Origin: a virus
Virus record (IMG/VR): IMGVR_UViG_3300008266_000015
Strand: one strand, 5' to 3'
DNA length: 64,000 bases
Both the position numbers and the translations under genes were made by a program. Each line of letters opens with the position of its first letter. Positions within the stretch are counted from its first letter, which is position 1. This document shows positions 1 to 64,000 of the stretch, in pieces. The notes under the pieces were generated by a model. It saw nothing but the letters and a program-made list of their open reading frames with translations, made no database searches and was not told the origin of the DNA.

Positions 1-267
1 CCAAATGGAGATAATATAAATGATGTGTTTGAGGCATATGGGATTGGAATAGTTGAATTTAATATGATGGTGTTTAATAGATGGGGAGAACTTATATTTG
101 AAAGTAATAAAATAGAAAACCATTTAGATGGATTACACATGGGAGGATGGGATGGAATATATAAATTTACATTTTGTCAAGACGATGTATATCTTTATGT
201 TATAAAATATAAAGGAATTAAAACATCTGAGAGAATAATTTATGGTAAAATATCATTAATAAAATAA
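1..267 (+). CDS. 3' end of a protein with a gliding-motility-associated/T9SS type B C-terminal domain (5'-truncated)
   Basis: Frame is open from base 1 (PNGDNINDVF...VFNRWGELIFES...WDG...DVYLYVI), the characteristic CHU_C-type motif order. Confidence 0.8.
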   Translation, partial: PNGDNINDVFEAYGIGIVEFNMMVFNRWGELIFESNKIENHLDGLHMGGWDGIYKFTFCQDDVYLYVIKYKGIKTSERIIYGKISLIK

Positions 268-278
268 AACATTCCCAA

Positions 279-286
279 TATTTATA
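279..286 (+). promoter_or_regulatory. Putative late promoter motif TATTTATA (first copy; also at 7330, 27503, 33111, 36409, 42825, 46681, 51497, 56674, 59500, 60236 and on the - strand at 30799-30806)
   Basis: Recurs in short intergenic gaps, 3-50 bp upstream of structural/late genes, always in the orientation of the downstream gene. Confidence 0.7.
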
Positions 287-299
287 ATAAAATAATTAA

Positions 300-1670
300 A
301 TGGCAAAAGTCTTAGAAAATATATTTAATCCTTCAATAGATGAAATAGCTCAAACATACACAATTCAGTCTTGGCACGTTTCACAATCAGTAGATGCATT
401 AACGGCTGCTGAGGCATATGATATTTCAATTAGTGGATCTTTAAATGTTACCGGATCATCAAATGTAACTGGTTCACTATCAGTAATAGGAACTGTAGTA
501 AACGGAACTGTAGGTAATGATGCAGCTGGACTATTCTCACATGCTGAAGGTAACTCTTCAATAGCATCAGGTAGTTATTCTCATGCTGAAGGAGAATCTA
601 CTCAAGCAGTTGGATATGCTTCTCATGCTGAAGGAGATAGTACTTTAGCCTCAGGTTCATATTCACATGCTGAAGGTAACTCTTCAATAGCATCAGGTAG
701 TTATTCTCATGCTGAGGGAATAGGAAGTAAAGCAATTGGAAATGGTTCACATGCTGAAGGAAATGGAAATGTAGCTAGCGGAAATGGTTCACATGCTGAA
801 GGAAGTGCAACAATAGCTAGTGGTCCTTATAGTCATGCTGAGGGAACATCAACAATAGCTAGTGGTAATACTAGTCATGCTGAGGGAACATCAACTATTG
901 CTAGTAATAATAATAGTCATGCTGAGGGAGTAAAAACAATAGCAATGGGAATTAGTACTCATGCTGAAGGTTCTGGTTCAATTGCATCTGGTTCATTTTC
1001 ACATGCTGAAGGGGGATTCACAATTGCATCTGGTTCATTCTCACATACTGAAGGATTAATTACTAAAACTGTAGGAATTGCTGCTCATGCTGAGGGAAAT
1101 AGTACTCAAGCAATAGGAAATGCTTCACATGCTGAAGGTGCTTTCACTCAAGCAATAGGGGGTGCTTCACATGCTGAAGGTTATTATTCGTTAGCTTTAG
1201 ATTTTTATTCACATGCTGAAGGATATGAAACAACAGCTTCAAATTTTGCCTCACATGCTGAAGGAATTAACACAAAAGCTTTAGGTCCATATTCACATGC
1301 TGAAGGGAATAGTGCTATAGCAATAGGACAATATTCACACGCTGAAGGATTTAGTACTATAGCAATAGGAGATGCTTCACATGCTGAGGGAACTAATACA
1401 GTAGCATCTGGTTCATTCCAAACAGTAGTAGGTTCATATAATGTTCAAAATAATACAGGCTCTAAGTTTATTGTTGGTATTGGAAATTCAACAACTAGGA
1501 AAGATGGATTTACAGTAGATGCAGATGTTAATTTATCTGGTTCTGTTATGATTCCAACAAACACAGCAAATCCTTCCTCTCCAAAAACAGGATCTATGTA
1601 TTTCAACCCAACAACTAATTTATTATATATTTATAATGGTACAGCTTGGAAATCAGCATCTTTTTCATAA
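300..1670 (+). CDS. Tail-fibre/adhesin-like protein with YadA-head-like beta-roll repeats
   Basis: 21 tandem 14-aa repeats with an SHAEG core; C-terminal GSMYFNPTTNLLYIYNGTAW motif typical of phage fibre proteins. Confidence 0.7.
   Translation: MAKVLENIFNPSIDEIAQTYTIQSWHVSQSVDALTAAEAYDISISGSLNVTGSSNVTGSLSVIGTVVNGTVGNDAAGLFSHAEGNSSIASGSYSHAEGESTQAVGYASHAEGDSTLASGSYSHAEGNSSIASGSYSHAEGIGSKAIGNGSHAEGNGNVASGNGSHAEGSATIASGPYSHAEGTSTIASGNTSHAEGTSTIASNNNSHAEGVKTIAMGISTHAEGSGSIASGSFSHAEGGFTIASGSFSHTEGLITKTVGIAAHAEGNSTQAIGNASHAEGAFTQAIGGASHAEGYYSLALDFYSHAEGYETTASNFASHAEGINTKALGPYSHAEGNSAIAIGQYSHAEGFSTIAIGDASHAEGTNTVASGSFQTVVGSYNVQNNTGSKFIVGIGNSTTRKDGFTVDADVNLSGSVMIPTNTANPSSPKTGSMYFNPTTNLLYIYNGTAWKSASFS
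537..1420 (+). repeat. Coding tandem repeat, 42-bp period (TCWCATGCTGARGG core)
   Basis: In-frame SHAEG repeats; units 1 and 4 are identical in DNA. Confidence 0.9.
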
Positions 1671-1702
1671 ACTAAATTTGAAACCAATTAAAACCACATA
1701 TC

Positions 1703-2479
1703 ATGAAACCGCAAAACACTCTCAAAGGGTTGTTAATAGTGGTTATGTTAGTACTTAATACTTTATTTGGTTTTTCACAATTAACATGTGATCTGGATGA
1801 TCCATATTTAAATCATTTTCAATATTCAATACCCTCATTTATACAATTATACAATGGAGGGTATTGTGTTTCCTCCTCATACATCTCAGATACAACTATC
1901 TACATGAAGTTCTATCCTGAGGGGAAAAACGGAATCATATATTGGGGCTATTCCTCACCAATGGGGTATCCTTTATATGTGGATAGTATTAAAATATATG
2001 ATAGTAGTTGTCGTTTAATTTCTATAGGACAAGGAGTAAGTGGTCTATCTAACTCATTATATTATGTTAAGTTCGTTATACGAACCACATTTATTGATAA
2101 TTTCTGTCCATATTTCCTCCCTGCTAATCCATTAATGGTTACTTTTGGAATGATAAAATTAGAGAAAATAGAAATGTATATTCAAGTGGATTGGACTACA
2201 TTATCCGAATCAAATAGCGACTACTTTGTAGTACAATACAGCTATGATTTGAACAATTGGAGAAATGCAACTAATATACCTTCATCTCAAAATAGTTCAA
2301 CAAACAGATACTATTCAACAAAATTTACCCCACCATATTCAGGTATGGTGTATGTTAGAATTGCAGAATACGATTTGAATGGAAACGCTATATATAGCAA
2401 TCCAGAATATATTTATTTTAATTTTGAAAACCAAAATACATCTGTTTATGATTTAGCAGGAAGACTTTTAAGAAATTAA
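1703..2479 (+). CDS. Secreted Bacteroidota-type protein with an Ig-like domain and a short T9SS-like tail
   Basis: Signal peptide; NPLMVTF...WTTLSESNSDYFVVQYS motif; ends VYDLAGRLL. Confidence 0.6.
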   Translation: MKPQNTLKGLLIVVMLVLNTLFGFSQLTCDLDDPYLNHFQYSIPSFIQLYNGGYCVSSSYISDTTIYMKFYPEGKNGIIYWGYSSPMGYPLYVDSIKIYDSSCRLISIGQGVSGLSNSLYYVKFVIRTTFIDNFCPYFLPANPLMVTFGMIKLEKIEMYIQVDWTTLSESNSDYFVVQYSYDLNNWRNATNIPSSQNSSTNRYYSTKFTPPYSGMVYVRIAEYDLNGNAIYSNPEYIYFNFENQNTSVYDLAGRLLRN

Positions 2480-2561
2480 GCTAAATGATTGGGATTACAA
2501 AATTTTTATTTATATATTTACTTCAATAAAAAAAATAAATAATTAACTAAAAACAAGTTTT

Positions 2562-2807
2562 ATGAAAAACACAAATCAAAAATCACTTAAGCGCCGAATG
2601 AATCGCACAGCAATTCTTTCATTTTACAATGCACGTTATTTTAATGGAGATATAGCTCGTTTATCTGAAAAAACAGGCTATTCAACTTCACACATTTCAA
2701 ATGTAATTGCTGGGCGCCGTAGCGTTTCAAACACACTTGCTGATGCAATGTACTACATTTCTTGTCGCCGTACTAAAAATTCTGAAGTTTGGGCAAAACA
2801 AGCATAA
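2562..2807 (+). CDS. XRE-like helix-turn-helix DNA-binding protein
   Basis: GDIARLSEKTGYSTSHISNVIAGRR HTH pattern; own promoter and terminator. Confidence 0.7.
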   Translation: MKNTNQKSLKRRMNRTAILSFYNARYFNGDIARLSEKTGYSTSHISNVIAGRRSVSNTLADAMYYISCRRTKNSEVWAKQA

Positions 2808-2823
2808 AATTTGTTAATTTAAC

Positions 2824-2851
2824 GGGTGGCTCTACGGGGCTACCCATTTTT
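2824..2851 (+). terminator. Rho-independent terminator
   Basis: GGGTGGCTC-TACG-GGGCTACCC followed by ATTTTT. Confidence 0.75.
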
Positions 2852-2861
2852 AGTTTAGTTT

Positions 2862-3059
2862 ATGAAAAATAAAATTATCAACTTTTTCACACATTTAATT
2901 AAAGGAAAACTAATTACTATTCCGTTAGTACGGGACGGTAAACCAACAGGTCAATGGGTTGAATGTTATAAAAACGATAAGTATTATAAAATTTTAGTTT
3001 CCCAATATGGAGAACCACTCCCAAACCAAATAGAGGTAGAACCAATAAAAGACTTATAA
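2862..3059 (+). CDS. Hypothetical protein
   Basis: ORF packed between a terminator and the next gene. Confidence 0.6.
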   Translation: MKNKIINFFTHLIKGKLITIPLVRDGKPTGQWVECYKNDKYYKILVSQYGEPLPNQIEVEPIKDL

Positions 3060-3060
3060 T

Positions 3061-3381
3061 ATGTTTAGAATAGGACAAAAAGTAATATGTGTTGATGATA
3101 GGCTTGATCCTAATCGAAATTTACCTCCATTGGTTTTTCCTAAAAAAGGTACTACATACACTATACGAGGAATATATGTCGCTAGAACCAACGAAACAGC
3201 GCTTTTACTTGAGGAAATAGTAAATCCATACCAAACACGTGATGGACAAGAGATAGGTTTTAAATCAAGTAGATTTCGTTCATTAGTGGAGGATGGTTTA
3301 ATTGAGGAATTGTTGAGTAGAATAATTGATGAGGTAAAAGAGGAAATTTTAAAGGAAGAGTTAGCTGGGATTACAGATTAA
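3061..3381 (+). CDS. Hypothetical protein, SH3-like N-terminus
   Basis: MFRIGQKVICVDD start, common in small phage beta-barrel proteins. Confidence 0.6.
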   Translation: MFRIGQKVICVDDRLDPNRNLPPLVFPKKGTTYTIRGIYVARTNETALLLEEIVNPYQTRDGQEIGFKSSRFRSLVEDGLIEELLSRIIDEVKEEILKEELAGITD

Positions 3382-3414
3382 ATTTTTATATATTTAAGTA
3401 TAAGAAAAATAAAA

Positions 3415-3560
3415 TAACCTGTACCCTTGAAAAACTCGTATTGTTCAGAGAGGAGTCATATTCGTATATGGTACACCCACTAAAGCAGGTGTCAGTATTT
3501 GGAGTACACTTTGATAGATAAGCAGGTTAGTTCCGATATAAAAGGGTAATAGAATAAGGA
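3415..3560 (+). ncRNA. Candidate structured ncRNA A
   Basis: Directly after promoter 3366 with no long ORF. Crossing helices TAACCTG(3415)/CAGGTTA(3523) and TACCCTT(3422)/AAGGGTA(3542); internal hairpins CATAT/ATATG and ACACC/GGTGT. Confidence 0.5.
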
Positions 3561-3566
3561 GCAAAT

Positions 3567-3679
3567 AGTCAGGTGGCGGAATTGGTAGACGCTCATTCTT
3601 ATGTATATGTTATAAACGCATAAGATGATAAAAATCGAGATAACAGGTAGGTTTACAGGTTCGAATCCTGTCCTGACTA
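3567..3679 (+). ncRNA. tRNA-like element t1 (113 nt, no canonical anticodon arm)
   Basis: Acceptor AGTCAGG/CCTGACT, D-arm GCGGAATTGGTAGACGC, T-arm ACAGG-TTCGAAT-CCTGT; centre is a long TCTTATG/CATAAGA hairpin plus about 27 extra nt. Confidence 0.8.
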
Positions 3680-3681
3680 CA

Positions 3682-3905
3682 ATGAGTAAGAGATACTCAG
3701 CAGACTTGTCAATGTCTCATTTAAACTTGATAGGGTATTAGACTGGACATCCTGAAACGCCAGTCTCGTGGGAATAAAGGGACAGCACAAACCCTCCCAG
3801 TAGTGTGATTTTAGAGTTCATGTGGTAAGACACTAATGGTTAGAGTTTTTAAGAAAACAAAACCGTTAAAATCCACTCACCAGTAATCTCAAGGTGGGGA
3901 AACAT
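3682..3905 (+). ncRNA. Candidate structured ncRNA B between t1 and t2
   Basis: No long ORF; successive hairpins TGAGTA/TACTCA, AGACTGG/CCAGTCT, TGGGA..AGGG/CCCT.CCCA, TAGTGT/ACACTA, AATGGTT/AACCGTT, CTCACC/GGTGGG. Confidence 0.55.
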
Positions 3906-3982
3906 AGTCAGGAGTGTAATGAGGCATGGTGCCAAGTCCTTTTAAAGGTTACTTATTACAGGTTCGAATCCTGTCCTGACTA
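3906..3982 (+). ncRNA. tRNA-like element t2 (77 nt, D-arm consensus lost)
   Basis: Same acceptor stem and T-arm; centre has GGCA/TGCC and AAGT.CCTT/AAGG..ACTT hairpins. Confidence 0.75.
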
Positions 3983-3997
3983 CTAAATAAATAAATA

Positions 3998-4855
3998 ATG
4001 AAATTTAAACTACTAAAATTAATCCCATTAAATGTATTTCTAAAATTTAGAATATGGGTAATATGTAAATTCTTACCTTATCTTTTAAACAACGAAAGAA
4101 CACCTTATTCTAAAGATGGATATGAATTATCATTTAAAGATGATTTTGATGAATTTAATAAATCAATTTGGCAAGACATGCCATATTTTGGACATAGATT
4201 TCATCCAGGCAATATTGTAAATAATGGAACTGCACCTTATCAATATCATGATTCAAGTTGTATATCTGTAAAAGATTCTATACTTAGATTAGAATGTAAT
4301 GATACACCTACCACTATTAACTATGTTGATTATAATGGAGATTATTATGGAACATTTAAAATACCATACCAAGTTGGTTGGATACAAACCATGCCTAATA
4401 CATTTCAACAAAAATATGGTTATTTTGAAATTAGATCAAAATCTCCAAATAGTGGTGGAACTTGGCCAGCGTTTTGGTTAGCATCTACTGAGGCTTGGCC
4501 TCCAGAAATTGATATATTTGAAATTTATACTTCTGATGGTCAAACACGATCTACCTCAACTATTCATTGGGGAAAAGATCCAAAACATCCAATGACTGGA
4601 TTTGGTCATACAACACTACCGTTAAATTCTGATTTCTCAGTGTTTGGATGTGATTGGAATGAAAAAAATATTAAAATATATTATAACGGTTGGTTAGTTA
4701 GAGTTTTTCCTACACCAAATGATTTTAAATATGAAATGAATATTATTATTAACAATGGTGTTCAAACTGATGAAACAGGTTTAAATAGAGAAAGCATAAT
4801 ATCACCAAATTATTTTGAAGTAGATTATGTAAAAGTTTGGAAAAAAATAAAATAG
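3998..4855 (+). CDS. Glycoside hydrolase family 16 protein
   Basis: YGYFEIR, GTWPAFW, catalytic EIDIFE and FEVDYVKVW motifs. Confidence 0.9.
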   Translation: MKFKLLKLIPLNVFLKFRIWVICKFLPYLLNNERTPYSKDGYELSFKDDFDEFNKSIWQDMPYFGHRFHPGNIVNNGTAPYQYHDSSCISVKDSILRLECNDTPTTINYVDYNGDYYGTFKIPYQVGWIQTMPNTFQQKYGYFEIRSKSPNSGGTWPAFWLASTEAWPPEIDIFEIYTSDGQTRSTSTIHWGKDPKHPMTGFGHTTLPLNSDFSVFGCDWNEKNIKIYYNGWLVRVFPTPNDFKYEMNIIINNGVQTDETGLNRESIISPNYFEVDYVKVWKKIK

Positions 4856-4938
4856 TCAGGTGTCTGAATTGGCTAAGTACCCTGAGCCCATCTTAGTAAT
4901 GGGTAGGGGAGATACAGGTTCGAATCCTGTCCTGACTA
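4854..4938 (+). ncRNA. tRNA-like element t3 (85 nt; 7-nt loop CT-TAG-TA on an elongated stem)
   Basis: Same acceptor and T-arm; CCCT-GA-GCCCAT-CTTAGTA-ATGGGT-AGGG hairpin; overlaps the GH16 stop codon. Confidence 0.75.
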
Positions 4939-4955
4939 CAAAAAGAATTAAAATT

Positions 4956-5171
4956 ATGAAAGGTGCAATGACATTAAAACATCGTAAAAATATTGTAAGA
5001 GAAGTGAAATCTCGTATCAGTAAAGAGATTAAGGATTACAACGATAAAGAAGTTGGACAACAAGAATCTATTCTTGATGAATATATTGAAAAAGTATGTG
5101 TTGAAAAGGGATGGGAATTAGTTCATTTTTATTGTGAAGAAGGAAAAATTTTAGATAAGATATTAAAATAG
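4956..5171 (+). CDS. Hypothetical protein (start corrected from 4860)
   Basis: ATG after an A-rich leader just downstream of t3; its TAG stop overlaps t4. Confidence 0.65.
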   Translation: MKGAMTLKHRKNIVREVKSRISKEIKDYNDKEVGQQESILDEYIEKVCVEKGWELVHFYCEEGKILDKILK

Positions 5172-5268
5172 TCAGGTGGCGGAATTGGTAGACGCAGTTA
5201 GTTATAAGCACCAATAAGACTTGTAACAACGTACCGATAGTATGCAGGTTCGAATCCTGTCCTGACTT
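5170..5268 (+). ncRNA. tRNA-like element t4 (99 nt)
   Basis: Same acceptor and D-arm as t1; GTTATAAG/CTTGTAAC stem with an 11-nt loop; GTAC/GTAT variable arm; T-stem kept by a G-U pair. Confidence 0.8.
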
Positions 5269-5282
5269 CAAAAATAAATAAT

Positions 5283-5519
5283 ATGAGACGATTAAACGAA
5301 AATGAGTATCTAATTTTAGAAAATTGGAAAAATGTTAAAATTGAAGATTGTGATTTAGGTATACAATTATGGTGTAATAATTTGGTTGGTAAGGGTATTT
5401 TGCGTAGATATAACAAACAATACATTTTAACAAAATTAGGAAAAAAACATACTGAGATTGGTAGACCAAAATTTACATGGGTACAAAATGATTGGTTCGA
5501 AAGTGTTGAGTTATTATAA
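5283..5519 (+). CDS. Hypothetical protein, possibly winged-helix-like
   Basis: LVGKGIL...YILTKLGK pattern; lies between t4 and t5. Confidence 0.6.
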   Translation: MRRLNENEYLILENWKNVKIEDCDLGIQLWCNNLVGKGILRRYNKQYILTKLGKKHTEIGRPKFTWVQNDWFESVELL

Positions 5520-5522
5520 AAT

Positions 5523-5630
5523 AGTCAGGTGGCGAAATGGTAGACGCTAGAAAGAATGTAAAACAATTGAGTAATCTCTGCCAGTATCATTCACAGGGGT
5601 TACATACAGGTTCGAATCCTGTCCTGACTA
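5523..5630 (+). ncRNA. tRNA-like element t5 (108 nt)
   Basis: Same acceptor and T-arm; D-arm GCGAAATGGTAGACGC; GTAATCTCTG/CAGGGGTTAC 10-bp stem in the centre. Confidence 0.8.
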
Positions 5631-5631
5631 C

Positions 5632-5993
5632 AAAAGGGGTTCTTTGACATAATAAGAAAGGAAAATTAATATGGAAACAATGTATTTTACTTTTGGAGTA
5701 CTAACGATGGTTGCTATGATTTTGGTTGGAGCAATTGTTTATGGTATTGTAAAGGTGTTTAAACAAGAAAAACAAATCAAAGATATCCAAAAGGATATTC
5801 AATGGAATTATAATGATATGAGTGATCGATTTAGAGATGTTTATCAGAAAATTGAAAACAGTTATGTAAATTCTAGAGACATATCTAACGCATATACAGA
5901 TATGCGGATTGATAAACTGGAAGACAAATTAACAGGAAATAGCACAAAAAAATTAATTAAAGGATAAATTTAACCCGTCGAAGAACCCTTTTT
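5632..5993. repeat. 17-bp long-range inverted repeat enclosing one gene
   Basis: AAAAGGGGTTCTTTGAC (5632-5648) pairs with GTCGAAGAACCCTTTTT (5977-5993); both mismatches are G-U. Confidence 0.75.
5671..5967 (+). CDS. Single-pass membrane protein with a coiled-coil tail
   Basis: Hydrophobic N-terminal helix followed by a charged helical region. Confidence 0.7.
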   Translation: METMYFTFGVLTMVAMILVGAIVYGIVKVFKQEKQIKDIQKDIQWNYNDMSDRFRDVYQKIENSYVNSRDISNAYTDMRIDKLEDKLTGNSTKKLIKG

Positions 5994-6008
5994 TATATAT
6001 TTATTAGT

Positions 6009-6275
6009 ATGGGAAAAATTTGTTTTTCAATCGTTTTTTTATTAACAGTATGGGGTTGTAAAACTAATACATTTTATACTGATCATATTATAGTTACAAA
6101 AAATGATGGATATAAAGATACTATCCAATATTCGTATTGGAATAAATTTGAAATGGATGCTTTCAAATTAGAATGGATATTAAAACAAAAAAATATCAGA
6201 ATGAAAGATGTGCAATTTATAGATTTTACCCAAGGACCAAAAATTGAATTTAACAAAAAATACCAACCCAAATGA
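6009..6275 (+). CDS. Putative lipoprotein
   Basis: Hydrophobic leader ending VWGC. Confidence 0.5.
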   Translation: MGKICFSIVFLLTVWGCKTNTFYTDHIIVTKNDGYKDTIQYSYWNKFEMDAFKLEWILKQKNIRMKDVQFIDFTQGPKIEFNKKYQPK

Positions 6276-6883
6276 AGTTATTTTTAAACACATTACTGTT
6301 TTTGATTTACATAACAGGCTATAGTCAATCATTACAACTGGAGATAGTAGATAATTGTTCCTCAGGATACGTAGTTATCAATAACGATGAATCACCCGTC
6401 GGATATACAATGATTCATAATGGTGTAGATATATTATGTATTCTCCCCACAACAACAGATACTATATTTGATTTACCTAGTGGAGAATATATATTACGTT
6501 CTAATGGTGAAGCACATGAACAAGTTTCATTTACTATTTCAAACACAGTTATAGACGCTACATTACATATCCCATATACCTCAGTTTGTATTGGAGATTC
6601 ATATATAACACCGATTTTAAACATTTACTCCTCATATAATAATGTCTATTGGGATTTTGGTGATGGAAACATTTCATATGATGATATCAATCCAGTTCAC
6701 TACTATACTCAACCAGGTATATATACCTTAAAAGCAATAGTAAGTGAAGGTCAATGCTCTAAAATATTTGAAAGTAAGATTGTAGTTGAAAATATAAATG
6801 GAATTCAAGCCACAAATCGATTACAATACAGAACAACTAGTAACTATTATAATGTAGAAGGTAAAGTAGTAAAAAAACTATGA
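6272..6883 (+). CDS. Secreted PKD-domain protein
   Basis: Signal peptide; YWDFGDG...PVHYYTQPGIYT PKD signature; ends YYNVEGKVV. Confidence 0.8.
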   Translation: MKLFLNTLLFLIYITGYSQSLQLEIVDNCSSGYVVINNDESPVGYTMIHNGVDILCILPTTTDTIFDLPSGEYILRSNGEAHEQVSFTISNTVIDATLHIPYTSVCIGDSYITPILNIYSSYNNVYWDFGDGNISYDDINPVHYYTQPGIYTLKAIVSEGQCSKIFESKIVVENINGIQATNRLQYRTTSNYYNVEGKVVKKL

Positions 6884-7059
6884 ACAACGATATTGAACGT
6901 AAAGAGTTTTGGGAAAAAGAGCTATCCAAAACTAAATCAAAAAAATGGGATGACAACGATTTAGAACAAGCATTTGTTTCGGCAAGAAAGTTATTTCAAA
7001 ACAAGTTACCACAATTTGAAACGTTTTATGACTATAAAAAGTCATTAGTTAATAAATAG
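6880..7059 (+). CDS. Hypothetical protein, 59 aa (not in ORF track)
   Basis: ATGA overlap with the upstream gene; stop is the TAG of repeat 7057. Confidence 0.6.
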   Translation: MNNDIERKEFWEKELSKTKSKKWDDNDLEQAFVSARKLFQNKLPQFETFYDYKKSLVNK

Positions 7060-7103
7060 GATTACAAGATCTATATCTGTATATTCAAGCAAATAAAAGT
7101 TAT

Positions 7104-7316
7104 ATGTTTAAATGGTTTAAAAAACAAGATAAGGACGAAAACAATACGGAAATGCTCGTATCAGAAATGGATGCGGTTGCAATAGCATTAGAACAGTCAC
7201 GTGAAGAAGGTTTAGATGTTGAGGTTGTAACATGGGCACTTCGATACATGAAGGAAAATCCATCACTCACCATATCGGAAGCAATTACAATGGGATACTA
7301 CGAGTGGGTTAAATAA
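7104..7316 (+). CDS. Hypothetical protein
   Basis: Directly behind repeat 7057. Confidence 0.65.
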   Translation: MFKWFKKQDKDENNTEMLVSEMDAVAIALEQSREEGLDVEVVTWALRYMKENPSLTISEAITMGYYEWVK

Positions 7317-7385
7317 CAGACCAAGTTGATATTTATAACGGAACAGGTTGTGTGAACAAGTTTACTAACTTAACACACTATTCCC

Positions 7386-7595
7386 ATGAAATATCTAATT
7401 ACTCTGCTATTGATATTTACTATATCGTGTAGTCAAGATTTCAACAAACCACGCTATCAGAAAATAATTAAAACACGACCTCACTGGCAACGGAAACAAA
7501 TTCCGTTTTACAGACAAGGAACATATCGTGATCGTAACGTGAAAAAACAAGCAAGACAGAAATTAATTCAACCGCCAACAATTAATATTAATTGA
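7386..7595 (+). CDS. Small basic lipoprotein
   Basis: Leader ending TISC; TATTTATA upstream. Confidence 0.5.
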   Translation: MKYLITLLLIFTISCSQDFNKPRYQKIIKTRPHWQRKQIPFYRQGTYRDRNVKKQARQKLIQPPTININ

Positions 7596-7654
7596 AAAAT
7601 TAGGATTACAGGATTTACATTTGTATATTCAAGCAACCTAAAAAAATAAAAGTT

Positions 7655-8467
7655 ATGTTAGAAAATTTGATTATTACACCTAAACGAGGTAGAGGTAGAC
7701 CAGCAAAAGACGCAACACAAACTATGTCAGCATTTAATCCTGAAGAAGTTAAACTAATCAGAGGCGAATCATTGAAATTCAATGAAGCACTATTTGTACC
7801 TTTCAAAACAGGTACCGAATTTGATCTAATTTTATCAACCGATGGTGGTTTAATGCCCGGCACATCGATGATGATTGCTGGTGGACCAGGATCAGGTAAG
7901 TCAACATTAGTAACAGATATGTTATCTAAGTTTACAAAGCAAGGTTTGAAATGCTTGTTAATACAAGGCGAAATGGATGAAATTGGGCATTACAAATATT
8001 GCCGAAGAATGCCTTCATTTGGTTGTGTTCAGACATTGTTTTTGAAAAACCACATGGATAACGTGAAAGAAACATTAGAATATGTTTTTAACTTAGGTTA
8101 CGACGTTATTGCAATTGATTCACTTGCGGAGGTATTAGCAATGTATCGCGATCAAAACGGTGGTTCAGCAAAACAAGCCGAATCATGGCTATTGAAATTA
8201 CAAGATTCAGTTAAAAAAGGAAACAACGCATTAGGTTATTATACATCGTTTGTTAATATTCAACAAATGACGAAAAGCGACGAGTTTGCGGGTTCAAACA
8301 GGTTAAAGCATATGATGGAAGCATATTGCGCAGTTGAACGTAGCAAAGATGGACTTGAACGTTCAATGCATTTCGAAAAGAATCGTGATTGCGATAAAGA
8401 TTACAAAATCTACTTTTCAATATATAAGGACGGAGTTCATTACGCTTTAAATCAAGCAGAAGAATAA
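7655..8467 (+). CDS. RecA-superfamily (RadA/Sms-like) ATPase with an N-terminal AT-hook
   Basis: GGLMPGT, Walker A GGPGSGKST, Walker B IAIDS, QMTK..FAGSNRLKHM, KNR; N-terminal KRGRGRP. Confidence 0.8.
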   Translation: MLENLIITPKRGRGRPAKDATQTMSAFNPEEVKLIRGESLKFNEALFVPFKTGTEFDLILSTDGGLMPGTSMMIAGGPGSGKSTLVTDMLSKFTKQGLKCLLIQGEMDEIGHYKYCRRMPSFGCVQTLFLKNHMDNVKETLEYVFNLGYDVIAIDSLAEVLAMYRDQNGGSAKQAESWLLKLQDSVKKGNNALGYYTSFVNIQQMTKSDEFAGSNRLKHMMEAYCAVERSKDGLERSMHFEKNRDCDKDYKIYFSIYKDGVHYALNQAEE

Positions 8468-8523
8468 AAACGGGGAGTACACGCTCCCCTTTCATATATT
8501 CAAGTAAATAAAAAAGATATATT

Positions 8524-9300
8524 ATGAAAAACCATTTCATTCCTATCGATAACAAAATCGATAAAGCAATTGCATTTGCTCAATCATTAGATAACAAATC
8601 GTTTCGTACACGAAACCGAATTAAACAACCCTCAGCATATATTGATACGCTGAGTGTTGTTCAGAATCTACAACAACAAGGTTGGGAAATAACAGGAGTA
8701 TGTGAACAACGCGGTAAAGATAGAAAAATATCAAACAACTATGTTCAATTGGAACACCCTGACTTTAAAATGATGAATAAAAACAAAGTCGAAGGTATAT
8801 CAAATATCTATGTTTCAAATAGTTGCGACGGAAGAAAACCGCTTAATTTAGATTTCGGAATGTATCGTTTAGTTTGTTCAAACGGATTGATTCAACGTAC
8901 CCCGTATATTGAACATAGAATTAAACATACACCGCAAAGTATTGAACGATTGCCAATGATTATGCAAAGTGTAAATAGCGCAGCACAAAGAGTCCTTAAA
9001 AGATTCGATTCATTAAAAACAAAGGAATTGAAACCTGCACAGCTGGAGGAACTAGTAAATAAAGCAGCACGTTTAAGATTTGACGATGACGTGATGGATG
9101 CTTCTCAACTACTCACTGTATATCGAGATGAAGATAAAGGAAACGATTTATGGTCGGTATATAACAGGATTCAAGAAAATTTAATCAAAACAAATATGTT
9201 ACTAGATCGTAACGGACGACCGTTAGCAGGAGTAAACGATGTTAAAAGCGACATTGTTTTAAATCAAGCATTATTTGGATTGATAGAAAATTATGCTTAA
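8524..9300 (+). CDS. DUF932/DUF945-family protein, paralogue 1
   Basis: NSCDG...FGMYRLVCSNGL and DLWSVYNRIQE motifs. Confidence 0.8.
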   Translation: MKNHFIPIDNKIDKAIAFAQSLDNKSFRTRNRIKQPSAYIDTLSVVQNLQQQGWEITGVCEQRGKDRKISNNYVQLEHPDFKMMNKNKVEGISNIYVSNSCDGRKPLNLDFGMYRLVCSNGLIQRTPYIEHRIKHTPQSIERLPMIMQSVNSAAQRVLKRFDSLKTKELKPAQLEELVNKAARLRFDDDVMDASQLLTVYRDEDKGNDLWSVYNRIQENLIKTNMLLDRNGRPLAGVNDVKSDIVLNQALFGLIENYA

Positions 9301-9357
9301 AAATTAGGATTACAAAATCAATTATCATATATTTAATCAAACGAAAAAATAAAAGTT

Positions 9358-10158
9358 ATGCTAGATCTAAATTCAAACACATTCCTTAGTAAGGAGCAAA
9401 TTAAATCAAAAGCAAATTCGATTTTTGCTACTAAAGGTGCTGAAAACACCTCACAACACTATTCACACATTCCAACATTCAAAATCATTGAAGATATGGA
9501 ATTGTTAGGATGGAAAGTTTCTGATGTTAAAGAGGTTAAAGCGCGTAAAAACGCTGGATTCCAAAAACATTTAGTTGTATTTCGTAATGAGGAAATTGTT
9601 ATTGATGGTAAAGATGGAGACACAGTATTTCCACAAATCCTATTAACAAATAGTTCAGACGGAAAAAATGCATTTACATTCCGTGCCGGACTTTTCCGTC
9701 TTGTATGTGAGAATGGTTTAGTTATTTCAACACAGGATTTTGCTGATTTAAAAATCAGACATATGGGTTATGACTTTGAAAAGTTACAGAAAACCATTAC
9801 CAATATTGTTGAGAAACTTCCACTCACAGTTGAGTCAATGAATCGTTTTAAAGAAACACAATTGGAGGAGGAACAAATCCTACAATTCGCTAAAGATGCA
9901 CTTACAGTACGTTTCGGTGAAGAGGAAATGGAACGCATTACAATTGATTACACTACATTTATTCAACCAACACGTAGAGAAGATGCAGGAAATGACTTAT
10001 GGTCAGTGTTTAACCGCATTCAAGAACGAGTAATGGATGGAGATTTCCAATACAGTTATGCAGCCAAAATACGTAAAGCACGTAAAATCAAGAACTTCAA
10101 TCAAGATTTAGATTTGAATTCAAGACTATATGAGTTAGCTACCACATATTGCCTATAA
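9358..10158 (+). CDS. DUF932/DUF945-family protein, paralogue 2
   Basis: YSHIPT, NSSDG...AGLFRLVCENGL, RREDAGNDLWSVFNRIQE. Confidence 0.85.
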   Translation: MLDLNSNTFLSKEQIKSKANSIFATKGAENTSQHYSHIPTFKIIEDMELLGWKVSDVKEVKARKNAGFQKHLVVFRNEEIVIDGKDGDTVFPQILLTNSSDGKNAFTFRAGLFRLVCENGLVISTQDFADLKIRHMGYDFEKLQKTITNIVEKLPLTVESMNRFKETQLEEEQILQFAKDALTVRFGEEEMERITIDYTTFIQPTRREDAGNDLWSVFNRIQERVMDGDFQYSYAAKIRKARKIKNFNQDLDLNSRLYELATTYCL

Positions 10159-10168
10159 AAAATAAATT

Positions 10169-10197
10169 GGGGAGCTTGGACTACAAGTTCCCCTTTT
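10169..10197 (+). terminator. Terminator hairpin overlapping the promoter repeat (similar at 8472, 18489, 26034, 26382)
   Basis: GGGGAGCTTG-GACTA-CAAGTTCCCC-TTTT. Confidence 0.7.
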
Positions 10198-10219
10198 ATA
10201 TATTTAAAATAAAAAAGTT

Positions 10220-10651
10220 ATGGAAAAAGAATTTGTACCTTATGAACAAGCATTAGCTTTAAAAGAATTAGGATTTAATGAAGAGTGTTTAACATCTTAT
10301 CATTATAATGGAACATTAATAGATATGTGGAGTGCAGTGGGTTTTGTTACAAATAGTAGTTTAATAAACCCTGAACAATTTAATGCTAATAATAATTCTA
10401 AACTTTTAAAAGATTATATTGATAATCCTTTTACAGCAGCACCAACATTCTCACAAGCATTTAGATGGTTTAGAGAGAAGTATAATTTACATGGGATAGT
10501 TTCATATTACGGAAAAAATCAATGGGATATAGAACTACTTGATTACAAAGGAAACCAATTAGTTGAAATAGAAAACAACACATTTTGGACTTATGAAGAA
10601 GCAGAACTTGCTTGTTTAAATAAACTAATTGAAATTATAAAACAGAAATAA
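10220..10651 (+). CDS. Hypothetical phage protein (MEKEFVPYE type)
   Basis: ORF behind a repeat; ALALKELGF, APTFSQAFRWFREK and TYEEAELACL blocks. Confidence 0.7.
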   Translation: MEKEFVPYEQALALKELGFNEECLTSYHYNGTLIDMWSAVGFVTNSSLINPEQFNANNNSKLLKDYIDNPFTAAPTFSQAFRWFREKYNLHGIVSYYGKNQWDIELLDYKGNQLVEIENNTFWTYEEAELACLNKLIEIIKQK

Positions 10652-10827
10652 TGGAAGAAGAATTTACACCACCATCACAGGTAAACAGATTGGAAATAAT
10701 CAATCACGCCAAAAACGATAAACCAGTAGGACGAATCCTTACTTTGTATAAGGAATTAGGACATTTTGAACACATTGAAGTAGTATATCAAGATAACGGA
10801 AAAACATTAAAAATATTTTTAGGATGA
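10651..10827 (+). CDS. Hypothetical protein, 58 aa (not in track)
   Basis: TAATG coupling; MEEEFTPPSQVNRLEII...QDNGKTLKIFLG. Confidence 0.6.
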   Translation: MEEEFTPPSQVNRLEIINHAKNDKPVGRILTLYKELGHFEHIEVVYQDNGKTLKIFLG

Positions 10828-10982
10828 TAATAAGCATTATTGGAGGTACAGCAATTGTATTAAGTTTGATTGTACCATATTTTATAAAAAATAAACGAAC
10901 CGGAAATTTTATTGGAGCAGTACTAGCTGCTTTTGCTTGTGGTTTGTTTTTAGGTGAATTAATTACTAAATATTTTTCATAA
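10824..10982 (+). CDS. Small two-helix membrane protein (not in track)
   Basis: ATGA overlap; two hydrophobic segments. Confidence 0.5.
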   Translation: MIISIIGGTAIVLSLIVPYFIKNKRTGNFIGAVLAAFACGLFLGELITKYFS

Positions 10983-11317
10983 TGAGCGGAGGAGCATTTG
11001 ATTATAATCAATCTCGCATTCAATATATAATTGAAGGCATTGAAGAGGAAATTGAAAAAAATGGAAAGAAAATCGACTACGAACCGGGATACAAAAGATA
11101 TGAATGGGAATCAGAATACCATTACGAATATCCACCTGACATTATTGAGGAATTTAAAAATGGAATACGCATACTAAAACAAGCATATGTCTATGCTCAG
11201 CGAATTGATTGGCTACTATCAGGAGATGATAGAGAAGATTCATTTCGTAAACGATTGAAAGAGGATTTAGCACAATTAAACCCACCTACTTTTTGGGGTG
11301 AAGAAAGCGGATACTAG
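10982..11317 (+). CDS. Hypothetical phage protein
   Basis: Coupled ORF (MSGGAFDY start); stop lies in repeat 11315. Confidence 0.7.
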   Translation: MSGGAFDYNQSRIQYIIEGIEEEIEKNGKKIDYEPGYKRYEWESEYHYEYPPDIIEEFKNGIRILKQAYVYAQRIDWLLSGDDREDSFRKRLKEDLAQLNPPTFWGEESGY

Positions 11318-11360
11318 GATTACAAAATCTTTAGTTGTATATTTAGGTAAATAAAAAATT

Positions 11361-11726
11361 ATGGAAAGAATAGAAATTAATGGAGTATGGTATGTTAAAG
11401 AAGATACCATACAAAAAGAAAGTACTATATTAGAGCCTACTCATTTTGAAGGATACTCTGTAGAAAATGATGATTTTATTTTTGAAGCAACTATTATATT
11501 TAAAGATGATGGTACTCCTTATTATGGTATTACTATTGAATGTACTGATAAAAGATTCCCAGATAGGAATAATTGGAAAGTAGAACATTGGGATAATGAT
11601 AATTGGTTAAGAGGTATATTAAACAATAATCCTGATTCATGGAAAGAATTACCTGAAATGAGTAGTGGAGATATTCATTTTTTACAAACATTTTTACAAT
11701 ATTTAAAAGATAAAGAATGGTTATGA
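11361..11726 (+). CDS. Hypothetical protein
   Basis: Behind repeat 11315. Confidence 0.7.
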   Translation: MERIEINGVWYVKEDTIQKESTILEPTHFEGYSVENDDFIFEATIIFKDDGTPYYGITIECTDKRFPDRNNWKVEHWDNDNWLRGILNNNPDSWKELPEMSSGDIHFLQTFLQYLKDKEWL

Positions 11727-11971
11727 AAGAAACACTTGAAGAAGCTGCTGAAAAGTATGCTAAACAATTTGATTATGCAGAAGATTCTTCACCACCAATA
11801 GATTTTGTTGAAGGTGCTAAATGGCAACAAGAAAGAATGTATAGTGAGGAAGAAGTATTAGAGTTATTACTAAAACATCAATCTGATTATAGGAGTTCCG
11901 TAAGAAATACATCTCCTTTGGATTGGAGTTTTGATATTAAAGATTGGTTTGAACAATTTAAAAAGAAATAA
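11723..11971 (+). CDS. ETLEEAA-family modular protein, copy 1
   Basis: MKETLEEAA / EGAKWQQERMYSE / FEQFKKK blocks shared with 13452 and 19186. Confidence 0.8.
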   Translation: MKETLEEAAEKYAKQFDYAEDSSPPIDFVEGAKWQQERMYSEEEVLELLLKHQSDYRSSVRNTSPLDWSFDIKDWFEQFKKK

Positions 11972-11972
11972 A

Positions 11973-12185
11973 ATGGGAAATCTAAAACAAAAACTTACCA
12001 CTGAGGAATGGGACGAATTAATAATCTATACTAAACCAGGATTTGTTGAAAAACGGATTGAATTATCTATTCAAGAGGCAGCAGAAAAATACACATCAAC
12101 ATCTTTTAACAAACAAGATCTGTATGATGGGTTTATAGCTGGAGCAAAATGGATGATGGAAAACATTAAAACAAACTCAAAATGA
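11973..12185 (+). CDS. Hypothetical protein with a degenerate EAAEKY/FIAGAKW module (start corrected)
   Basis: C-terminal similarity to the ETLEEAA family. Confidence 0.65.
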   Translation: MGNLKQKLTTEEWDELIIYTKPGFVEKRIELSIQEAAEKYTSTSFNKQDLYDGFIAGAKWMMENIKTNSK

Positions 12186-12481
12186 CAGCAGACGAATTCA
12201 ACACCAAATATAAAGACTATTTAGAGGAAGGACATTACGGACTAGATATAGACATTCCATCCATAACTAAATATCTAGATGAAATATTTCAGGGCCTAAT
12301 TAAAATACCTGGATTTCAATATTCACAAATAAAAGATAAATACTCTAATTGTAGATTCTATACTAACTTACTTGAGGTATTAGGACATAAATTAGGAGCA
12401 ATTGTATCAAATGAGGTGGAACGTAGAGTTTCTATGATGATGGAAGTATATTATGATCACTTAAATTATAAGAAAGATTAG
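12182..12481 (+). CDS. Hypothetical phage protein
   Basis: ATGA coupling; QIKDKY..CRFY motif; stop lies in a repeat. Confidence 0.7.
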   Translation: MTADEFNTKYKDYLEEGHYGLDIDIPSITKYLDEIFQGLIKIPGFQYSQIKDKYSNCRFYTNLLEVLGHKLGAIVSNEVERRVSMMMEVYYDHLNYKKD

Positions 12482-12523
12482 GAATGCAAAATCTTTAATT
12501 GTATATTTAAAATAAAAAAGGTT

Positions 12524-12787
12524 ATGAACGATTGGTCAGCATTTAATGTAAAGTATTTAGCGGTACCATTTACTATGTTGGTATTTGGTGTAGTAATAGG
12601 ATTTGGTATATCCGATTCCAAAAAGAAACCAACTAAAAAATACCCAATAGAAGTACAAACTCATTGGTCAACAGATCAAGGTGCATCTTATCCAATTATG
12701 GAAGCAGATAGTGTTATAGGTGATACTATATACAAAGATGGTATTAGTATAGTAAATAAAAACATTTTAAATATAACATTTAAATGA
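12524..12787 (+). CDS. Membrane-anchored hypothetical protein
   Basis: N-terminal hydrophobic helix. Confidence 0.65.
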   Translation: MNDWSAFNVKYLAVPFTMLVFGVVIGFGISDSKKKPTKKYPIEVQTHWSTDQGASYPIMEADSVIGDTIYKDGISIVNKNILNITFK

Positions 12788-13455
12788 AAAACATACACGT
12801 AATAAACCAAAACATCTACATCACTAATGATGAAGAAATTAAAGAAGGGGATTGGGTTATTTATAAAAATAAAGTTTTTAAGATAGGAATAGGTGATAAT
12901 GAACTTTTTCATTTAAGTAAAAAAATCATCCTAACAACAGACCAAGATTTAATCAAAGATGGTGTACAAGCTATTGAAGATGATTTTCTTGAATGGTTTG
13001 TCCAAAATCCAAGTTGTGAGGAGGTTGAAGTACAATGCAGATATAATTTTTATGCAGGTCAAGATTTAACACATTACAAAATAATCATTCCAAAAGAATC
13101 TAAACTAATTAATAACTGTCCTAAGTGTGGTTTAGATTTAATCATAAGAGAACATTGTACACCAATTTGTACAGATATTGATTGCCGTGGTATTATACTT
13201 AGTAATGAAACATTAAGAGAATGGGCATCAAAAAAAGAATCTAAACAAGAAACACTTGAAGAAGCAATGGAAAGTTATTTAGATTCTCCTACGCCCCACT
13301 CATACAAAAGAGCAGTAAAATTTGGTGCTAATTGGCAACAAAAACAGATATTAGAATTTCTTTATTTAGAAATAACAGAACGTAGAGATTATTCAGCATC
13401 TAAAATGTGTGAAAAGGTAATAGAGTTTATTGAACAATTAAATACTAAGAAATGA
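12784..13455 (+). CDS. Mosaic hypothetical protein with a Zn-ribbon insert and a C-terminal ETLEEA module
   Basis: CPKC..C..C insert flanked by KESK; ends KQETLEEA...FGANWQQ. Confidence 0.7.
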   Translation: MKNIHVINQNIYITNDEEIKEGDWVIYKNKVFKIGIGDNELFHLSKKIILTTDQDLIKDGVQAIEDDFLEWFVQNPSCEEVEVQCRYNFYAGQDLTHYKIIIPKESKLINNCPKCGLDLIIREHCTPICTDIDCRGIILSNETLREWASKKESKQETLEEAMESYLDSPTPHSYKRAVKFGANWQQKQILEFLYLEITERRDYSASKMCEKVIEFIEQLNTKK

Positions 13456-13715
13456 AAGAAACACTTGAAGAAGCTGCTGCTAGACATTTTAATAAAGAAG
13501 ATTTAGTTGAAGGTGTTAATATTCAATATGTACTTCAATGTGCTTTTATTGAAGGTGCTAAATGGCAACAAGAAAGAATGTATAGTGAGGCAATTGAGTT
13601 TGCTGAGTGGATTAGAATTAAAGATTTCCAAACTGCATCTAAAGATAATTGGATTGGTTTAGATATGAAATACTTTACAACAGAAGAATTGTTTGAACAA
13701 TTTAAAAAGAAATAA
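13452..13715 (+). CDS. ETLEEAA-family modular protein, copy 2
   Basis: Shared constant blocks. Confidence 0.8.
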   Translation: MKETLEEAAARHFNKEDLVEGVNIQYVLQCAFIEGAKWQQERMYSEAIEFAEWIRIKDFQTASKDNWIGLDMKYFTTEELFEQFKKK

Positions 13716-13716
13716 T

Positions 13717-13914
13717 ATGAAGCAAACAGCAGTTGAGTGGTTGGTTGAAAGTTTAACGGAATTAGGTGTTGATTTATTAAGTCATAACTTAGAGATTCAA
13801 CAAGCCAAAGCAATGGAGAAGGAGCAGCATCAGCAAACTGCAGCACACTTTTTTCCTACATCATTAAAGAAAGAAGATTTTGAACAATATTATACAGAAA
13901 CTTATGAAAAATGA
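13717..13914 (+). CDS. Hypothetical phage protein, MKQTAVEWL type (start corrected)
   Basis: Coupled to both neighbours. Confidence 0.7.
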   Translation: MKQTAVEWLVESLTELGVDLLSHNLEIQQAKAMEKEQHQQTAAHFFPTSLKKEDFEQYYTETYEK

Positions 13915-14114
13915 ACATAGGACAGGAAAGAATAATAAAGAAATACGCTTGGTTACCAACTTGGGTTTGGGTTGGGAAACAAGGAAATAAAGATAAGTGG
14001 ATTTGGTTGAGACCATTTTACGAAAAACAAAAATATGTTAAGTGGAATGATTGGCAGGAAGGTGTGGGAGACCATTGGAAGACAAGTTGGAAATGTGAAC
14101 GTCAATATATTTAA
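13911..14114 (+). CDS. Trp-rich hypothetical protein
   Basis: ATGA coupling. Confidence 0.6.
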   Translation: MNIGQERIIKKYAWLPTWVWVGKQGNKDKWIWLRPFYEKQKYVKWNDWQEGVGDHWKTSWKCERQYI

Positions 14115-14132
14115 AATTATAACAAATAAACT

Positions 14133-14498
14133 ATGGCAATATTCGGAAGTAGTTGGAAAGAAGATAGTGAAGACGAAATCAATATGTTTTCACATTGGAA
14201 AGATGATGAAGATGACTCTGGTCCTGAACCAAACGAGGCACTAAAAGTAGCTAAAGAAAGATATGATGCAATGCTTGATGCTAAACCACCTTACGTAAGT
14301 GATGATTTTCAAATTGGACCTGATGGTGCATATGAGGATGTAAGTGATTGGGATATAACATTAATGGATGGAATTGAGTACGAAAGTTGGGATGAAATAT
14401 ATGAAGACTATGTTGGTGAGGCAGATCTACACGAGTTTTTACAATGGCTAAAGGAAAATTTTCAAGTACCTAATAAACTAGGACCACAAAATTCTTAA
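14133..14498 (+). CDS. Very acidic hypothetical protein
   Basis: D/E-rich; DDFQIGPDGAYE. Confidence 0.7.
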   Translation: MAIFGSSWKEDSEDEINMFSHWKDDEDDSGPEPNEALKVAKERYDAMLDAKPPYVSDDFQIGPDGAYEDVSDWDITLMDGIEYESWDEIYEDYVGEADLHEFLQWLKENFQVPNKLGPQNS

Positions 14499-14522
14499 TT
14501 GTATATTTAAAATAAAAAAGTT

Positions 14523-14777
14523 ATGATATTTACAGGCAAATCAGCAGATGGTTCAGATGCAAAGGAAGTTGAAGGTATGTATATGCATCCCGATGGAGAA
14601 CAATGGTCAAATCAACCATGGATCATAACAAAAGAGGACAAAATGTATTGGGAAATACGTGACCATATTGATGGTAAACGATCACTACAAGACGAATACG
14701 ATTTAGTTAAAGCAAAGAAATCCACATTAAGTAGAGCACTACGTGATTTTTTAATTAAATTTATGGATGAGGGTTAA
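14523..14777 (+). CDS. Hypothetical protein
   Basis: Single-gene cassette between repeats. Confidence 0.7.
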   Translation: MIFTGKSADGSDAKEVEGMYMHPDGEQWSNQPWIITKEDKMYWEIRDHIDGKRSLQDEYDLVKAKKSTLSRALRDFLIKFMDEG

Positions 14778-14825
14778 TTAGGATTACAAAACCTTTAATT
14801 GTATATTTAAATAAAAATAAGAGTT

Positions 14826-15456
14826 ATGACGCCAAAAGAAAAAGCAGATGAATTATTTAGAAAAATGTATCAAGTACGTTCTGTAGCGGCAAGTGATATT
14901 ACTAAACATTTTGCAAAACAAAGTGCATTAATTGCAGTTGATGAGATTATAAAAGAATATGGAACATATTTCAAAGTAGAAGTAGAAGGTAAATATGTAT
15001 CTTATTGGCAACAAGTTAAACAAGAAATTGAGAAACTATGACACCAAAAGAAAAAGCAGATGATTTACTGAAGAAAATGCTAGGTAAAAATCCAAACATC
15101 CAAGACGGAGTTTCAGCCATAGATACTATACAAGCTAAACTATGCGCTTTAGTAGCAGTTGATGAAATAATGAGCACCACTGATGCGGAAGACCATATTA
15201 TTTTGTATAACTATTGGCAAAAAGTAAGAAATGAAATTGAGAAACTATGACACCAAAAGAAAAAGCAGAACAATTAGTACACACATACCGAATGCTATTT
15301 ATGGATGTTGGGGGCGATTATGGGGAGGAAATACTAGTGTCTGTATTATCTAAACAGTGTGCTTTAATAGCAGTTAAAGAAATAAGATACACCCATTACG
15401 ATGCAATAACTACAATGTGGTGGAATGATGTAGAACAAGAAATAAATAAGTTATGA
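14826..15456 (+). CDS. Three tandem MTPKEKA-family genes (14826-15041, 15038-15250, 15247-15456)
   Basis: Shared MTPKEKA / ALIAVDEI / W..V..EI.KL blocks; ATGA overlaps. Confidence 0.8.
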
Positions 15457-16130
15457 AAATCTGGCATATAAGTGACACACACACCTACCACGGACTATTA
15501 AATATTCCAAAGGATATTGATATGGTTATTCATTCAGGTGACTGTTCTAATCCACAAGATATAGTTAAGTCCCATAGTGAGATTTTAGAGTTTATAAATT
15601 GGTTTGCTTTGCTACCTATTAAATATAAAATATTTGTAGCTGGAAACCACGATGTTGCTATTGAACGCAAATGGATTACTAGAGACCATTTCATTGAAAA
15701 GGATATAGTGTATCTTGAAAACGAATCAATTACAATTGATGGTATCAATATATGGGGTTCTCCATTTACACCTTCGTTTGGTGAAGGTTGGGCATTCAAT
15801 AAAAAGAGAGACAAACTACACAACTTGTGGGCTACTATTCCTGATGATACAAATGTAGTAGTGGTTCATGGTCCACCTAAAGGTATTTTAGATCTATCAT
15901 ATGATACAACAAATAAACTAGAATTCTGTGGATGTAATGCATTTAAAAAACGAATGCTTCAATTACAACCTGAACTGTGTTTGTTTGGGCATATTCACAA
16001 CTGTGAAGATATAATTAATGCAGGCACAACTAAATTATCAGCATATAAAACAGTATATTCAAATGGTTCAGTAGTGACTGATGGTAAATTTGGTAAATTA
16101 AGTTCAAACGGAAATATATTAGAAATATGA
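15453..16130 (+). CDS. Calcineurin-like metallophosphoesterase
   Basis: SDTH, HSGD, GNHD, HGPP and GHIH motifs. Confidence 0.9.
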   Translation: MKIWHISDTHTYHGLLNIPKDIDMVIHSGDCSNPQDIVKSHSEILEFINWFALLPIKYKIFVAGNHDVAIERKWITRDHFIEKDIVYLENESITIDGINIWGSPFTPSFGEGWAFNKKRDKLHNLWATIPDDTNVVVVHGPPKGILDLSYDTTNKLEFCGCNAFKKRMLQLQPELCLFGHIHNCEDIINAGTTKLSAYKTVYSNGSVVTDGKFGKLSSNGNILEI

Positions 16131-16342
16131 AAGTAAAACAACTAATAGAACACTTACAAACACTTGATCCTGAATTATATGTATTTAGACCTGGATATGA
16201 AGCTGGTTTAGAGGATATAAAGGATACTAGTAGTGTAGTTCATGTTGAATTGGATTATAACAAAGAATGGTATTATGGACCACATGAACAAGTATTAAGT
16301 CCTGAAATATTTCCAAACGCAGTAAAAGGAATAGTATTATAG
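16127..16342 (+). CDS. Hypothetical protein (MKVKQLIEHL family)
   Basis: N-terminus similar to 16399 and 22796. Confidence 0.7.
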   Translation: MKVKQLIEHLQTLDPELYVFRPGYEAGLEDIKDTSSVVHVELDYNKEWYYGPHEQVLSPEIFPNAVKGIVL

Positions 16343-16398
16343 ACTAGGACTACAAAATCTTTTAACATATATTTAAACAACTTAAAAAAATAAAGGTT

Positions 16399-16614
16399 AT
16401 GACGGTACAAGAATTAAAAGAAATACTTGATGAAATGAACCCAGATATGGAAGTAAAATTTTCATACAGTTATGGAGACTATTGGCGAACCCAAGTAGCA
16501 GCAAACATTTCAGATGTCGATTATGGGTATGTAAGTTATAGTGACTACCACCAAATGGATAAGGTATCTGAAGATGAAAATGAAGATACTAAGTATGTAG
16601 TTTTACTAAGTTAA
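16399..16614 (+). CDS. Hypothetical protein (MTVQELKEIL)
   Basis: Single-gene cassette. Confidence 0.7.
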   Translation: MTVQELKEILDEMNPDMEVKFSYSYGDYWRTQVAANISDVDYGYVSYSDYHQMDKVSEDENEDTKYVVLLS

Positions 16615-16673
16615 TTTGTTAGGATTACAAAATCTGTTAATGTATATTTAATCAACTTAAAAAAATAAAGGTT

Positions 16674-16898
16674 ATGAACGGATTAACACAATCAGAATTC
16701 GAAATTTTGCTTAAACTAAAGCAACTAAAACAAAACAAAAAGTACATTGCTTTAAAACTACACCCTCCAATTGGAAACAGTACCATTCAGAAAGAAAACA
16801 ATCGGATGTTTATCAATGAAGGCCGAGATGGAAAATGGGAAGACATCTCAGAGAGTTTCTATGATATAGTAGTAGGAATTTACGATTCACGTTCTTAA
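16674..16898 (+). CDS. Hypothetical protein
   Basis: Behind repeat 16620. Confidence 0.65.
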   Translation: MNGLTQSEFEILLKLKQLKQNKKYIALKLHPPIGNSTIQKENNRMFINEGRDGKWEDISESFYDIVVGIYDSRS

Positions 16899-16910
16899 AA
16901 AATAAAGGTT

Positions 16911-17234
16911 ATGGCAACACGTAGTTACATTGGAAAACGTCTTGAAGACGGAAAAATTCGTTACATTTATTGTCACTTTGATGGATATCCATCACACAAT
17001 GGAGAAATCCTAACTGAATATTATACAACAGAAGACAAAGTCACTGATTTACTTGATTTAGGAGATATGAGTAGTTTAGAGCCATCTCTTTCAGAATGTA
17101 AAGTATATGATGATGGAAATGTTGCGATTGGAGATATGAGTGATTTTCTTGATGGGAATGTTTCATATTACTATTTGTTTGAAAATAATGAATGGCAATG
17201 TTTTGATTATAAAGGAGATCAAGTAACTCTCTAG
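16911..17234 (+). CDS. Hypothetical phage protein (MATRS...YCHFDGYP type)
   Basis: Recognisable HxDGYP motif; stop lies in a repeat. Confidence 0.75.
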   Translation: MATRSYIGKRLEDGKIRYIYCHFDGYPSHNGEILTEYYTTEDKVTDLLDLGDMSSLEPSLSECKVYDDGNVAIGDMSDFLDGNVSYYYLFENNEWQCFDYKGDQVTL

Positions 17235-17285
17235 GATTACAAGATTTACAAACGTATATTTAATCAACTTAAAAAAATAAAAGTT

Positions 17286-18478
17286 ATGAAAAACGAAAAA
17301 ACAGAACGCATTGAAAGTCTTATAGATCTATCAGCACTTGCTTGGTTCAATACAGCAGCAAACACAATTGTTGTGGATATGATGAATGAAGGATGGGAGT
17401 ATAGTGATGCAAGAGAATATCTATTTGATAAAATTGATGAAATCATTGAAGCACATAAAAGACAAGATCGATTGGAAAATAAATTCTCCCCACTAATTGG
17501 AAAAAAATGTATTGTAATTGATGAGGTAATAGAGAAAAATAATGTAAAAATACATACAATTAGTGGAATTGGAGAAAATGGTGGATTGTGTTTTGAAGAT
17601 TACAATGGGGAAACTATTTTTTGTTTTGAATATGATGAAGACTTATTTGTAGAAGGATACAAAGCATGGATTCATCCAGATGAAGTATCTATTCAACTAA
17701 TAGATTAGGATTACAAAGTTTACGTTCATTTATTTAAATAAAAAAATAAAGGTTATGAAAAAAACATCTCAATCAATAGATGGAACATCGTTCCACAATG
17801 TAGTAGTTAAATGTTCATTATCAACCCTAACAAAAGTATTAGGCAATCCCGATTGTTCAGGAAATGATGGTGAGAATAAGATCAATTTTGAATGGGAAAT
17901 GGAAACAAATGACGGAGATGTATTTACAGTATATGACTGGAAGGAATATAGATCATTGAATGAAAATGAACTAATCGAATGGCACATTGGTGGAACAAGT
18001 AGGAGTATAACTGAACAAGCCGCTCGTGAAATTAGGGATGCAATAGCAAAAATCTAAAGTGTTAGGATTACAAGATTTATAAACGTATATTTAATCAACT
18101 TAAAAAACATAACTTATGACTGAATTAGAAAATTTAAAAATCGAGCTATTTAATCTTGTTGAACGTGTTAGTGCGCTATCAACTAAAAATGAAGGAACAT
18201 TTTCATTCACAAAAGAACAACTACTAAGCTATTCAAAGTTTCTAATTGATGAAGCGGTTGAAAGCATAACAACCGGTATTAAAAATGATATAACTGAAGA
18301 TTCGTTAGATGAAGTAATTGAATTAGAAATGGGTTATAATAGAGATATACGAGTTACAATTGATGAAAGAGGATTCCATAGCCAAATAGTTTCAGTGATT
18401 GAAGATTCAGTTGATTCAAACATAGAGGATTCAGTTGCTAGCGCTTTGGAACATGTGTTTCCAACCACTCAAGATTAA
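17286..18478 (+). CDS. Three single-gene cassettes, hypothetical (17286-17708, 17755-18057, 18116-18478)
   Basis: Each is preceded by the promoter repeat and an A-rich leader. Confidence 0.7.
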
Positions 18479-18535
18479 AATAAATAAAAGGGTAGTTCAT
18501 TAGGACTACCCTATTTTTATTTGTATATTTACAGT

Positions 18536-18954
18536 ATGAAAGAAGATAAGAAGATAAATGGATTAAGTGAACGTCACATTGCACAAATAGTACGACGTAA
18601 AATGATTCAACGCTTCAAACCATCAGCAAAAGTATATAAACGCAACAAAAACAAAAACACAGAGCTATGAGACAACTAATCGGAAAATTTGAAGTAGTGG
18701 ATTCAATGGGGAATCTTAAGACACTAAAAGTATTTACAAACCGCGAAGAAGGTACTGTGGGGTTCTCCTTAACATCCAAATCAGGGACTTCGTTTTCAAT
18801 CAGCAATATGCAATGTGGATGGAGAGGACCACACCTACCTGATAACACATATGAATATCCAACTAACAAAGCACTAATGAAAGCAGTGAAAGAGGCTGTA
18901 AATGGAGGTGTTTGTAAAGTACAAGAAGAGAAATTATTTATTGATGTAATTTAA
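18536..18954 (+). CDS. Small basic 44-aa ORF (18536-18670, not in track) coupled to hypothetical 18667-18954
   Basis: ATG behind repeat 18501; ATGA overlap. Confidence 0.6.
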
Positions 18955-19185
18955 AAATAATGGTTATGAAAGAATTAATGTATAACCCAAGTACTGGTGA
19001 TTTATTAGCAACTAAAGCTAAAACAGATGGGAAAGTGTATCAAAGTTACTTAACTAAAGGATATATTAAAATTGGTTGGGTTGATGGGTTTAATGTAGTG
19101 GTTGGAGGAATTGGAGTTAAATTATAATTTATTAGGATTACAAGTTAAATTAATGTATATTCAATTAACTTAAAAAATAAAGATT

Positions 19186-19425
19186 ATGAAAGAAACACTT
19201 GAAGAAGCTGCTGAAGAATTTATAAAAGGTTGGGGTGGTTTAACTGACTCTAAAAATTCATTTATTGAAGGTGCTAAATGGCAAGCTGAAAGAATGTATA
19301 GTGAGGAAGATTTAATTAGTTTTGCACACTTTTATTTCACAGAAGAATTTAATTCAACAATGCAAACTTCTAAATCAACAGATAAAATTTTACAAGAATG
19401 GTTTGAACAATTTAAAAAGAAATAA
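19186..19425 (+). CDS. ETLEEAA-family modular protein, copy 3
   Basis: Shared constant blocks. Confidence 0.8.
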   Translation: MKETLEEAAEEFIKGWGGLTDSKNSFIEGAKWQAERMYSEEDLISFAHFYFTEEFNSTMQTSKSTDKILQEWFEQFKKK

Positions 19426-19426
19426 T

Positions 19427-20493
19427 ATGAAAGTATTTAGATTTACAACAGAGGTACAATCCATTAAAACAATACAATATATTATTGAAGCTGAAAATAA
19501 AGAAGAAGCAGCTAAAATACTCCAAAGCGGAAGTGAACGTGATGAAGGTGAAGAGATTGATGAAGATATCTATTGGGGAACAGAAACAATTATAGAAAGT
19601 AAACTAATTGAGGAACTATGAACGAACTAAAAATACATGGCTACTATCAGTGGTCCAATGCTTGTGGTTATGGAGTGATCCTTTCCGATTGTGGAGACTC
19701 AGCAAAGCTGGTACTTGAAAATCAATCAACAACTGATTGGTTAGAAATTGAATATGTTTTTAACGAGGACACTGATGGATTTGATCCAATCATTGATCCA
19801 AGTAGATACAACGTGCCTTTAAATTTGGTAATGCGAGCTTACTAGGACTACAAAGTTTATTACTGTATATTTAAACAACTTAAAAAACGTAAAAAGATGA
19901 AAAAATCAAATTCAAGTGTGTTTGTAAACACAACTATTACGAAACAATTCCCTAACGGACCAAAAGTAACTGCTGAATTTCAAACCATTGTTTGTTTGAA
20001 TAAAAGTGATGATTGGGTTATTGATTGTATTGAGCCAATGGATATTAATGAAATTGAAATGATGGGAAAAACAATCACCGATTATGAAAATAAACGTAAT
20101 ATAATTGAACATTTCAAATTAATGGGAGTTGATTTATGGGACGAAGTTGAAACGGATATGCAGAAAATCATTGATGCGAATAGTGATGCAGTTACGTTTG
20201 TAAAAGAACAAACCGGAATTATATTACCAACAAAACAAAGCAAACCAAATGATGTTGTTGAATTAACAAGACAGGAATTGGAATATGTAATAATTATGAA
20301 TGATCTAAAACAGCAATTCGGTTCATTAGGTTACTACAACGATAAACGAAAAACAACACGTCGCATCAAGATATATTCAGGTCCAAAAGAAGCAATTCAA
20401 AGATACATGTATAAAAAATATCCACATATCAAAACATATTTCAATGTTGGATATCCATGGTCAAGTGGATTATGTTTTAGGTTACCACTTTGA
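19427..20493 (+). CDS. Hypothetical genes 19427-19621 (start corrected), 19618-19845 and 19897-20493
   Basis: Coupled or repeat-preceded ORFs. Confidence 0.7.
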
Positions 20494-20500
20494 TAATAAT

Positions 20501-20524
20501 GGGGACGTAAACGTCCCCTTTTTT
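20501..20524 (+). terminator. Rho-independent terminator
   Basis: GGGGACG-TAAA-CGTCCCC-TTTTTT. Confidence 0.8.
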
Positions 20525-20730
20525 ATTTTACTAGGACTACAAGGTTTACATTCGTATATTTAAGTATAAGAAAAAAAAGATATGAAAACTAAAACGAAAC
20601 AACAGATACTAGCTGAGATGCTACAAAAAGAATTAAACTCAACAGAACAAATGTGGGAAGAAGGTAAATCACATGCCTTCATAATTGGATATTTAAAAGG
20701 TCTAATCAAAATAACCATTTCAGAACTAAA

Positions 20731-21039
20731 ATGATATATCTACCTATAGCAACTCAACATATCCCACCTGCCATTGCAAATACAAGTCAAGGTAGATACG
20801 CTATAATGGATGGTAAATGGTACGAAATTGGACAAACCATTACATTGGAGTTTGTTAGGAAACATTGGAAACCAAAACCAATTGAAACTAATTCAATTAA
20901 AACATTTGCTATTAAGAGCTCGAATGGAAAAGAACAGTACACCGTTACTGTGAATGGGAAATATTGGCAATGTAATTGTCCGAGTTGGAAAAACCCATGT
21001 AAACACATTGGTATAGCTAAAGCTCAAATTAAGGAATAG
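20731..21039 (+). CDS. SWIM zinc-finger protein
   Basis: YTV...WQCNCP....CKHI. Confidence 0.8.
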   Translation: MIYLPIATQHIPPAIANTSQGRYAIMDGKWYEIGQTITLEFVRKHWKPKPIETNSIKTFAIKSSNGKEQYTVTVNGKYWQCNCPSWKNPCKHIGIAKAQIKE

Positions 21040-21089
21040 GACTACAGAATTTACAGTTGTATATTTAAGTAAACGAAAAAATAAAAGTT

Positions 21090-22098
21090 ATGAAAAGCAA
21101 ATTCACTCAGGTTTCATCAAATGAAATCAAACTAGAATTAATCCATAATTATTTGACTCAATGTGATCGTTCATTTCTATTAATAGAGCAAAATAGAGGT
21201 GTGTATAGTATAGGTAGGGCTGTTCAACTATATCAGTTGGATGGGCTTAAGAAAGAACACATCAAGGAATTAGCGTGGACAAAGGATGATAATCATGGTG
21301 GAATGAGAGACTCAGATGCACACCATAAAGGACTCACAACATTAGATGGTTGTAAAAGTGTAGCATTGGATTATTTGGAAAAAATATTAGGAGTAGAAAT
21401 TGAATAGGATTACAAGTTAAACAGTTGTATATTTAATTAACTTAAAAAACAAAAGTTATGAAAACGACAGAACTAAAACAAGGATACTCAATCTTTGGGA
21501 ACAAAGGAAATGTATGGAGCAATACAGCTCATATCTACAAAAGTGGAACAGGGAACTTATGTGGTACACCTGCACTATCAAATAACTGGGCTAGGATTGA
21601 ACAAGTAGAGCATGTTGGATGTCCGGAATGTTTAGAAAAGTATAAATTAGAAAACTAAATATATGTACATAGCAATTAATAAAGCAAACCATTTGGAATT
21701 TCATAGTTTCGAATGGACGGAAGATGACAGGTTGATTGTGAATGGAGAAGAAGTAAAACCTGAAGAATGGGATATAGTAGAGGTATCAATGGTATATCAG
21801 GATTATTGTTGTTAAAAAAATAAAGGTTATGACAAGAAAACAATTCCACAAAGCAATCAACAAAGATGTATATGAATATATGAATCAACACTATCCCGAA
21901 TTCGACATTGATGATAGTGAAGGATATGGTCGTGTGTATTTTGTGGATACCACATCCTCTAAACCATGGGATGATAGTATAGAATACCATCAATCAAGAC
22001 ATGATTTGTGTACACTGAATGGAGCTAGTGATAAGGTAAAAGCCGTTGAGCAAGAACTTGAGAGTTGGATAAACGCTTTAATTAAACAATATCAATAG
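21090..22098 (+). CDS. Hypothetical cassettes 21090-21407, 21458-21658 (H..LCG..CPEC, metal-binding) and 21829-22098
   Basis: Repeat-delimited ORFs. Confidence 0.7.
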
Positions 22099-22148
22099 GA
22101 TTACAAGGTTTATAAGCGTATATTTAGTCAACCTAAAAAATAAAAGTT

Positions 22149-22373
22149 ATGAAAACAAATGTAAACTTAGAAATGTATCAAAACATTGATAGCATTTCAG
22201 AAAAACTAACAACAAGGATTACACAGTTAGAACTACTAATTGATGAATATTGTGAGAGATTCGTAACTTCACATGAAGATTTAGAACAAGTTACTAAATT
22301 CAACGAAATGTTAAATGACTTGTATGAGGATCTAGATTCAATTACTGAGGTTAAAAGCGTGTTATATAATTAA
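22149..22373 (+). CDS. Acidic helical protein, paralogue of 23649-23873
   Basis: MKTNVNLEMY...MLNDLYEDL...VLYN, same length. Confidence 0.75.
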   Translation: MKTNVNLEMYQNIDSISEKLTTRITQLELLIDEYCERFVTSHEDLEQVTKFNEMLNDLYEDLDSITEVKSVLYN

Positions 22374-22427
22374 TTAGGACTACAAATTAAACAGTTGTAT
22401 ATTTAATTAACTTAAAAAACATAAAAA

Positions 22428-23414
22428 ATGAAAATAACTAAAGCAAATAAGCTCCCCGGAACACAATATTTAGAACTATTAGATGTAGCAAAGTATTTAC
22501 GTGCAGTGTACGTTAGTGCCTTGACAGAAGTAGAAAAACAACATTACAGAAGAGTATATACTGAAGCTAGAACAAATGGATTACGTAGTAAAATGGTAGG
22601 TGCTACCTCGTTTAAAGCAATGGATAAGGTAATGAAAGTAGCTCAAAATGAATATCCACATTTGGACATTAAAATTGCAAAGAATAAACCAATGTATTCA
22701 TTTGCATTACATGGTGTTAATATATTTGTTAAAGTAAAAAAATAGGAATACCCTTTAATTAATCATATATTTAAGTAAACGAAAAAATAAGAGTTATGAA
22801 AATAAAAGACCTAATTAAACACCTCGAAACATTAGATCAAGAAAAAGAACTAGTTGTGATTGCAACGGACCCAACAGATTGGGACTATGGTTTAGTTGTA
22901 AATGAAACAACAATTAGATTGGAGGAGATCTGGCCTTCTGAGGAGAATGGATTAGAAGAAGAATTAGGTGAACCTGATTACCATCATGATAAAGGAATTG
23001 ATTGTTATGTTATTAGATTAGATTGTTAGGATTACAAAATAAACAATAGTATATTTAAATAAAAATAAGATATGACAATATTATTAATTTGGTTAGGTGG
23101 ATTTCTATTAGGAGCTGGGATCACATTATTTATTACAAACAAAAAGCAACAATAATATTCAGAATATGAAAATATATCAAGTATATAGTGGGGAAGAGGA
23201 TAAACATGGATTCCAGAGAGAATACTACATAGCAACATATGTTAGTAAGGAAAAAGCATTACAACATTGTGAACGTATAGTGGAGGAAACTCCATTGTAT
23301 GGGGATAAATTAGAGGAGGTAGAAGGGAGTTGGGGAAAATGTTGGGATGCTATTGGGTGGGGTAGAGTAACGATTTGTGCTTTATATGAGAGGGAAGTGA
23401 ATGTGGAGGTATGA
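22428..23414 (+). CDS. Hypothetical cassettes 22428-22745, 22796-23029 and 23166-23414
   Basis: Repeat-delimited ORFs. Confidence 0.7.
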
Positions 23415-23419
23415 CAAGT

Positions 23420-23580
23420 TCGTATATATGGATATATGGATATACGTATAGTTGGGAGTATGTGACCTAGGGATCAACGGGAATGGGGTGCAGGGATTGG
23501 GGAGACACAACCCCTTCCCACACCTCCCCACCCCACTTTGCATCGACAAAATATATATGTATATACAACGACACACGCAA
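23420..23580. other. Non-coding G-tract/C-tract element flanked by TATATA arrays
   Basis: GGG-AAT-GGGG-TGCA-GGG-ATT-GGGG (23479-23502), then CCCC-TT-CCC-ACACCT-CCCC-A-CCCC (23511-23534). Confidence 0.6.
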
Positions 23581-23648
23581 AATACAGTAAAACTTGCGGG
23601 GATTACATGGTTTTTTAACATATATTTAACTCAATAAATAAAGAAAAT

Positions 23649-23873
23649 ATGAAAACAGATGTTAATTTAGATATGTACAGAAACGTTGATATAATTTCAG
23701 CGGAACTAAAAATAGCTATTGATGCTCTTGAACAAGATGTTGATGATTTCTGTTCCAATTTTGTTAAAACACAAGAGGACTTGCAACTAGTTTCATTGTT
23801 CCAGTCCATGTTGAATGATTTATACAATGATTTGGAAAACATTAACAACATAAGAGGTGTATTATACAACTAG
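23649..23873 (+). CDS. Acidic helical protein, paralogue of 22149-22373
   Basis: MKTDVNLDMY...MLNDLYNDL...VLYN. Confidence 0.75.
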   Translation: MKTDVNLDMYRNVDIISAELKIAIDALEQDVDDFCSNFVKTQEDLQLVSLFQSMLNDLYNDLENINNIRGVLYN

Positions 23874-23950
23874 GAATACAAAAAATACGTTCGTATATTT
23901 ATCTCATAAGAAAAGCATTTAAAAACGTTTAATTAATTGATTAAGCATAT

Positions 23951-24023
23951 AGTCAGGTGGCGGAATGGATGGGCAACGTCAACTAATTAATAGATACAGG
24001 TTCGAATCCTGTCCTGACTACCA
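23951..24023 (+). ncRNA. tRNA-like element t6 (73 nt, encoded CCA, truncated anticodon arm)
   Basis: Same acceptor and T-arm, ends ACCA; only 16 nt between D-arm and T-arm; behind repeat 23871. Confidence 0.8.
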
Positions 24024-24470
24024 AATGTTGGCTGAAAAGTTAGGCTTTTGTTTCTATATAGGGAAGATGACTAAGAAACAGGAACTAGAGTCTATTAGAG
24101 GTACAATCATCAGTATATCTCTTACAACATTATATAGTTCTTTGCATTTTTACTTACCTTCACCATATGTATAATGGAACACAAAAGGGATCCTCACAGT
24201 AGGACAACGAGAAGTGAATGCTAGTCAGGACTGCTCTCAACCAAGTAGTGCTCAAAAACGCGCTCTTTACACATATTAGTTACAACAAAAGCATTAATGC
24301 ACCCGGAGTAATATACCGGTTTTTAAATTTTGACAAAAATGTTCCCGCCTCTAGTCGACCCAATTAGATGAGCAAATAACATGAGTTAATGATACAGCAA
24401 AACAATGTGAGTTAAATTTATACATAAAGCTGGTTGATAATTAGGTTGACTGGCTACCTTACTGTTCAAA
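24024..24470 (+). ncRNA. Candidate structured non-coding region C
   Basis: No credible ORF; AATGTTG/CAACATT, AGAGGTA/TATCTCT, CCGG/CCGG and AGTCGACCCAATTA/TAATTAGGTTGACT helices. Confidence 0.4.
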
Positions 24471-24529
24471 TACTAGGATTACATAACATATATTCGTATA
24501 TTTAAATAAACAAAAAAACAAAAACATCT

Positions 24530-24631
24530 ATGAAAAAAGCAATTCAGAGTCCAGTTATTTTAATTCCAACTTGGTTTATTACCATTTATTATGTTGGATT
24601 AGTATTAAGTATTATTTTTACTCAAAGTTAG
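24530..24631 (+). CDS. 33-aa membrane peptide (not in track)
   Basis: Behind repeat 24474; hydrophobic; stop is the TAG of repeat 24629. Confidence 0.55.
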   Translation: MKKAIQSPVILIPTWFITIYYVGLVLSIIFTQS

Positions 24632-24664
24632 GATTCCAGAATTTTAGTTCGTATATTAATTAAA

Positions 24665-24878
24665 TAAGTAACCGGCCCCAGTAACGGGGGATAAGTTAAA
24701 GTGAAAAGGACGGTTCAAACAGGGGAGCCATTTAGGGACAAGAGGATGAAATAAGCCCGCCCTCGGCTCACCCGATTTAAAGGTGGACATAATAGCCACC
24801 ACGCGAAGGCCGGCCAACTCATAGAGTCGTCGAGCCACTTAAACCATGGAGGTCCACAACGTTGGGCCTCCATTTATT
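24665..24878 (+). ncRNA. Candidate GC-rich structured ncRNA D with its own promoter and terminator
   Basis: Behind repeat 24629; CCCC/GGGG, GAGCC/GGCTC, GAGG/CCTC and GGTGG/CCACC helices; ends in an ATGGAGGTCCA/TGGGCCTCCAT hairpin plus TT. Confidence 0.65.
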
Positions 24879-24934
24879 TATTAGGATTACACGTTTTATA
24901 ATTGTATATTTAATTAACCTAAAAAATTAAAAAT

Positions 24935-25198
24935 ATGAAAACTAAAATAAATTGCTTCGGTCAAACAATTAAGATTAATTCCCAACAAGAACTAGTTGAG
25001 TTTCTGACTAATAATCCATTCAAAACAGAGAAACAAATATGTGCTGAACTATGGAATTCAGAACGAGAAAAAAAACATGCCGACCTGATTAGACGTGCTT
25101 TATTTAAGGGTACAATTGGTAGGGTTAGAGTTAAAACAGGAACTAGAAATAGAATTCATTACTATGTTTCGTCTGAGAGACAAACATATAATTTTTAA
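24935..25198 (+). CDS. Hypothetical protein, possibly winged-helix-like
   Basis: Single-gene cassette; basic. Confidence 0.6.
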   Translation: MKTKINCFGQTIKINSQQELVEFLTNNPFKTEKQICAELWNSEREKKHADLIRRALFKGTIGRVRVKTGTRNRIHYYVSSERQTYNF

Positions 25199-25256
25199 AA
25201 ATAATAGGATTACATATTAAATAACTGTATATTCAAGTAACTTAAAAAACATAAAT

Positions 25257-25430
25257 ATGAAAAAGATAGTTTTAATGATTATGACTGCATTGATGATATC
25301 TGCGGTTGCGAACGCAAATACAACAGATAGAAACAAGAAAAGAAAGAAACATAAAACACATAAAAGCAGCCATCATGGTTGGAAAAATGTTTCAATAGGG
25401 CGAACATGTAATAAGAAAAAACGTCATTAA
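25257..25430 (+). CDS. Small secreted basic peptide (not in track)
   Basis: MKKIVLMIMTALMISAVANA signal peptide then a K/R/H-rich tail; hairpin at 25460-25481. Confidence 0.55.
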   Translation: MKKIVLMIMTALMISAVANANTTDRNKKRKKHKTHKSSHHGWKNVSIGRTCNKKKRH

Positions 25431-25673
25431 GATTATTTATTAGTAGTAGTTTATTAATGGGGCGGATGCTTAAGTCCGCCCATTATTATTTTCAGTTACA
25501 ATATTAGGATTACAAGTTATATAGTTGTATATTTAAGTATAAGAAAAATAAATAATTCGTTCTTTAAATAAAAATAAGTAAAATAAATTAATTAGGATTA
25601 CAAGATATACAGTTGTATATTTAAAACATAATAAAAATAAATAATTAAAAACTAAAAACAAAAAATAAAGGTT

Positions 25674-26012
25674 ATGAAAAACGAAAATCAAAACATCGAA
25701 ACAAAACAATTAGGTAGACCTGTTAATCCGAATTCAGTTCGTCAACAACGATTAGCAGAGTTAGAAGCAAAACGTAATAACGGAGAGTTAAAACGAGGAC
25801 GTCCGGTAAACGGGACATCAGTACGTCAAGCTAGATTAGCTGAGTTAGCAGCGAAAGCTGAATTAAACGGAGGCGTTATTAAAAGAGGTCGTCCCTCAAA
25901 TGGCGAATCAGAACGTCAAAAACGATTAGCTGAGCGTGCTGCTAAAGCAGCGAGTGGAATTGAAATTAAACGCGGTCGACCAGCAATGGTTAAAGCAGAA
26001 GTTAGTAAGTAA
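25674..26012 (+). CDS. Multi-AT-hook DNA-binding protein
   Basis: Four GRP motifs (LGRP, then KRGRP x3) separated by SVRQ.RLAE helices. Confidence 0.75.
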   Translation: MKNENQNIETKQLGRPVNPNSVRQQRLAELEAKRNNGELKRGRPVNGTSVRQARLAELAAKAELNGGVIKRGRPSNGESERQKRLAERAAKAASGIEIKRGRPAMVKAEVSK

Positions 26013-26121
26013 GTTGTGTATGTTTTAAGTAATAGGGTAGTCCGTTAGGACTACCTTATTTTATCTCATATATTTAAATATAATAAAAAAAGATAATTTA
26101 AACTTTTAAAAACTTAAAACT

Positions 26122-27232
26122 ATGATGAACTGGACAGAATTAAGACCTAAATTAAGAGCTGAGTTTAAAGATAATTTTACTTTTTATAATGATACTTATA
26201 AAAGTGGAAATAAGAGAGTGAAAATATGTTGTAATGTATTAGATGCGAATGTAGTAAAAGCATTTATTTTAGAACAAGATTCTGAATTAGATGTAAAAAT
26301 CGAAACATTATACCCCCCGTTTATTAGTGTAGGAATTGATTATGTAATGATTAGATATAACAAGATATAAATTAGTTAAATGGGTAGGTCATTAGGCCTA
26401 CCCTATTATATTTAGTATATTTAATTAACTTAAAAAACGAAACATATGAAATCAAAGCAAATATTATTAAACATGTTAGCCGTTGTTATAACGTTTGAAT
26501 ACATTGGAGTAACCGCAGCATGTGTTATGTACCCGAGCTGGGGAGCATTGGTAATGAATATTGCTTGTGCTGTAGCATGTGTTGTAACTGTACATAATGC
26601 CCATTTCTATAAATACCAAACGCGTTAGGACTACACATTAGTATATTGTATATTCAATCAACCAATAAAACATAAACATATGAGTACTCAAATTACATTC
26701 CCTAAACCATTTCAGTGGTTCATTAAAATAGGAATATCAATAGCTGGTATAGTGGGTTTAATAAATGTGGAGATTGCCTCACATAAGAGTGGATGTGAGT
26801 TTTTCATAATGGTGGGTATTGAATTGGTTACCTTATGTTATGGCTTGTGGCTTACTAGATTTATCGATGAATAGGACTACATAGTATATGCTCGTATATT
26901 AAATTAACTTAAAAAACGTAAAATATATGAAAATCGAATTAAGAAAATTAAACGTACTCGAGTATTTACAATTTGAACGCGATGAACGTATTCCTGAGTT
27001 AATCGAATCGTATGATGGCGATGTAGAATATGTCATTAATGAGATATGGGGTCCATTAACTACAGTATTGGACGGGAAAACAGATAATGACTTAATGGAC
27101 ATTATTAATTCCATCATGGATAAAGATACGTATGAGGACGAGTTTAATGCGTTTAAATTACATATAGGATCCGACGATATAGAAGAGATAGACTGCTGGC
27201 TTGTATGGGAAATGATTTGTAACCCATTATAA
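26122..27232 (+). CDS. Hypothetical cassettes 26122-26370, 26446-26628 (membrane), 26680-26874 (membrane) and 26927-27232 (acidic)
   Basis: Each lies behind a promoter repeat. Confidence 0.7.
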
Positions 27233-27510
27233 GATTTACTTATATATGCGTACGTACGTATGCAATTATAAATACTGGCCCATGCGCGCCGTCGTCCATA
27301 TAGCGGGCGGGCGCGTCGGGACAGGATATGCCACCAATTCCCACATCTTATACAACTTTTACGCCTCGACTTGTATATACGTATATACATATATACCCAT
27401 AAACATATCTAAATTTTCAAACTAACCCTTTTTGCCAAACCTTAAAAGGAACGCACCCAACCAAAAAAACGATCTTTTCATTATCGACAAAGTATATACG
27501 TATATTTATA
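27233..27510. other. Palindrome-rich non-coding boundary element
   Basis: TACGTACGTA, a GC-rich GCGCGCC...GGCGCGT stem and a perfect 18-bp palindrome TGTATATACGTATATACA (27372-27389). Confidence 0.6.
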
Positions 27511-27526
27511 ATAAACCATTTATCTA

Positions 27527-28144
27527 ATGAATTTAACAGAGATCTACATTAACGTATTTTTTGAGAATTTTTTTAAAGAACTACAAGAAGAATACCCATT
27601 AAATGAGGAATCAAATCCAGCTCTTCAAGAATTGCTCACTAAAGCAAACGAGCTTGTTTTTAAAAAGTTTGGTATCAATCCAAGTAATAAAGTTTATTTT
27701 ATAGCAGGTTCGGCAGCCCTATATCTTTTCCCAGTTTTAAGAGACAAATTGGATTTACGTAGTACAGTAGGTGATTTAGATATTATTATTCCAGAAGCTA
27801 AATATTGGAAACAAGCAGGTCTCGAGGGACAAACCATCTATCGTCCTAAAGAAGACAAGCGTATTGAGGTGTTTACTGAGTGGGATCCTGCTAAAGCAGG
27901 GGGTGATTATGAAAATATAAAAGTAAGAAGTACCTCAGATATTCTAAAAGATTCATTTCAATCTCAAGGCTATTGGTTCATGAGTTTAATAGATATTTTT
28001 GATTATAAAATGAAGTTAGGTCGTCCTAAAGAAAAGGATATTCTTGATAAAATTAAAGCATATCAAGACGGAACTATTACCGATAAAATTAGTTTATTAA
28101 GACAATTACTTTCTTATTATAAAAAAGAAGATATTAAAAACTAG
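27527..28144 (+). CDS. Pol-beta-superfamily nucleotidyltransferase-like protein
   Basis: FIAGSAAL...GDLDII (GS + DxD), third acidic residue in IEVF, K..LGRPKEKDI. Confidence 0.65.
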   Translation: MNLTEIYINVFFENFFKELQEEYPLNEESNPALQELLTKANELVFKKFGINPSNKVYFIAGSAALYLFPVLRDKLDLRSTVGDLDIIIPEAKYWKQAGLEGQTIYRPKEDKRIEVFTEWDPAKAGGDYENIKVRSTSDILKDSFQSQGYWFMSLIDIFDYKMKLGRPKEKDILDKIKAYQDGTITDKISLLRQLLSYYKKEDIKN

Positions 28145-28369
28145 GATTTCAAAATTTCATTTTATATATTCCAGAAAAAAATATATGAAAAATTTTATAA
28201 AAATAATCCTTGTAATTATTATGTATTACCTTATTGGTAGTTTTATTGCTTGGGACCTTGACATAGCCAATTGGAGTTGGGTAGGTAGAGTATTCTATAT
28301 TATATTTAGTATTTGGGGGATATCTAAAGTAACAGAAGATTAATATATACATATATACGTAGGAAGGTT

Positions 28370-28876
28370 ATGAATGGTAGGACATTATGGGTTAAAGAGG
28401 AAATTCTTGAGAGAGTTTCCTCCATTGTTGGGTATTTTAATAATACTTATTCACCAAATGATCAAGTTTTATTTGCTCCTGTTTTACAAGGGGCAATTCC
28501 TTTTTTCTCAGATATTGCTAAAGGAGTTACATTTGATCCTTTTATTGAATATATTGGTATTAGTTCATATAAAGGTGAACAACAGAAAGAATTCAATCTA
28601 TATCGTATGATTGATACCAAATATATTTCGGGTAAAATAGTATGGTTATTTGATGATATTGCTGATTCAGGAAATACGTTAAATTATTTATCTAAGTTGT
28701 TATACCAACGGGGAGCACAAGATGTAAAGACATGTGTGTTAATTAAAAAACAGCATTGTAAATGTAATATTGATCAATTTGGATTTGAAATGGGTGATGG
28801 TTGGTTATGGGGTTATGGTATGGATTCACCAAATGGAAAAGGACGCTCATTAAATAATATATATTGTAAATTATGA
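28370..28876 (+). CDS. hpt: Hypoxanthine/purine phosphoribosyltransferase
   Basis: VLQGAIPF, ISSY, PRPP-binding DDIADSGNTL and GYGMD. Confidence 0.85.
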   Translation: MNGRTLWVKEEILERVSSIVGYFNNTYSPNDQVLFAPVLQGAIPFFSDIAKGVTFDPFIEYIGISSYKGEQQKEFNLYRMIDTKYISGKIVWLFDDIADSGNTLNYLSKLLYQRGAQDVKTCVLIKKQHCKCNIDQFGFEMGDGWLWGYGMDSPNGKGRSLNNIYCKL

Positions 28877-29361
28877 AAAAAATCCCTTCAATTAAATCTA
28901 TTTCGCTTGAGGAAGCAGAACAATATATTTCTCAAGATGAGGATGTGCAAAATTCTTCTATTTATTATTTTACATTAACCCCACAAGAACCACCTCCGGG
29001 TGTTGATGGGAGTTGGGATGTAACTTATTATACTAGAAGACCAAAAAAGACTGTTCCAACTGATGGAATGGGGGATGATATTATTTATGTTTTATCAAAT
29101 CCCTCAATTCCTGGTTTATTAAAAATAGGATACACACGTAAGGAAATTGGTATCCGAATTAAGGATCTTTCTAAAGCAACAGGAGTTCCAACACCATTTA
29201 AATTGGAGTACGTGTTCAGATGTTATAATGGACTACAGCTTGAGAGTGATATACACAAGCATTTAAAAGATTTTAGACCGAACAATTATCGCGAATTTTT
29301 TGATGTAACATTAAATCAAGCTATAGAAGCTGTCAAACATTTAGGAGAAAGTTATATTTAA
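28873..29361 (+). CDS. T5orf172-type GIY-YIG domain protein
   Basis: IYVLSNPSIPGLLKIGYT...ATGVPTPF...E..IH...REFF. Confidence 0.85.
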   Translation: MKKIPSIKSISLEEAEQYISQDEDVQNSSIYYFTLTPQEPPPGVDGSWDVTYYTRRPKKTVPTDGMGDDIIYVLSNPSIPGLLKIGYTRKEIGIRIKDLSKATGVPTPFKLEYVFRCYNGLQLESDIHKHLKDFRPNNYREFFDVTLNQAIEAVKHLGESYI

Positions 29362-29417
29362 CTTGGGATATTGAATATTTATTATTATATTAAAATTAAA
29401 ACAAATTAAAATTTATT

Positions 29418-29582
29418 ATGAAACAATTTATTATTCTAGCTGCACTAATTACACTTTTAACTGCATGTGGTGGAACCAAAACCGAAACTATTTCTGTAAC
29501 TGATTCTGTTACTATTGATACGGTTACTGTTGATACTACTATTATTGTTAAAGATTCAGTTAAAACTGATACTATAAAGTAA
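29418..29582 (+). CDS. 54-aa lipoprotein with five D-(S/T)-(V/T/I) sequons (not in track)
   Basis: MKQFIILAALITLLTACGG lipobox; DSV, DTV, DTT, DSV, DTI. Confidence 0.7.
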   Translation: MKQFIILAALITLLTACGGTKTETISVTDSVTIDTVTVDTTIIVKDSVKTDTIK

Positions 29583-29756
29583 TTAGTATACTAGTGTTTG
29601 ATTTGAATTGCTTCATATTTATGGGAAACCATATATGAGGCAATTTTTGTTTTAAAATAATTAAGTAAAATGTTTTTCAAAAATAAATTAACTTTAATTG
29701 ATAAATCTATTAATTTAGTAGGTTATTTATTTAAAACGCTTTTTGATATTTTTAAA

Positions 29757-30176
29757 ATGAATATAAATAACATATTTAACTTATTTAGCGATCAACCTCA
29801 AGATGATGAAAATGAATTATTAATAGATTTTTCAGAACATCCTTTTTATTGGATTGGAGGGTTTAATAAAATAATTTCTAATCATTCTTATTTTAAACAA
29901 TATGCTGTTAAAATGTTTAAGGATGCTTCTCCAAGTTTAGATGAGGATGAAGTTGAACGAGCTGGGAACCATATAATGTTTGAAAAAGCTTGGGAGTATA
30001 TAAAAGATATAAAATTAAATAACCAATTTCATATTGAGTGTTTAAGGAAAAAAGCATCTTTTGGGTTTTGTAAAAACTTAGAGTATGCAGTACAACATTT
30101 TGAACAATTTGAAGAATATGAAAAATGTGCCTTACTTAAAGGTATTGAAATTAAAGTTAAAGAATTTTTAAAGTAA
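29757..30176 (+). CDS. Hypothetical protein with a UVR-like C-terminus (start corrected)
   Basis: FEQFEEYEKCALLK. Confidence 0.6.
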   Translation: MNINNIFNLFSDQPQDDENELLIDFSEHPFYWIGGFNKIISNHSYFKQYAVKMFKDASPSLDEDEVERAGNHIMFEKAWEYIKDIKLNNQFHIECLRKKASFGFCKNLEYAVQHFEQFEEYEKCALLKGIEIKVKEFLK

Positions 30177-30256
30177 ACTTGATTGCTTATTCTTTTACCC
30201 GTATATTAAAATTACGGGTTTTAAAAAACAGAATAAGTAATTAAAGGAGATGGGGA

Positions 30257-30781
30257 TTAGTTATGAGTGGGATATTGGGAGAGTAGACGGGGGAAATATG
30301 TTTTATCTTTGATTGGAAAAACATATTTATTTTCTGTTACATAATTGTGGATCTTAATAGAATCTAAAGGATAAGTTTTAAGTAAAGCAGTTTGATATTT
30401 AGATATACTGAATATGGCTAGTATTTTGCAGCTCATTCTTTTAGTACTTCCTATTATAATAGGTTGTTGTGTTTTAGGATATAATGTTATTATGGTAGAA
30501 TCTGAGCAGTATGTTTCTAATGGTTCTCCTTTTTTAAATAAAATAGTATGAGACATTTTGTCTTTATAATATAATTTTATATTCTTTACAAATTCAAACC
30601 CACGTATATCTATATTTTCAACTATTGGTTGGATTATAAAAACAGAATCATTATCCAGTACTAATGGAAAAGGCTGAGGAAGATCATTTTTGGTTTTTTT
30701 TATACTATCATCTATAGTTGTTAGATTCATAAATAATCCAAAACATATTATTACCAGAAAAGTTGAGATGGAGAATTTCAT
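30257..30781 (-). CDS. Membrane-anchored/secreted hypothetical protein (only credible - strand gene)
   Basis: 174-aa ORF filling a gap on the + strand; hydrophobic leader; TATTTATA on the - strand upstream. Confidence 0.7.
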   Translation of the reverse strand: MKFSISTFLVIICFGLFMNLTTIDDSIKKTKNDLPQPFPLVLDNDSVFIIQPIVENIDIRGFEFVKNIKLYYKDKMSHTILFKKGEPLETYCSDSTIITLYPKTQQPIIIGSTKRMSCKILAIFSISKYQTALLKTYPLDSIKIHNYVTENKYVFPIKDKTYFPRLLSQYPTHN

Positions 30782-30882
30782 GTATTGATGTGTTTAAATA
30801 TAAATATAAGATCTTTTATTTTTAACTTGGAATCCAAAAAATTATTTTATATATTATTTCCTAAATAAAAATTTTATATATT

Positions 30883-31077
30883 ATGAGAAATAGAGAATCA
30901 GTATTACGCAAACTAGATAGTTTGGAGTCTAATACTAACAAATTAGTTATGGCCTTAAATCAAGGTAACCGTGAATTATGTTATGAAGTTATTGAAGAAT
31001 TCAGATCTCAAATTGAACAACTTAAAATGTATGTTGAATCTGAACCTATTTCAGGTAGTGAATTAAATCGAATCTAA
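30883..31077 (+). CDS. Hypothetical protein
   Basis: Behind a weak promoter repeat. Confidence 0.65.
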   Translation: MRNRESVLRKLDSLESNTNKLVMALNQGNRELCYEVIEEFRSQIEQLKMYVESEPISGSELNRI

Positions 31078-31093
31078 TTTAAAAATAAAAGTT

Positions 31094-31885
31094 ATGAAAT
31101 TAACAGCCGAACAAATCCAAGATAATTGGGATAAATTATTATCCAGAATTGATGCCTATATTACTGAGCCTCGTCGTTCAAATTTAAAAGCATTCTATGA
31201 AAAATACTCAGAACGTCTAATGTTGATGCCTGCTGCTCACAAGAAAGAATACCATAATGCATTCCCAGGAGGATATGTAGACCATGTTCTTCGTGTAATT
31301 GATTGTGCTCTTAAATTAAATAATATTTGGGTTGAAATGGGAGTAGATGATACTACATATACTATTGAAGAATTAGTATTTTCAGCATTAAACCATGATT
31401 TAGGTAAAATAGGAGATGAAGAAAATGAATCTTATATCCCACAAACTGATCAATGGCGTAGAGATAAATTAGGTGAAGATTATATGTTTAATACTAAAGT
31501 ACAATTTGCCTCAGTACCAGATCGTGGTTTATTTTTACTTCAATCTCATGGTATTCCTTATACATTTAATGAAATGATTGCAATCCAAACCCATGATGGA
31601 TTATATGATGAAGGTAACAAAAAATATTTAATGACATTCATGCCAGAACAAAGACCACGTACTTCATTACCATATATTGTACATCAAGCTGATTTAATGG
31701 CTGCAAGAATTGAATTTGAAAAAGAATGGTTACCAAAATTTAAAAGTAACTTGGCTCCAACAAAAAATAATTATACATTGACTGGCAAGCAGCCAGTTAA
31801 CAAAGCTTCTATTAAAACTAAAGCCTTAGGTAATATTCAAAGTGAAGGTTTAAAAAATGTAATGAATGATTTTTTTAAAGCTTAA
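31094..31885 (+). CDS. HD-domain phosphohydrolase
   Basis: HNAFPGGYVDHVLRV, HDLGK, THDG and HQAD. Confidence 0.85.
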   Translation: MKLTAEQIQDNWDKLLSRIDAYITEPRRSNLKAFYEKYSERLMLMPAAHKKEYHNAFPGGYVDHVLRVIDCALKLNNIWVEMGVDDTTYTIEELVFSALNHDLGKIGDEENESYIPQTDQWRRDKLGEDYMFNTKVQFASVPDRGLFLLQSHGIPYTFNEMIAIQTHDGLYDEGNKKYLMTFMPEQRPRTSLPYIVHQADLMAARIEFEKEWLPKFKSNLAPTKNNYTLTGKQPVNKASIKTKALGNIQSEGLKNVMNDFFKA

Positions 31886-31910
31886 GTTAATTTTTTAATT
31901 TTTTAACATT

Positions 31911-31941
31911 AAAGGTTGTGATTAAGTTCATAACCTTTTTT
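31911..31941 (+). terminator. Terminator hairpin
   Basis: AAAGGTTGTGA/TCATAACCTTT plus TTT. Confidence 0.6.
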
Positions 31942-31952
31942 AATTTAACAAC

Positions 31953-32222
31953 ATGGTAACAACAATTATTATTCTTTCTCTTATTATAGTAATATTAATT
32001 TTTACTACTTATAATTTACTTAAGAAAAACGAAAAATGTGAAGATGTAATTAAATCATATGAAAAATATATGATTAATTTATCTACTGCAATTGAACTCT
32101 CAGATGCAAAACTCAAAGAAATTGATTCTAAGGGTACATTTGAAGGAGATGATGAGGTAGGTTTTTTCTTTAAAACATTACAATTTATACAAGAACAATT
32201 AAATGATTTTAAAGTAAAATAA
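31953..32222 (+). CDS. Single-pass membrane protein
   Basis: N-terminal TM helix; FEGDDEVGFFF. Confidence 0.7.
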   Translation: MVTTIIILSLIIVILIFTTYNLLKKNEKCEDVIKSYEKYMINLSTAIELSDAKLKEIDSKGTFEGDDEVGFFFKTLQFIQEQLNDFKVK

Positions 32223-32225
32223 TAT

Positions 32226-33101
32226 ATGTCTAAAAATTACTTTACTCAGGAAACTGAAGACGCAATCGTAGCTTATAATTTAAGTGAAGATTTTAATGAA
32301 AAAAGTCGAATATATAATGATAGAATACATTATGCCTTTTTTAAACTTACTCAAAATATAATTCATACATTTAAGTTTTATTATACTGAGGTTGAAAATA
32401 TTGAAGATTTACAACATGAAATAATGATATTTTTATTATCCAAAATTCATTTATATCACCATAGTAGAAGTATCCAGGATAGATTAGAAAAAATTATTAT
32501 AAAAGAATTTAAAGAAAAATATACTTTGAATTTTACTAATTATACAAATGATTCACCTACTGTAACTCAATCTCAAATTGATCAGTTTATTTCAAAATTA
32601 AATGTATCTGAGAAATGTATGGATAAGCTAAAAAAACTTACCCCTCCTAAAGCATATTCATATTTTGGAACTATTACTAAACGATGGTTAATTTTATATA
32701 ACGATAATAATTATAAAAAACGCGTAAATTCAGTCCCAGTATCCACAATAGAGGAAGATAATGGGCATTCTTATGTGATAGAAGAAAATAATTCACCAAG
32801 TGATAAATTGTCTCATAATGACAAAATATCTTTATTTACAGATTTATATGTTGAGTATTGTACCAATAATATTTATACTCTATTTCCTAAGGAAGCGGAT
32901 GCCAAAATAGCAGATGCTATATTAGAATTATTTAGAAAAAGAGATAATTTAGAAATTTTTAATAAAAAAGCATTATACATTTATATACGAGAAATGATAG
33001 ATGCTAAAACACCTAAAATTACTAAAATAGCCGATCGATTGTATATTATATTTAAAAAGGGCTATATCTTTTATTTAGAAAACGGATATATAAAATTTTA
33101 A
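32226..33101 (+). CDS. Putative phage late-transcription sigma factor (T4 gp55-like)
   Basis: NYFT start, EDLQHEIMIFLL and KAYSYFGTI resemble sigma region 2 (gp55 NPFAYFTQI-type); immediately precedes the late structural module. Confidence 0.6.
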   Translation: MSKNYFTQETEDAIVAYNLSEDFNEKSRIYNDRIHYAFFKLTQNIIHTFKFYYTEVENIEDLQHEIMIFLLSKIHLYHHSRSIQDRLEKIIIKEFKEKYTLNFTNYTNDSPTVTQSQIDQFISKLNVSEKCMDKLKKLTPPKAYSYFGTITKRWLILYNDNNYKKRVNSVPVSTIEEDNGHSYVIEENNSPSDKLSHNDKISLFTDLYVEYCTNNIYTLFPKEADAKIADAILELFRKRDNLEIFNKKALYIYIREMIDAKTPKITKIADRLYIIFKKGYIFYLENGYIKF

Positions 33102-33140
33102 CACATCTCGTATTTATAATAAATAAATATTGATAAAAAT

Positions 33141-33488
33141 ATGGATAATTTAGATTCCAATATCTTTGGTGATAAAAAACTTAAAGATTTATTTCAAGAA
33201 ATATATACCAACCAAAAGAAAAAAGAAAGACAAATTTCTGCTTTGATTGAAGAATTAAAACCAATGGTTGAAAGTATTGGGGATGCTACTTTAATTGTTC
33301 CATTACTTAAAGAATATCTTGAAATAGGTGTTAAAAATGATGAACAATTAATTAAAATGGCCACAGTCATTCAGCGCTGTTTAAATGCTAATAGTACAGG
33401 AGGTGGTGATGGATTTGGTATATCTGAGGCTGAGAAAACACAACTTTTAAATGACATTAATAAATTGAATGATAATTCTAAAGAATAA
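33141..33488 (+). CDS. Helical hypothetical protein, first gene of the structural operon
   Basis: Behind TATTTATA at 33111. Confidence 0.7.
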   Translation: MDNLDSNIFGDKKLKDLFQEIYTNQKKKERQISALIEELKPMVESIGDATLIVPLLKEYLEIGVKNDEQLIKMATVIQRCLNANSTGGGDGFGISEAEKTQLLNDINKLNDNSKE

Positions 33489-34768
33489 TGAATTACGGAT
33501 TTAGCGGTTTAAATCAAAATTTAAACTCAAATAGAAACAATAATTTTACTACAAATACAGCTTTAGGTCTATCAAATCTAATTATTTCTGCTAGAGTACT
33601 TAGTATTGTATTAGATGAATCTCATCCCCGATTTAATGAATTAGGGGGGTGGAATGGATTAGGTACTATTGAATATGAATCTGTTAATACTCCTTTCCCA
33701 AGACCCCTTGCTGAAAATTTTGTTTTTCCTACAGCTACTACTCTTAATCCAAATATTAAAAACTATCCATTAATAAATGAAATAGTATATTTAATATCTC
33801 TTCCAAATACTGAAATAGGTGAAACAACAGTATCTACAAATTCATACTACATAAATATTACTAGTTTGTGGAATCATCCACATCATAATGCCTATCCAGC
33901 AACTCCTAATAATCTACCATCTTCCCAACAGAAAGATTATATTCAAACTCAAGCAGGAAGTATTAGACGAGTAACAGATCAATCTACAGAAATATTTTTA
34001 GGTAAAACATTTAAAGAACGCTCAAATATTCACCCACTTTTACCATTTGAAGGAGATGTAATCCATGAAGGTAGATGGGGAAATTCAATTCGTTTAGGAA
34101 GTACAGTTAATAATACTCCAAATGCTTGGTCAAGTACTGGAGAAAATGGAGATCCTATTGTTATAATTAGAAATGGACAAGGTCTCCAAACCCCAGAAGG
34201 TTGGATTCCTATTACTGAAAACCTATCTACAGATAATTCTTCTATTTATTTAACTAGCACACAAAATATCCCTATACTTGCCTCAAGTGTTAGTTACATA
34301 AGTTATCCTGATGGTCAACAACCTACTTCTCCTAAAAATTATGCTGGTAAACAAATAATTTTAGATTCTGGTAGATTAGTATTTAATGCTTATGAAGATC
34401 ATTTACTACTAAGTTCAGCTAAATCTATAAATTTAAATTCCAAAGAATCTGTTAATATAGATACTAAAAAATTCATTACTGATGCTGATAAAATATTTTT
34501 AGGAAAAGAAGATTTAGCAAAAGAACCATTATTATTAGGTGATACAACTGTTAATTTATTAAGAGATTTAACCTCAGTTATTAAAGAGATAGCCCAATCT
34601 TTACAGAATTTAACATCTTTACCTGTTGCTCCATATACCCCTGCTCAATTTCCTGAATTGCTTTTACCTATGACTAATGCTATTACATATCTAGAATCTT
34701 TAGAAAAACAATTAGGAACAACTCCTGAGAATTGTACTTTAACCTCAAAACGTAATTTTACATTATAA
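33488..34768 (+). CDS. Baseplate hub/spike (gp5/VgrG-like) protein
   Basis: N-terminal YPLINEIV OB-like region, EGDVIHEGRWGNSIRLGS and beta-repeat-like C-terminus; lies upstream of gp25/gp6. Confidence 0.6.
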   Translation: MNYGFSGLNQNLNSNRNNNFTTNTALGLSNLIISARVLSIVLDESHPRFNELGGWNGLGTIEYESVNTPFPRPLAENFVFPTATTLNPNIKNYPLINEIVYLISLPNTEIGETTVSTNSYYINITSLWNHPHHNAYPATPNNLPSSQQKDYIQTQAGSIRRVTDQSTEIFLGKTFKERSNIHPLLPFEGDVIHEGRWGNSIRLGSTVNNTPNAWSSTGENGDPIVIIRNGQGLQTPEGWIPITENLSTDNSSIYLTSTQNIPILASSVSYISYPDGQQPTSPKNYAGKQIILDSGRLVFNAYEDHLLLSSAKSINLNSKESVNIDTKKFITDADKIFLGKEDLAKEPLLLGDTTVNLLRDLTSVIKEIAQSLQNLTSLPVAPYTPAQFPELLLPMTNAITYLESLEKQLGTTPENCTLTSKRNFTL

Positions 34769-35586
34769 TGGCTGTCATAAACTATAAAGAAGAAGATAAC
34801 CCATCAGAAAAAAATAGATTTGGAACAGTATCAGGTGTAGATTTAAAATCACCACCAATTCTAAATGAAAATCCATTAGATATAGAATATGTAAATGGAC
34901 TTAATCCTGGAGAAGTTTATTTAAAATGGTTAGTATTTGAAATATTTCTTAGAAATAAAAATATTACAACTGATATAAATTCTTTAGAAGGAAGAAGTAG
35001 AATAAGTTTAGAATTAATTAATGAATTTAATGAAAATGTTAAAAATAAAAATCCATATTTAGTTAATTTACCTCCTTTAAATAGAGCAGATATAGAGGCA
35101 ATTCAAAAATTTACTAAAAAAACAGATCCAAATATTCAAGTTGATGGTTGGGTAGGAACACAAACTGTTCAATTAAAATATCCACGACAAACAGTTTTAG
35201 ATATAACATATAAACTTTGGAATAAACAAAACAAACCCGATGAATACGGTATAAATAAATATCCTTCTAATACATTAGTTCCTATAATATGGGGAAATAA
35301 AAGATATGTAGTACCTGTATCTGATTATCTAAATGGTGTAAGAGCCAATAAAATATCTTTTCCATTTTGGAGATTATATAATCCTTCCACTGATAAAAGT
35401 AGGCTTCCATATAATACTATAAATAATATGTTAAGAACAACGTTTGGTCCTGAAAAAATATGGGAACAAATGGATGATAATTTAATTATAGAAGATAAAT
35501 TAAATATAAATCAAACTACTTTAAAAGAACAACAAAATAAGCTTCAATTGTCTGAACAAACTAAATTAGTTAATTCTTTAAGATAA
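34768..35586 (+). CDS. Baseplate-region protein with a peptidoglycan-binding-like motif
   Basis: IEAIQKF...IQVDGWVGTQT. Confidence 0.45.
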   Translation: MAVINYKEEDNPSEKNRFGTVSGVDLKSPPILNENPLDIEYVNGLNPGEVYLKWLVFEIFLRNKNITTDINSLEGRSRISLELINEFNENVKNKNPYLVNLPPLNRADIEAIQKFTKKTDPNIQVDGWVGTQTVQLKYPRQTVLDITYKLWNKQNKPDEYGINKYPSNTLVPIIWGNKRYVVPVSDYLNGVRANKISFPFWRLYNPSTDKSRLPYNTINNMLRTTFGPEKIWEQMDDNLIIEDKLNINQTTLKEQQNKLQLSEQTKLVNSLR

Positions 35587-35587
35587 A

Positions 35588-36403
35588 ATGGCTGGTAATA
35601 AACTTCCCTTATTAATAATTAATTCCTCCCAAAAACTAATCAATCAATTAGTTCCAACTATTACTCAGATAATTACAGAGACAGGAATTAAAAATATAGG
35701 GCAACCTAATATGGAAATGCCTACTACGTGTTTATCCAAAAATGAATTAAATTCAATCTTACAATTGAGAAATAATATGGTTGATCAATTAAATTCAATT
35801 TCTAGAACAATAGAAACTTTAAGTAAACCAATAGATACATTAAATACAGTTGTTACAACAACTTCTACAATATTAGATGCTACTAAAACTGCACGTACTG
35901 CTGCTAATGTAGCTTTAAGTTTTATCCCTTTAGCCCCAGGAGCTGCTCCTGCAGCAATTAATGTTTTAGGAGATCTAATTAATGTTTTAGATCCAAATAT
36001 CCAAACAGCAAAAAATAAGATATCTTCTATATCTGAAGCATTAGATTATGCTAATGATAAAATATTTAAATTACTTAATTTATTAAAATCAATAGATTTA
36101 TATTTAACTAGATGTGGAATACCATCTTCAGATTTATCTAATACTAGTGAATATGTAAATAGAATAGATCAACAATATACTCAAGTTCAAGAATCTCCAA
36201 CATCTTCACAAGTATATAATGGATTTACTTTAGATATTGTTGAAGAACAATTTTCTCCTACTATAAAAAGAATAAAAGGAGTGGCTAGAAATTCTCAAGG
36301 TATTATATTATTACAAACACCACTTTCATTTACAACATCCACTCAAGTATTAATTGCAGAACTTAAACTAATTATCGATAGAAGTAATTTAAAAGCCTAT
36401 TGA
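35588..36403 (+). CDS. Helical structural-module protein
   Basis: Coupled within the operon. Confidence 0.65.
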   Translation: MAGNKLPLLIINSSQKLINQLVPTITQIITETGIKNIGQPNMEMPTTCLSKNELNSILQLRNNMVDQLNSISRTIETLSKPIDTLNTVVTTTSTILDATKTARTAANVALSFIPLAPGAAPAAINVLGDLINVLDPNIQTAKNKISSISEALDYANDKIFKLLNLLKSIDLYLTRCGIPSSDLSNTSEYVNRIDQQYTQVQESPTSSQVYNGFTLDIVEEQFSPTIKRIKGVARNSQGIILLQTPLSFTTSTQVLIAELKLIIDRSNLKAY

Positions 36404-36420
36404 TTAAATATTTATAACAA

Positions 36421-36768
36421 ATGAAAACAGACATTTTTAAAAAACTTATTAAAGAAGCAGTCCGTGAAGCAATTCAAGAGGAAATGAAAGATCTTCTTTT
36501 AGAAGCAGTTAGATCAAATAAACAGCCTATAAAAGAATCTTTTGATTCTGAAACTCGTACTTTAAATTTTAATACTAATTCTTTACCACCTAGATCTCCT
36601 ATTGATACTAAAAAAGCATATATGGATATTTTAGGAGAAATGGCTCAAGGGCCTAAATCTGGATTAGAAGGAGAATTCAAAATGCAAGGACCCATAGATC
36701 CAGTAAATGGAGCTCTACCTGATGGACAACTAAGTTTAGATCAAATAATGAATTTAACTAGAAAATAA
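36421..36768 (+). CDS. Hypothetical virion-associated protein
   Basis: FKKLIKEAVREAIQEE leader; late motif upstream. Confidence 0.65.
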   Translation: MKTDIFKKLIKEAVREAIQEEMKDLLLEAVRSNKQPIKESFDSETRTLNFNTNSLPPRSPIDTKKAYMDILGEMAQGPKSGLEGEFKMQGPIDPVNGALPDGQLSLDQIMNLTRK

Positions 36769-37175
36769 TGGCATTTGGTGCAAAAAAAATATTTCCAATA
36801 GATCAAAAACCGGGTACCGCGGTAGGAATTTCTATTCCTTTTAATGCACCTGCAGTATTTTTTTCAACTTATACCACTAAAGATGCTATTCGAAATAATT
36901 TATTAAATTTTTTCTTAACTAATAAAACAGAAAGATATTTAAATAATAATTTTGGTGCTAATTTAAGAGCATTTATTTTTGAACAGATAACCTCTGGTAA
37001 TTTAGATTTTTTAAAACAAGATATTCAGCAATTAATCAGTCAATATTTTACTAATATAAATGTAGAAAAATTAGATATTTTAGAATATCCTGATGCTAAT
37101 GAAATTAATGTACAATTAACATACAGTATTATTAATACTGGAGTAACTGATCAAGTAGAAATAACGTTTGCATAA
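36768..37175 (+). CDS. Baseplate wedge protein, T4 gp25-like
   Basis: AIRNNLLNFFLTNKTERY..NFGANLRAFIFE. Confidence 0.85.
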   Translation: MAFGAKKIFPIDQKPGTAVGISIPFNAPAVFFSTYTTKDAIRNNLLNFFLTNKTERYLNNNFGANLRAFIFEQITSGNLDFLKQDIQQLISQYFTNINVEKLDILEYPDANEINVQLTYSIINTGVTDQVEITFA

Positions 37176-39025
37176 TGGCCGCTAATAAAAATATAAAATA
37201 CATAAATAAAGATTTTAATGAATATAGAGCAAGTCTAATTGACTATGCTAAAACTTATTTCCCAACCACATACAATGACTTTAGCCCAGCATCTCCAGGA
37301 ATGATGTTTATGGAAATGGCAGCATATGTAGGTGATGTTTTATCTTTTTATTTAGATAATCAAGTTCAAGAAAACTACTTACAATTTGCTCGTCAATCAA
37401 ATAATTTATTTGAATTAGCATATATGTTTGGGTATAAACCAAATGTAACAGGAGTAGCAACCACAAATATAGATTTTTATCAAAAAATACCATCTAAACT
37501 TTCAGGTTCAGTATATGTTCCCGATTTTGATTATGCTTTGTTTATTGACGGAAATGCTACCGCTACTACATCAAATGGTATATCTTTCTTATTATCAGAT
37601 CCAGTAGATTTTTCAGTATCAAGTTCTGGGAATCCAACCGAAGTTACTGTTTATGAAATATCAGGTGGGAATCCTGTGTATTTTTTATTGAAAAAAACAC
37701 GTAAATCAATTTCCTCAACTATCAATACTACTACCTTTTCATTTGGTTCACCTGTTAAATTTTCAACAGTTGAAATAAATGCTTCAAATATGGTAGGTAT
37801 TTTAGATATTGTTGATAGTGAAGGAAATGAATGGTATGAGGTAGATTATTTAGGTCAAGAAATGGTTTATGATTCTATTAAAAATACAAATGTTAATGAT
37901 CCTAATTTATCTCAATATAGTGAAGATACTCCATATCTTTTAAAATTAAAAAAAGTACAATATAGGTTTGCTACTCGTTTTAGAAATTCAACAACATTAC
38001 AAATTCAATTTGGAGCAGGTACAACAGCTGATGTAGATGAAAACATAGTTCCAAATCCTGATAATGTAGGTATTGGTTTACCATTTGAACAAACCAAACT
38101 TACTACAGCATATGCTCCTTCAAACTTTTTATTTACTGATACTTATGGTATTGCACCATCAAATACAACATTAACAGTTAGGTATTTAACAGGTGGAGGA
38201 GTAACAGCAAATGTATCATCAAACACTTTAACTAAGTTAAATGGAACTGTTAAGTTTTTAAATTCAAATTTAAATCCAACTACAGCAAATGATATTTTTG
38301 CCTCATTAGCAATTACAAATCCTGAAGCAGCAAATGGTGGAGGAGATGGAGATACAATTGAAGAAATTAGACAAAATTCTTCTGCAAATTTTGCTACTCA
38401 ATTACGTAACGTAACTCAAGATGATTACTTAGTAAGAGCATTAAGTATGCCTGCTAAATATGGAAATATTTCAAAAGCATATATTGAACCAACTAAAGCT
38501 CAAAGCGCAGCATCAGGTGAATCTGCTGGTATTTTAGATTTATATGTTTTAACAACTGATTTAAATGGTAAATTAAATACTGCTTCGGTTGCTTTAAAAC
38601 AAAATCTAATTACATATCTTTCTCAATATAGAATGATTAATGATGCTATCAATATTAAAGATGGATTTATTATCAATATAGGAATAGATTTTGATATTAT
38701 TATACTTCCTAACTATAATAGTAATGAAGTATTAACAGCATGTATTTCAGCTTTACAATCATATTTTGCTATTTCAAAATGGCAGATAAACCAACCAATT
38801 ATATTAAGAGAAATTTATATTCTTTTAGATAAAATTGAAGGTGTCCAAACCGTTAAAACTATTAATATTTCAAATAAAGTAGGAACAAATTTAGGATACT
38901 CAGAATATGCATACGATATTTCTGGAGCAACTAAAAATAATGTAGTTTATCCTTCATTAGATCCTATGATTTTTGAAATAAAATATCCACAAACAGACAT
39001 TCAGGGTAGAGTAGTATCCTTATAA
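37175..39025 (+). CDS. Baseplate wedge protein, T4 gp6/baseplate J-like
   Basis: KDFNEYR..L, MAAYVGDVLSFY, LAYMFGYKP and GGGDGDTIEEIRQN...QLRNVTQDDY. Confidence 0.85.
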   Translation: MAANKNIKYINKDFNEYRASLIDYAKTYFPTTYNDFSPASPGMMFMEMAAYVGDVLSFYLDNQVQENYLQFARQSNNLFELAYMFGYKPNVTGVATTNIDFYQKIPSKLSGSVYVPDFDYALFIDGNATATTSNGISFLLSDPVDFSVSSSGNPTEVTVYEISGGNPVYFLLKKTRKSISSTINTTTFSFGSPVKFSTVEINASNMVGILDIVDSEGNEWYEVDYLGQEMVYDSIKNTNVNDPNLSQYSEDTPYLLKLKKVQYRFATRFRNSTTLQIQFGAGTTADVDENIVPNPDNVGIGLPFEQTKLTTAYAPSNFLFTDTYGIAPSNTTLTVRYLTGGGVTANVSSNTLTKLNGTVKFLNSNLNPTTANDIFASLAITNPEAANGGGDGDTIEEIRQNSSANFATQLRNVTQDDYLVRALSMPAKYGNISKAYIEPTKAQSAASGESAGILDLYVLTTDLNGKLNTASVALKQNLITYLSQYRMINDAINIKDGFIINIGIDFDIIILPNYNSNEVLTACISALQSYFAISKWQINQPIILREIYILLDKIEGVQTVKTINISNKVGTNLGYSEYAYDISGATKNNVVYPSLDPMIFEIKYPQTDIQGRVVSL

Positions 39026-39033
39026 AATAAACC

Positions 39034-40146
39034 ATGGCAGTATATAAAATATTCCCGACTCAAGATACAACATTGTATTCTCTATATCCTGAAATGAATA
39101 CAGGATTAGATGAAATTTTAGAATCTTCTTTAGAAGTAGGAAATTATGGAACACCTTCTCCTCAAGCAAGTCGTTTTTTAATTCAATTTGATTCAAATGA
39201 AATAATAAATATCATTAATGATAAAATTTCTGGATCTCAATGGCAATCTAATTTAAAATGTTTTGTTGCTAATGTTACTGCTTTAAATTCAGACACTACA
39301 ATAGAAGTATACCCAATTTCTCAATCTTGGAATATGGGTACAGGAAGATATGAATATTCTCCAGAAGTACAAAATGGAGCAAGCTGGATTTGGAGAGATT
39401 ATAAAGGTGGTATTCGGTGGACTACTAGTTCATTTGCCCCGGGTTCAACTGGTTCATATTCTTCATCAGTAGATCCAGGAGGAGCTACATGGTATGTAAC
39501 TCAATCATTAAGTGGTTCTCAAACATTTGGATATTACACAGATAAAGATATTAATGTTGATACTACAAATATAGTTAATGCTTGGTATAGTTCTTCTATT
39601 GAAAATAATGGTTTTATAGTTAAACAAGAAACTGAATTTATTGATAGTGAAGATGTTCAACCTAAAATGAAATATTTTTCTATTGATACTCATACTATTT
39701 ATCCTCCATGTTTAGAATTTAAATGGATAGATACTACTTTTAATACAGGTTCTTCAACTTTATCTACAATCAATATTCAACCATTTGTAGTTACAATCGG
39801 TGAAAACTCAGGATATTTTTATCCTGATAGTATCAATGAATTTAGAGTATATTCAAGACCTGAATACCCAGCTCGAGTATTTTCAACTTCTTCTTATTTC
39901 ACTCAAAATTTCTATTTACCTGATAATTCATATTATGCTATAAAAGATTTAGATACAGATGAATATGTGGTTGATTTTGATGTAACATATACTCAATTAA
40001 GTAAAGATGAAACAAGTAGTTTTTTTACTTTATATATGAAAGGATTACAACCTGAAAGATATTATAAGATCTTAATTAAAACTACAATAGATGGAAGTAC
40101 AGTAGTATTAGATAACTATTATTATTTTAAAATTATTAATGGATAA
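39034..40146 (+). CDS. Virion structural protein with a DNRLRE-like beta domain
   Basis: IFPTQDTTLYS, SRFLIQFD, SQSWNMG, NNGFIVK and YPPCLE. Confidence 0.55.
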   Translation: MAVYKIFPTQDTTLYSLYPEMNTGLDEILESSLEVGNYGTPSPQASRFLIQFDSNEIINIINDKISGSQWQSNLKCFVANVTALNSDTTIEVYPISQSWNMGTGRYEYSPEVQNGASWIWRDYKGGIRWTTSSFAPGSTGSYSSSVDPGGATWYVTQSLSGSQTFGYYTDKDINVDTTNIVNAWYSSSIENNGFIVKQETEFIDSEDVQPKMKYFSIDTHTIYPPCLEFKWIDTTFNTGSSTLSTINIQPFVVTIGENSGYFYPDSINEFRVYSRPEYPARVFSTSSYFTQNFYLPDNSYYAIKDLDTDEYVVDFDVTYTQLSKDETSSFFTLYMKGLQPERYYKILIKTTIDGSTVVLDNYYYFKIING

Positions 40147-40502
40147 TGGAGAAGTTAAATCTAAATAAAAAAGTATATGCTAAAAACCAATATGAGAAAG
40201 TTATAGATACTAAATTTTCTCAATTAGCTACTTCTCCTCCTCCAAATGCACCCCCACCACCTTCTATTTCTATAGATGAATTTTTTCAAAATTATAATGA
40301 TATATTTTTCCAAATACCTAAACTTGGAGCTACCAATTCTCATGAATATCTTATAAGAACAAGCTCTGAGTATATTGATGCTGATACTGTAAATAATGAT
40401 CTCCAGGCTCTAATTGATGAAATTAATGTACTTCAACAACAAAATTTAGAACTTAACCAACAAATAGCTAACCTAGCAATTTCAAGCTCACAACAAGTCT
40501 AA
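40146..40502 (+). CDS. Structural-module protein with a C-terminal coiled coil
   Basis: Coupled ORF. Confidence 0.65.
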   Translation: MEKLNLNKKVYAKNQYEKVIDTKFSQLATSPPPNAPPPPSISIDEFFQNYNDIFFQIPKLGATNSHEYLIRTSSEYIDADTVNNDLQALIDEINVLQQQNLELNQQIANLAISSSQQV

Positions 40503-42817
40503 TGGAAAAAATAGTTAATATACAAAATGTAGACCCAAATACACTCCAGCTGCAAGGTTACTCCCCAACAGATGAATCTCTTATATCTAATTTTACAACA
40601 GATATTACCTTCAATCCATCAGAAGACTATTTAGAATATTTTATTTTAGATTTAAACCAAAATATTTTATTTGGTAATACTGCTGGATATCCTGGTTATC
40701 AAATTCAAGATAATAATATAGTAATTGATCCTCAAACAGATTTAGAATCACAAGGATTTGAAGAGGGACAATATTATACAATATATAATTTTTTAAAACG
40801 AAAATTATCTTCTTCCCCAAATAGTACCTTATATATACAAAGTATAAGTACTGATAGAACAGAATTAAGATTAAATACTACCACTATATCTGATATAGAT
40901 ATAGTAGATTTAACAGTCCAATTTGCAGCCCAAATTGCTAATGCTACAGGTTCATATCTTGATTTTTATTTAAACTTTGGAGATAATAAATTAATAATAG
41001 CAAACAATATAGCTTTAGATAATACTAATCCAAGTGATCCTACGGTATTAATCAAACTATACGAACCTTTACCTGACGAATTTACACTCCAATCACAATG
41101 TTGGGTAGTTGAACAAATCGCTGAATCTCAAGCTTATCAAATTGAATTAACAACAGTATTTACTGTTAATGAACAATTAAATTATATTGGTGGTCCAAAT
41201 TTTAATTTAAATGTTCAAGACCAAATTAATAATACTACAACATATCAAAATCAAAATACTTTAAAACAAACAAACTCTACTCAGGGTTCAGGAAGTTTAA
41301 TGTATCAGATTAATAGTATATTGGCTGAAAAAGGAATTGAAATTAATATAGATTACTCAGACTATTCTCAATTTGTGCATTTTTCATCAGCACAAACCCG
41401 ATTAGAAAATTTTTACTATAAATTAGCATTAATTGAAGAATATACCTCCAATAGTAGTCTTTCATCTGGTTCTTCTGAATCATATACTTCGGCTAGTGGA
41501 GAGATATGGAATAATAAGATAAATGAAATTATAACTAATTTTGATGGTTATGAATATTATCTTTATTATGAATCAGGTAGTCATGCTTGGCCAAAAATAA
41601 ATTCTGTAGCCCCATATATAAATTATTCTACTAATGATATAGTATCAATTAACTGGCTTAATCCCCAAATTTCATCTGCTTCGTTTTTCGATTCTGAAAA
41701 TAATGATGCTTTAGTAAATACTATACCTACATATTTAAGAGAAGATTCTACAAACGATCAATATTTGTTGTTCATTCAAATGATAGGACAACATTTTGAT
41801 AATGTATGGGTATATCTAAAAGATATTACTAATAAATTTGATGCGGATAATAGATTAAATTTTGGTATTTCAAAAGATATTGTTGCACAAGCTATTAGAG
41901 ATTTAGGTGTAAGAATTTATCAAAATAATTTTTCATCTACAGATATATATTCAGCATTATTAGGTTTAACTCCTTCTGGAAGCAATTTAAACATCCCATA
42001 TATTACTGGATCCTTACCTACGCCCACAGGATGGGAGTACATAAATCTATTTGTAACAGCGTCTGATCCAAATGTTCTCGAGCCATTAGATGACGTTAAT
42101 AAAGAAATTTATAAACGCATTTATCACAACTTACCTTACTTATTGAAGAAAAAAGGTACACCTGAAAGTTTAAGAATACTTTCCACTATATATGGTGTTC
42201 CTGATACTATTTTTCGTATAAATGAATTTAGTGGTAAAACTACAGCAATTTCAAATAATTATGACAATTTTCAAAATCAATTTAACTATGAATTTTTTAC
42301 TACAAGTTCAGGATATGTTGAAGTCCCATTATTAATTGATACTGGGTCAGGAAATGGTGTATATGGTGCTGCTCATTATGGTCAAGATTATTATAATGGA
42401 GATTCATTTAACGAAGGTTCATCTTCATTTACAGTAGAATTTAGATTTAAAACAACAGGTATTCCTACCGATCCAAATGCATATAACCAGATACTAGCTT
42501 ATTCCCCAGAAAACAACTTTGCATTAGTTTTAGAATACACAGGAACAGGATATACTAGTGGTTCATATAATGGTTCGATTCCTGATCCATATAATGAATA
42601 TGGGTTTTTAAAATTTATAGATTTATCTACAGGTTTAGTTGAAATATTATATTTACCATTTTTCGATGGTGGATGGTGGTCAGTAATGTATACTTTAGGA
42701 GATGAAATAACTCCTATAACAGATTGGATATTGGATTACCTACCTACCCCGGGTAGAGGAGTTTGGGAAGATTTAGGAAAATGGTATGATACTGAAACTT
42801 GGTATGATAATCCTTAA
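40502..42817 (+). CDS. Large baseplate/tail structural protein
   Basis: NTIPTYL, MIGQHFD and YLLKKKGT..SL..L..IYG (tail protein I/wedge-like); start of a LamG-like domain. Confidence 0.65.
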   Translation: MEKIVNIQNVDPNTLQLQGYSPTDESLISNFTTDITFNPSEDYLEYFILDLNQNILFGNTAGYPGYQIQDNNIVIDPQTDLESQGFEEGQYYTIYNFLKRKLSSSPNSTLYIQSISTDRTELRLNTTTISDIDIVDLTVQFAAQIANATGSYLDFYLNFGDNKLIIANNIALDNTNPSDPTVLIKLYEPLPDEFTLQSQCWVVEQIAESQAYQIELTTVFTVNEQLNYIGGPNFNLNVQDQINNTTTYQNQNTLKQTNSTQGSGSLMYQINSILAEKGIEINIDYSDYSQFVHFSSAQTRLENFYYKLALIEEYTSNSSLSSGSSESYTSASGEIWNNKINEIITNFDGYEYYLYYESGSHAWPKINSVAPYINYSTNDIVSINWLNPQISSASFFDSENNDALVNTIPTYLREDSTNDQYLLFIQMIGQHFDNVWVYLKDITNKFDADNRLNFGISKDIVAQAIRDLGVRIYQNNFSSTDIYSALLGLTPSGSNLNIPYITGSLPTPTGWEYINLFVTASDPNVLEPLDDVNKEIYKRIYHNLPYLLKKKGTPESLRILSTIYGVPDTIFRINEFSGKTTAISNNYDNFQNQFNYEFFTTSSGYVEVPLLIDTGSGNGVYGAAHYGQDYYNGDSFNEGSSSFTVEFRFKTTGIPTDPNAYNQILAYSPENNFALVLEYTGTGYTSGSYNGSIPDPYNEYGFLKFIDLSTGLVEILYLPFFDGGWWSVMYTLGDEITPITDWILDYLPTPGRGVWEDLGKWYDTETWYDNP

Positions 42818-42839
42818 TTTAAAATATTTATAACAAAAA

Positions 42840-43874
42840 ATGGGGAGTTTATACGCTAAAAATAAAATTTATACTGGATATGATGGAAATAAGATAGGAT
42901 TTCAAGCATCATCTAGTGTATCTTCTTCTGTATTTGCTATGGTAAGAAGTGGAAGTTTTTTTCTTTCTTATCCTACTAATTTAACATTAGAAGGAACAAC
43001 ATATATTCCCTTTTCTGGTTCATTTCAAGAATTACGTTTTTATAAAACCAATTTAAGTGAAAGTAAGTTTGATGATTATGTAATGAATCCATATTCAATT
43101 GAAGGAAACCAATTAATTGGAAATCAAAGTTCTTTAAAAGCATTAGTATTTAGAGCCCCATTAGGAACAATGTTGGATAGTGGATCTGATACCATAAGAA
43201 CCTCAATCCATCCGGGAATATCTACTATTCCACCCCGCCCAACATTTAGAACTATAGCTGCTACAAGTAGCTTATATACATTAAATGGTATATATTCATT
43301 CCCTTCTCAAACTGAAATCATATATCAAGATCAATTCTCCTCAGGTGTTAAAAATGCAGTAACTGAAAAAATTAGGATAATAGATCAAACACTTCCAACT
43401 GGAAGTACATTATCTCAATATATTTCTATTCAACAGGATTTCTTAATGGATGAAAACTTCAGTAAAGATATTAATTATGTTGAAGCAGGTTTTTCACCAC
43501 AAGATGAAATTAACGATGATATTATAGAACAGCTTGGCTCATTCAATATAGGTAATTATATTGGTGATCCAAGACAAATATCTTCATCATTAACATATTA
43601 TCCTGATTTTAACATATTAAGAGATAGTTATTTTTCTAAGTATATCCACAATTATGATATATGGGATTATATAAGATTAATTAAATTTTATGATAATTCA
43701 TTATTTAAGATGATTCAAGATTTTACACCTTCACGCGCTGGTTTAGCAACAGGAATTATTATTAAACAGACATTATTAGAAAGAAATAGATATCCATTAC
43801 CTCAAGCTACAACAAATAGCGAAATAACATTTGTAGGTAGCCCAACAACAAAAACATTAAATATACCGTATTAA
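42840..43874 (+). CDS. Structural protein, apparent continuation of 40502-42817
   Basis: FSGSFQELRFY (LamG C-terminal strand); DFTPSRA...LLERNR. Confidence 0.6.
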   Translation: MGSLYAKNKIYTGYDGNKIGFQASSSVSSSVFAMVRSGSFFLSYPTNLTLEGTTYIPFSGSFQELRFYKTNLSESKFDDYVMNPYSIEGNQLIGNQSSLKALVFRAPLGTMLDSGSDTIRTSIHPGISTIPPRPTFRTIAATSSLYTLNGIYSFPSQTEIIYQDQFSSGVKNAVTEKIRIIDQTLPTGSTLSQYISIQQDFLMDENFSKDINYVEAGFSPQDEINDDIIEQLGSFNIGNYIGDPRQISSSLTYYPDFNILRDSYFSKYIHNYDIWDYIRLIKFYDNSLFKMIQDFTPSRAGLATGIIIKQTLLERNRYPLPQATTNSEITFVGSPTTKTLNIPY

Positions 43875-46660
43875 TGGCTTTAAAAGATATTACAATAACA
43901 GGTTCAATAGGTAGCTATCCTACTCTATCATACGGGCAAAAAACTTATATTTCATCAACAGATGAAGAATCATTTCCGATAGAACATTTTACTGGAAGCG
44001 CTGGGGGAGCAACTCCTAATTTTAATGGTCAATATTCAACAACAGATTTATTTGTTAACATTACTCAATCATGGAGTGGTTCAACAAATACTCAAGTTGG
44101 CATTGTTGATTTTGTTCATGATACTCAAGAAGAATTCATTAATGGAGAATATAGTGGTTCAGGTATAGAGGTAACTCATCAAAGATTAATTGGGGAGGAT
44201 TGTATTCAACTCTTAAATGTTAGTACTGTTCCTGTAAATTATAAACCTTTCTTTTATGTAGCTATAAACACTAACCCATTTAATCCTCCTGATCCTAGTT
44301 ATGGAACTACAATAAATAATTTTTTAAATTTTAACACATCTCCAAACTCGGGGGAAGTATACTTACTTAGCATACAATATGTAATACAAAAACCTGGAGG
44401 AGGATTTTCTAATATTAGAAAAGTTACTCATATTAAAGTTAATAGATTTGATGATCAAGGAGATGATAATACTTTATCTTTACAAGAATTAAATTCATTA
44501 AGAATATTATTTAGTGATTTAGGACCAGTTGATTTTCCAATACTATCAATTACCGAATATCCAACATATTATTTATATACAACTGATAAAACATTACCTT
44601 ATAGTGCTACTAGCTCAATAGATAATAATGTATTAGATTTTAGTTTTAGTGCATCTGTAGCTTCATTAGTTGTAATTGATGGGCCTGCGATTCAATATGT
44701 AAATAATTATAATTTAAATACTGATCCACAAAACGCCTTCGATCCAATTTCAGGTATATATATTACTAAAAATACACCTAATGTTGTATTAACATATACT
44801 GCTTCATTCACTGCTAGTTACTCAACTGGAGGAACTTTTGCAGAAAAATTATTTGTTATAAGTAATCTTATAAATCCAGGTTTTAGTACAAGTAATATAA
44901 ATTTAGGAGCAAATACTTTTAGTGGAACATTTAATGCAATAGAAAATATATCACAATGTCAAGCTGCATTTTCATTTGAAAGAGTAACAGGAGCAGGTAA
45001 TCTTACAATTACTGATTTTCAATGGCAGTTCACCCAATCCGTAGCTCCTAGTTCTTCAACTAATCTAACAGTTTTAAGTCCATATTTATTTGAAAATTTT
45101 GAATATAGTGATTGTAATGCTTTATTTAATAATGCTACTACTTTAGAATTAGACCCAAATTTTTATAAAGTAAATTATGATACTGGATTATTGGTACCTA
45201 CAAATCAACAACAGATTTTAGATGGAACCGCAGAATTCGCACCTGTAAAACCATATAATTATTCACTAAATGCTCAGATTCTTCCAAGATATAATGGTGT
45301 AAAAGTAGTTCAACAAAACAAAAATATCTGGACTTCGGGTGATATTGCTCCTTCAAAAACACCTTCTTTACAATCATTAAGTACATATTTTGCTTATTTT
45401 GAATGGATGGGGGGAACCACACCTGAATTAAAAGATAAATTTGCTGCTAGTCTTAAATATTTAATCAATGAAGACGGGGATGTTTTGACCCCAAATATCT
45501 CAAGTTCATATTATTACAATCTAATAGACAATTTTGAAACAGGCCAAAAAGTAAATGTATCCTTATACTCAGATGTTGGGAGTGTAACAAATGTAGGTGG
45601 TCCCAAATCCATACTAAGAGCAGGAGCTATACCATGGGGTATAATTGCTTCCCAAACAGGAAGTAACCAAAATGTTCAAACTACAATGTCATTTGGAAAT
45701 GAAACCATACCATCAATCCCCGATTACTATTCAGTATTCGGAAAATCAAGTCCCCAACCAATACTAACTGGTGGTACAGAATATATAAGTATAAATACAG
45801 ATATTGTTAATTCCCCAAATACTTCTATTTCTTCTAGTAATTCTATAAAAATAGATTTAAATTCAAATTTAACTACAGTATCATTTAAAGTTACATTAAG
45901 AGCTACTCTTAGCGCGGCTGAACCTAATCCACCATCAACAGCACAGGCATATGTATATCTACAAAAATCTACAGATAGCGGCATAACCTGGACTAATGTA
46001 GCTTCATCTCTGTGGAATTTATCTCCTGGAACTAATAATTCTAAAACATTAAGTTCTCCATTTTCTACTCCATATAGTTCGGATAGATATAGATGTATGG
46101 TAGAAAATGATTCTAATTTTTATGATATAGAAATTAAACATATATCCCCAAATAATACTACATTTACTATAGACCAGAATCCAAGAAATGCTGCAACTAC
46201 TGCATCTTCCGCTCAAGATTACTGGCGTACAGGATCATTATCTAAAAATGTATTGACAGGATCTCAATTTTATACTCTATATAATTCTTCACCACCATTA
46301 GTTCAAAAGAACTATTCTGCTTCTGGATATTTTGATTTCTTACCCTTTACACTACAAATTGGGGATCAAATTAGATTTGAAGGAGATGAAAACCAAACAT
46401 ATGAAATTTATAATATAGATAATAGTGATGTAAGTCAATCTCTTTACTTAACAATAGATAGAAATATTCCTGATGGTACAAATTTAAATTCATTTTTAAT
46501 CCGACGTTATCATCCACATCCTAATTTTATAACATTAGATTGGAATGGTAGTGGATTTACAGGTGGTCCTGGATTTTTATTCCCTGAATATGCTAATAAT
46601 AATCTTACTAAAAACTTTAACAATATAATTGTGAAACTTAAAGAAAAAAACTTAATTTAA
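43874..46660 (+). CDS. Large S/T/N-rich tail/baseplate structural protein
   Basis: 928 aa, beta-rich composition, structural operon context. Confidence 0.6.
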   Translation: MALKDITITGSIGSYPTLSYGQKTYISSTDEESFPIEHFTGSAGGATPNFNGQYSTTDLFVNITQSWSGSTNTQVGIVDFVHDTQEEFINGEYSGSGIEVTHQRLIGEDCIQLLNVSTVPVNYKPFFYVAINTNPFNPPDPSYGTTINNFLNFNTSPNSGEVYLLSIQYVIQKPGGGFSNIRKVTHIKVNRFDDQGDDNTLSLQELNSLRILFSDLGPVDFPILSITEYPTYYLYTTDKTLPYSATSSIDNNVLDFSFSASVASLVVIDGPAIQYVNNYNLNTDPQNAFDPISGIYITKNTPNVVLTYTASFTASYSTGGTFAEKLFVISNLINPGFSTSNINLGANTFSGTFNAIENISQCQAAFSFERVTGAGNLTITDFQWQFTQSVAPSSSTNLTVLSPYLFENFEYSDCNALFNNATTLELDPNFYKVNYDTGLLVPTNQQQILDGTAEFAPVKPYNYSLNAQILPRYNGVKVVQQNKNIWTSGDIAPSKTPSLQSLSTYFAYFEWMGGTTPELKDKFAASLKYLINEDGDVLTPNISSSYYYNLIDNFETGQKVNVSLYSDVGSVTNVGGPKSILRAGAIPWGIIASQTGSNQNVQTTMSFGNETIPSIPDYYSVFGKSSPQPILTGGTEYISINTDIVNSPNTSISSSNSIKIDLNSNLTTVSFKVTLRATLSAAEPNPPSTAQAYVYLQKSTDSGITWTNVASSLWNLSPGTNNSKTLSSPFSTPYSSDRYRCMVENDSNFYDIEIKHISPNNTTFTIDQNPRNAATTASSAQDYWRTGSLSKNVLTGSQFYTLYNSSPPLVQKNYSASGYFDFLPFTLQIGDQIRFEGDENQTYEIYNIDNSDVSQSLYLTIDRNIPDGTNLNSFLIRRYHPHPNFITLDWNGSGFTGGPGFLFPEYANNNLTKNFNNIIVKLKEKNLI

Positions 46661-46698
46661 ATAAAAATATAACTTAATAATATTTATAATAAAAAATA

Positions 46699-47349
46699 AT
46701 GGGATATTTAAATAATAGCGTTATAACAGTAGACGCAATTTTGACTACAAAAGGAAGACAGTTATTAGCACAAAATGACGGTTCTTTTAGAATTACTCAA
46801 TTCGCACTAGCAGATGATGAAATTGACTATACAATGTATAATCCAATCCATCCATCTGGGTCTTCATATTATGGTGAAGCAATTTTAAACATGCCTTTAT
46901 TAGAAGCATTTCCTTCCGAAACCCAAATTATGAAGTACAAATTAGTTACTTTACCTAGAGGAACAGCTAGATTACCTGTATTATCAATTCCACCAACTAT
47001 TGTTCAAGCTCAAGGTTCATCATTATCTATTACTCCTCAAACATTAAATTATTTTGGAGGAAACACATTTGAAACAGCAGGATATACTTATACAATCTCG
47101 GATGTGCGTTTATTTAGTACGTTTGAAGGAGTAGGTATTAATACACCATCTGCTCAAGCATTAAATACTACAACTACATTGGGTACTAATGTTTCTAAAA
47201 CAGTTGTAGGTACATCTTTAAATATGAGATTTACTACTGTTAATACATTATTTGGAGCTAATAATAAACTATATGCTACATTAACTGTAGAAGGTAGAGA
47301 TAGCGGAGCAAGAATAACAATACCTGTAACTGTAACAAAAGCATCATAA
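46699..47349 (+). CDS. Structural protein with a tail-collar-fibre-like N-terminus
   Basis: ILTTKGRQLLA...ITQFALAD. Confidence 0.55.
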   Translation: MGYLNNSVITVDAILTTKGRQLLAQNDGSFRITQFALADDEIDYTMYNPIHPSGSSYYGEAILNMPLLEAFPSETQIMKYKLVTLPRGTARLPVLSIPPTIVQAQGSSLSITPQTLNYFGGNTFETAGYTYTISDVRLFSTFEGVGINTPSAQALNTTTTLGTNVSKTVVGTSLNMRFTTVNTLFGANNKLYATLTVEGRDSGARITIPVTVTKAS

Positions 47350-47365
47350 AAAATAATACAAAAAT

Positions 47366-48388
47366 ATGTCAACATTTAATCGTTTAATACCTGAAGATTT
47401 TGTAGTAAGTTCTGATTCAATCACGGCTACATTATGGTCAGGTGGAGCAGTAGCTTTAACAAATTTTTATACCTCATCAAATCAAGAAGCTGGATCATCA
47501 GGAGATTTTTATTTAAATATTTATCAATCTGATCCTATTTCTGCTACGGATGCGGAAGTACAATTTGCTATTGCTTATGGAAATAAACAGGGTAGTGGAA
47601 GTTCATGGTATAATGGGGCTGTACCTGGTGCTTCTCCAACTAGAACTACTTATGGTCAGTACAGAACATTAATTTTAGGAGATGAAAACTCAGATTTTGT
47701 TTTTGGAAATATTACATCATCTGATTTTTGGGCACTTTCAATTGATAGAACTCGTTATAAACAATCTCTATTCCCAGGCTCAATGACATTATTACTTTCA
47801 GGATCAGGAGGAGTAATATCATTAACTGACAATAGTAATTATGTTAGTTCTATTGTATTTAATGATGCAGGAAGAGTTTACCAATTAGTTAGTGGTTCAG
47901 CAGGAACTCTTTATTCAGGTTCAGGAACAGATGCAAATGGGTTTAGCCCTTCATCTGGTTCATACGGATATTTTCTTCCAGATATTGGAACAATTTTATT
48001 AAATCCATTAGCTTTATCTCAATCTATTAATTTAGAACCTAGTAGATCTTCAAATTCAGATGGATTAAATTATCAAAGATTATATAATGCTATTAGTTCA
48101 TCAGCTACTTCATCTTTTAGATTAAACAGTCAAGAAACAATATCCTCAGATTATATATTCATTAGAGCTAGGAATGCTGAATTTAACTACTCAGAAAATC
48201 CAAGTTACATCTCAGGAAGTACAGGTGAGGTAATTTATAATTCATTTATAAACAATCCACAAACATTTCCTACAACAATTGGTTTATATAACGATAATAA
48301 TGAATTATTGGCTGTTGCTAAACTTTCAAGACCACTATTAAAAGATTTTACAAAAGAAGCATTAGTGAGAGTTAAATTAGATTTCTAA
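47366..48388 (+). CDS. Structural protein, paralogous C-terminus to 48394
   Basis: EFNYSENPS...TTIGLYND..ELLAVAKLSRPL. Confidence 0.6.
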   Translation: MSTFNRLIPEDFVVSSDSITATLWSGGAVALTNFYTSSNQEAGSSGDFYLNIYQSDPISATDAEVQFAIAYGNKQGSGSSWYNGAVPGASPTRTTYGQYRTLILGDENSDFVFGNITSSDFWALSIDRTRYKQSLFPGSMTLLLSGSGGVISLTDNSNYVSSIVFNDAGRVYQLVSGSAGTLYSGSGTDANGFSPSSGSYGYFLPDIGTILLNPLALSQSINLEPSRSSNSDGLNYQRLYNAISSSATSSFRLNSQETISSDYIFIRARNAEFNYSENPSYISGSTGEVIYNSFINNPQTFPTTIGLYNDNNELLAVAKLSRPLLKDFTKEALVRVKLDF

Positions 48389-48393
48389 AATCA

Positions 48394-49314
48394 ATGAGCG
48401 CTTACAAGCAACTTCTAACTTCTGATATAATTGTTACTCCATTTGAGGTAAATAAAGAATTTACCTTTTATGGGGGTAATTCTCTAATTAATCCAAACGT
48501 AGGAATAGATAGATTATTAGGTCAAAACATAGTTGGAACTTTATTTAATCCATTATCAGATCCTACTACAGGAAATTTAGGAACCCAATATCAAAGATTA
48601 GTTTACAATTCAATTAAAGAGCTCTATTATTCAAATTATTTGAGTTCTAGTTATGGAGATGCAGTCAATCAACCAGTTTTGATTCCTGGTAGAGATGAGG
48701 AAGGAAATCGATTTGTGGGTTCTACAATGAACCCACAATTCGATAACTACTTACAAACCACTCTTACTTATCCAAAATTCTTTCCTACCTCATCAGGTAA
48801 TTATATAGGAGTTATTTCTATTCCTGCTCGTTTGTTTGGAGATTACATTAAACCAAATACATTTAGATTTAATGCAGGAGCAAATTATTTAATAGATGAT
48901 GGAGAAGGAAATGTATTAACCAATGGAGGAGAAATAATAGGAAATATATTTTATCCTCATGGGATTATTACTATAACTTCTGCTTCTTTTGGTACTATAA
49001 ATTCATTTGTATCAAATACTGATATAACTTGTTCATTTAGTAGTTCATATAAAATATATGAAACACAATATAAATGTACAATTAGAGAAAATGAATATAA
49101 TTTATCCTTAAACCCAAGTTTAATATCAGGTAGTAATTCAGCTAGTTTAGGTATCCCATATGGATTTATAACTGAATCATATTTTTCTCCTTATATCACC
49201 ACAGTTGGATTATATGATGAAGCACAAAACCTATTAGCAATAGGTAAATTGGCTCAACCATTACCTTCTTCACCAACAACAGATACAACAATATTGATTA
49301 ATATAGATAGATAA
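48394..49314 (+). CDS. Structural protein, paralogous C-terminus to 47366
   Basis: EYNLSLNPS...TTVGLYDE..NLLAIGKLAQPL. Confidence 0.6.
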   Translation: MSAYKQLLTSDIIVTPFEVNKEFTFYGGNSLINPNVGIDRLLGQNIVGTLFNPLSDPTTGNLGTQYQRLVYNSIKELYYSNYLSSSYGDAVNQPVLIPGRDEEGNRFVGSTMNPQFDNYLQTTLTYPKFFPTSSGNYIGVISIPARLFGDYIKPNTFRFNAGANYLIDDGEGNVLTNGGEIIGNIFYPHGIITITSASFGTINSFVSNTDITCSFSSSYKIYETQYKCTIRENEYNLSLNPSLISGSNSASLGIPYGFITESYFSPYITTVGLYDEAQNLLAIGKLAQPLPSSPTTDTTILINIDR

Positions 49315-49758
49315 ATGTGGTTATATAAAGACAAAGTTATAGAAAATACAGAAGACATTCCTGAAAACACATTTGGTTTTATATATGTAACAACCCATAT
49401 ACCAACAGGTATATCTTATATAGGTAAGAAATCTTTAATTCACAATGTAAAGAAAAAACTTACTAAAAAAGAATTAATCGAACAAACAGGTCCTGGTCGT
49501 AAACCAACTAGTAAAGTTGTCCAAAAGGAATCAGATTGGAAAACATATTATGGTTCCGCAAAACCAATACTCGAGCTGTTAAAAGCAGGAAAGCACTCAG
49601 AATTTACACGCGAAATACTACAGTTTGTTCCTAATAAAAAGTTATTAACATATTATGAGTGCAAGTATTTATTTAAATATAGCGTGTTAGAACATTCCAA
49701 TAAATATTTTAATGACAACATTTTAGGAAAATTTTTCACAAAAGACTTTTTAAACTAG
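49315..49758 (+). CDS. GIY-YIG-like (Seg-type) nuclease domain protein
   Basis: GFIY...YIGKK, WKTYYGS, FTREIL, a conserved E and N.NI. Confidence 0.7.
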   Translation: MWLYKDKVIENTEDIPENTFGFIYVTTHIPTGISYIGKKSLIHNVKKKLTKKELIEQTGPGRKPTSKVVQKESDWKTYYGSAKPILELLKAGKHSEFTREILQFVPNKKLLTYYECKYLFKYSVLEHSNKYFNDNILGKFFTKDFLN

Positions 49759-49793
49759 GATATCCAAGATGTCTTTCATATATTAAATAAGTT

Positions 49794-50729
49794 ATGGGAA
49801 ATAATGCGTTAACATATTTGATTGATTCAATTTTAGGTAAAAGTAAATCCACATCTAAAGGTAATAGAGCATATCATTGCCCTGAATGTAAACATCATAA
49901 GTTAAAACTTGAAATTAATTTAGATGAAACCTCCCCACACTTTCAATCATACAATTGTTGGACGTGTGGTTTTAAAGGTAAAAAATTAACAACCCTGTTT
50001 AAAAAAATAGAGGCGGATTTCGATAAAGTAAATCAATTAAAATTATTAGTTAAATCCATTCCAAAAGATTTTGAAGGAAAAATAATTGAAACTAAAAAAA
50101 TAACACTACCTAAAGAATTTATTTCATTGATTAATCCTCCAAGTAGTTTAACAGCTAAACATGCTTTACATTATTTAAAAACTCGAAATATAACTCAAGA
50201 AGATATTATTAAGTATAATATAGGGTATTGTGAGTTTGGGAATTATTCAAACATGATCATTATCCCATCATATGATTCGGAAGGAAATTTAAATTATTTC
50301 ACTTCCAGAAATTTTAATAAAAATTCCTCAATTAAATACAAAAACCCAGATATATCAAGAGATATAATTGGGTTAGAACTTTTTATAAATTGGAATACAC
50401 CTATTACATTGTGTGAGGGAATGTTTGATGCTATTGCTATTAAACGGAATGTTATTCCATTACTTGGAAAAACTATTCAAAATAGTTTAATGAAAAAACT
50501 AATCAATTCCTCAGTACAAAAAATATATATTGCATTAGATAAAGACGCCATTAAACAAGCGTTAAATTTTTGTGAAACATTAATGAATGAAGGTAAAGAA
50601 GTTTATTTAGTTAATATTGACGATAAGGATCCAAGTGATATGGGATTTGTTAAGTTTACTAACCTAATTCAAAACACGTTTCCTTTAACCTTCTCAAACT
50701 TACTTGAGAAAAAATTACAAATTATATGA
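49794..50729 (+). CDS. DNA primase (DnaG-type)
   Basis: CPEC/CWTC Zn finger, YLKTR.I, KYKNP, TOPRIM EGMFDA, ALDKDA and KDPSD. Confidence 0.9.
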   Translation: MGNNALTYLIDSILGKSKSTSKGNRAYHCPECKHHKLKLEINLDETSPHFQSYNCWTCGFKGKKLTTLFKKIEADFDKVNQLKLLVKSIPKDFEGKIIETKKITLPKEFISLINPPSSLTAKHALHYLKTRNITQEDIIKYNIGYCEFGNYSNMIIIPSYDSEGNLNYFTSRNFNKNSSIKYKNPDISRDIIGLELFINWNTPITLCEGMFDAIAIKRNVIPLLGKTIQNSLMKKLINSSVQKIYIALDKDAIKQALNFCETLMNEGKEVYLVNIDDKDPSDMGFVKFTNLIQNTFPLTFSNLLEKKLQII

Positions 50730-51496
50730 GCAAAATTAAGCATTCATATGATCGAATTTTAGAAATATCTGACGACCATAAACAAATTACATTGCCTGAT
50801 TCCAGGTATTACAGACGAAATGGTGAATATTACCCTTCAGTAACATATGTATTAAACTTATATCCTAAAGGGAAATTTTTTGAAGACTGGTTAAAAAAAG
50901 TAGGTTATGCTTCTGAATATATCGTTAAAAAAGCATCTGAAGAAGGTACTCAAGTACATGAATTATGTGAAGCATATTTAAATGGTGAAGAATTATATTT
51001 TCTATCTCACTCAGGAAAACCCCAACATCATCCAGATGTATGGCAAATGTTTTTACGTTTTGTAGATTTTTGGGAAGAATTCACTCCAAAATTAATTGAA
51101 ACCGAAGTACATTTATTTTCAGATGAACTTAAAGTAGCAGGAACCTGCGATTTAATTGTTGAAATAAACGATAAATTATGGTTGTTAGACATTAAAACAT
51201 CTAACCAAATGCATTCAACTTATGAACTTCAAACCGCGGTTTATGGTCAATGTTATCAAGAATGCTATAATAAAAAGGTAGATCATTATGGAATATTATG
51301 GTTGAAATCATCCAAACGTAAATCATCAAAAGGTAAAATGCAAGGCAAAGGATGGGAAATTTTAGAATCAGAAAGAACATTTGAAGAAAACATTGATATC
51401 TTCAAAACTATTAAAAAACTATTTGATTTAGAAAATCCTACAGCCTCTCCATCATTCGAGTCATTTAGAACTACTGTAAAACGAAAAGATCTATAA
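50726..51496 (+). CDS. PD-(D/E)XK exonuclease
   Basis: YPSVT, GTQVH..CE, AGTCD, LDIKTS and Q..VY. Confidence 0.85.
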   Translation: MSKIKHSYDRILEISDDHKQITLPDSRYYRRNGEYYPSVTYVLNLYPKGKFFEDWLKKVGYASEYIVKKASEEGTQVHELCEAYLNGEELYFLSHSGKPQHHPDVWQMFLRFVDFWEEFTPKLIETEVHLFSDELKVAGTCDLIVEINDKLWLLDIKTSNQMHSTYELQTAVYGQCYQECYNKKVDHYGILWLKSSKRKSSKGKMQGKGWEILESERTFEENIDIFKTIKKLFDLENPTASPSFESFRTTVKRKDL

Positions 51497-51551
51497 TATT
51501 TATAATGAGAGAGAATTGGGATTCCTAAATTCTTTTTTGTATATTAATATT

Positions 51552-52349
51552 ATGATAAAACTTACTCAACTATTACAAGAAGCACTTTCTAAACCCAAAG
51601 CCATAATCATGGCGGGAGGTGCTTCAGTAGGTAAATCCACGGTACTTAAATCTATTGATCCTATAGTTAAAGATTTTGACAATCTAAACGCAGATAAATA
51701 TGTTGAAGATAAAGATTCTCCAATGTATAGAAATTTATCTGCTGCATCTACTCAAATTAGAAAAAAAGATTTACCAAACGCTATAAAAAATCAAAAAAAT
51801 CTTATTTACGACACTACGGCCTCTAATTTATCTACTTTACAACCAATTCTAGATGAATTAAATAGTAATGGGTATGAAACCATGATGATTATGGTTTATG
51901 CCCATCCTGTTGTTTCATTTCTAAGAAATTTTAAACGTGAACGTAAAGTACCAGCTGTAGGTGTTTTAGGAACATGGGCTAATGTGTATAACTTATTAGA
52001 CGAATATAAAAATATATTTGGTGATAAATTTATATTGGTAAATTCTCCATCTGGACCTGAAGAACAAAAAGAAATAGCCAATTTTGAAAAAGCATACCAA
52101 GATGGCAAACTATCAGAATACTTTAATAGTTTATTATCTACAGGAGAATTCGCTTCTACTTTTAAAAAAGATGATACAACTCTATCTCCTGAAGAAAAAG
52201 AAAAAAGAGAAAAACAAAGAGAAAATACTCGTAAAACATTAGAAAAAAATATTGAAAAAATTTCTACCACATATGGAGATATTCAATCTAAATTAGACCC
52301 AATTGATAGTAAAGAGTTGCCTAATATTGTTAAAAACTTTGTTAAATGA
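51552..52349 (+). CDS. Zeta-toxin/AAA_33-like P-loop kinase (start corrected)
   Basis: PKAIIMAGGASVGKST, NAD, IYDTT and RN..RERKVP. Confidence 0.8.
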   Translation: MIKLTQLLQEALSKPKAIIMAGGASVGKSTVLKSIDPIVKDFDNLNADKYVEDKDSPMYRNLSAASTQIRKKDLPNAIKNQKNLIYDTTASNLSTLQPILDELNSNGYETMMIMVYAHPVVSFLRNFKRERKVPAVGVLGTWANVYNLLDEYKNIFGDKFILVNSPSGPEEQKEIANFEKAYQDGKLSEYFNSLLSTGEFASTFKKDDTTLSPEEKEKREKQRENTRKTLEKNIEKISTTYGDIQSKLDPIDSKELPNIVKNFVK

Positions 52350-54289
52350 ATTTTTTAGTTAGAGAACTTATACAACCTATATTAGAGGACTTTCAAATTG
52401 AAATGCCCCAATCTAATGAGGTAGTAGCTTTGTTTGGTGGTGGATTTAAACCACCCACAAAAGGACATTTTGATGTTGTTAAACAAACACTTGAAAACCA
52501 CCCAAATATAACTGAATTTCAAATAGCAATAGGAGGAGGTACTCGAGACGGTATCACTCCTGAAATGTCTATGAAAATCTGGGAAATATACAAACCATTA
52601 CTTTCAGATAAAGTAAAGTTAATTTCAACTTCATCTCCACTTACATATATTAAAGACTATATCAAGGAAAACTCAGATACAGAAATATATGCTGTGGTGG
52701 GTGCTAGAGAGGGAGATGAACAAGATGCTAAAGATTTTGAACAACGTAAAACTCTATATAAAAAATACGGAAATAAAGTTACTGTTTTAAAATCAGAAGC
52801 CGAAAACAGCATTAGTGGAACTAAAGCACGTAAGGCACTATCTGATAATAATTTTGAGGAATTTATAAAATATTTACCTAGTGAATTAGATTCTGATACC
52901 CAACAACAAGTATGGAGCATTTTAGGTAAAGAAAAAATAGAGGAAATGTCTCAAATGGCTATCCAATCAGTTGAAGATTTTGCGGATAAAGAATTAAACC
53001 CACTAGACATAGAATTTACCAGTCATTTCTTTGATAGATTAGTAGATCCTAGAAACATTAAGCCTATTTCATCAGCTGAACTTATTGGGTTTTTTAAACG
53101 CTTAGCTAAAAAGAAAAAACAATTATTTGATTTTCTTTCTAAATATAAAGAAATAGTAGCCACAGATAATCGTACAGATATTAATATACCACTGGTTAAG
53201 CAAGCAAATACTGCTATTGCTAAAACTATAATGCGTAAAAAAGATTTCAAAACACCTGATCCTAAAATTGAATTTAGTGAGAGTTTAAATGAAAGTGTAA
53301 ACGATTCATTTGATGATTCTTTAAATTCATTAATCAGATATATGGTTGATCAAGGTATGGATATTCAACCATTACCTACATTAAAAATCATAGACAACGA
53401 TGTAGAAAACGCTAATAACGTTTTAGGTAAAACAGCGTACTACGATCCAAATAATTGTTCTATAACGCTTTATACGCTGAATAGACATCCAAAAGATATA
53501 TTACGTTCATTTTCTCATGAAATGATTCATCGTATTCAAGATAATGAAGGTAGATTAAATAATGTAACTACTAATGATACTAATGAAGATGGAGATTTAC
53601 CTGAATTAGAAAGAGAAGCATATTTAAAAGGAAACATGACATTTAGAAATTGGGAAGATTCAATTAAAAATCAAAAATATATTAGAGAATATAAAGAGTA
53701 TGCTTTAAATGAACTATTTGAAAAAGACTTACCTAATATAGAAAAATTAAATAGTGTAGAGTATTTAGTAAGCAATGGAGATGATATTGAAGCAAAATAT
53801 TATTTTAGATTAGATGAACCTGATTTAAATAAATGGTCAATACATTGGAATTTTACAAATAATAACAAAAATACATCTCCTGAGGCTTGGAAACAAATAA
53901 CTACTACCTCATTTAAAATATTAAAAGATTTTATAAATAATAAAAAACCAAACTACATTTCTCTCTCAGGGAATGAAAATAAAAGTGGTAAAAATGCTAA
54001 ACTAAACATATATAAATCTAAATCATTTTTAGAAAAACTTGAAAATATATTTAATAATCAATATTTAATTAAAAATGATGATGAATCTATGGTTTTAATG
54101 AAATCAATAGAAGAAGCATATAAGTATGCCATAAATGAAAGTGTTAAGTATGGTGGAGAAAAATATGAAGATGTTTTATATTATTGGCAAAATTTAGATA
54201 TAAATTCTAAAAGTAAAATAGAACGTTGGAATGCCACTAAACGTAAAGTGAAAAGAGAAGTTTTACAAGAAATTTACCAAATTAAATGA
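52346..54289 (+). CDS. Multidomain protein: cytidylyltransferase-like + HExxH zincin-like + unknown domains
   Basis: GGGFKPPTKGH and ISGTKAR (HIGH-type fold); RSFSHEMIH...EREAY. Confidence 0.75.
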   Translation: MNFLVRELIQPILEDFQIEMPQSNEVVALFGGGFKPPTKGHFDVVKQTLENHPNITEFQIAIGGGTRDGITPEMSMKIWEIYKPLLSDKVKLISTSSPLTYIKDYIKENSDTEIYAVVGAREGDEQDAKDFEQRKTLYKKYGNKVTVLKSEAENSISGTKARKALSDNNFEEFIKYLPSELDSDTQQQVWSILGKEKIEEMSQMAIQSVEDFADKELNPLDIEFTSHFFDRLVDPRNIKPISSAELIGFFKRLAKKKKQLFDFLSKYKEIVATDNRTDINIPLVKQANTAIAKTIMRKKDFKTPDPKIEFSESLNESVNDSFDDSLNSLIRYMVDQGMDIQPLPTLKIIDNDVENANNVLGKTAYYDPNNCSITLYTLNRHPKDILRSFSHEMIHRIQDNEGRLNNVTTNDTNEDGDLPELEREAYLKGNMTFRNWEDSIKNQKYIREYKEYALNELFEKDLPNIEKLNSVEYLVSNGDDIEAKYYFRLDEPDLNKWSIHWNFTNNNKNTSPEAWKQITTTSFKILKDFINNKKPNYISLSGNENKSGKNAKLNIYKSKSFLEKLENIFNNQYLIKNDDESMVLMKSIEEAYKYAINESVKYGGEKYEDVLYYWQNLDINSKSKIERWNATKRKVKREVLQEIYQIK

Positions 54290-54822
54290 AATATAAATTA
54301 ACAGACATATATAAGCAAATTAGGGAAGAGGAAACAGCTGCCCAAGTAGCACAATATAAAATATTTTGTGATATGGATGGCGTGTTATGTGATTTTGATA
54401 GACGATTTGAACAATTTGGAGGAATGTCTCCTAAAGAATACGAATCAAAATATGGCATTAAAGAATTTTGGGAACTTATAGATAAAAAAATAGGTGTTCA
54501 ATTTTGGTCTAAAATGCCATGGATGTCTGATGGTAAACAACTTTGGGACTATATTAAAAAATATAACCCATCTTTACTCTCAGCTCCTTCTAGAGAAGCA
54601 TCTTCTCGCTATGGAAAACATTTGTGGGTAAAAGAAAATATACCTGGGACTAAATTAATTTTAGCAAATAGAGAAAAGAAAAAAAATTATTCTGGAAAAA
54701 ATCGAATACTTATCGACGATCGCCCTGATAATATTAATGAATGGAAGGCCACAGGAGGTATAGGTATTTTACATACTTCAACATCAAATACAATTAACGA
54801 ATTAAAGCAACTAGGATTATGA
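54286..54822 (+). CDS. HAD-family 5'(3')-deoxyribonucleotidase-like protein
   Basis: IFCDMDGVLCDF, LLSAP, GK..W and ILIDD. Confidence 0.85.
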   Translation: MKYKLTDIYKQIREEETAAQVAQYKIFCDMDGVLCDFDRRFEQFGGMSPKEYESKYGIKEFWELIDKKIGVQFWSKMPWMSDGKQLWDYIKKYNPSLLSAPSREASSRYGKHLWVKENIPGTKLILANREKKKNYSGKNRILIDDRPDNINEWKATGGIGILHTSTSNTINELKQLGL

Positions 54823-55469
54823 AATATCAGTACAAATTGGTAAAAGAAAATGAAGGTGAAGAAGAAGTTAGTGGGTTAAAAGGTATACAATCTCAAAATG
54901 AATTAGTATTAACAGCCTTAGAAGGACGTACTGCTAAAGAACTTCTTGATATTATCAATGATCCTGCTAACCTGGATAAAGTATATGCTAAAGAAGCTTC
55001 TGGACTAAAAGATATCAAAATTAAAGTATTTGGTGATATGCCTAATGCTCGTTATAAATTAAGTGATAACATTGCTATATATAAGGAAAATGGTACTTCT
55101 CTTTATTCTAAAATAGAAAATGCAGTTGGTGCAAAATTTGATAGAAAAGGAGCCGAAATTAACAAAGACAAAGCCGGTAACATTCGGTTTATTTTTCCTA
55201 AAAATAGTAAATATAATGTAGATTTAGTAGAAAAATATTTTAACAGTATGGATAGTGGTGAAAAATCTAGAAAAGCAGATTTACGACCTAAAGAAATAGA
55301 TGAACTTACATTAAGATTTCCATTAAGTGATGGTCCAACTCTTAGAAAAATATTAGATAATGCAAATTTAGAATCAGGTAAAGATTATAAATTAAGTAAA
55401 CAAGAAGCAATACAAGAAAATTTACGTACTTTAGTTAAAAAAGAAATATTAAAGTTTTATAAAAAATAA
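54819..55469 (+). CDS. Hypothetical protein
   Basis: Coupled ORF. Confidence 0.65.
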   Translation: MKYQYKLVKENEGEEEVSGLKGIQSQNELVLTALEGRTAKELLDIINDPANLDKVYAKEASGLKDIKIKVFGDMPNARYKLSDNIAIYKENGTSLYSKIENAVGAKFDRKGAEINKDKAGNIRFIFPKNSKYNVDLVEKYFNSMDSGEKSRKADLRPKEIDELTLRFPLSDGPTLRKILDNANLESGKDYKLSKQEAIQENLRTLVKKEILKFYKK

Positions 55470-55472
55470 TTT

Positions 55473-56042
55473 ATGTCAGAAAACGTTTTAAAAAAAGATT
55501 TCAAACAAAAGGATGTTCAACGTCTTCGTAATCTTGTTCAAGGCAAGTACGGAGAAAGGACTACTGTGGGGATTGGTTATGAAAAGAAAAAAAGTTTTCA
55601 TGATGAGGGAGATGTGTGGGAAGAAGATGGTAGGCAATGGACTATCAAAAATGGCATTAAACAAAATCTTACTAAATTAGACAAAGCAAAGCACTCAGTG
55701 ACTTTGCCACTTTTCTGCCCTTGTTGCTCTAATTTAATGAAAAATAAATTCGATAAATTATTTTACATTCAATATAATAGATGCTTTAATTGTCAAATTG
55801 ACTTTGAAACAGATATTCGCAAAATGGGATTATGGGAAGAATATGAAAAAAATATCATCAATTCAGATGTAGATCATCTTATTAAAGATTATAATACATG
55901 GATGGATGAAGTTATCAATGGTTCAAATGAAAGTTTTATTACTGAAGCCGGAGATATTGAAAAATGGGATGGCTCAGCAAAGAAAAAGTTGTTAGAAAGT
56001 AAAGAAGAAACAATTAAATATTTGCAAACCTTAAAACGATGA
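55473..56042 (+). CDS. Zn-ribbon-containing hypothetical protein
   Basis: CPCC...CFNC. Confidence 0.7.
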   Translation: MSENVLKKDFKQKDVQRLRNLVQGKYGERTTVGIGYEKKKSFHDEGDVWEEDGRQWTIKNGIKQNLTKLDKAKHSVTLPLFCPCCSNLMKNKFDKLFYIQYNRCFNCQIDFETDIRKMGLWEEYEKNIINSDVDHLIKDYNTWMDEVINGSNESFITEAGDIEKWDGSAKKKLLESKEETIKYLQTLKR

Positions 56043-56046
56043 AGTC

Positions 56047-56667
56047 ATGCCTCCAATTCCAATTTACATAACAGTTGTAACAGCGCTAATAACAGCGATT
56101 TTTGGTCCTATTATTGTAGAATGGGTAAAATCTAAATTTATTTTTCCCCATAAAGACGCATTAGGAGAATCTATTAATACAGATGAAAAAGTTGATCATC
56201 AACTAGAAATATTAATAAAAGAACTAAAAAGTGATAGAATATGTATTGCTCAATTCCATAATGGAGGACATTTCTACCCTACAGGAAAATCAATTAAGAA
56301 GTTTAGTATTTTTTATGAACGAACTACAGACAAAACATCTTCTATAAAAGATACTTTCCAAAATATTCCTGTATCTTTATTTCCTAAAGCATTTTCTTTA
56401 ATATATAAAGATGGAGAAATAATAATTCCTGATACTAAAGAAAATTATTTGGATTGTGGTTTATTTCAAATTCAAGGAAAAAATTATAAAACTAAATCAT
56501 TCTATGTTTTTTCAATAAAAGATATAAATAATAATTTTATAGGTTCTTTAACTATTTCATATTATACTAGAAAACATTCTTTTACTCAAGAGGAATGGAT
56601 ATTAATAAGACAAAAAATAGGTGTAATAGGAGCAATTTTAACTGACTACTTGCACGGAAAAAGATAA
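56047..56667 (+). CDS. N-terminal TM + GAF-like domain protein (possible holin)
   Basis: One TM helix, then DRICIAQFHNG...FIGSLTISY GAF-like pattern; topology as in T4 holin T. Confidence 0.5.
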   Translation: MPPIPIYITVVTALITAIFGPIIVEWVKSKFIFPHKDALGESINTDEKVDHQLEILIKELKSDRICIAQFHNGGHFYPTGKSIKKFSIFYERTTDKTSSIKDTFQNIPVSLFPKAFSLIYKDGEIIIPDTKENYLDCGLFQIQGKNYKTKSFYVFSIKDINNNFIGSLTISYYTRKHSFTQEEWILIRQKIGVIGAILTDYLHGKR

Positions 56668-56694
56668 ACACAATATTTATAATAAAATACAAAG

Positions 56695-57213
56695 ATGAAA
56701 GAATTTGAAAGAATGCAGAAGTTAGCTTTTGGCAACACAATTCCAGCATTAAAACATATTGAAAATCAACCAGTTTCTTTAACTGAAAATGCACTTAAAG
56801 CTAAAATTAAAGAACTAGTACATTCATCTTTAGGTGAAGCTAAGAAAAAGAAAAAAGAAGAAGATGTAGCTCCCCAAGAAGATGTAAATATAGAAATGGA
56901 TGCTACTGAAGAAATACCTGGAGATACTATGGCACCTGAATCAGTAGATGGAGCAGATATTGATCCAACAGTTAAATCAATCCAGGATTCATTACAAAAA
57001 GCATTTGCTCAAGCTAAAACATTGGGTGATGAAAAACTTATCGCTCAAATTGGTAATACAATTACTATGCTTGTTAGAACACAAGTATTAGGTGGGCAAC
57101 AAGTAGCTGAATCATTAAATGAAGAAGAAACAGATTATCAAGAAGGATACAGACATGGATACAATAACGGATATAGAGATGGTGTAGAAGGAGAAGAAAA
57201 AGAAAAATTTTAA
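56695..57213 (+). CDS. Acidic probable head-internal protein
   Basis: RMQKLA, LTE and LNE motifs; late motif upstream. Confidence 0.55.
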   Translation: MKEFERMQKLAFGNTIPALKHIENQPVSLTENALKAKIKELVHSSLGEAKKKKKEEDVAPQEDVNIEMDATEEIPGDTMAPESVDGADIDPTVKSIQDSLQKAFAQAKTLGDEKLIAQIGNTITMLVRTQVLGGQQVAESLNEEETDYQEGYRHGYNNGYRDGVEGEEKEKF

Positions 57214-57239
57214 TAAAAACAAATAAAAACAAACAATTT

Positions 57240-57413
57240 ATGAATTCACAAGAACTATTTGAACAAATTAGTGGGTTATTCGAAACAGCAAAAGAAAATC
57301 ACGCTGAAACAACTAAAGCCGCTAAAGGTAGAGCACGCAAAGCACTTTCTGAAATAAAAAAACTCATTGCAGCCTACAACAAAGCTTCTGTTGCTGAAGT
57401 AAAAGCAAAGTAA
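57240..57413 (+). CDS. Histone H1-like (Hc1-type) small basic protein (not in track)
   Basis: 57 aa; TKAAKGRARKALSEIKKLIAAYNKASV. Confidence 0.7.
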   Translation: MNSQELFEQISGLFETAKENHAETTKAAKGRARKALSEIKKLIAAYNKASVAEVKAK

Positions 57414-57414
57414 A

Positions 57415-58363
57415 ATGGCACAGCTTACCCCAAGAGAAATAGCAATCAAAAATCAACTCTACAATCAATATAAACAAAATAAAGATGAGTTTATAAAAGA
57501 TTATGGATCTGATGCTGAGCGAGTTATGTTGGGGAGAGCAATTAAATTAGCAAAATCAATGGCTGCAAAAGACGACAAGCAAAAAATTAAGGAAATGATT
57601 AAAAAGGCCCTTCAAGGGCCTATTTCTGAAACTGAAGAAATCAATTCAATTGAATACGTACAAAATCGTAGACCAGTTGAAAGTAATCCTGAAGATGTAG
57701 TTAAGTTGGATGTTCCACTACTAATTCGTATAATGGAATATGCTAGAGAAGATGCTAAAACAGACATGGATTTACATTTTGCAGCAGAAAACATGATTCA
57801 GTTATCAAAACCAAACAGAATTCTCAATATGGGGGATTATGAAAGTATTGTTTCTCCATACGTAAAAATTGATTAAAATGACTAAAAGCGAGTTTAGAGA
57901 TAGAATTAAATCTTTAGTTAAACAAGTATACTCAGGTGCAACTAAATCCACAGAAGTAGATTTAGATACAGTATCAGCTGTATCTTTAGATACAACTCGT
58001 TTTCCAGTTCTAGCTAAATTCCCAACACTTAGAGATACCATTATTAAATTGCTAACAGATCAATATGATTTGTTTTTAAAAGACATTGAATGGGTAGCAC
58101 CCCGTCCTACTACATTTCGTATTGTATTAGCAAATGATCAAATATTTTATTTGATATTTACTGATAGAACATGGATTGGTAAAGTAGAAGGTAAAAAATA
58201 TTACCTATTGAACATAAGTGAAGAACAAAATTGTGTTGAATCAATAGCTAGAATTTTATCTTATGGTGCTAAAACTGAAGTTAAAAAAGAAGAAGTAGCA
58301 CCTGAAGCACCAGTAGAAACACCAGCAGAAACTCCTGTTGAAGAAACACCACCAACAGTATAA
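57415..58363 (+). CDS. Hypothetical genes 57415-57876 and 57878-58363
   Basis: Coupled late ORFs; LDVPLLIRIMEYARED; WVAPRPTTFRI. Confidence 0.7.
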
Positions 58364-59499
58364 TGGACGCATTAGATTTATTTTTTAAAAAATACTCTTA
58401 CAAATTTCCTAAAGGATATCCTGACATGAATAATGAGCAGGATATCAATATTTTAGCTAATTTGTTAGAAGGATTAGGAATTGACTTAAGTGAAGACAAA
58501 TCCTCAGATAGACAAGAAGCTAAAGAAATTTTAAAAAGAGAATTGGATTTAACTGATCAAGATTTTAAAGATAGTGGATTGCAATTTTATGTTTTAGTAC
58601 CTGGAAATCAAAGACTATCATTTATAGACAAAATTGAAAACATAGATACAGGAACAGATAAAAAGTTTAACTACAATTCCACTCCATCTGCATTCTCATC
58701 TTTAGGTTATTTTATGTATGGTGGTGTAAAATTTGGAATTAAACCTAGTGAAAAACAAGGTGGAAAATCTGCAGGTTTAGATAATGAAAATATCTTTTAT
58801 AATACTGTTACTTCATTATTAAAAAATGGTCCCAAAGATATAAAAATTACAGATGGTGAAAAAGAAGTAGTATTTAAAGATATTACTGAAATTGAAGAAA
58901 CAGGTAGAAAAACATCAGGATACTCTAAATCAGATATTGATTTTTATAGTAATGGAACAAATAAAGGTGGCTTATCTTTGAAAAAAGAAAATGCAATATA
59001 TTGGGAATCTTCCGATGTTAGATTTAAAAATGAAGTAAACAACTTAGTTAAAGCTATTACTAGTGGTAAATTAGGTGATGAAATATCATATGTTCCATAT
59101 ACTGATGCTCGAGGAAATACAGATCCCGGCATTATTAAAATGTATAATAAGAAAGAAAATAAACCGATTGCTGGTATTATAATAAAAGATCTACCTCAAC
59201 AAGATATACAACAAGTTATTTTTGGTAATGACAATGTACCAGTGGCTGTTGCTACTTGGAGATCAAGTGATTTTACTATTGATGGAGATACAATTATAGC
59301 TAAAGCTAAAAAATTATATACTACATTAAAAGATATTGAAAAGGATAAATCACTCCCCATATTGAATGTTAGACATGATAAAACAAGAAGATCATCAAAA
59401 GGATTAAGAGCTTTATTACAAACTGAAAAATCTTTATATAAAGATGAATCTTTAAAAGGCAACAATGTTGAACTTTCATATAACGAAATAATGTCATAA
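58363..59499 (+). CDS. Hypothetical protein, possible PD-(D/E)XK endonuclease fold
   Basis: AGLDNE...KSDI...LSLKK. Confidence 0.45.
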   Translation: MDALDLFFKKYSYKFPKGYPDMNNEQDINILANLLEGLGIDLSEDKSSDRQEAKEILKRELDLTDQDFKDSGLQFYVLVPGNQRLSFIDKIENIDTGTDKKFNYNSTPSAFSSLGYFMYGGVKFGIKPSEKQGGKSAGLDNENIFYNTVTSLLKNGPKDIKITDGEKEVVFKDITEIEETGRKTSGYSKSDIDFYSNGTNKGGLSLKKENAIYWESSDVRFKNEVNNLVKAITSGKLGDEISYVPYTDARGNTDPGIIKMYNKKENKPIAGIIIKDLPQQDIQQVIFGNDNVPVAVATWRSSDFTIDGDTIIAKAKKLYTTLKDIEKDKSLPILNVRHDKTRRSSKGLRALLQTEKSLYKDESLKGNNVELSYNEIMS

Positions 59500-59510
59500 T
59501 ATTTATAGGT

Positions 59511-60218
59511 ATGGAACGTATTAAACAACTTATTCGAGAAGTACTTTCTACTCCACCCAAGAAAGAATCATGTAACTGTGGTTGCCATTCTTGTGAAAAC
59601 GTAGGAAATAAAGGTCCAGTTCTAAACGAAAGCTTAAATGCTAAAATCGTAATGACTGAAAACATGAAATATCATGTTGACAACAGATTACCACTTACAG
59701 AAAACACATTTCGTTATGGCTCACAAGCATTCTTAGATTTATGGGCTGAAGCTCGTTATCTATATTCTCGTAATGCTATTCATGTAAATGATGACGATAA
59801 AGAAATTTTACTTGAAACTAATTTAGGTGAATACGGAATGTATGAAGGTAAAAAAGTGCCTTTAGATTTACCTATGTTAGAAGATGATTCATTAGCGGCT
59901 GATGAAGAGGAAATAGCTGACGAACCTATATCTGAAACTGATAAAAAGAAAAACCCACCAATTGGAAAACCAAAACGTGGTGGTTCTAAAAAGTTTTATG
60001 TATATGTTAGAGACAAAGGTAAAATTAAAAAAGTATCATTCGGGGGAACTACCGGATTGTCTGTTAAAATAAATGATCCTAAAGCAAGACAAGCTTTTGC
60101 CGCTCGCCATAGATGTGCTCAAAAAACAGATAGGACAAAACCTAGTTATTGGTCATGTAGAATCGGTCGTTATTGGAAGCAATTAGGAGGAGCAAAAAAC
60201 TTTAGCGGATATTGGTAG
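59511..60218 (+). CDS. Phage protein with a basic C-terminal domain
   Basis: GGSKKFYVYV..KKVSFG...FAARHRC...YWSC. Confidence 0.7.
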   Translation: MERIKQLIREVLSTPPKKESCNCGCHSCENVGNKGPVLNESLNAKIVMTENMKYHVDNRLPLTENTFRYGSQAFLDLWAEARYLYSRNAIHVNDDDKEILLETNLGEYGMYEGKKVPLDLPMLEDDSLAADEEEIADEPISETDKKKNPPIGKPKRGGSKKFYVYVRDKGKIKKVSFGGTTGLSVKINDPKARQAFAARHRCAQKTDRTKPSYWSCRIGRYWKQLGGAKNFSGYW

Positions 60219-60255
60219 GAAATCGGCCTTACCAATATTTATAATAAAATAAAAT

Positions 60256-60882
60256 ATGGCGTATGTTTATATTGTAATCAATAAAGTTAATGGGAAAAAA
60301 TATATTGGTTCCTCTCGAAAATCCCAAATAGATGAAAATTATTATGGTAGCGGCAAAGCAGTAAAAGATGCTCTAAAGAAATATGGTAAAGAAAATTTTA
60401 TAAGAGAAATACTGTGGGAGGGTGAAGGAAATGCTCGCGATATAGAAACATGTTATTTAATAAAATTTAATGCTTCTAAGAATCCAATGTTTTATAATAT
60501 GACTAATGATGCTAGAGGAAATGATCTTCATAAAGAAGAAACAAAACTCACTGTTAGTGAAAAACTAATTGGGAGAAAATTTACGAAAGAGAGATGTGAC
60601 AAAATATCTAAAGCTAAGAAAGGATCCACAACCTCTAAAAAAGGCAAACCTGATGGCCCCAAACCAGGAGTATCAGAAGCTCATAAAGGTAGAATTAGTC
60701 CTAATAAAGGAAAAGGAAATCAAGTAGCTTTATATACAATATCTGAAGAATATATCAGAACTTATTCTAGTTACTATGACCTAGCTATTGATCTCCAAAT
60801 AAATCCAGAAACAGTAAGATGTCAACTTATTGGAAAATCTCAAACTATTAAAAATAAGCAATATAAAGCGCAATATGTATGA
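60256..60882 (+). CDS. Free-standing GIY-YIG homing endonuclease with NUMOD3-like repeats
   Basis: YVY...NGKKYIG, YYGSG, KKYGKENF, YN; H.EETK..VSE and KISKAKKG repeats. Confidence 0.85.
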   Translation: MAYVYIVINKVNGKKYIGSSRKSQIDENYYGSGKAVKDALKKYGKENFIREILWEGEGNARDIETCYLIKFNASKNPMFYNMTNDARGNDLHKEETKLTVSEKLIGRKFTKERCDKISKAKKGSTTSKKGKPDGPKPGVSEAHKGRISPNKGKGNQVALYTISEEYIRTYSSYYDLAIDLQINPETVRCQLIGKSQTIKNKQYKAQYV

Positions 60883-60897
60883 TAGAAATGTGGTAAT

Positions 60898-61655
60898 ATG
60901 AAACTATTAGAACTTAAAAAACTTATTCAAGAAGAACTACGTATAATACGTGAAAGTTCTGCTTCAAAACTTTATAAAGTAGAAGGACTATTAGTAACAA
61001 ATACTGATAAAAAAACACAATCCCAAATACTTTCAGATATTAGATCAATCCCAGGTATCACAACAGTAGATGCTCAAGAATATACTCCTCGTTTACCTAA
61101 AAAAGGATACACATACGATAGATTAACCATCAAGGTTGATCCATACCCATACATTAAAAAAGACGGTAAATTTGATATAGAAACGATTAATCAAGTAATC
61201 GCAAGTATTGGTGGGATTAAAGGAATAGTTAAATTTAGAGTTGATAACCCCCAATTAATTAATATTGGGATATGATTAAGTTAATTAATCTTCTAGAACA
61301 AATTCTTCAAGAGAAAGCTGATCGCTGTAAGCGTATTGCTGATCGTAAGTACGATAAACCATCTGCTTACAAATCAGGTGCTATCGTTAGATGTCGTAAA
61401 GGTAATATTTGGAAGGATTTAAAAGAAGAAGAATTAAATGAAAAAGTAAAAGAAACACTTCGTACTTGGTTTAAACGTAAAGGTGCACCAGGTAAAGAAG
61501 GCGGATGGGTTGATTGTAATACTTGTAGAGACGGAAAATGTAAATCATGTGGTAGAAAAGAAGGTGAAAAACGTTCTAAATATCCTTCATGTCGTCCTAC
61601 ACCAGCTCAATGTAAAACACCTGGTAAAGGTAAAAAATGGGGGAAAACAAAATGA
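60898..61655 (+). CDS. Hypothetical genes 60898-61275 and 61272-61655 (basic, Cys-rich)
   Basis: Coupled; PSAYKSGAIVRCRK, GWVDC and YPSCRP. Confidence 0.7.
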
Positions 61656-61921
61656 AAAAAGAATTTAATATAACTGAGTGGGCACTCAAAAATAGACTAA
61701 AAGAACATGAAGGTGAAGAATATCCTCCTTACATGTATTCACCTGTAGGTTTTAGCTGCGCAGTATGTAAATATCATTATATAAAAGATGATAAACATAT
61801 GTGTAAAAATAAACAATACCAAGAGTATAAAGGTACTGCTGAATTGGTTGATGATGAAGGAAATCAAATTAAAGATCCTTCAAAATGGTGTTCAAATTGG
61901 TTTTTACCTAAAGGAGAATGA
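61652..61921 (+). CDS. Small four-Cys protein, HiPIP-like spacing
   Basis: CAVC...C...WCSNW. Confidence 0.45.
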   Translation: MKKEFNITEWALKNRLKEHEGEEYPPYMYSPVGFSCAVCKYHYIKDDKHMCKNKQYQEYKGTAELVDDEGNQIKDPSKWCSNWFLPKGE

Positions 61922-62175
61922 AGCCATACACAGACATAGAAGTTACAGACAAATATGTTATTCGTGAATTTAACGAAAATATAGATCCAATTGAGCTTCT
62001 TTGGCATCGCGATAATGAAGATCGCACATTAGAAATAGTTGGTGAAACAGATTGGAAAATACAATTAGATAATAAATTACCAATCTTACTAGAAAGTCAT
62101 ATATTTATACCAAGACACGCATGGCATCGTGTTATTAAAGGAACAGGAACATTAAAATTAAAAATATACAAATGA
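61918..62175 (+). CDS. Cupin-like small protein
   Basis: WHRD...IFIPRHAWHRVIKG. Confidence 0.6.
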   Translation: MKPYTDIEVTDKYVIREFNENIDPIELLWHRDNEDRTLEIVGETDWKIQLDNKLPILLESHIFIPRHAWHRVIKGTGTLKLKIYK

Positions 62176-62705
62176 AATCAACTGAATTAAGACAACTTAT
62201 CCGCGAATCAATCAATGAATATATTCGTGAAATCGATGAAGCAGGAACAAAAGCTGGATTACAAGCTAAAATAGAAGCAACTGAAGGTGCTATTAGCAAA
62301 CGTGAAAAAATGGCTAATATGGAAGGCATTGATGAAGCTTATCATGAAATGCTTGATAAAGGCAAAATGAAAGAAATTGGTAATGAAGTTAAGGCATTAA
62401 AAAAAAGTTTAGATAAATTGAAAAAACAATTAGATAAACTTAATTCAAAAGGTACTAAAACTGAAAAACCTGAATCTGAAGAAAAAGAAATTGTTGATGA
62501 AGTAAATATTGATGAAACATTTCCTGAATCTGGTGCTCAACTAGAAGAAGATAATAATGAGGATTTACCCCCTGCACCATCAGAAGAGGAAATAGCAGCT
62601 AATCAAATATACGAAATGCTCCATATGCAAAAACTAGCAGGTATTATTTCAGAATCTGAATATGTTGCTAAAGTAAAAGAAGTAGAAAAAGCATCTAAAA
62701 AATAA
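62172..62705 (+). CDS. Acidic coiled-coil probable head-internal protein
   Basis: ELRQLIRESINE leader; MQKLAGIISE. Confidence 0.55.
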   Translation: MKSTELRQLIRESINEYIREIDEAGTKAGLQAKIEATEGAISKREKMANMEGIDEAYHEMLDKGKMKEIGNEVKALKKSLDKLKKQLDKLNSKGTKTEKPESEEKEIVDEVNIDETFPESGAQLEEDNNEDLPPAPSEEEIAANQIYEMLHMQKLAGIISESEYVAKVKEVEKASKK

Positions 62706-62832
62706 CATATAGACTGATTCATAGCCGGTCGCTCGAAAGAGACAAAACATCCTGGATCTGTGGCCCATTTTTCGAAAGAAAGGTGGGCCACTCTAATTGG
62801 GATTTCAAAATAAAAAATTTTATATTTAGCAC

Positions 62833-64000
62833 ATGAAAAAAATCGTAATCGTAGGAGCAGGTGTAGCAGGTATTAACGCTGCTACCAAATTAGTAGACAA
62901 TGGATATCCAGGACATCTAATTACAGTTATAGATAAAGGTAGCGATCCATATAATCGCTTACCTGAACAGGTAATGGAAGGCATGTTAGGAGCTGGAGGT
63001 TGGAGTGATGGTAAATTAACATACCATACTGCAATTGGAGGAGTATTATCAAAATACTGTGGTGAAGAAAAAGCTATGGAATTAATGGATCAAGTAATTA
63101 AAAACTTTACTCGTTTCCACCCTAAACCAGAAGAAATATTTATGTCTGATCCTCAAGAGGAACCAGATTTTATTAAACCACATTTTGGACTAAGACTATT
63201 TCCAGTGTGGCATATTGGTTCAAATTATCTACATGAAATTGCTATTAATTGGTATGCTTACTTAGCTGATAAAGGTATTAACTTTATGTGGGAAACGGAA
63301 GTTACATATATTGATTTTGATAATCCTCATGGATATGTGTTAATAGAAGGATTTAAAAACCAAGGTGGAGGAGAAAAAACACATTACATGACTACTGGAG
63401 ATAAATTAATATTCGCAGTGGGGAAGAGTGGTATCGACTTTGGTAAAGCACTAGCAGATGAATACAAATTACCAACTGAACCTAAATCAGTGCAAATAGG
63501 TGTACGTTTTGAAGCACCACAAAAATATTTTCAAAAATTAATTGATGTATCATACGATTTTAAATTATATCAAAAATTCGATAACGTATCTCTACGTTCA
63601 TTTTGTACAAATAATAATGCAGCTTATGTGGCTGTTGAGAACACTTATGGGGATGTAAGTTATAATGGACATGCTAAGAAAGGCGAAGAATATCGTAACG
63701 ATATGACTAACTTTGGTATCCTAATGGAAATTAAAGGTATTGAAAATCCATTTGAATGGAGTAGAGAATTAGTTTCTAAAATCCAAATTGATAGTAAAGG
63801 ACTATATTATTCTCCTTCCCGTAAACCAGGACAAACATCAGAAGGAAATATAGTAACAGCTACTCCAATAAGTTTAGATGGGTTAACTCATTTAATTGAA
63901 CCTTCATTTAATGGTTATTTCAAATATGTATGGGATTTTATACAAAATATGAATGAAGTATTTGAATTTGGTGATGATTGGGGAATGTATATTCCTGAGG
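62833..64000 (+). CDS. FAD/NAD(P)-dependent oxidoreductase (3'-truncated, not in track)
   Basis: MKKIVIVGAGVAG Rossmann motif, GMLGAGGWSDGKL, AVGKSG, IGVRFE and RSFCTN; open to the window end. Confidence 0.85.
   Translation, partial: MKKIVIVGAGVAGINAATKLVDNGYPGHLITVIDKGSDPYNRLPEQVMEGMLGAGGWSDGKLTYHTAIGGVLSKYCGEEKAMELMDQVIKNFTRFHPKPEEIFMSDPQEEPDFIKPHFGLRLFPVWHIGSNYLHEIAINWYAYLADKGINFMWETEVTYIDFDNPHGYVLIEGFKNQGGGEKTHYMTTGDKLIFAVGKSGIDFGKALADEYKLPTEPKSVQIGVRFEAPQKYFQKLIDVSYDFKLYQKFDNVSLRSFCTNNNAAYVAVENTYGDVSYNGHAKKGEEYRNDMTNFGILMEIKGIENPFEWSRELVSKIQIDSKGLYYSPSRKPGQTSEGNIVTATPISLDGLTHLIEPSFNGYFKYVWDFIQNMNEVFEFGDDWGMYIPE

What the first reader, a model, noticed from the sequence alone, without database searches (positions are those of the whole stretch)
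3567..24023. Six tRNA-scaffold RNAs with an invariant acceptor stem/T-arm and unrelated central cargo
Seen: t1 3567-3679, t2 3906-3982, t3 4854-4938, t4 5170-5268, t5 5523-5630 and t6 23951-24023 all start (AT)AGTCAGG. All end TACAGGTTCGAATCCTGTCCTGACTAC; t4 has two substitutions, one giving a G-U in the T-stem and one changing the discriminator. Lengths are 73-113 nt. The D-loop-to-T-arm interval differs completely between copies yet folds into hairpins each time. None has a normal 5-bp/7-nt anticodon arm in the normal position; only t6 encodes CCA. Established: real isoacceptor sets differ in their acceptor stems, and the acceptor/T-arm top half is what RNase P, CCA-adding enzyme and EF-Tu recognise. 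Inference: these are not decoding tRNAs but a constant tRNA-like chassis carrying variable RNA modules. Possible roles are decoys for tRNA-targeting defence enzymes (anticodon nucleases, tRNA-modifying toxins), stabilised aptamers or antisense guides, or ribosome/synthetase ligands. This is the best candidate for an undescribed system here.
Basis: partly seen in the sequence, partly recalled or inferred. Interest (0 to 1): 0.92.

Follow-up and report, generated by a model that had tools for sequence, protein, structure and literature searches.

The report
Phage tRNA-shaped RNAs carrying variable inserts
This uncultured phage of a Bacteroidota host carries six genes for RNAs that keep the ends and elbow of a leucine tRNA but hold six unrelated inserts where the anticodon arm should be; they belong to a very large phage RNA family that I could not find described and whose job is unknown.

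Summary
Six + strand elements share a 7-bp acceptor stem (AGTCAGG/CCTGACT) and a T arm; none is expected by chance. They are not decoding tRNAs. ARAGORN calls one of six, implausibly, and Rfam's tRNA model matches only through the ends.

The same 23-nt 3' module occurs in over 120 IMG/VR phage contigs. From these and other fetched loci I collected 218 distinct elements of 57-196 nt, falling into 190 insert classes. RNA-level selection shows as compensatory changes in the acceptor stem, the T stem and insert hairpins. Within an insert class, inserts are 89% identical while the flanks are unrelated. Phages almost never carry the same insert twice.

Five elements lie in one operon behind a single phage promoter, packed against ORFs and two conserved non-coding RNAs. 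They carry the same U(-1) and C74 context as real tRNAs of related phages.

Best reading (about 50%): a natural "tRNA scaffold". Host tRNA-processing enzymes would cut the operon at these elements and release stable small RNAs whose inserts are the working parts. The targets are unknown.

This scan has reported the same family before on other genomes. I found no publication describing it. New here: t2 belongs to a separate conserved class, and the ORF packing, the promoter layout and the non-redundancy of inserts are now quantified.

The parts
3362..3410 (+). Copy of the phage promoter-like repeat (TAGGATTACA, about 14 nt, GTATATTTAA) that heads the t1-t5 transcription unit
   Evidence: about 30 copies in the window. 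One lies here and the next is at 7053, so there is no internal copy between t1 and t5. Promoter function is inferred from its position in front of most small ORFs.
3413..3566 (+). Conserved non-coding leader RNA ('rnaA') ending at the 5' end of t1
   Evidence: homologues in L090, L020, L063 and L067. There they follow a tRNA-like element (L090) or lie just downstream of a tmRNA (L020). An 8-bp AACCUGU/GCAGGUU helix is invariant and a second helix covaries. An optional insert of about 72 nt is present here.
3567..3679 (+). t1: 113-nt tRNA-Leu-type frame; insert is a 10-11-bp hairpin with a 13-nt loop plus a tail
   Evidence: (Rfam tRNA 38.7 bits through the ends only).
3680..3905 (+). Conserved 226-nt non-coding RNA ('rnaB') filling the gap between t1 and t2 exactly
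   Evidence: 97% identical in L057, where it sits between two canonical tRNAs. More distant homologues occur in seven further loci (L061, L135, L022, L081, L016, L017, L105), most starting right after a tRNA or frame 3' end (AC then AATGAGTAAGAGAT...). No Rfam match.
3906..3982 (+). t2: 77-nt minimal member of a separate conserved tRNA-like class (GGCAUGGUGCC hairpin instead of a Leu D arm)
   Evidence: 38 IMG/VR stretches matched the class motif, 36 of them elements of this class. Changes on both sides occur at pair 1:72, at three T-stem pairs and at two pairs of the D-like hairpin. An apical site holds 3 to about 45 nt.
3998..4855 (+). ORF for a GH16 glycoside hydrolase between t2 and t3; its TAG stop overlaps U(-1)A1G2 of t3
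   Evidence: PF00722, E 2e-14. The ATG lies 15 nt after the t2 discriminator.
4854..4938 (+). t3: 85 nt, altered D region; insert is an extended helix capped by a 7-nt loop CUUAGUA
   Evidence: (20.9 bits, below threshold).
4956..5171 (+). 71-aa ORF between t3 and t4; its TAG stop overlaps the start of t4
   Evidence: no family match.
5170..5268 (+). t4: 99 nt, Leu-type D arm, G49-U65, discriminator U; insert is an 8-bp hairpin plus a small hairpin
   Evidence: (40.2 bits).
5283..5519 (+). 78-aa ORF between t4 and t5
   Evidence: no family match.
5523..5630 (+). t5: 108 nt, Leu-type D arm; insert is a 10-bp hairpin with a 13-nt loop after a 23-nt A-rich stretch
   Evidence: (38.4 bits).
23869..23917 (+). 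Copy of the same promoter-like repeat, 34 nt upstream of t6
   Evidence: family D8, reference copy.
23951..24023 (+). t6: solitary 70-nt element plus encoded CCA; D region altered, no insert hairpin (15-nt linker)
   Evidence: (36.8 bits). No relative of its centre in IMG/VR by exact 19-mer.

Best explanation
The six elements are genes for non-decoding, tRNA-Leu-derived RNAs. A frame (acceptor stem, D arm or D-like hairpin, T arm, tertiary core) gives the L-shaped top of a tRNA. A different insert replaces the anticodon and variable arms in each. Five are transcribed with two other non-coding RNAs and several small ORFs from one phage promoter; t6 has its own. Inferred mechanism: host RNase P cuts at the 5' side (U at -1). 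Host 3' tRNA-processing enzymes and the CCA-adding enzyme finish the 3' end, as for the genuine tRNAs of related phages. This releases each element as a stable, correctly folded small RNA. It would also cut the operon into separate RNAs, leaving t2-t4's downstream mRNAs with short A-rich leaders. The frame serves expression, folding and stability, as in the engineered 'tRNA scaffold'. The insert is the working part and acts on a target still unknown, most likely a host or phage protein or RNA. Shown: anatomy, family size, RNA-level selection on frame and inserts, operon layout. Inferred: processing, stability, and that the insert is the effector.
For: Not decoding: ARAGORN of 6, with an implausible arm. 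Rfam's tRNA model aligns only the ends. Intron mode gives scattered anticodons that disagree between members of the same insert class.

Family: the 23-mer hits more than 120 phage contigs. Together with other fetched loci that gave 218 unique elements in 190 insert clusters.

RNA-level selection: G-U and compensatory variants occur in the acceptor and T stems and in insert hairpins.

Insert specificity: within an insert class, insert identity is 0.89 against 0.43-0.46 for the flanks; unrelated flanks give 0.40. In 47 multi-copy loci, 134 elements fall into 133 classes.

Processing context: U(-1) is 81-85%, C74 90-97% and U48 86-95%, the same as in canonical tRNAs of the same contigs.

Packing: 37% have an upstream stop within -2..+20 nt and 30% a downstream ATG at 10-30 nt, against 5% for random positions.

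One promoter copy lies before t1 and none until 7053; another lies before t6. In L057, rnaB is flanked by canonical tRNAs instead of frames.

The engineered tRNA scaffold has the same design and is processed and stable in E. coli (PMC3753655).
Against: Transcription, cleavage sites, CCA addition and stability are therefore all inferred.

No target or partner of any insert is known. No insert of this window except t2's has a relative among the loci I sampled.

Folding z-scores of the inserts alone are modest. t6 has practically no insert, so an 'effector insert' cannot explain it.

The near-constant acceptor sequence across very different phages is stronger than a generic scaffold needs. It hints at a sequence-specific partner that I did not find.
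Confidence: 0.5

Rival explanations
1. Pure punctuation: the elements are only processing signals that let tRNA enzymes cut a polycistronic transcript into mRNAs and small RNAs. The inserts have no function of their own beyond being a stable stem.
For: Tight packing against ORFs and non-coding RNAs. Stop codons formed by U(-1)A1G2. One promoter for the array. rnaB is flanked by real tRNAs in L057. t6-like copies almost lack an insert.
Against: Insert sequences, loops included, are conserved at 0.89 identity between phages whose flanks are unrelated. Genomes hold non-redundant insert sets, 133 classes in 134 elements. Inserts reach over 100 nt in streamlined genomes. t6 stands alone behind its own promoter, with no upstream ORF to separate from.
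Confidence: 0.15
2. Aminoacylation is the point: the frame keeps the leucine identity set, which does not need the anticodon. The RNAs would be charged by host LeuRS and act as charged molecules, for example tmRNA-like on ribosomes, as amino-acid donors, or by tying up LeuRS or EF-Tu.
For: Leucine identity is A73 plus the tertiary core (U8-A14, A15-U48, G18/G19 with the T loop), and the anticodon arm is dispensable for charging (PMC2377443). The frame keeps U8 96%, A14 88%, A15 87%, U48 86-95% and A73 85-92%. tmRNA shows that a tRNA-like domain with a large insert can work when the synthetase ignores the anticodon. Related arrays encode tmRNA.
Against: A73 is less conserved than in canonical tRNA-Leu of the same contigs (85% against 97%). 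t4 has U73, which costs about 45-fold in the cited study. The t2 class lacks the Leu D arm and has A or U at position 73. No L/F-transferase gene lies in the held 105 kb. The insert diversity is not explained.
Confidence: 0.12
3. Decoys for host enzymes that attack or modify tRNAs through the acceptor/T-arm half, such as defence nucleases or 3'-end-modifying toxins.
For: The acceptor/T-arm sequence is far more uniform in insert-bearing elements than in canonical tRNA-Leu genes from the same kind of contigs. It stays AGTCAGG beside dozens of tRNAs with other acceptor stems. That is what a sequence-specific partner would produce.
Against: No host tRNA with this acceptor/T arm was found. The 23-mer occurs in only 18 of about 185,000 species genomes, all metagenome-assembled and with no organism recurring. 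A decoy needs no variable, conserved insert.
Confidence: 0.08
4. DNA-level cassette borders: the constant ends are recombination sites, in the manner of integron attC sites or T4-type promoter-stem-loop cassettes, that shuffle small genes between phages.
For: Inverted constant ends with a variable centre of variable length, placed between small ORFs. Whole elements occur in unrelated contexts.
Against: The variants seen are G-U and compensatory pairs that make sense only in RNA. The T loop, D loop, U8 and U48 are tRNA tertiary-structure positions. What is conserved as a unit is the element itself, not the ORF beside it.
Confidence: 0.05
5. Real decoding tRNAs that carry introns or unusual anticodon arms, as proposed for the 'enigmatic introns' of Lak megaphage tRNAs.
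For: Lak megaphages of Prevotella, also Bacteroidota, are reported to have tRNAs with conserved inserts read as introns (PMC6784885). t3 keeps a 7-nt loop with UAG. A few relatives such as L224 look like tRNA-Leu(UAA) with a hairpin in the anticodon loop.
Against: Intron-mode ARAGORN gives anticodons spread over all amino acids, many with A34. It gives different ones for members of one insert class: L078 Tyr, L086 Lys, L118 Ser. Most elements have no residual anticodon stem. No RNA ligase or RtcB gene is in the held record.
Confidence: 0.04

Closest known systems
Engineered 'tRNA scaffold' for recombinant RNA (Ponchon and Dardel design; PMC3753655)
   Same: Acceptor stem, T arm and D arm are kept and the anticodon stem-loop is replaced by an arbitrary structured RNA. 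The chimera is recognised by cellular factors, processed precisely and protected from nucleases.
   Different: That is a laboratory construct built on tRNA-Lys or tRNA-Met. Here the design is natural, built on a tRNA-Leu-type frame, multi-copy, and embedded in phage operons. Processing and stability are not shown for it.
Phage T4 stable RNAs rnaC (species 1, 139 nt) and rnaD (species 2, 119 nt)
   Same: Small RNAs of unknown function encoded in a phage tRNA cluster. rnaC ends in a T arm (CCGGGTTCGAATCCCGG) and an acceptor-like helix followed by ACAA, with no anticodon arm.
   Different: No sequence similarity. The tRNA-like part of T4 rnaC is only its 3' 93 nt and scores 17.5 bits. T4 has two such RNAs, not a family with one frame and hundreds of inserts.
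tmRNA (RF00023)
   Same: A tRNA-like domain formed by the two ends, a large non-tRNA insert in place of the anticodon arm, and a synthetase that ignores the anticodon. tmRNA genes sit in the same arrays of related phages.
   Different: Alanine identity (G3-U70), pseudoknots and a tag reading frame define tmRNA. None of these is present, and Rfam gives no tmRNA match in the window.
'Enigmatic' tRNA introns of Lak megaphages (Devoto et al. 2019, PMC6784885)
   Same: Phages of Bacteroidota with tRNA-like genes that carry conserved inserts, sometimes with a second tRNA-like piece inside. I saw a nested T arm in L156.
   Different: The Lak cases were read as introns in tRNAs with assignable anticodons. 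Here no canonical anticodon arm can be rebuilt.
Canonical class-II tRNA-Leu of the same kind of phages
   Same: Nearly identical D arm, U8, U48, A73, T loop, U(-1) and C74 context.
   Different: Canonical copies are 80-86 nt with a UAA/UAG-type anticodon arm, a variable arm and diverse acceptor stems. The insert-bearing copies are 82-205 nt and mostly share one acceptor stem.

Membership tests
Decoding tRNA (Rfam RF00005, ARAGORN) | 7-bp acceptor stem, discriminator, 5-bp T stem with a GTTCGAATC-type loop | tested here: met
   All six.
Decoding tRNA (Rfam RF00005, ARAGORN) | 5-bp anticodon stem with a 7-nt loop at positions 27-43 | tested here: not met
   ARAGORN calls only t2, with a 3/5 mismatched stem. 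The CM alignments put 13-53 nt insertions there. The 7-nt loop of t3 is displaced.
Decoding tRNA (Rfam RF00005, ARAGORN) | Score above Rfam's gathering threshold (29 bits) | tested here: inconclusive
   t1, t4, t5 and t6 score 36.8-40.2 bits through the ends alone; t2 scores 26.4 and t3 20.9.
Phage tRNA-Leu-type frame-and-insert RNAs (unpublished; noted earlier by this scan) | AGTCAGG/CCTGACT acceptor stem, ACAGG/CCTGT T stem and GGTTCGAATCC loop | tested here: met
   Six of six (t4 has G49). The same module occurs in over 120 IMG/VR contigs.
Phage tRNA-Leu-type frame-and-insert RNAs (unpublished; noted earlier by this scan) | tRNA-Leu-type D arm (GGCGGAAT(T)GGTAGACGC) with U8 and U48 | tested here: met
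   t1, t4 and t5 fully; t3 and t6 altered; t2 is of another class.
Phage tRNA-Leu-type frame-and-insert RNAs (unpublished; noted earlier by this scan) | Centre of variable length and sequence, different in every copy of a genome | tested here: met
   Six elements in six clusters; family-wide, 133 classes in 134 elements.
tmRNA (RF00023) | Alanine identity pair G3-U70, pseudoknots, tag reading frame | tested here: not met
   Pair 3:70 is U-A. No Rfam or ARAGORN tmRNA call in the window.
tRNA gene with an intron (group I, bulge-helix-bulge, or Lak-type) | Removing one contiguous segment leaves a canonical anticodon arm with the same anticodon in orthologues | tested here: not met
   Intron-mode calls are scattered and disagree within insert classes. 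No group I intron match.
YrlA-type Y RNA (RF02553) | Permuted tRNA-like module inside a stem formed by the 5' and 3' ends | tested here: not met
   No match in the window. A 35-bit sub-threshold match exists in a relative's array, L081.
T4 rnaC/rnaD-like stable RNAs | Discrete stable RNA made by tRNA-processing enzymes from a phage tRNA-cluster transcript | not testable with these tools
   The genomic analogy holds. RNA data could not be obtained.

The most novel reading that the evidence does not exclude
Phages of freshwater Bacteroidota share a pool of hundreds of small RNA effectors (aptamers, decoys or sponges). Each is mounted on one tRNA-Leu-derived frame, so that the host's own tRNA enzymes manufacture it. 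Each phage carries a non-redundant hand of them, an RNA counterpart of the hypervariable anti-defence or host-takeover protein islands.
Probability: 0.3. Interest if true: 0.9.

Novelty: new variant of a known kind. Interest (0 to 1): 0.78.

Why it matters
If the reading is right, nature arrived at the 'tRNA scaffold' trick long before RNA engineers did. It uses the trick at scale: one frame, hundreds of inserts, exchanged between phages. That would open a large, unexplored class of phage non-coding RNAs, each insert being a candidate ligand for a host or phage factor. It would explain many 'pseudo' or 'undetermined' tRNA calls in phage genomes. It would show a tRNA-punctuation style of operon processing in phages like that of mitochondria. 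It would also offer ready-made, naturally optimised scaffolds for expressing RNAs in Bacteroidota.

Tried and rejected
- Close relatives of this phage through the GH16 protein: none in IMG/VR.
- Exact-motif scans for the inserts of t6 and t3: none, and one chance hit inside a coding region.
- Local BLAST of the six inserts against about 140 related loci: only t2 has relatives.
- Cultured or deposited phages (INPHARED): none carries the 3' module; the best hits are ordinary tRNAs at 86-96% over 24-29 nt.
- Bacterial genomes: the 23-mer occurs in 18 metagenome-assembled contigs, 9 of them Bacteroidota. No host tRNA source emerges.
- Antisense pairing of the inserts, rnaA and rnaB to the phage's own + strand: not above shuffled controls.
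- Intron-bearing tRNA reading: rejected.
- Phage-encoded CCA-adding enzyme, RNA ligase, RtcB, L/F-transferase: none in the held 105 kb, but the record is only about 65% complete.
- Within-genome homogenisation of ends: rejected. In other phages the t2-class copy has its own acceptor and T stem beside AGTCAGG frames.
- Known RNA families inside inserts or arrays: only tRNA and tmRNA, a near-threshold freshwater-1 match and a sub-threshold YrlA-like match.
- Literature: seven full-text searches found no description of this family.

Full report
**What is in the window.** The window is part of a 104,954-b IMG/VR virus record, estimated 65% complete. It encodes baseplate proteins of a tailed phage. 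It also encodes a protein with a CHU_C type-IX-secretion sorting domain at window 1-225, which points to a Bacteroidota host. In agreement, 9 of the 18 bacterial metagenome bins that hold the constant module are Bacteroidota.

A search with the 24-nt 3' constant finds these six and nothing else; no shuffle gave a match. The rest of the record has no further tRNA-like element and no ordinary tRNA.

**They are not decoding tRNAs.**
- ARAGORN calls only t2, with a poorly paired arm.
- Rfam's tRNA model reaches 37-40 bits for t1, t4, t5 and t6, but only by aligning the acceptor, D and T arms and treating the middle as a 13-53-nt insertion. t2 and t3 fall below threshold.
- With introns allowed, ARAGORN assigns anticodons scattered over all amino acids. 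It gives different ones to members of one insert class.
- MFE folds, with the acceptor and T arms constrained or not, give an acceptor stem, a T arm, in most a D-type arm, and one or two hairpins of odd size. t6 has a bare 15-nt linker instead.

**A very large family.** Up to nine copies lie in one locus. From the loci fetched by then (IMG/VR plus 18 MAG contigs and the window's own record) I extracted 218 distinct elements of 57-196 nt, and their centres fall into 190 clusters.

An independent scan anchored on the D arm avoids bias toward the 3' end. It gave 60 insert-bearing elements and 32 tRNA-Leu genes of canonical length. The insert-bearing ones mostly share AGTCAGG/CCTGACT and ACAGG/CCTGT. 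The canonical ones have diverse stems.

No deposited phage genome carries the module. Seven literature searches found no description.

This scan has reported the same family on other genomes. I treated those notes as leads only.

**Selection acts on the RNA.**
- Variants of the 5' strand opposite the fixed 3' strand are mostly G-U compatible.
- Copies with other acceptor or T stems carry matched changes on both strands.
- For the t2 class I gathered 24 distinct sequences. Six of the pairs outside P2/P3 (seven when P3's 31:91 is included) change on both sides, 96% of cells are paired against 28-43% when partners are slid, and no shuffle reached the covariation score.
- Insert hairpins also show compensatory changes.

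**The inserts look specific, not filler.** Within an insert class found in different contigs, median identity is 0.89 for the insert and 0.92-0.96 for the frame. It is 0.43-0.46 for the 80 nt on either side, which equals the unrelated baseline of 0.40. So frame plus insert is a discrete conserved unit in changing surroundings.

In 47 loci with two or more elements, 134 elements belong to 133 insert classes, while 20 classes recur between loci. Phages therefore collect non-redundant sets rather than duplicating copies.

**Layout and processing signals.** The window holds about 30 copies of a promoter-like repeat in front of small ORFs. One lies at 3362-3410, the next at 7053, and one at 23869-23917 just before t6. 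No convincing terminator lies between 3400 and 6400.

The order in the array is: promoter, rnaA, t1, rnaB, t2, GH16 gene, t3, ORF71, t4, ORF78, t5, ORF98.

Across the family, 37% of elements have an upstream stop codon within -2 to +20 nt and 30% a downstream ATG 10-30 nt after the discriminator. Random positions give 5% for each.

The base before A1 is U in 81-85%, position 74 is C in 90-97% and U48 is 86-95%. Canonical tRNAs of the same contigs show the same pattern. From my own knowledge, U(-1) is the base preferred by bacterial RNase P. The 'supplied stop codons' are simply U(-1)A1G2.

rnaB is 97% identical in L057, where it sits between two real tRNAs. Frames and tRNAs are thus interchangeable as its borders.

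**Best mechanism.** I read the elements as natural tRNA scaffolds. Host tRNA enzymes would release them, and at the same time cut the operon. The frame would give folding and stability, and the insert would be the effector. This matches the engineered scaffold, which keeps the acceptor, T and D arms, replaces the anticodon stem-loop, and is processed and protected in E. coli (PMC3753655). All RNA-level steps are inferred, because no read data could be obtained.

**Rivals.**
- Pure punctuation fits the layout but not the conserved, non-redundant inserts.
- Leucine charging is plausible in principle. Leucine identity is A73 plus the tertiary core, and the anticodon arm is dispensable for charging (PMC2377443). 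The frame keeps those positions. However, A73 is less conserved than in real tRNA-Leu (85% against 97%), t4 has U73, and the t2 class is not Leu-like.
- A decoy role would explain the unusually uniform acceptor stem but not the inserts.
- A DNA recombination site does not explain the G-U and tertiary-position conservation.
- The intron reading fails.

**Closest known.** These are the engineered tRNA scaffold; T4 rnaC, whose 3' 93 nt form a weak tRNA-like domain with a T arm; tmRNA; and the Lak megaphage 'introns'. None is a family with one frame and hundreds of inserts.

**Verdict.** The function is unknown. This is a new modular variant of phage tRNA-like RNAs, and I rate it of high interest.

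Noticed in passing
window 2486-28186 (about 30 copies, e.g. 7053-7101, 11311-11359, 21401-21449): A conserved promoter-like repeat (TAGGATTACA, about 14 nt, GTATATTTAA, then an A-rich leader of about 20 nt and ATG) precedes most small ORFs of the left half of the window. It matches neither the sigma-70 consensus nor the usual Bacteroidota consensus.
   Followed up: partly
window 3413-3566: rnaA is a conserved leader RNA with an invariant 8-bp helix, a covarying second helix, a possible pseudoknot (UACCCUU with AAGGGUA) and an optional insert of about 72 nt. Homologues lie in L090, L020, L063 and L067; in L090 and L020 they come just after a tRNA-like element or a tmRNA. No Rfam match.
   Followed up: partly
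window 3680-3905: rnaB is a conserved RNA of about 200-230 nt found in eight other phage loci, usually bounded on both sides by tRNAs or frames. Its 5' GAGUAAGAGAU can pair with a 3' AUCUC...UACUC. No Rfam match.
   Followed up: partly
window 1-225 (G000:35009-35254): A phage ORF ends in a CHU_C (type IX secretion, type B) sorting domain (E 3e-16), which suggests a Bacteroidota host and a phage protein exported by the host's T9SS.
   Followed up: partly
window 300-1670: A 456-aa ORF built of 14-residue (42-nt) tandem repeats that match YadA head repeats (E 1e-20). It is probably a fibre or adhesin.
   Followed up: no
L022:4124-4186: The tRNA array of a related phage holds a near-threshold match to Rfam freshwater-1 RNA (70.1 bits, threshold 72). 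This orphan motif therefore lives in phage tRNA arrays.
   Followed up: no
L081:11258-11367: A sub-threshold YrlA-like (Y RNA-like) permuted tRNA module (35 bits, E 3e-6 locally) lies in a related phage's tRNA array, overlapping another tRNA-like element.
   Followed up: no
L156 (184-nt element) and L149/L150 (205-nt elements): Some relatives carry a second T arm or tRNA-like piece inside the insert, or a 120-nt insert right after a CTTAA anticodon-like motif. This recalls the Lak megaphage 'intron that may encode a tRNA'.
   Followed up: no
window 11723-11849, 13452-13590, 19186-19306: Three small ORFs share near-identical N-terminal coding segments (up to 98% over 47 nt), so they form a paralogous small-protein family in the early-type region.
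   Followed up: no
window 8524-9300 and 9358-10158: Two adjacent DUF932 proteins lie next to a KaiC/AAA-like ATPase (7655-8467). A T5orf172/MUG113 nuclease-like ORF lies at 28873-29361.
   Followed up: no

Follow-up and report, generated by a model that had tools for sequence, protein, structure and literature searches.

The question raised by this locus is why one short sequence recurs almost unchanged ahead of small gene after small gene, and whether, as the first-pass annotation proposed, it turns the region into an integron-like capture array in which any ORF landing between repeats is expressed and terminated. In the window, that is, the 64,000-nucleotide stretch of IMG/VR record IMGVR_UViG_3300008266_000015 analysed here, the motif TAGGAYTAC-N14-TATATTTAA was found 40 times with up to 3 mismatches, always on the + strand, against 0.81 copies expected and a maximum of 4 matches in 100 shuffles. 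All 40 copies are intergenic and oriented as the genes are, and the stretch 7057-26872 contains 35 of them, spaced ~580 bp apart on average; at a limit of 2 mismatches the count was 34 copies (spacing mean 600 bp, median 453 bp). These values bear out the earlier estimate of about 36 repeats in 7057-26903, recurring about every 0.55 kb. Across the whole 104,954-bp record, 36 copies were detected with up to 1 mismatch and none on the reverse strand, and a reversed control pattern gave no match at that threshold. The repeat unit comprises ~57 nt of near-identical promoter-type and leader sequence ahead of ~35 small genes, and it hardly occurs between 30 and 62 kb of the window. Comparison of units at their non-consensus positions revealed 23 pairs with at most 6 of 28 differences, against 1.9 expected, pointing to sub-families.

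The setting of the units is a hyperplastic region, ahead of ORFans: a 20-kb run of small genes holds 35 of the 40 copies (Table 1). In a Pfam scan of 20 cargo proteins, 15 had no match and one more had marginal matches only. The exact motif is carried by ~35 IMG/VR contigs, and relatives of one cargo gene are encoded in more than 500 metagenome stretches. The empty and RNA-only cassettes described previously were recovered: two units 56 nt apart with no ORF between them at 25505, and promoter-headed, ORF-less stretches from 3366, 23871 and 24629. The empty cassette resembles an untidy deletion and not a clean unit-to-unit exchange. The tRNA-like RNAs lie between genes of the same genome.

Promoters of the Bacteroidota primary sigma factor follow the consensus -33 TTTG / -7 TAnnTTTG, with TTTG ~19-21 nt upstream of the -7 element; Flavobacterium uses a 'TAAAA' ribosome site, and in F. 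johnsoniae promoters G-5 is 'nearly invariant' and the -33 element weak (PMC6847099, PMC2483708). In the units, (T)TAG occupies the -33 TTTG place, 20 nt before the TAnnTTT -7 box; it is one substitution away from TTTG, and exact TTTG stands there in relatives. The -7 box, TATATTTA(A), contains T-12, A-11, T-8, T-7 and T-6, and G-5 of the TAHHTTTG element is replaced by A in essentially all unit copies, so that the suggested likeness to the Bacteroidota -7 element holds for TAnnTTT and breaks down at G-5. The 9-bp box shows ~2 bits per position, a far stronger conservation than that of the host -33 element; 3' of the motif, conservation extends into the A-rich leader AAAAAAtAAAAgTTATG. The start codon is located 21-22 nt past the motif in 17 of 35 units, and an ATG 10-24 nt past it in 32 of the 35 units with a gene start within 30 nt; at unit 18489 the ATG follows 3 nt after the -7 box, so that its message may be leaderless. 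The -33/-7 layout and the conserved leader support the view, in line with the first annotation, that the units look like Bacteroidota promoters, each with its own leader. A separate motif, ATATTTATAATAAA, was found 12 times ahead of structural genes against 1.1 expected and is, as predicted from sequence, a promoter class distinct from the early unit.

The upstream box differs between phage lineages (GGAYTAC here; GGCTTAC or TTGC elsewhere), while the -7 box is constant. L012 and L032 carry TTTGGCTTAC or TTAGGCTTAC (TTTGG/TTAGG variants) at the same distance from the -7 box, and in L076 and Flavobacterium phage immuto a plain TTG(C) box precedes the same TATATTTA. These variants show the GGAYTAC box as a putative extension of the -33 TTTG region that is specific to each lineage. 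The closest cultured phage is vB_FspM_immuto (Immutovirus, NC_055915.1), and a Flavobacterium-type host may be inferred solely from this relative, at 48% amino-acid identity. Like the window phage, immuto has ~24 units (A/T)AG-TTGC-N19-TATATTTA-GGTATCAATAATTAAAAC...ATG before small hypothetical genes, with the same layout and -7 box and with TAG abutting the box in 10 of 24 units; its upstream box and leader are different, and just 3 of its TAGs serve as the stop of the gene upstream. A literature search found no paper describing the immuto units.

The TAG of the motif doubles as the stop codon of the upstream gene in the units so marked in Table 1. All 17 overlaps listed earlier, 15 in the array and 2 outlying, proved correct, and 2 further ones lie upstream of the window in the same record. 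Motif-type TAGs make up 20 of the 30 TAG stops of the whole record, 19 of these at scanned units, and in the proposed comparison TAG accounted for 19 of the 69 early-block stops versus 11 of 118 elsewhere. Relative to the frame of the upstream ORF, TAG boxes of non-redundant relatives are distributed 68:14:19, in frame first (p=3e-12), and those of this phage 18:8:8, whereas TTGG boxes give 22:18:25; the dual use of TAG is therefore non-random. Its cause is most likely genome compaction. The stop would be a by-product of tight packing: as TAG would be the last stop before the promoter, an ORF without a stop of its own would survive only if in frame with it, and the state would then persist. 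The claim that the repeat terminates any ORF landing between copies is not supported, since TAG closes one frame of three and ordinary AT-rich sequence closes the other two; frame 1 is shut in no more than 26 of 39 units, and all three frames are usually closed ahead of the next ATG.

Comparison with a close relative, L089 (75-95% nt identity, 25 units), revealed cassettes lost, gained or translocated with respect to the window. Inside the array, long alignment blocks have 19 ends, and 15 of these fall at -15 to +60 of a unit start, which is no excess over what joints between genes would give, because about three quarters of the junctions carry a unit. At least two L089 promoter units are chimeric. 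Unit 7185, at which cassette 26046-26392 is cleanly absent, consists of the 5' part of window unit 26046 and the 3' part of unit 26393, and in unit 4540 the 5' side of window unit 24882 runs into the leader and gene that the window has at 21829. The crossover point varies by joint, lying in the leader A-run, the spacer or the box edge. Joints with L089 also occur at promoter-less junctions (window 21659, 27241 and 28385-28871), and in sister lineages with fewer units most block ends lie far from any unit when units are defined by the strict pattern only. L205, L218, L239 and L232, with 69-77% nt identity in the adjacent core block, have the same motif but share no more than one cargo gene, the rest of the cargo being replaced almost completely, and L099, L032, L012 and L112 hold the same cargo genes in differing orders. 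The synteny comparison that the first-pass annotation recommended thus gave a divided answer, with joints inside units, at least two of which are chimeric, in L089 on one side and promoter-less joints and most sister-lineage ends away from strictly defined units on the other.

Table 1. Promoter-leader units and cassettes of the window; L089 and L099 are relatives.
Positions	Strand	Feature
7057..26929	+	Hyperplastic early-gene array: 35 promoter-leader units, ~59 small genes (mostly ORFans), few RNA-only stretches
2490..2564	+	Unit, TGGG variant, before gene 2562-2807
3366..3397	+	Unit heading tRNA-like RNAs and small genes; stretch from 3366 promoter-headed, without ORF
7057..7106	+	Unit; TAG = stop of gene 6880-7059
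7601..7657	+	Unit before KaiC/RecA-like ATPase gene 7655-8467
9305..9360	+	Unit before DUF932 gene 9358-10158
10169..10222	+	Terminator hairpin, box (TTGG variant) in loop, and unit
11315..11363	+	Unit; TAG = stop of 10982-11317
12479..12526	+	Unit; TAG = stop of 12182-12481
14479..14525	+	Unit; upstream gene extends 17 nt into unit
14779..14828	+	Unit
16345..16401	+	Unit; L099 homology stops at its ATG
16620..16676	+	Unit
17232..17288	+	Unit; TAG = stop of 16911-17234
17706..17757	+	Unit; TAG = stop of 17286-17708
18063..18118	+	Unit; 2/28 variable positions differ from unit 17232
18489..18538	+	Terminator hairpin (3' arm = box) and unit; ATG 3 nt past -7 box
19133..19188	+	Unit
19843..19899	+	Unit; TAG = stop of 19618-19845
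20501..20584	+	Terminator hairpin, then unit 20532
21037..21092	+	Unit; TAG = stop of 20731-21039; L089 homology stops at its ATG
21405..21460	+	Unit; TAG = stop of 21090-21407
22096..22151	+	Unit; TAG = stop of 21829-22098
22375..22430	+	Unit; 1/28 variable positions differs from unit 21405
22743..22798	+	Unit; TAG = stop of 22428-22745
23027..23074	+	Unit; TAG = stop of 22796-23029
23598..23651	+	Unit, GGGG variant; G+C-rich non-coding stretch 23415-23597 precedes
23871..24473	+	Unit (TAG = stop of 23649-23873) and RNA-only stretch with tRNA-like RNA 23951-24020
24474..24532	+	Unit before 33-aa membrane-type ORF 24530-24631
24629..24881	+	Unit (TAG = stop of 24530-24631), ~200-nt structured RNA without ORF, terminator 24846-24873
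24882..24937	+	Unit
25205..25259	+	Unit before 57-aa signal-peptide ORF 25257-25430; terminator 25460-25481
25505..25592	+	Empty cassette: unit, 21 nt leader, ~35-nt remnant like 3' end of L089 gene 6550-6720
25593..25676	+	Unit, long leader, before AT-hook (RGRP-repeat) gene 25674-26012
26036..26124	+	Hairpin (3' arm = box) and unit 26046; source of 5' half of chimeric L089 unit
26382..26448	+	Hairpin (3' arm = box) and unit 26393; source of 3' half of chimeric L089 unit
26626..26682	+	Unit; TAG = stop of 26446-26628
26872..26929	+	Last unit of array; TAG = stop of 26680-26874
28142..28187	+	Weak outlying unit, 3 mismatches; TAG = stop of 27527-28144
49756..49796	+	Weak outlying unit, late region, 3 mismatches; TAG = a stop
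62798..62835	+	Weak outlying unit, 3 mismatches; strong hairpin precedes

The explanation we favour, with a probability of roughly 70%, is that in each repeat an early promoter is followed by a short, A-rich 5' leader and by the codon at which a small early gene starts, with the promoter read by the host polymerase and the repeat serving at the same time as recombination homology. The reader would be the RNA polymerase of the host carrying the primary sigma factor of Bacteroidota, and transcription would start at an A ~5 nt past the -7 box; translation would be driven by the leader TAAA(A/G)GTTATG and would need no Shine-Dalgarno sequence. As 40-50 copies share 57 nt of near-identity, we propose that they offer portable homology to the recombination system of the phage; crossovers within units would delete, insert and move cassettes and leave genes unbroken, and for this reason the region may be hyperplastic while the units stay constant.

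Three findings together allow for a recognition factor specific to the phage: G-5 is replaced by A, the box is strongly conserved yet differs between lineages, and in 596 Gb of cellular genomes the composite motif is no commoner than chance. The promoters might require an activator or sigma-remodelling factor, of phage or host, at the lineage-specific box, like MotA/AsiA at T4 middle promoters, and would then be delayed-early or middle promoters. The ~2 bits per position over 9 bp, the variation of the box next to an unchanging -7 box, the weak -33 element of F. johnsoniae and the chance-level motif frequency favour such a dependence. However, no MotA C-terminal domain or sigma-70 region 2 was found in this record or the complete immuto genome, although a novel factor would escape this search, and no T7-type RNA polymerase was found in either by a search run without a positive control. 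Moreover, the canonical TTTG falls on the first bases of the box and is exact in relatives, T4 early promoters likewise have a phage-specific extended consensus and are read by the unmodified host polymerase, and a unit before nearly every small array gene is typical of immediate-early regions; we therefore regard an activator as rather unlikely. A more specific version, in which the 9-bp box is the site of a putative phage specificity factor retargeting the Flavobacterium RNA polymerase and TAG is kept as a built-in stop, appears distinctly improbable. Such a factor would be the functional counterpart of T4 MotA/AsiA in Bacteroidota phages, the variants TAGGAYTAC, T(T/A)GGCTTAC and AG-TTGC would co-evolve with it in each lineage, and the stop would allow a unit to be inserted after any ORF.

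A hairpin of -15 kcal/mol or lower is present in 13 of 50 units (~26%), and 8 terminator-like sites of the + strand lie at or adjoining units in 7001-27000. Where a G+C-rich hairpin with a T-run lies upstream of or overlaps the box, in about a quarter of units, the unit would act as terminator plus promoter. These hairpins and the tRNA-like RNAs between genes could also suit a signal acting on RNA, by processing or termination, through which one long early transcript is divided into separate messages. Such a role is very unlikely: most units are unstructured beyond control sequence (median fold -7.1 versus -7.8 kcal/mol), and the conserved blocks stand exactly at -33/-7 distances as A+T-rich DNA boxes and not as paired RNA. 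Integron-like gene capture, with the repeat as the site of a site-specific enzyme and TAG selected to terminate captured ORFs, would account for the cassette architecture with its empty and RNA-only members, for the strong enrichment of in-frame TAG and for the three frames usually closed before the next ATG. Yet crossover points differ among joints, joints also occur at unit-less sites, TAG shuts a single frame, the geometry of the repeat is that of a promoter and each cassette has its own; neither integrase nor attC is needed for the data, and we give this proposal hardly any credence. Integron arrays likewise consist of many small same-orientation cassettes, including an empty one, and there the likeness ends: an integron relies on an integrase, on attC sites and on a single promoter (Pc) placed at one of its ends, whereas here each cassette is headed by a promoter-type unit and the joints have no fixed nucleotide.

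Early promoter-plus-leader units with a role in recombination have their closest parallel in the promoter-early stem-loops (PeSLs) of the T4-type phages RB49/phi1, T4/PST and KVP40/nt-1, which number ~50 per genome in RB49 and phi1 (Arbiol et al. 2010, PMC2839356; Comeau et al. 2014, PMC4122927). Like the units as interpreted here, PeSLs are tens of near-identical early-promoter copies that cluster in hyperplastic regions just ahead of small ORFans, with conservation reaching from the stop codon on the upstream side to the start codon that follows; some are composite terminator/promoters whose stem-loop overlaps the upstream promoter box, and indels between close relatives are bounded by them and leave chimeric units. 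Indels of this kind were found here in L089; the pattern did not hold in the sister lineages as judged by the strict unit definition. A stem-loop, part of the PeSL definition, was not found in every unit but in 13 of 50, the rest folding like the control. The proposed likeness holds for the hyperplastic shuffling region and the joints at units, and falls short in the stem-loop, present in only about a quarter of units. Furthermore, the units follow Bacteroidota -33/-7 grammar instead of sigma-70 -35/-10, have an A-rich leader and no Shine-Dalgarno sequence, and hold the upstream stop codon inside the promoter box in ~40% of cases, whereas in PeSLs it lies in an AT-rich stretch before the box. 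Promoter and terminator activity and mini-circles have been demonstrated experimentally for PeSLs; in the units, promoter and terminator activity are predicted from sequence.

Phage T4 has ~40 strong early promoters of extended consensus, used by the host polymerase immediately after infection. As with the units, their phage-specific consensus is much stronger than that of the host, many copies stand ahead of early genes that are small and non-essential, and elsewhere in the genome late promoters have a simple A+T-rich motif of their own. The units differ in host phylum and sigma factor and in including the leader and start context in the repeat.

No new mechanism is revealed, and the integron analogy is to be dropped; the array is a hyperplastic, probably early region working like the PeSL arrays of T4-type phages. 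The picture of the mobile regulatory cassette extends from T4-type phages of Proteobacteria to widespread freshwater phages related to a Flavobacterium phage, a group with a promoter and translation grammar unlike that of T4-type phages. The unit illustrates neatly how three promoter bases can come to serve as a stop codon when a genome is compacted, and its sharply defined, probably very strong promoter-plus-leader consensus is a candidate expression tool for Flavobacteria.

Our analysis of the repeat revealed 40 copies of TAGGAYTAC-N14-TATATTTAA (<=3 mismatches) in the window, all of them on the + strand (40/40), against a mean of 0.81 and a maximum of 4 in dinucleotide-preserving shuffles, which bears out the dense array claimed by the first-pass annotation. 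Copies falling in window 7057-26872 make up 35 of the 40. Across the whole record of 104,954 bp, of which the window corresponds to bases 35030-99029, 36 copies were found at <=1 mismatch, and none on the other strand or with the reversed control pattern. The repeat is genuine and clearly bounded; the conserved stretch comprises ~57 nt and extends from 2-3 nt 5' of the TAG through to the start codon. GenBank phages gave no match to the array by megablast. Between the window and the stored genome record there are 13 single-position differences: 12 cluster at 46116-46300 and the other is at 56084.

The primary-sigma promoter consensus of Bacteroidota consists of TTTG at -33 and TAnnTTTG at -7; in Flavobacterium johnsoniae the -7 element is TAHHTTTG, with T-12, A-11, T-8, T-7, T-6 and G-5, and the ribosome site is an A-rich 'TAAAA' with no Shine-Dalgarno sequence (PMC2483708, PMC6847099). 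The base 5' of the TAG in our units is mostly T, so that the box starts TTAG, one substitution from TTTG, and lies 20 nt 5' of TATATTTA. The ambiguity of TTAG versus TTTG is lessened by the box variants of related viruses: contigs L012 and L032 show either TTTGGCTTAC or TTAGGCTTAC at equal distance from the -7 box, the box of contig L076 is GTTG, and some 24 units reading (A/T)AG-TTGC-N19-TATATTTA-GGTATCAATAATTAAAAC...ATG are present in the nearest phage in culture, Flavobacterium phage vB_FspM_immuto (48% identity in the baseplate wedge protein). The leader consensus AAAAAAtAAAAgTTATG is more highly conserved than the matching stretch 5' of genes lacking a unit. Going by F. johnsoniae, the first transcribed base would be an A ~5 nt 3' of the -7 box. 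At window 18501-18538 and 62798-62835 the ATG lies just 3 nt 3' of the -7 box, which places the predicted transcript start on or beside the start codon, and these messages may be leaderless or their start codons mis-called. Upstream of gene 21829 (window 21795-21830), cAGGATTAt runs straight into a leader of the typical kind (AAAAAAATAAAGGTTATG), possibly marking a unit deprived of its spacer and -7 box, and the orthologue in the close relative L089 has a full unit.

Reading the units as -35/-10 promoters was rejected, since a sigma-70 scan gave fewer sites than shuffled sequence. Simple recognition by the host is opposed by an A in the unit where the host G-5 is near-invariant, by a 9-bp box that is conserved far beyond host -33 elements and varies among phage lineages, and by the distribution of the composite motif, which gave 20 single hits in 596 Gb of cellular genomes, the chance level, yet occurs on about 35 viral contigs. 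On the same search, made with the whole motif, the possibility of a host regulator site borrowed by the phage was also discarded. Sigma-70 region 2 and the MotA C-terminal domain were found neither in the record (~65% complete) nor in the complete immuto genome, and nor was a T7-type polymerase, in a search run without a positive control; a novel factor would escape such domain searches.

Structural genes are preceded by a different motif, ATATTTATAATAAA (12 matches at <=1 mismatch versus 1.1 expected), so the unit marks a promoter class of its own, presumably early. ATATTTATAATAAA resembles TATAAATA of T4 and is a candidate late promoter; three further matches coincide with the -7 box and leader of early units.

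Matches to the candidate late promoter motif in the window
Motif	Window position	Strand	Location
ATATTTATAATAAA	278	+	10-25 nt 5' of structural/late-region gene start
ATATTTATAATAAA	27502	+	10-25 nt 5' of structural/late-region gene start
ATATTTATAATAAA	33110	+	10-25 nt 5' of structural/late-region gene start
ATATTTATAATAAA	36408	+	10-25 nt 5' of structural/late-region gene start
ATATTTATAATAAA	42824	+	10-25 nt 5' of structural/late-region gene start
ATATTTATAATAAA	46680	+	10-25 nt 5' of structural/late-region gene start
ATATTTATAATAAA	56673	+	10-25 nt 5' of structural/late-region gene start
ATATTTATAATAAA	60235	+	10-25 nt 5' of structural/late-region gene start

Genes were predicted with a simple codon-usage model and the stop of the upstream gene was then placed for each copy. 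The TAG of the motif serves as this stop in 19 of 50 copies in the record, and every such position listed by the first-pass annotation was recovered; 11 further genes have their own stop 4-9 nt 5' of the motif, and just 3 genes extend into the motif. Of the 30 TAG stops in the record, 20 are of the motif type, 19 of which fall at scanned units, and TAG frequency, a comparison that had been proposed earlier, is 19/69 stops in the early block versus 11/118 elsewhere. Recoding of TAG was rejected, as the triplet terminates 30 genes and ORFs are intact under table 11. Among non-redundant relatives, TAGG boxes show a frame ratio of 68:14:19 to the upstream ORF (p = 3e-12) and supply the stop in 47/101 cases; for TTGG boxes the ratio is 22:18:25. 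The TAGG boxes in the record's genome give 18:8:8 (p = 0.05), and the in-frame bias was found again in separate contigs (L089 15:2:1, L099 12:2:2, L019 5:0:1). The TAG is nevertheless kept in the 24 of 43 TAG-type units of the record where it is not a stop, which argues that the triplet is conserved chiefly as part of the box. Compaction is the simplest account of the in-frame bias: deletion of a gene's own stop would be tolerated only if the ORF enters the TAG in frame, and the TAG-terminated state would allow no further shortening. Selection of the TAG as a built-in stop is a conceivable alternative. The proposal that the unit terminates any ORF by design did not hold: the TAG shuts one frame; a TAA in the -7 box or spacer shuts a second in 36/39 units, and the third is shut before the next ATG in only 26/39.

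Eight terminator-like hairpins lie directly 5' of units or overlap them on the + strand of window 7001-27000. Hairpins of -15 kcal/mol or stronger accompany 13 of the 50 units of the whole record, and in units 10176, 18501, 26046 and 26393, among others, the box forms the hairpin loop or 3' arm. For the other units, folding is no better than that of control sequence, so that composite terminator/promoters would represent a minority and most units would not be of this kind; the idea that ordinary units share a conserved hairpin in their box and spacer was rejected on the same comparison. The promoter-headed stretches without an ORF (RNA-only cassettes) claimed earlier are real, and no known family accounts for them, as Rfam returned only tRNA matches on 1-30000. 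Window 24661-24881, a G+C-rich, ORF-less stretch of ~200 nt (folding z = -2.7), is flanked by a unit and a strong terminator. It shares 75% identity with L089, the indel lengths do not follow multiples of three and the stems are preserved; it is a candidate small RNA without Rfam match. A second G+C-rich non-coding stretch, window 23415-23597, contains GGGG and CCCC runs and is 93% identical in L089, exceeding the conservation of the flanking genes.

Cassette shuffling was followed in L089 (IMGVR_UViG_3300046010_015343), which carries 25 units, spans window 20024-30214 and shows 75-95% nt identity in shared blocks. Window gene 26122-26370 is among those missing from L089, two promoter-plus-gene units that L089 has and the window lacks occupy the site of the window's empty cassette, and gene 21829-22098 is among the cassettes that have moved: without its own promoter in the window, it stands behind a unit (4540) in L089. 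In the empty cassette, another earlier claim that proved real, a unit and 21 nt of leader are followed by a ~35-nt remnant resembling a gene 3' end, which looks like an untidy deletion. The 5' part of L089 unit 7185 (hairpin, box, spacer and -7 box) matches window unit 26046 and its 3' part, from the leader A-run on, matches window unit 26393, with 347 bp cleanly lost; the 5' side of L089 unit 4540 corresponds to window unit 24882, and its leader and gene to window 21829. Judged from these alignments, both joints are chimeric units. The expectation that breakpoints fall in the repeats is supported by these two units and by long alignment block ends within the array, 15/19 of which lie between 15 nt before and 60 nt after the start of a unit, a number that alone cannot separate recombination in units from survival of only between-gene joints, since about three quarters of array gene junctions carry a unit. 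Against an exclusive role of the units stand joints at promoter-less junctions (window 21659, 27241 and 28385-28871) and the sister lineages: in the pairs L012/L126/L129 and L037/L054/L057, taken as independent replicates, most block ends are far from units as detected with a strict pattern in lineages carrying fewer of them, and joints at units are unsupported there. Non-consensus positions split the units into sub-families (23 pairs with <=6/28 differences versus 1.9 expected), and the most similar pairs are often adjacent in the array, which fits duplication or exchange among units. A 168-aa gene at window 28370-28876, with no unit close by, is precisely missing in L089; homology stops 15 nt after its ATG and restarts 2 nt before the ATG of the next gene, and its absence may reflect recombination between similar 5' ends of adjoining genes.

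A search for close relatives found none with window gene 17286-17708 and only the L089 phage again with gene 25674-26012; contigs L090 and L091 are identical to L089. The contigs L009/L097 and L098, 84-87% identical to the window at the nt level on the phosphoesterase gene, were rejected for joint mapping as different phages with higher G+C and no units. Homologues of window genes 16127, 15453, 14288 and 10982 occur in L100 (Ga0181348_1016267, 800-2800) and L097/L098 at 80-88% nt identity, in changed order and tightly packed without units in these other phage lineages, which indicates that these cargo genes pass between phage groups. L099 has 20 units, yet just 2-3 genes in common with the window at the nt level, and shared cargo genes vary in order among L099, L032, L012 and L112. 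The adjacent core block (window about 29000-34800) is present at 69-77% nt identity in contigs L205, L218, L239 and L232, which also possess arrays of the unit motif; of the window's 59 cargo genes, these contigs carry only the AT-hook protein gene 25674-26012. Its 112-aa product contains four repeats, each with RGRP (AT-hook-like), is the sole array cargo conserved across all core-block contigs (these four, L099, L032 and L094) and is probably a DNA-binding early protein. The cargo consists mostly of ORFans, apart from two DUF932 proteins, a KaiC/RecA-like ATPase, a metallophosphoesterase and this AT-hook repeat protein. Three tandem paralogues of ~70 aa with overlapping stop and start codons (14826, 15038 and 15247, within window 14826-15456) have one to three homologous copies in L012, L099, L112 and L198.

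In T4-type phages, the repeats known as promoter-early stem-loops (PeSLs) each combine an early sigma-70 promoter with a stem-loop. They number ~50 per genome, their conservation covers about 100 bp between the stop codon of the preceding gene and the start codon of the following one, and they gather in hyperplastic regions before ORFans and bound indels between close relatives (PMC2839356, PMC4122927). Our array would act like PeSL arrays but differs in its promoter and translation grammar, in the lack of the stem-loop in three quarters of the units, and in the stop codon within the promoter box of 40% of the units, unlike PeSLs. No account of such units was found in the literature on phages of Flavobacteria or other Bacteroidota. 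On sequence grounds, the favoured reading of the repeat is an array of cassettes, each with a putative early promoter and its leader, within a hyperplastic region.

What the first reader, a model, noticed from the sequence alone, without database searches (positions are those of the whole stretch)
11723..19425. ETLEEAA genes: DNA-identical constant blocks alternating with unrelated variable segments
Seen: the genes at 11723, 13452 and 19186 share an identical 28-bp start ATGAAAGAAACACTTGAAGAAGCTGCTG. They also share a near-identical ~45-bp middle (TTGAAGGTGCTAAATGGCAA...GAAAGAATGTATAGTGAGG) and the end GTTTGAACAATTTAAAAAGAAATAA, including synonymous sites. The two intervening segments differ in length and sequence. 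Fragments of the blocks also occur inside 12784-13455 and 11973-12185. Inference: a C-V-C-V-C scaffold diversified by recombination at the constant blocks, i.e. a combinatorial library of small binders such as anti-defence proteins. It mirrors the design of the tRNA-like RNAs.
Basis: partly seen in the sequence, partly recalled or inferred. Interest (0 to 1): 0.7.

Follow-up and report, generated by a model that had tools for sequence, protein, structure and literature searches.

The report
Phage mix-and-match small protein family
Three small early genes of a freshwater Bacteroidota phage belong to a very large, undescribed family in which two variable protein cassettes are swapped between phages at short junctions kept almost identical at the DNA level; what the proteins do is still unknown.

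Summary
Genes 11723, 13452 and 19186 share an identical 28-nt start, a 47-nt middle block (98% and 89% identical) and an identical 25-nt end. The segments between the blocks are unrelated.

This holds across a whole family, not just these paralogues. At least 5,354 clusters (50% identity) exist in metagenomes. Almost all are viral, and none matches Pfam or a PHROG of known function.

In 105 viral genes found with a codon-blind pattern, the blocks keep the same codons, including rare ones:
- Ser AGT: 94% in the block, 30% background.
- Glu GAG: 86% versus 13-26%.
- Leu CTT: 76% versus 14-19%.

Block dS is 0.23 even between genes with unrelated cassettes. It is 0.55-0.60 inside related cassettes, which are under purifying selection (dN/dS about 0.2).

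V1 and V2 reassort almost freely. One V2 type occurs with 36 V1 types, and nine four-gamete squares are present. Mosaic breakpoints fall at the blocks.

The best reading is sub-genic cassette shuffling by homologous recombination at in-frame junctions, as in T-even gp38 and PeSL cassettes. The N and M blocks are predicted to form a homodimer interface. The anti-defence "binder library" idea remains untested.

First-stage readers noted the same design in two other genomes of this scan.

The parts
11723..11971 (+). Family gene 1 (82 aa). N block 11723-11750, V1, M block 11803-11849, V2, C block 11945-11971. Its ATG overlaps the upstream gene's TGA (ATGA). The next gene's ATG lies 1 nt after its TAA.
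   Evidence: the identical protein sits in an identical 11-kb stretch in contigs from three other metagenome samples
13452..13715 (+). Family gene 2 (87 aa). N block 13452-13479, M block 13544-13590, C block 13690-13715. Its ATG overlaps the stop of 12784-13455. Its V2 recurs at 89-93% nt identity in L012 and L089 behind two unrelated V1 segments.
19186..19425 (+). Family gene 3 (79 aa). N block 19186-19213, M block 19260-19306, C block 19400-19425. It has its own promoter repeat directly upstream. Its V2 type was found with 21 different V1 types.
12784..13455 (+). Fused member (223 aa). It has an N-terminal beta domain (PHROG 15656, function unknown), a zinc-ribbon-like module, then a degenerate family module from about 13225 (KQETLEEAM ... 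GANWQQ ... FIEQLNTKK).
   Evidence: relatives with the same upstream modules but other cassettes
11973..12185 (+). Gene with the first module only (SIQEAAEKY ... GFIAGAKW, then it ends). The protein motifs are kept but written in different codons, so it serves as an internal control.
11311..11359 (+). Promoter-like repeat (TAGGATTACAA-N-GTATATTTA) heading the operon that holds gene 1.
   Evidence: family D3, 29 copies
12475..12523 (+). Promoter-like repeat heading the operon that holds 12784-13455 and gene 2.
   Evidence: D3
19129..19177 (+). Promoter-like repeat directly upstream of gene 3.

Best explanation
The three genes belong to a very large, unannotated family of small modular proteins. 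The family is encoded in the multi-promoter (probably early) region of myoviruses that most likely infect freshwater Bacteroidota. Each protein joins two cassettes. D1 runs from the ETLEEAA helix through the V1 loop to the GAKWQ helix. D2 runs from MYSEE(E/D) through V2 to WFEQFKKK. The three junction blocks are kept nearly identical at the nucleotide level across thousands of otherwise unrelated genes.

Shown here: the cassettes are stable units under purifying selection; they reassort almost freely among phages; mosaic breakpoints fall at the blocks; the blocks have far lower synonymous divergence than the cassettes they flank.

Inferred: homologous recombination between co-infecting phages or between paralogues uses the 25-47-nt blocks as in-frame crossover sites, and repeated exchange keeps them homogeneous. 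Phage recombination enzymes would probably carry this out. The genome holds a RecA-fold core ATPase and two PD-(D/E)XK nucleases. The C block also doubles as the A-rich, unstructured translation leader of the next gene, whose ATG follows the stop by 1 nt.

Predicted: the N and M blocks form a symmetric homodimer interface, which leaves V1 and V2 as the variable surfaces.

The function is unknown. The most likely role is binding of variable host targets during takeover or counter-defence.
For: Family size and range: 3,139 similar-length hits and 432 longer hits; 5,354 representatives at E<=1e-3 and 1,730 at E<=1e-10. More than 116 viral contigs carry the M block, against 3 MAG contigs among 185,579 species genomes.

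Codon conservation in 105 unique viral genes found with a fully codon-degenerate pattern: GCT 98% (background 43-46%), AGT 94% (29-30%), second Glu GAG 86% (13-26%), Leu CTT 76% (14-19%), middle Lys AAG 100% (13-28%). The chance of the consensus M-block codons given the amino acids is 0.0037, yet 64 of 101 genes have them exactly.

Synonymous divergence: codon differences are 0.278 in V1 against 0.122 (N) and 0.094 (M) for same-V1 pairs, and 0.169 in V2 against 0.073 (M) for same-V2 pairs; the chance baseline is 0.29-0.32. NG86 dS of the blocks is 0.23 over 658 pairs with unrelated cassettes, against 0.55-0.60 inside related cassettes with dN/dS 0.18-0.25.

Reassortment: 16 of 18 multi-member V1 clusters pair with two or more V2 clusters, and 12 of 15 multi-member V2 clusters pair with two or more V1 clusters. 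In 295 unique genes, the g11723-type V2 has 36 V1 partners, the g19186-type has 21, and nine pairs of V1 clusters show all four combinations.

Breakpoints: g13452, L089 and L012:3980-4255 are 33-47% identical across V1 and 80-97% from the M block to the stop. L012 holds a tandem array of five members with swapped cassettes.

Other junctions are also DNA-conserved: KIIIP is mostly AAA ATC ATC ATT CCA (14-19 of 19 per codon) and EEPKQE is GAA GAA CCT AAA CAA GAA (20-21 of 21 per codon).

The same motifs are written in other codons in 11973-12185, so the protein does not require these codons.

Surrounding genes of the same contigs match at only 69-86% or not at all, while the blocks match at 90-100%.

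Identical recombinant combinations were assembled independently from different metagenomes, for example L004/L022 and L002/L080.

Homodimer prediction: ipSAE 0.45, best of 3 controls 0.00. That mark was reached by 20 of 30 proteins solved as pairs of one chain and by 1 of 23 solved as single chains. These counts hold only roughly because my own alignment was used. The runs agree in at least 56% of contacts, and the partner's pLDDT is at least 64. The interface comprises L5, A8, A9, Y12, residues 27-36, 39-42, and helix 3.

The AF2 monomer has four helices, with pLDDT 82 and pTM 0.62.

The published precedent is recombination between conserved motifs that swaps segments in gp38 (PMC3157838, which cites Tetart 1998) and between PeSL cassettes (PMC2839356).
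Against: No recombination event was observed directly; everything is inferred from assembled sequences. Short shared blocks could in principle create assembly chimeras. Against that, the blocks are shorter than typical reads, and the same combinations recur in independent assemblies.

Low dS could partly reflect nucleotide-level constraints. The C block overlaps the next gene's translation leader, and the N block covers the first codons of many genes.

The codon-bias baseline is already high in this AT-rich group: about 70% of chance-identical residues share a codon.

The dimer is a prediction only.

No function, fold relative or known domain was found.

Within-genome homogenisation is seen in this phage (0 of 77 codon differences) but not in L012 (11 of 97).
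Confidence: 0.7

Rival explanations
1. The blocks are conserved at the DNA level mainly because the nucleotides themselves have a function. Candidates are a translation leader and stop-start coupling for the next gene (C block), start-proximal codon constraints (N block), or an internal start at the ATG of ERMYSEE (M block). Under this view, cassette exchange is an incidental by-product.
For: In all three genes the next ATG follows the stop by 1 nt (AAAAAGAAATAAnATG). This C block resembles the leader AACTTAAAAAAnAAAnnTTATG behind the promoter repeats. The region is unstructured, with dG -2 to -5 kcal/mol. Bacteroidia use A-rich Kozak-like leaders instead of Shine-Dalgarno sequences (PMC6847099). 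The AAG in KKK breaks what would otherwise be a 9-A run. Proteins with D2 only, or starting near the M-block ATG, exist (P0116; P0332).
Against: The N block keeps the same codons when it is internal, after EEPKQ in fused proteins. The M block is internal and shows no RNA structure, with z -0.5 to +0.9. Other internal junctions (KIIIP, EEPKQE) are equally codon-fixed. This rival does not explain why breakpoints coincide with the blocks or why reassortment is near-random.
Confidence: 0.15
2. A dedicated enzyme drives the exchange. A homing-type endonuclease or site-specific recombinase would recognise a block and trigger localised gene conversion, or a retroelement would copy cassettes.
For: The genome encodes a SegE-like GIY-YIG endonuclease, a T5orf172/MUG113 protein and two PD-(D/E)XK nucleases. 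Block conservation of 25-47 nt is in the size range of endonuclease recognition sites (this point is from general knowledge).
Against: No link between these genes and the family was found. No reverse transcriptase or integrase appears among the 25 Pfam families listed for 84 ORFs of the genome, although 41 families matched, so this is not exhaustive. Cassettes differ in length and are conserved units, unlike DGR mutagenesis. At least five different junction sequences are involved, which fits general homology better than one recognition site.
Confidence: 0.07
3. This is an ordinary family of diverged paralogues with conserved motifs. The DNA identity comes from AT-rich codon bias, and the apparent reassortment comes from metagenome assembly chimeras.
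For: Codon bias alone makes about 70% of chance-identical residues share a codon. All comparative data are metagenome assemblies.
Against: The fixed codons include rare ones (GAG, CTT, AGT, AAG, ATC) at 76-100%. The consensus M-block encoding has probability 0.0037 but is seen in 64 of 101 genes. Block dS is 0.23 against 0.55-0.60 in related cassettes. Identical recombinant combinations recur in different metagenomes. This genome's own region is 100% identical in three independent assemblies.
Confidence: 0.03

Closest known systems
gp38 tail-fibre adhesin of T2/T6-type phages (glycine-rich motifs alternating with hypervariable segments)
   Same: The design is an in-frame C-V-C-V-C layout. Short conserved motifs form the structural core and separate variable segments, and recombination between the conserved motifs swaps segments (PMC3157838, which cites Tetart et al. 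1998).
   Different: There is no sequence or fold relation. The proteins here are about 80-aa helical proteins in the multi-promoter (probably early) region, not virion adhesins. The variable parts are whole cassettes, including a helix. The family is far larger and also links to further upstream modules.
PeSL (promoter-early stem-loop) cassettes of T4-type phages
   Same: Short conserved DNA elements flank small non-essential genes in hyperplastic regions and mediate modular shuffling by recombination (PMC2839356, PMC4122927). This window also has about 30 promoter repeats between its small genes.
   Different: PeSLs are intergenic regulatory elements that swap whole genes. The blocks here are coding, in frame, and swap parts of genes.
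Polymorphic toxins with a conserved demarcation motif (CdiA VENN, Rhs PxxxxDPxGL); cited from general knowledge
   Same: A conserved junction peptide and its DNA precede a highly variable C-terminal cassette that is exchanged by recombination.
   Different: No such motifs, no toxin or immunity pair, and no secretion domain are present. The proteins here are phage-encoded and very small. This comparison was not tested beyond the negative Pfam scans.
Relaxed homologous recombination by phage recombinases
   Same: Phage recombinases can generate mosaics through short or diverged homologies (PMC3945230).
   Different: That work concerns temperate phages and prophages and whole-gene mosaics. No recombinase activity was tested here. 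The candidate at 7655-8467 is only a RecA-fold/KaiC-like ATPase by Pfam.

Membership tests
Any Pfam or PHROG family of known function | A significant profile match | tested here: not met
   No Pfam hit reaches its threshold for the three genes, and there are only weak PHROG hits of unknown function. Of 150 longer relatives, one hits TacA1, one hits DUF7833, and 40 hit phrog_15656, which has no known function.
gp38-type adhesin (GRM/HVS) | Glycine-rich conserved motifs, homology to gp38, and a location in the tail-fibre locus | tested here: not met
   The blocks are helical and not glycine-rich. No homology was found. The genes lie among promoter-repeat small genes, upstream of the baseplate genes at 37 kb.
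gp38-type adhesin (GRM/HVS) | Conserved motifs alternate with variable segments that are exchanged by recombination | tested here: met
   It works like gp38 but is not a member.
PeSL regulatory cassette | An intergenic sigma-70-like promoter plus a terminator stem-loop | tested here: not met
   The blocks are inside coding sequence and show no stable structure. Separate promoter repeats do exist.
Diversity-generating retroelement target | A template/variable repeat pair of equal length with adenine-specific differences, plus a reverse transcriptase | tested here: not met
   The V segments differ in length, are unrelated, and evolve under purifying selection. No RT appears among the listed Pfam families of the genome, but that list is incomplete.
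Homodimeric scaffold protein | Self-association through the conserved blocks | tested here: inconclusive
   This is a prediction only: ipSAE 0.45 against a best control of 0.00, with the interface on the N and M blocks. No experiment was done.
Anti-defence protein | Demonstrated inhibition of a defence system, or homology to a known inhibitor | not testable with these tools
   The only lead is one fused relative (P0229) with a TacA-antitoxin-like segment, E 1.3e-5.
T4 internal-protein-type capsid targeting sequence (cited from memory) | An N-terminal leader of about 10 aa that is cleaved by the prohead protease, with the protein packaged in the head | not tested
   The resemblance is loose (MKETLEEAAE). 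The N block is often internal in fused proteins, which argues against a role as an N-terminal signal.

The most novel reading that the evidence does not exclude
The junction blocks are selected recombination signals of a phage 'repertoire' system. This would be a population-wide, in-frame cassette-exchange grammar with at least five junction types: KIIIP, EEPKQE, ETLEEAA, GAKWQxERMYSEE and WFEQFKKK-stop-start. It would let Bacteroidota phages assemble combinatorial libraries of homo- or heterodimeric small proteins whose variable faces neutralise diverse host defence or toxin systems.
Probability: 0.2. Interest if true: 0.85.

Novelty: new variant of a known kind. Interest (0 to 1): 0.65.

Why it matters
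Phage genomes are mosaics, but clear cases where exchange happens inside genes at defined, DNA-conserved, in-frame junctions are few. The gp38 adhesin is the classic one. This case involves thousands of variants of an unannotated small-protein family. It has several junction types and clean quantitative signatures: fixed rare codons, low block dS, positive four-gamete tests and sharp breakpoints. That gives a tractable natural system for three questions. How short can homologies be and still drive sub-genic shuffling? Are such junctions selected for evolvability? What do these abundant 'dark' phage genes do? If the cassettes turn out to be target-binding surfaces on a common dimer core, the family would be a natural combinatorial binder library.

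Tried and rejected
- GenBank phages: megablast of 11000-20000 and tblastn of g11723 and of the 223-aa protein found nothing.
- Nearest cultured relative: Flavobacterium phage immuto, 48% aa identity in the baseplate protein. It has no family member by profile search of its whole genome.
It was replaced by the degenerate DNA pattern.
- Fold searches of the 82-aa model gave only generic helical-hairpin matches: Foldseek PDB with no E<=0.001, the atlas, and VIA wide with best Z 5.1.
- Fold searches of the 223-aa model gave the same: Foldseek none, VIA best Z 6.1, on the helical C-terminus only. The N-terminal beta domain was not searched on its own.
- The ESM Atlas feature search gave only unnamed viral clusters.
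- RNA structure in the M-block and C/N-junction regions: z-scores -0.5 to +1.0, so no support. Rfam found only two tRNA-like matches elsewhere in the window.
- No further copies of the motifs occur in the 41 kb of the genome outside the window.
- Tandem C-block to N-block adjacency is not universal. By eye it is present in roughly 10 of the 45 upstream regions printed (of 51 stand-alone genes); my strict regex caught only 2.
- Near-identical genomes from other samples (L117-L119) showed no variation in this region, so they gave no population-level information.


Full report
**Setting**

The window is bases 35030-99029 of a single 104,954-bp viral contig with about 30% G+C. Nearly all genes are on the + strand. 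The genome encodes a T4-type terminase, family B DNA polymerase, GroEL-like chaperonin, baseplate proteins, two PD-(D/E)XK nucleases and a SegE-like GIY-YIG endonuclease. The closest cultured relative is the myovirus Flavobacterium phage vB_FspM_immuto, at 48% aa identity in the baseplate wedge protein. The few cellular-genome hits to the family are contigs in freshwater Bacteroidetes or Sphingobacteriales MAGs. One relative is labelled Chitinophagaceae. The host is therefore probably a freshwater member of the Bacteroidota.

The region from 2.5 to 28 kb is a run of small genes separated by about 30 copies of a promoter-like repeat, TAGGATTACAA-N12-GTATATTTAA followed by an A-rich leader.

**The observation**

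The 28-nt start occurs exactly three times, against 0 expected. The 47-nt middle block is 98% and 89% identical between copies. The last 25 nt are identical in all three genes. Within the blocks, all 77 comparable codons in the three pairwise comparisons are the same codon. The segments between the blocks differ in length and do not align.

Two further genes carry parts of the design:
- The C-terminal third of 12784-13455 has the N block at DNA level and degenerate M and C blocks.
- The gene 11973-12185 has the N and M protein motifs written in different codons, and it ends right after GAKW.

No other copies lie elsewhere in the genome.

The same 11-kb region is 100% identical in contigs from three other metagenome samples. 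The genes are therefore not an assembly accident.

**A very large, unannotated, essentially viral family**

- Pfam and PHROGs give nothing meaningful.
- A word-indexed search found 3,139 proteins of similar length at E<=0.01, and 432 longer ones at E<=0.001.
- An exhaustive profile search of 1.84 billion 50%-identity representatives found 5,354 at E<=1e-3 and 1,730 at E<=1e-10. The module almost always sits at the C-terminus.
It hit only 3 contigs in one genome each of 185,579 prokaryote species.
- No GenBank phage has the family.
- No paper in the searchable library contains the motifs in this context.

**Conservation at the DNA level**

The pattern allowed every synonymous codon, so codon choice in the hits is unbiased by the search. 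In 105 unique genes the M block is almost always GGT GCT AAA TGG CAA nnn GAA AGA ATG TAT AGT GAG.

| Residue | Fixed codon | In block | Background |
|---|---|---|---|
| Ala (M block) | GCT | 98% | 43-46% |
| Ser (M block) | AGT | 94% | 29-30% |
| Second Glu (M block) | GAG | 86% | 13-26% |
| Leu (ETLEEAA) | CTT | 76% | 14-19% |
| Middle Lys (KKK) | AAG | 100% | 13-28% |

The N and C blocks were not used for the search, yet they show the same effect. With the codon usage of the same genes' V segments, the consensus M-block encoding has probability 0.0037. It is seen exactly in 64 of 101 genes.

Synonymous-codon differences in gene pairs that share a V1 type:
- V1: 0.278, close to the chance baseline of 0.29-0.32.
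- N block: 0.122.
- M block: 0.094.

In pairs that share a V2 type, the values are 0.169 in V2 and 0.073 in M.

NG86 estimates give dS 0.23 for the concatenated blocks over 658 pairs whose cassettes are unrelated. Within related cassettes dS is 0.55-0.60, and these evolve under purifying selection with dN/dS 0.18-0.25.

Other genes on the same contigs match the window at 69-86% or not at all, while the blocks match at 90-100%. The D1-only gene 11973-12185 writes the same motifs in other codons, so the protein does not demand the fixed codons.

**Reassortment**

- Among 108 genes there are 84 V1 and 86 V2 clusters at 60% identity.
- 16 of 18 multi-member V1 clusters occur with two or more V2 clusters.
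- 12 of 15 multi-member V2 clusters occur with two or more V1 clusters.
- With 295 unique genes, the V2 type of g11723 occurs with 36 V1 types and that of g19186 with 21.
- Nine pairs of V1 types show all four combinations.

Breakpoints are sharp. g13452, an L089 gene and L012:3980-4255 are 33-47% identical through V1 and 80-97% identical from the M block to the stop.

L012 is a 115.7-kb viral contig from the same sample as one copy of this genome. It carries a tandem array of five members in which:
- the V2 of g13452 follows a different V1;
- the V2 of g11723 follows a non-family N-terminus.

Identical recombinant combinations recur in contigs from different metagenomes, for example L004/L022 and L002/L080. 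This argues against assembly chimeras. Read-level confirmation is still missing.

**A wider module grammar**

Nearly half of the viral members are fused behind other modules. These include an N-terminal beta domain (MKNIH...IKEGDW...FLEWFVKNPSCE, PHROG 15656), small Cys-rich zinc-ribbon-like modules and other segments. The modules are joined by further junctions whose codons are likewise fixed. KIIIP is AAA ATC ATC ATT CCA, and EEPKQE is GAA GAA CCT AAA CAA GAA with CCT in 21 of 21 cases. Modules can be duplicated or interrupted exactly at the junctions, as in P0057, P0071, P0147, P0148 and P0175. D2 also occurs behind unrelated N-termini, as in P0058 and P0085. The unit of exchange is therefore the cassette, and the protein is best read as D1 plus D2.

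**Protein level**

AlphaFold2 models g11723 as four helices, with pLDDT 82 and pTM 0.62:
- residues 5-14: N block;
- residues 24-38: M block;
- residues 42-60: start of V2;
- residues 72-79: C block.

No fold relative was found.

A homodimer prediction passed its controls. The ipSAE was 0.45, against 0.00 for the best of 3 controls. That mark was reached by 20 of 30 proteins solved as pairs of one chain and by 1 of 23 solved as single chains. These counts hold only roughly, because my own alignment was used. The runs agree in at least 56% of contacts, and the partner's pLDDT is at least 64. The interface consists of L5, A8, A9 and Y12 (N block), residues 27-36 and 39-42 (M block), and the inner face of helix 3. 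So the constant blocks are predicted to be the dimer core. This gives a protein-level reason for their amino-acid conservation. It also raises the possibility of heterodimers among paralogues. It is a prediction, not a measurement.

**Nucleotide-level roles**

In all three genes the next gene's ATG follows the TAA by 1 nt (AAAAAGAAATAAnATG). In two of the three, the family gene's own ATG overlaps the upstream stop as ATGA. The C block resembles the A-rich leader behind the promoter repeats and is unstructured. This fits the Kozak-like, Shine-Dalgarno-independent initiation of Bacteroidia (PMC6847099). Part of the C-block conservation is therefore probably dual coding. It does not explain the internal M, KIIIP and EEPKQE junctions.

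**Mechanism**

The simplest account is homologous recombination at the 25-47-nt blocks between co-infecting relatives or between paralogues, with repeated exchange keeping the blocks homogeneous. This is the principle described for the glycine-rich motifs of gp38 (PMC3157838) and the PeSL cassettes of T4-type phages (PMC2839356, PMC4122927). It is compatible with relaxed recombination by phage enzymes (PMC3945230). The phage has candidate enzymes: a RecA-fold/KaiC-like ATPase at 7655-8467 and two PD-(D/E)XK nucleases. No link between them and the family was shown.

The complete identity of the blocks within this genome (0 of 77 codon differences, about 10 expected at the family-wide rate) suggests recent intragenomic conversion or recent common origin. 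L012 does not show this, with 11 of 97 differences.

**Function**

Function is unknown. The genes lie in a many-promoter small-gene region typical of host-takeover genes, and the diversity suggests variable targets. One fused relative contains a segment matching the toxin-neutralising C-terminal part of the TacA antitoxin (E 1.3e-5, above Pfam's cut-off), and L041 has a similar segment. This is a lead for an anti-toxin or anti-defence role and nothing more.

**Verdict**

The binder or anti-defence function is open. I rate it a new variant of a known kind (motif-mediated sub-genic shuffling) in a new, very large family.

First-stage readers noted the same design in two other genomes of this scan (e1-5713759 and e1-5328314). 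I did not examine those genomes.

Noticed in passing
window 14826-15456: Three tandem genes of about 70 aa (MTPKEKA...EIEKL) share a conserved end-stop/start-beginning junction, GAAATTGAGAAACTATGACACCAAAAGAAAAAGCAGA (family D14). Homologous junction pieces occur in L093 and L086. This is a second family with the same junction-conserved design.
   Followed up: partly
window 2486-28186: About 30 copies of a promoter-like repeat, TAGGATTACAA-N12-GTATATTTAA followed by an A-rich leader, stand before small genes (families D2-D9). Its TAG often serves as the previous gene's stop codon.
   Followed up: partly
window 3561-5646 and 23945-24036: Six repeated elements have tRNA-like ends: GTCAGGTGGCGGAAT at the 5' end and CAGGTTCGAATCCTGTCCTGACTAC at the 3' end (D12/D18/D20). 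ARAGORN calls only tRNA-Leu(TAA) at 3906-3983. Rfam tRNA matches 5170-5268 and 23951-24020.
   Followed up: no
window 491-1405 (inside ORF 300-1670): A 42-nt (14-aa) tandem repeat of about 15 or more copies lies in a 456-aa protein that matches phrog_25468.
   Followed up: no
P0229 residues 206-239; L041 family ORF: A module in fused relatives matches the C-terminal, toxin-neutralising part of the TacA1 antitoxin, PF08681 (E 1.3e-5, 25.5 bits against a cut-off of 21). L041 has a similar DIEIFIDGIVNPAEPNQALIDAAKNH segment.
   Followed up: partly
L012 3228-5674: Five family genes lie in a tandem array, each ...FKKK-stop followed directly by the next ATG, in a 115.7-kb viral contig. Its cassettes are shared with this window at 82-89% nt identity but in other combinations.
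   Followed up: yes
window 7655-10158: A RecA-fold/KaiC-like ATPase with an N-terminal AT-hook-like motif (weak Pfam hit) is followed by two DUF932 paralogues, each behind its own promoter repeat.
   Followed up: partly
window 10220-10651: The ORF MEKEFVPYEQALALKELGF... has homologues next to family genes in several viral contigs (L065, L066, L070, L073, L091) at 69-97% nt identity in patches. It has no Pfam match.
   Followed up: no
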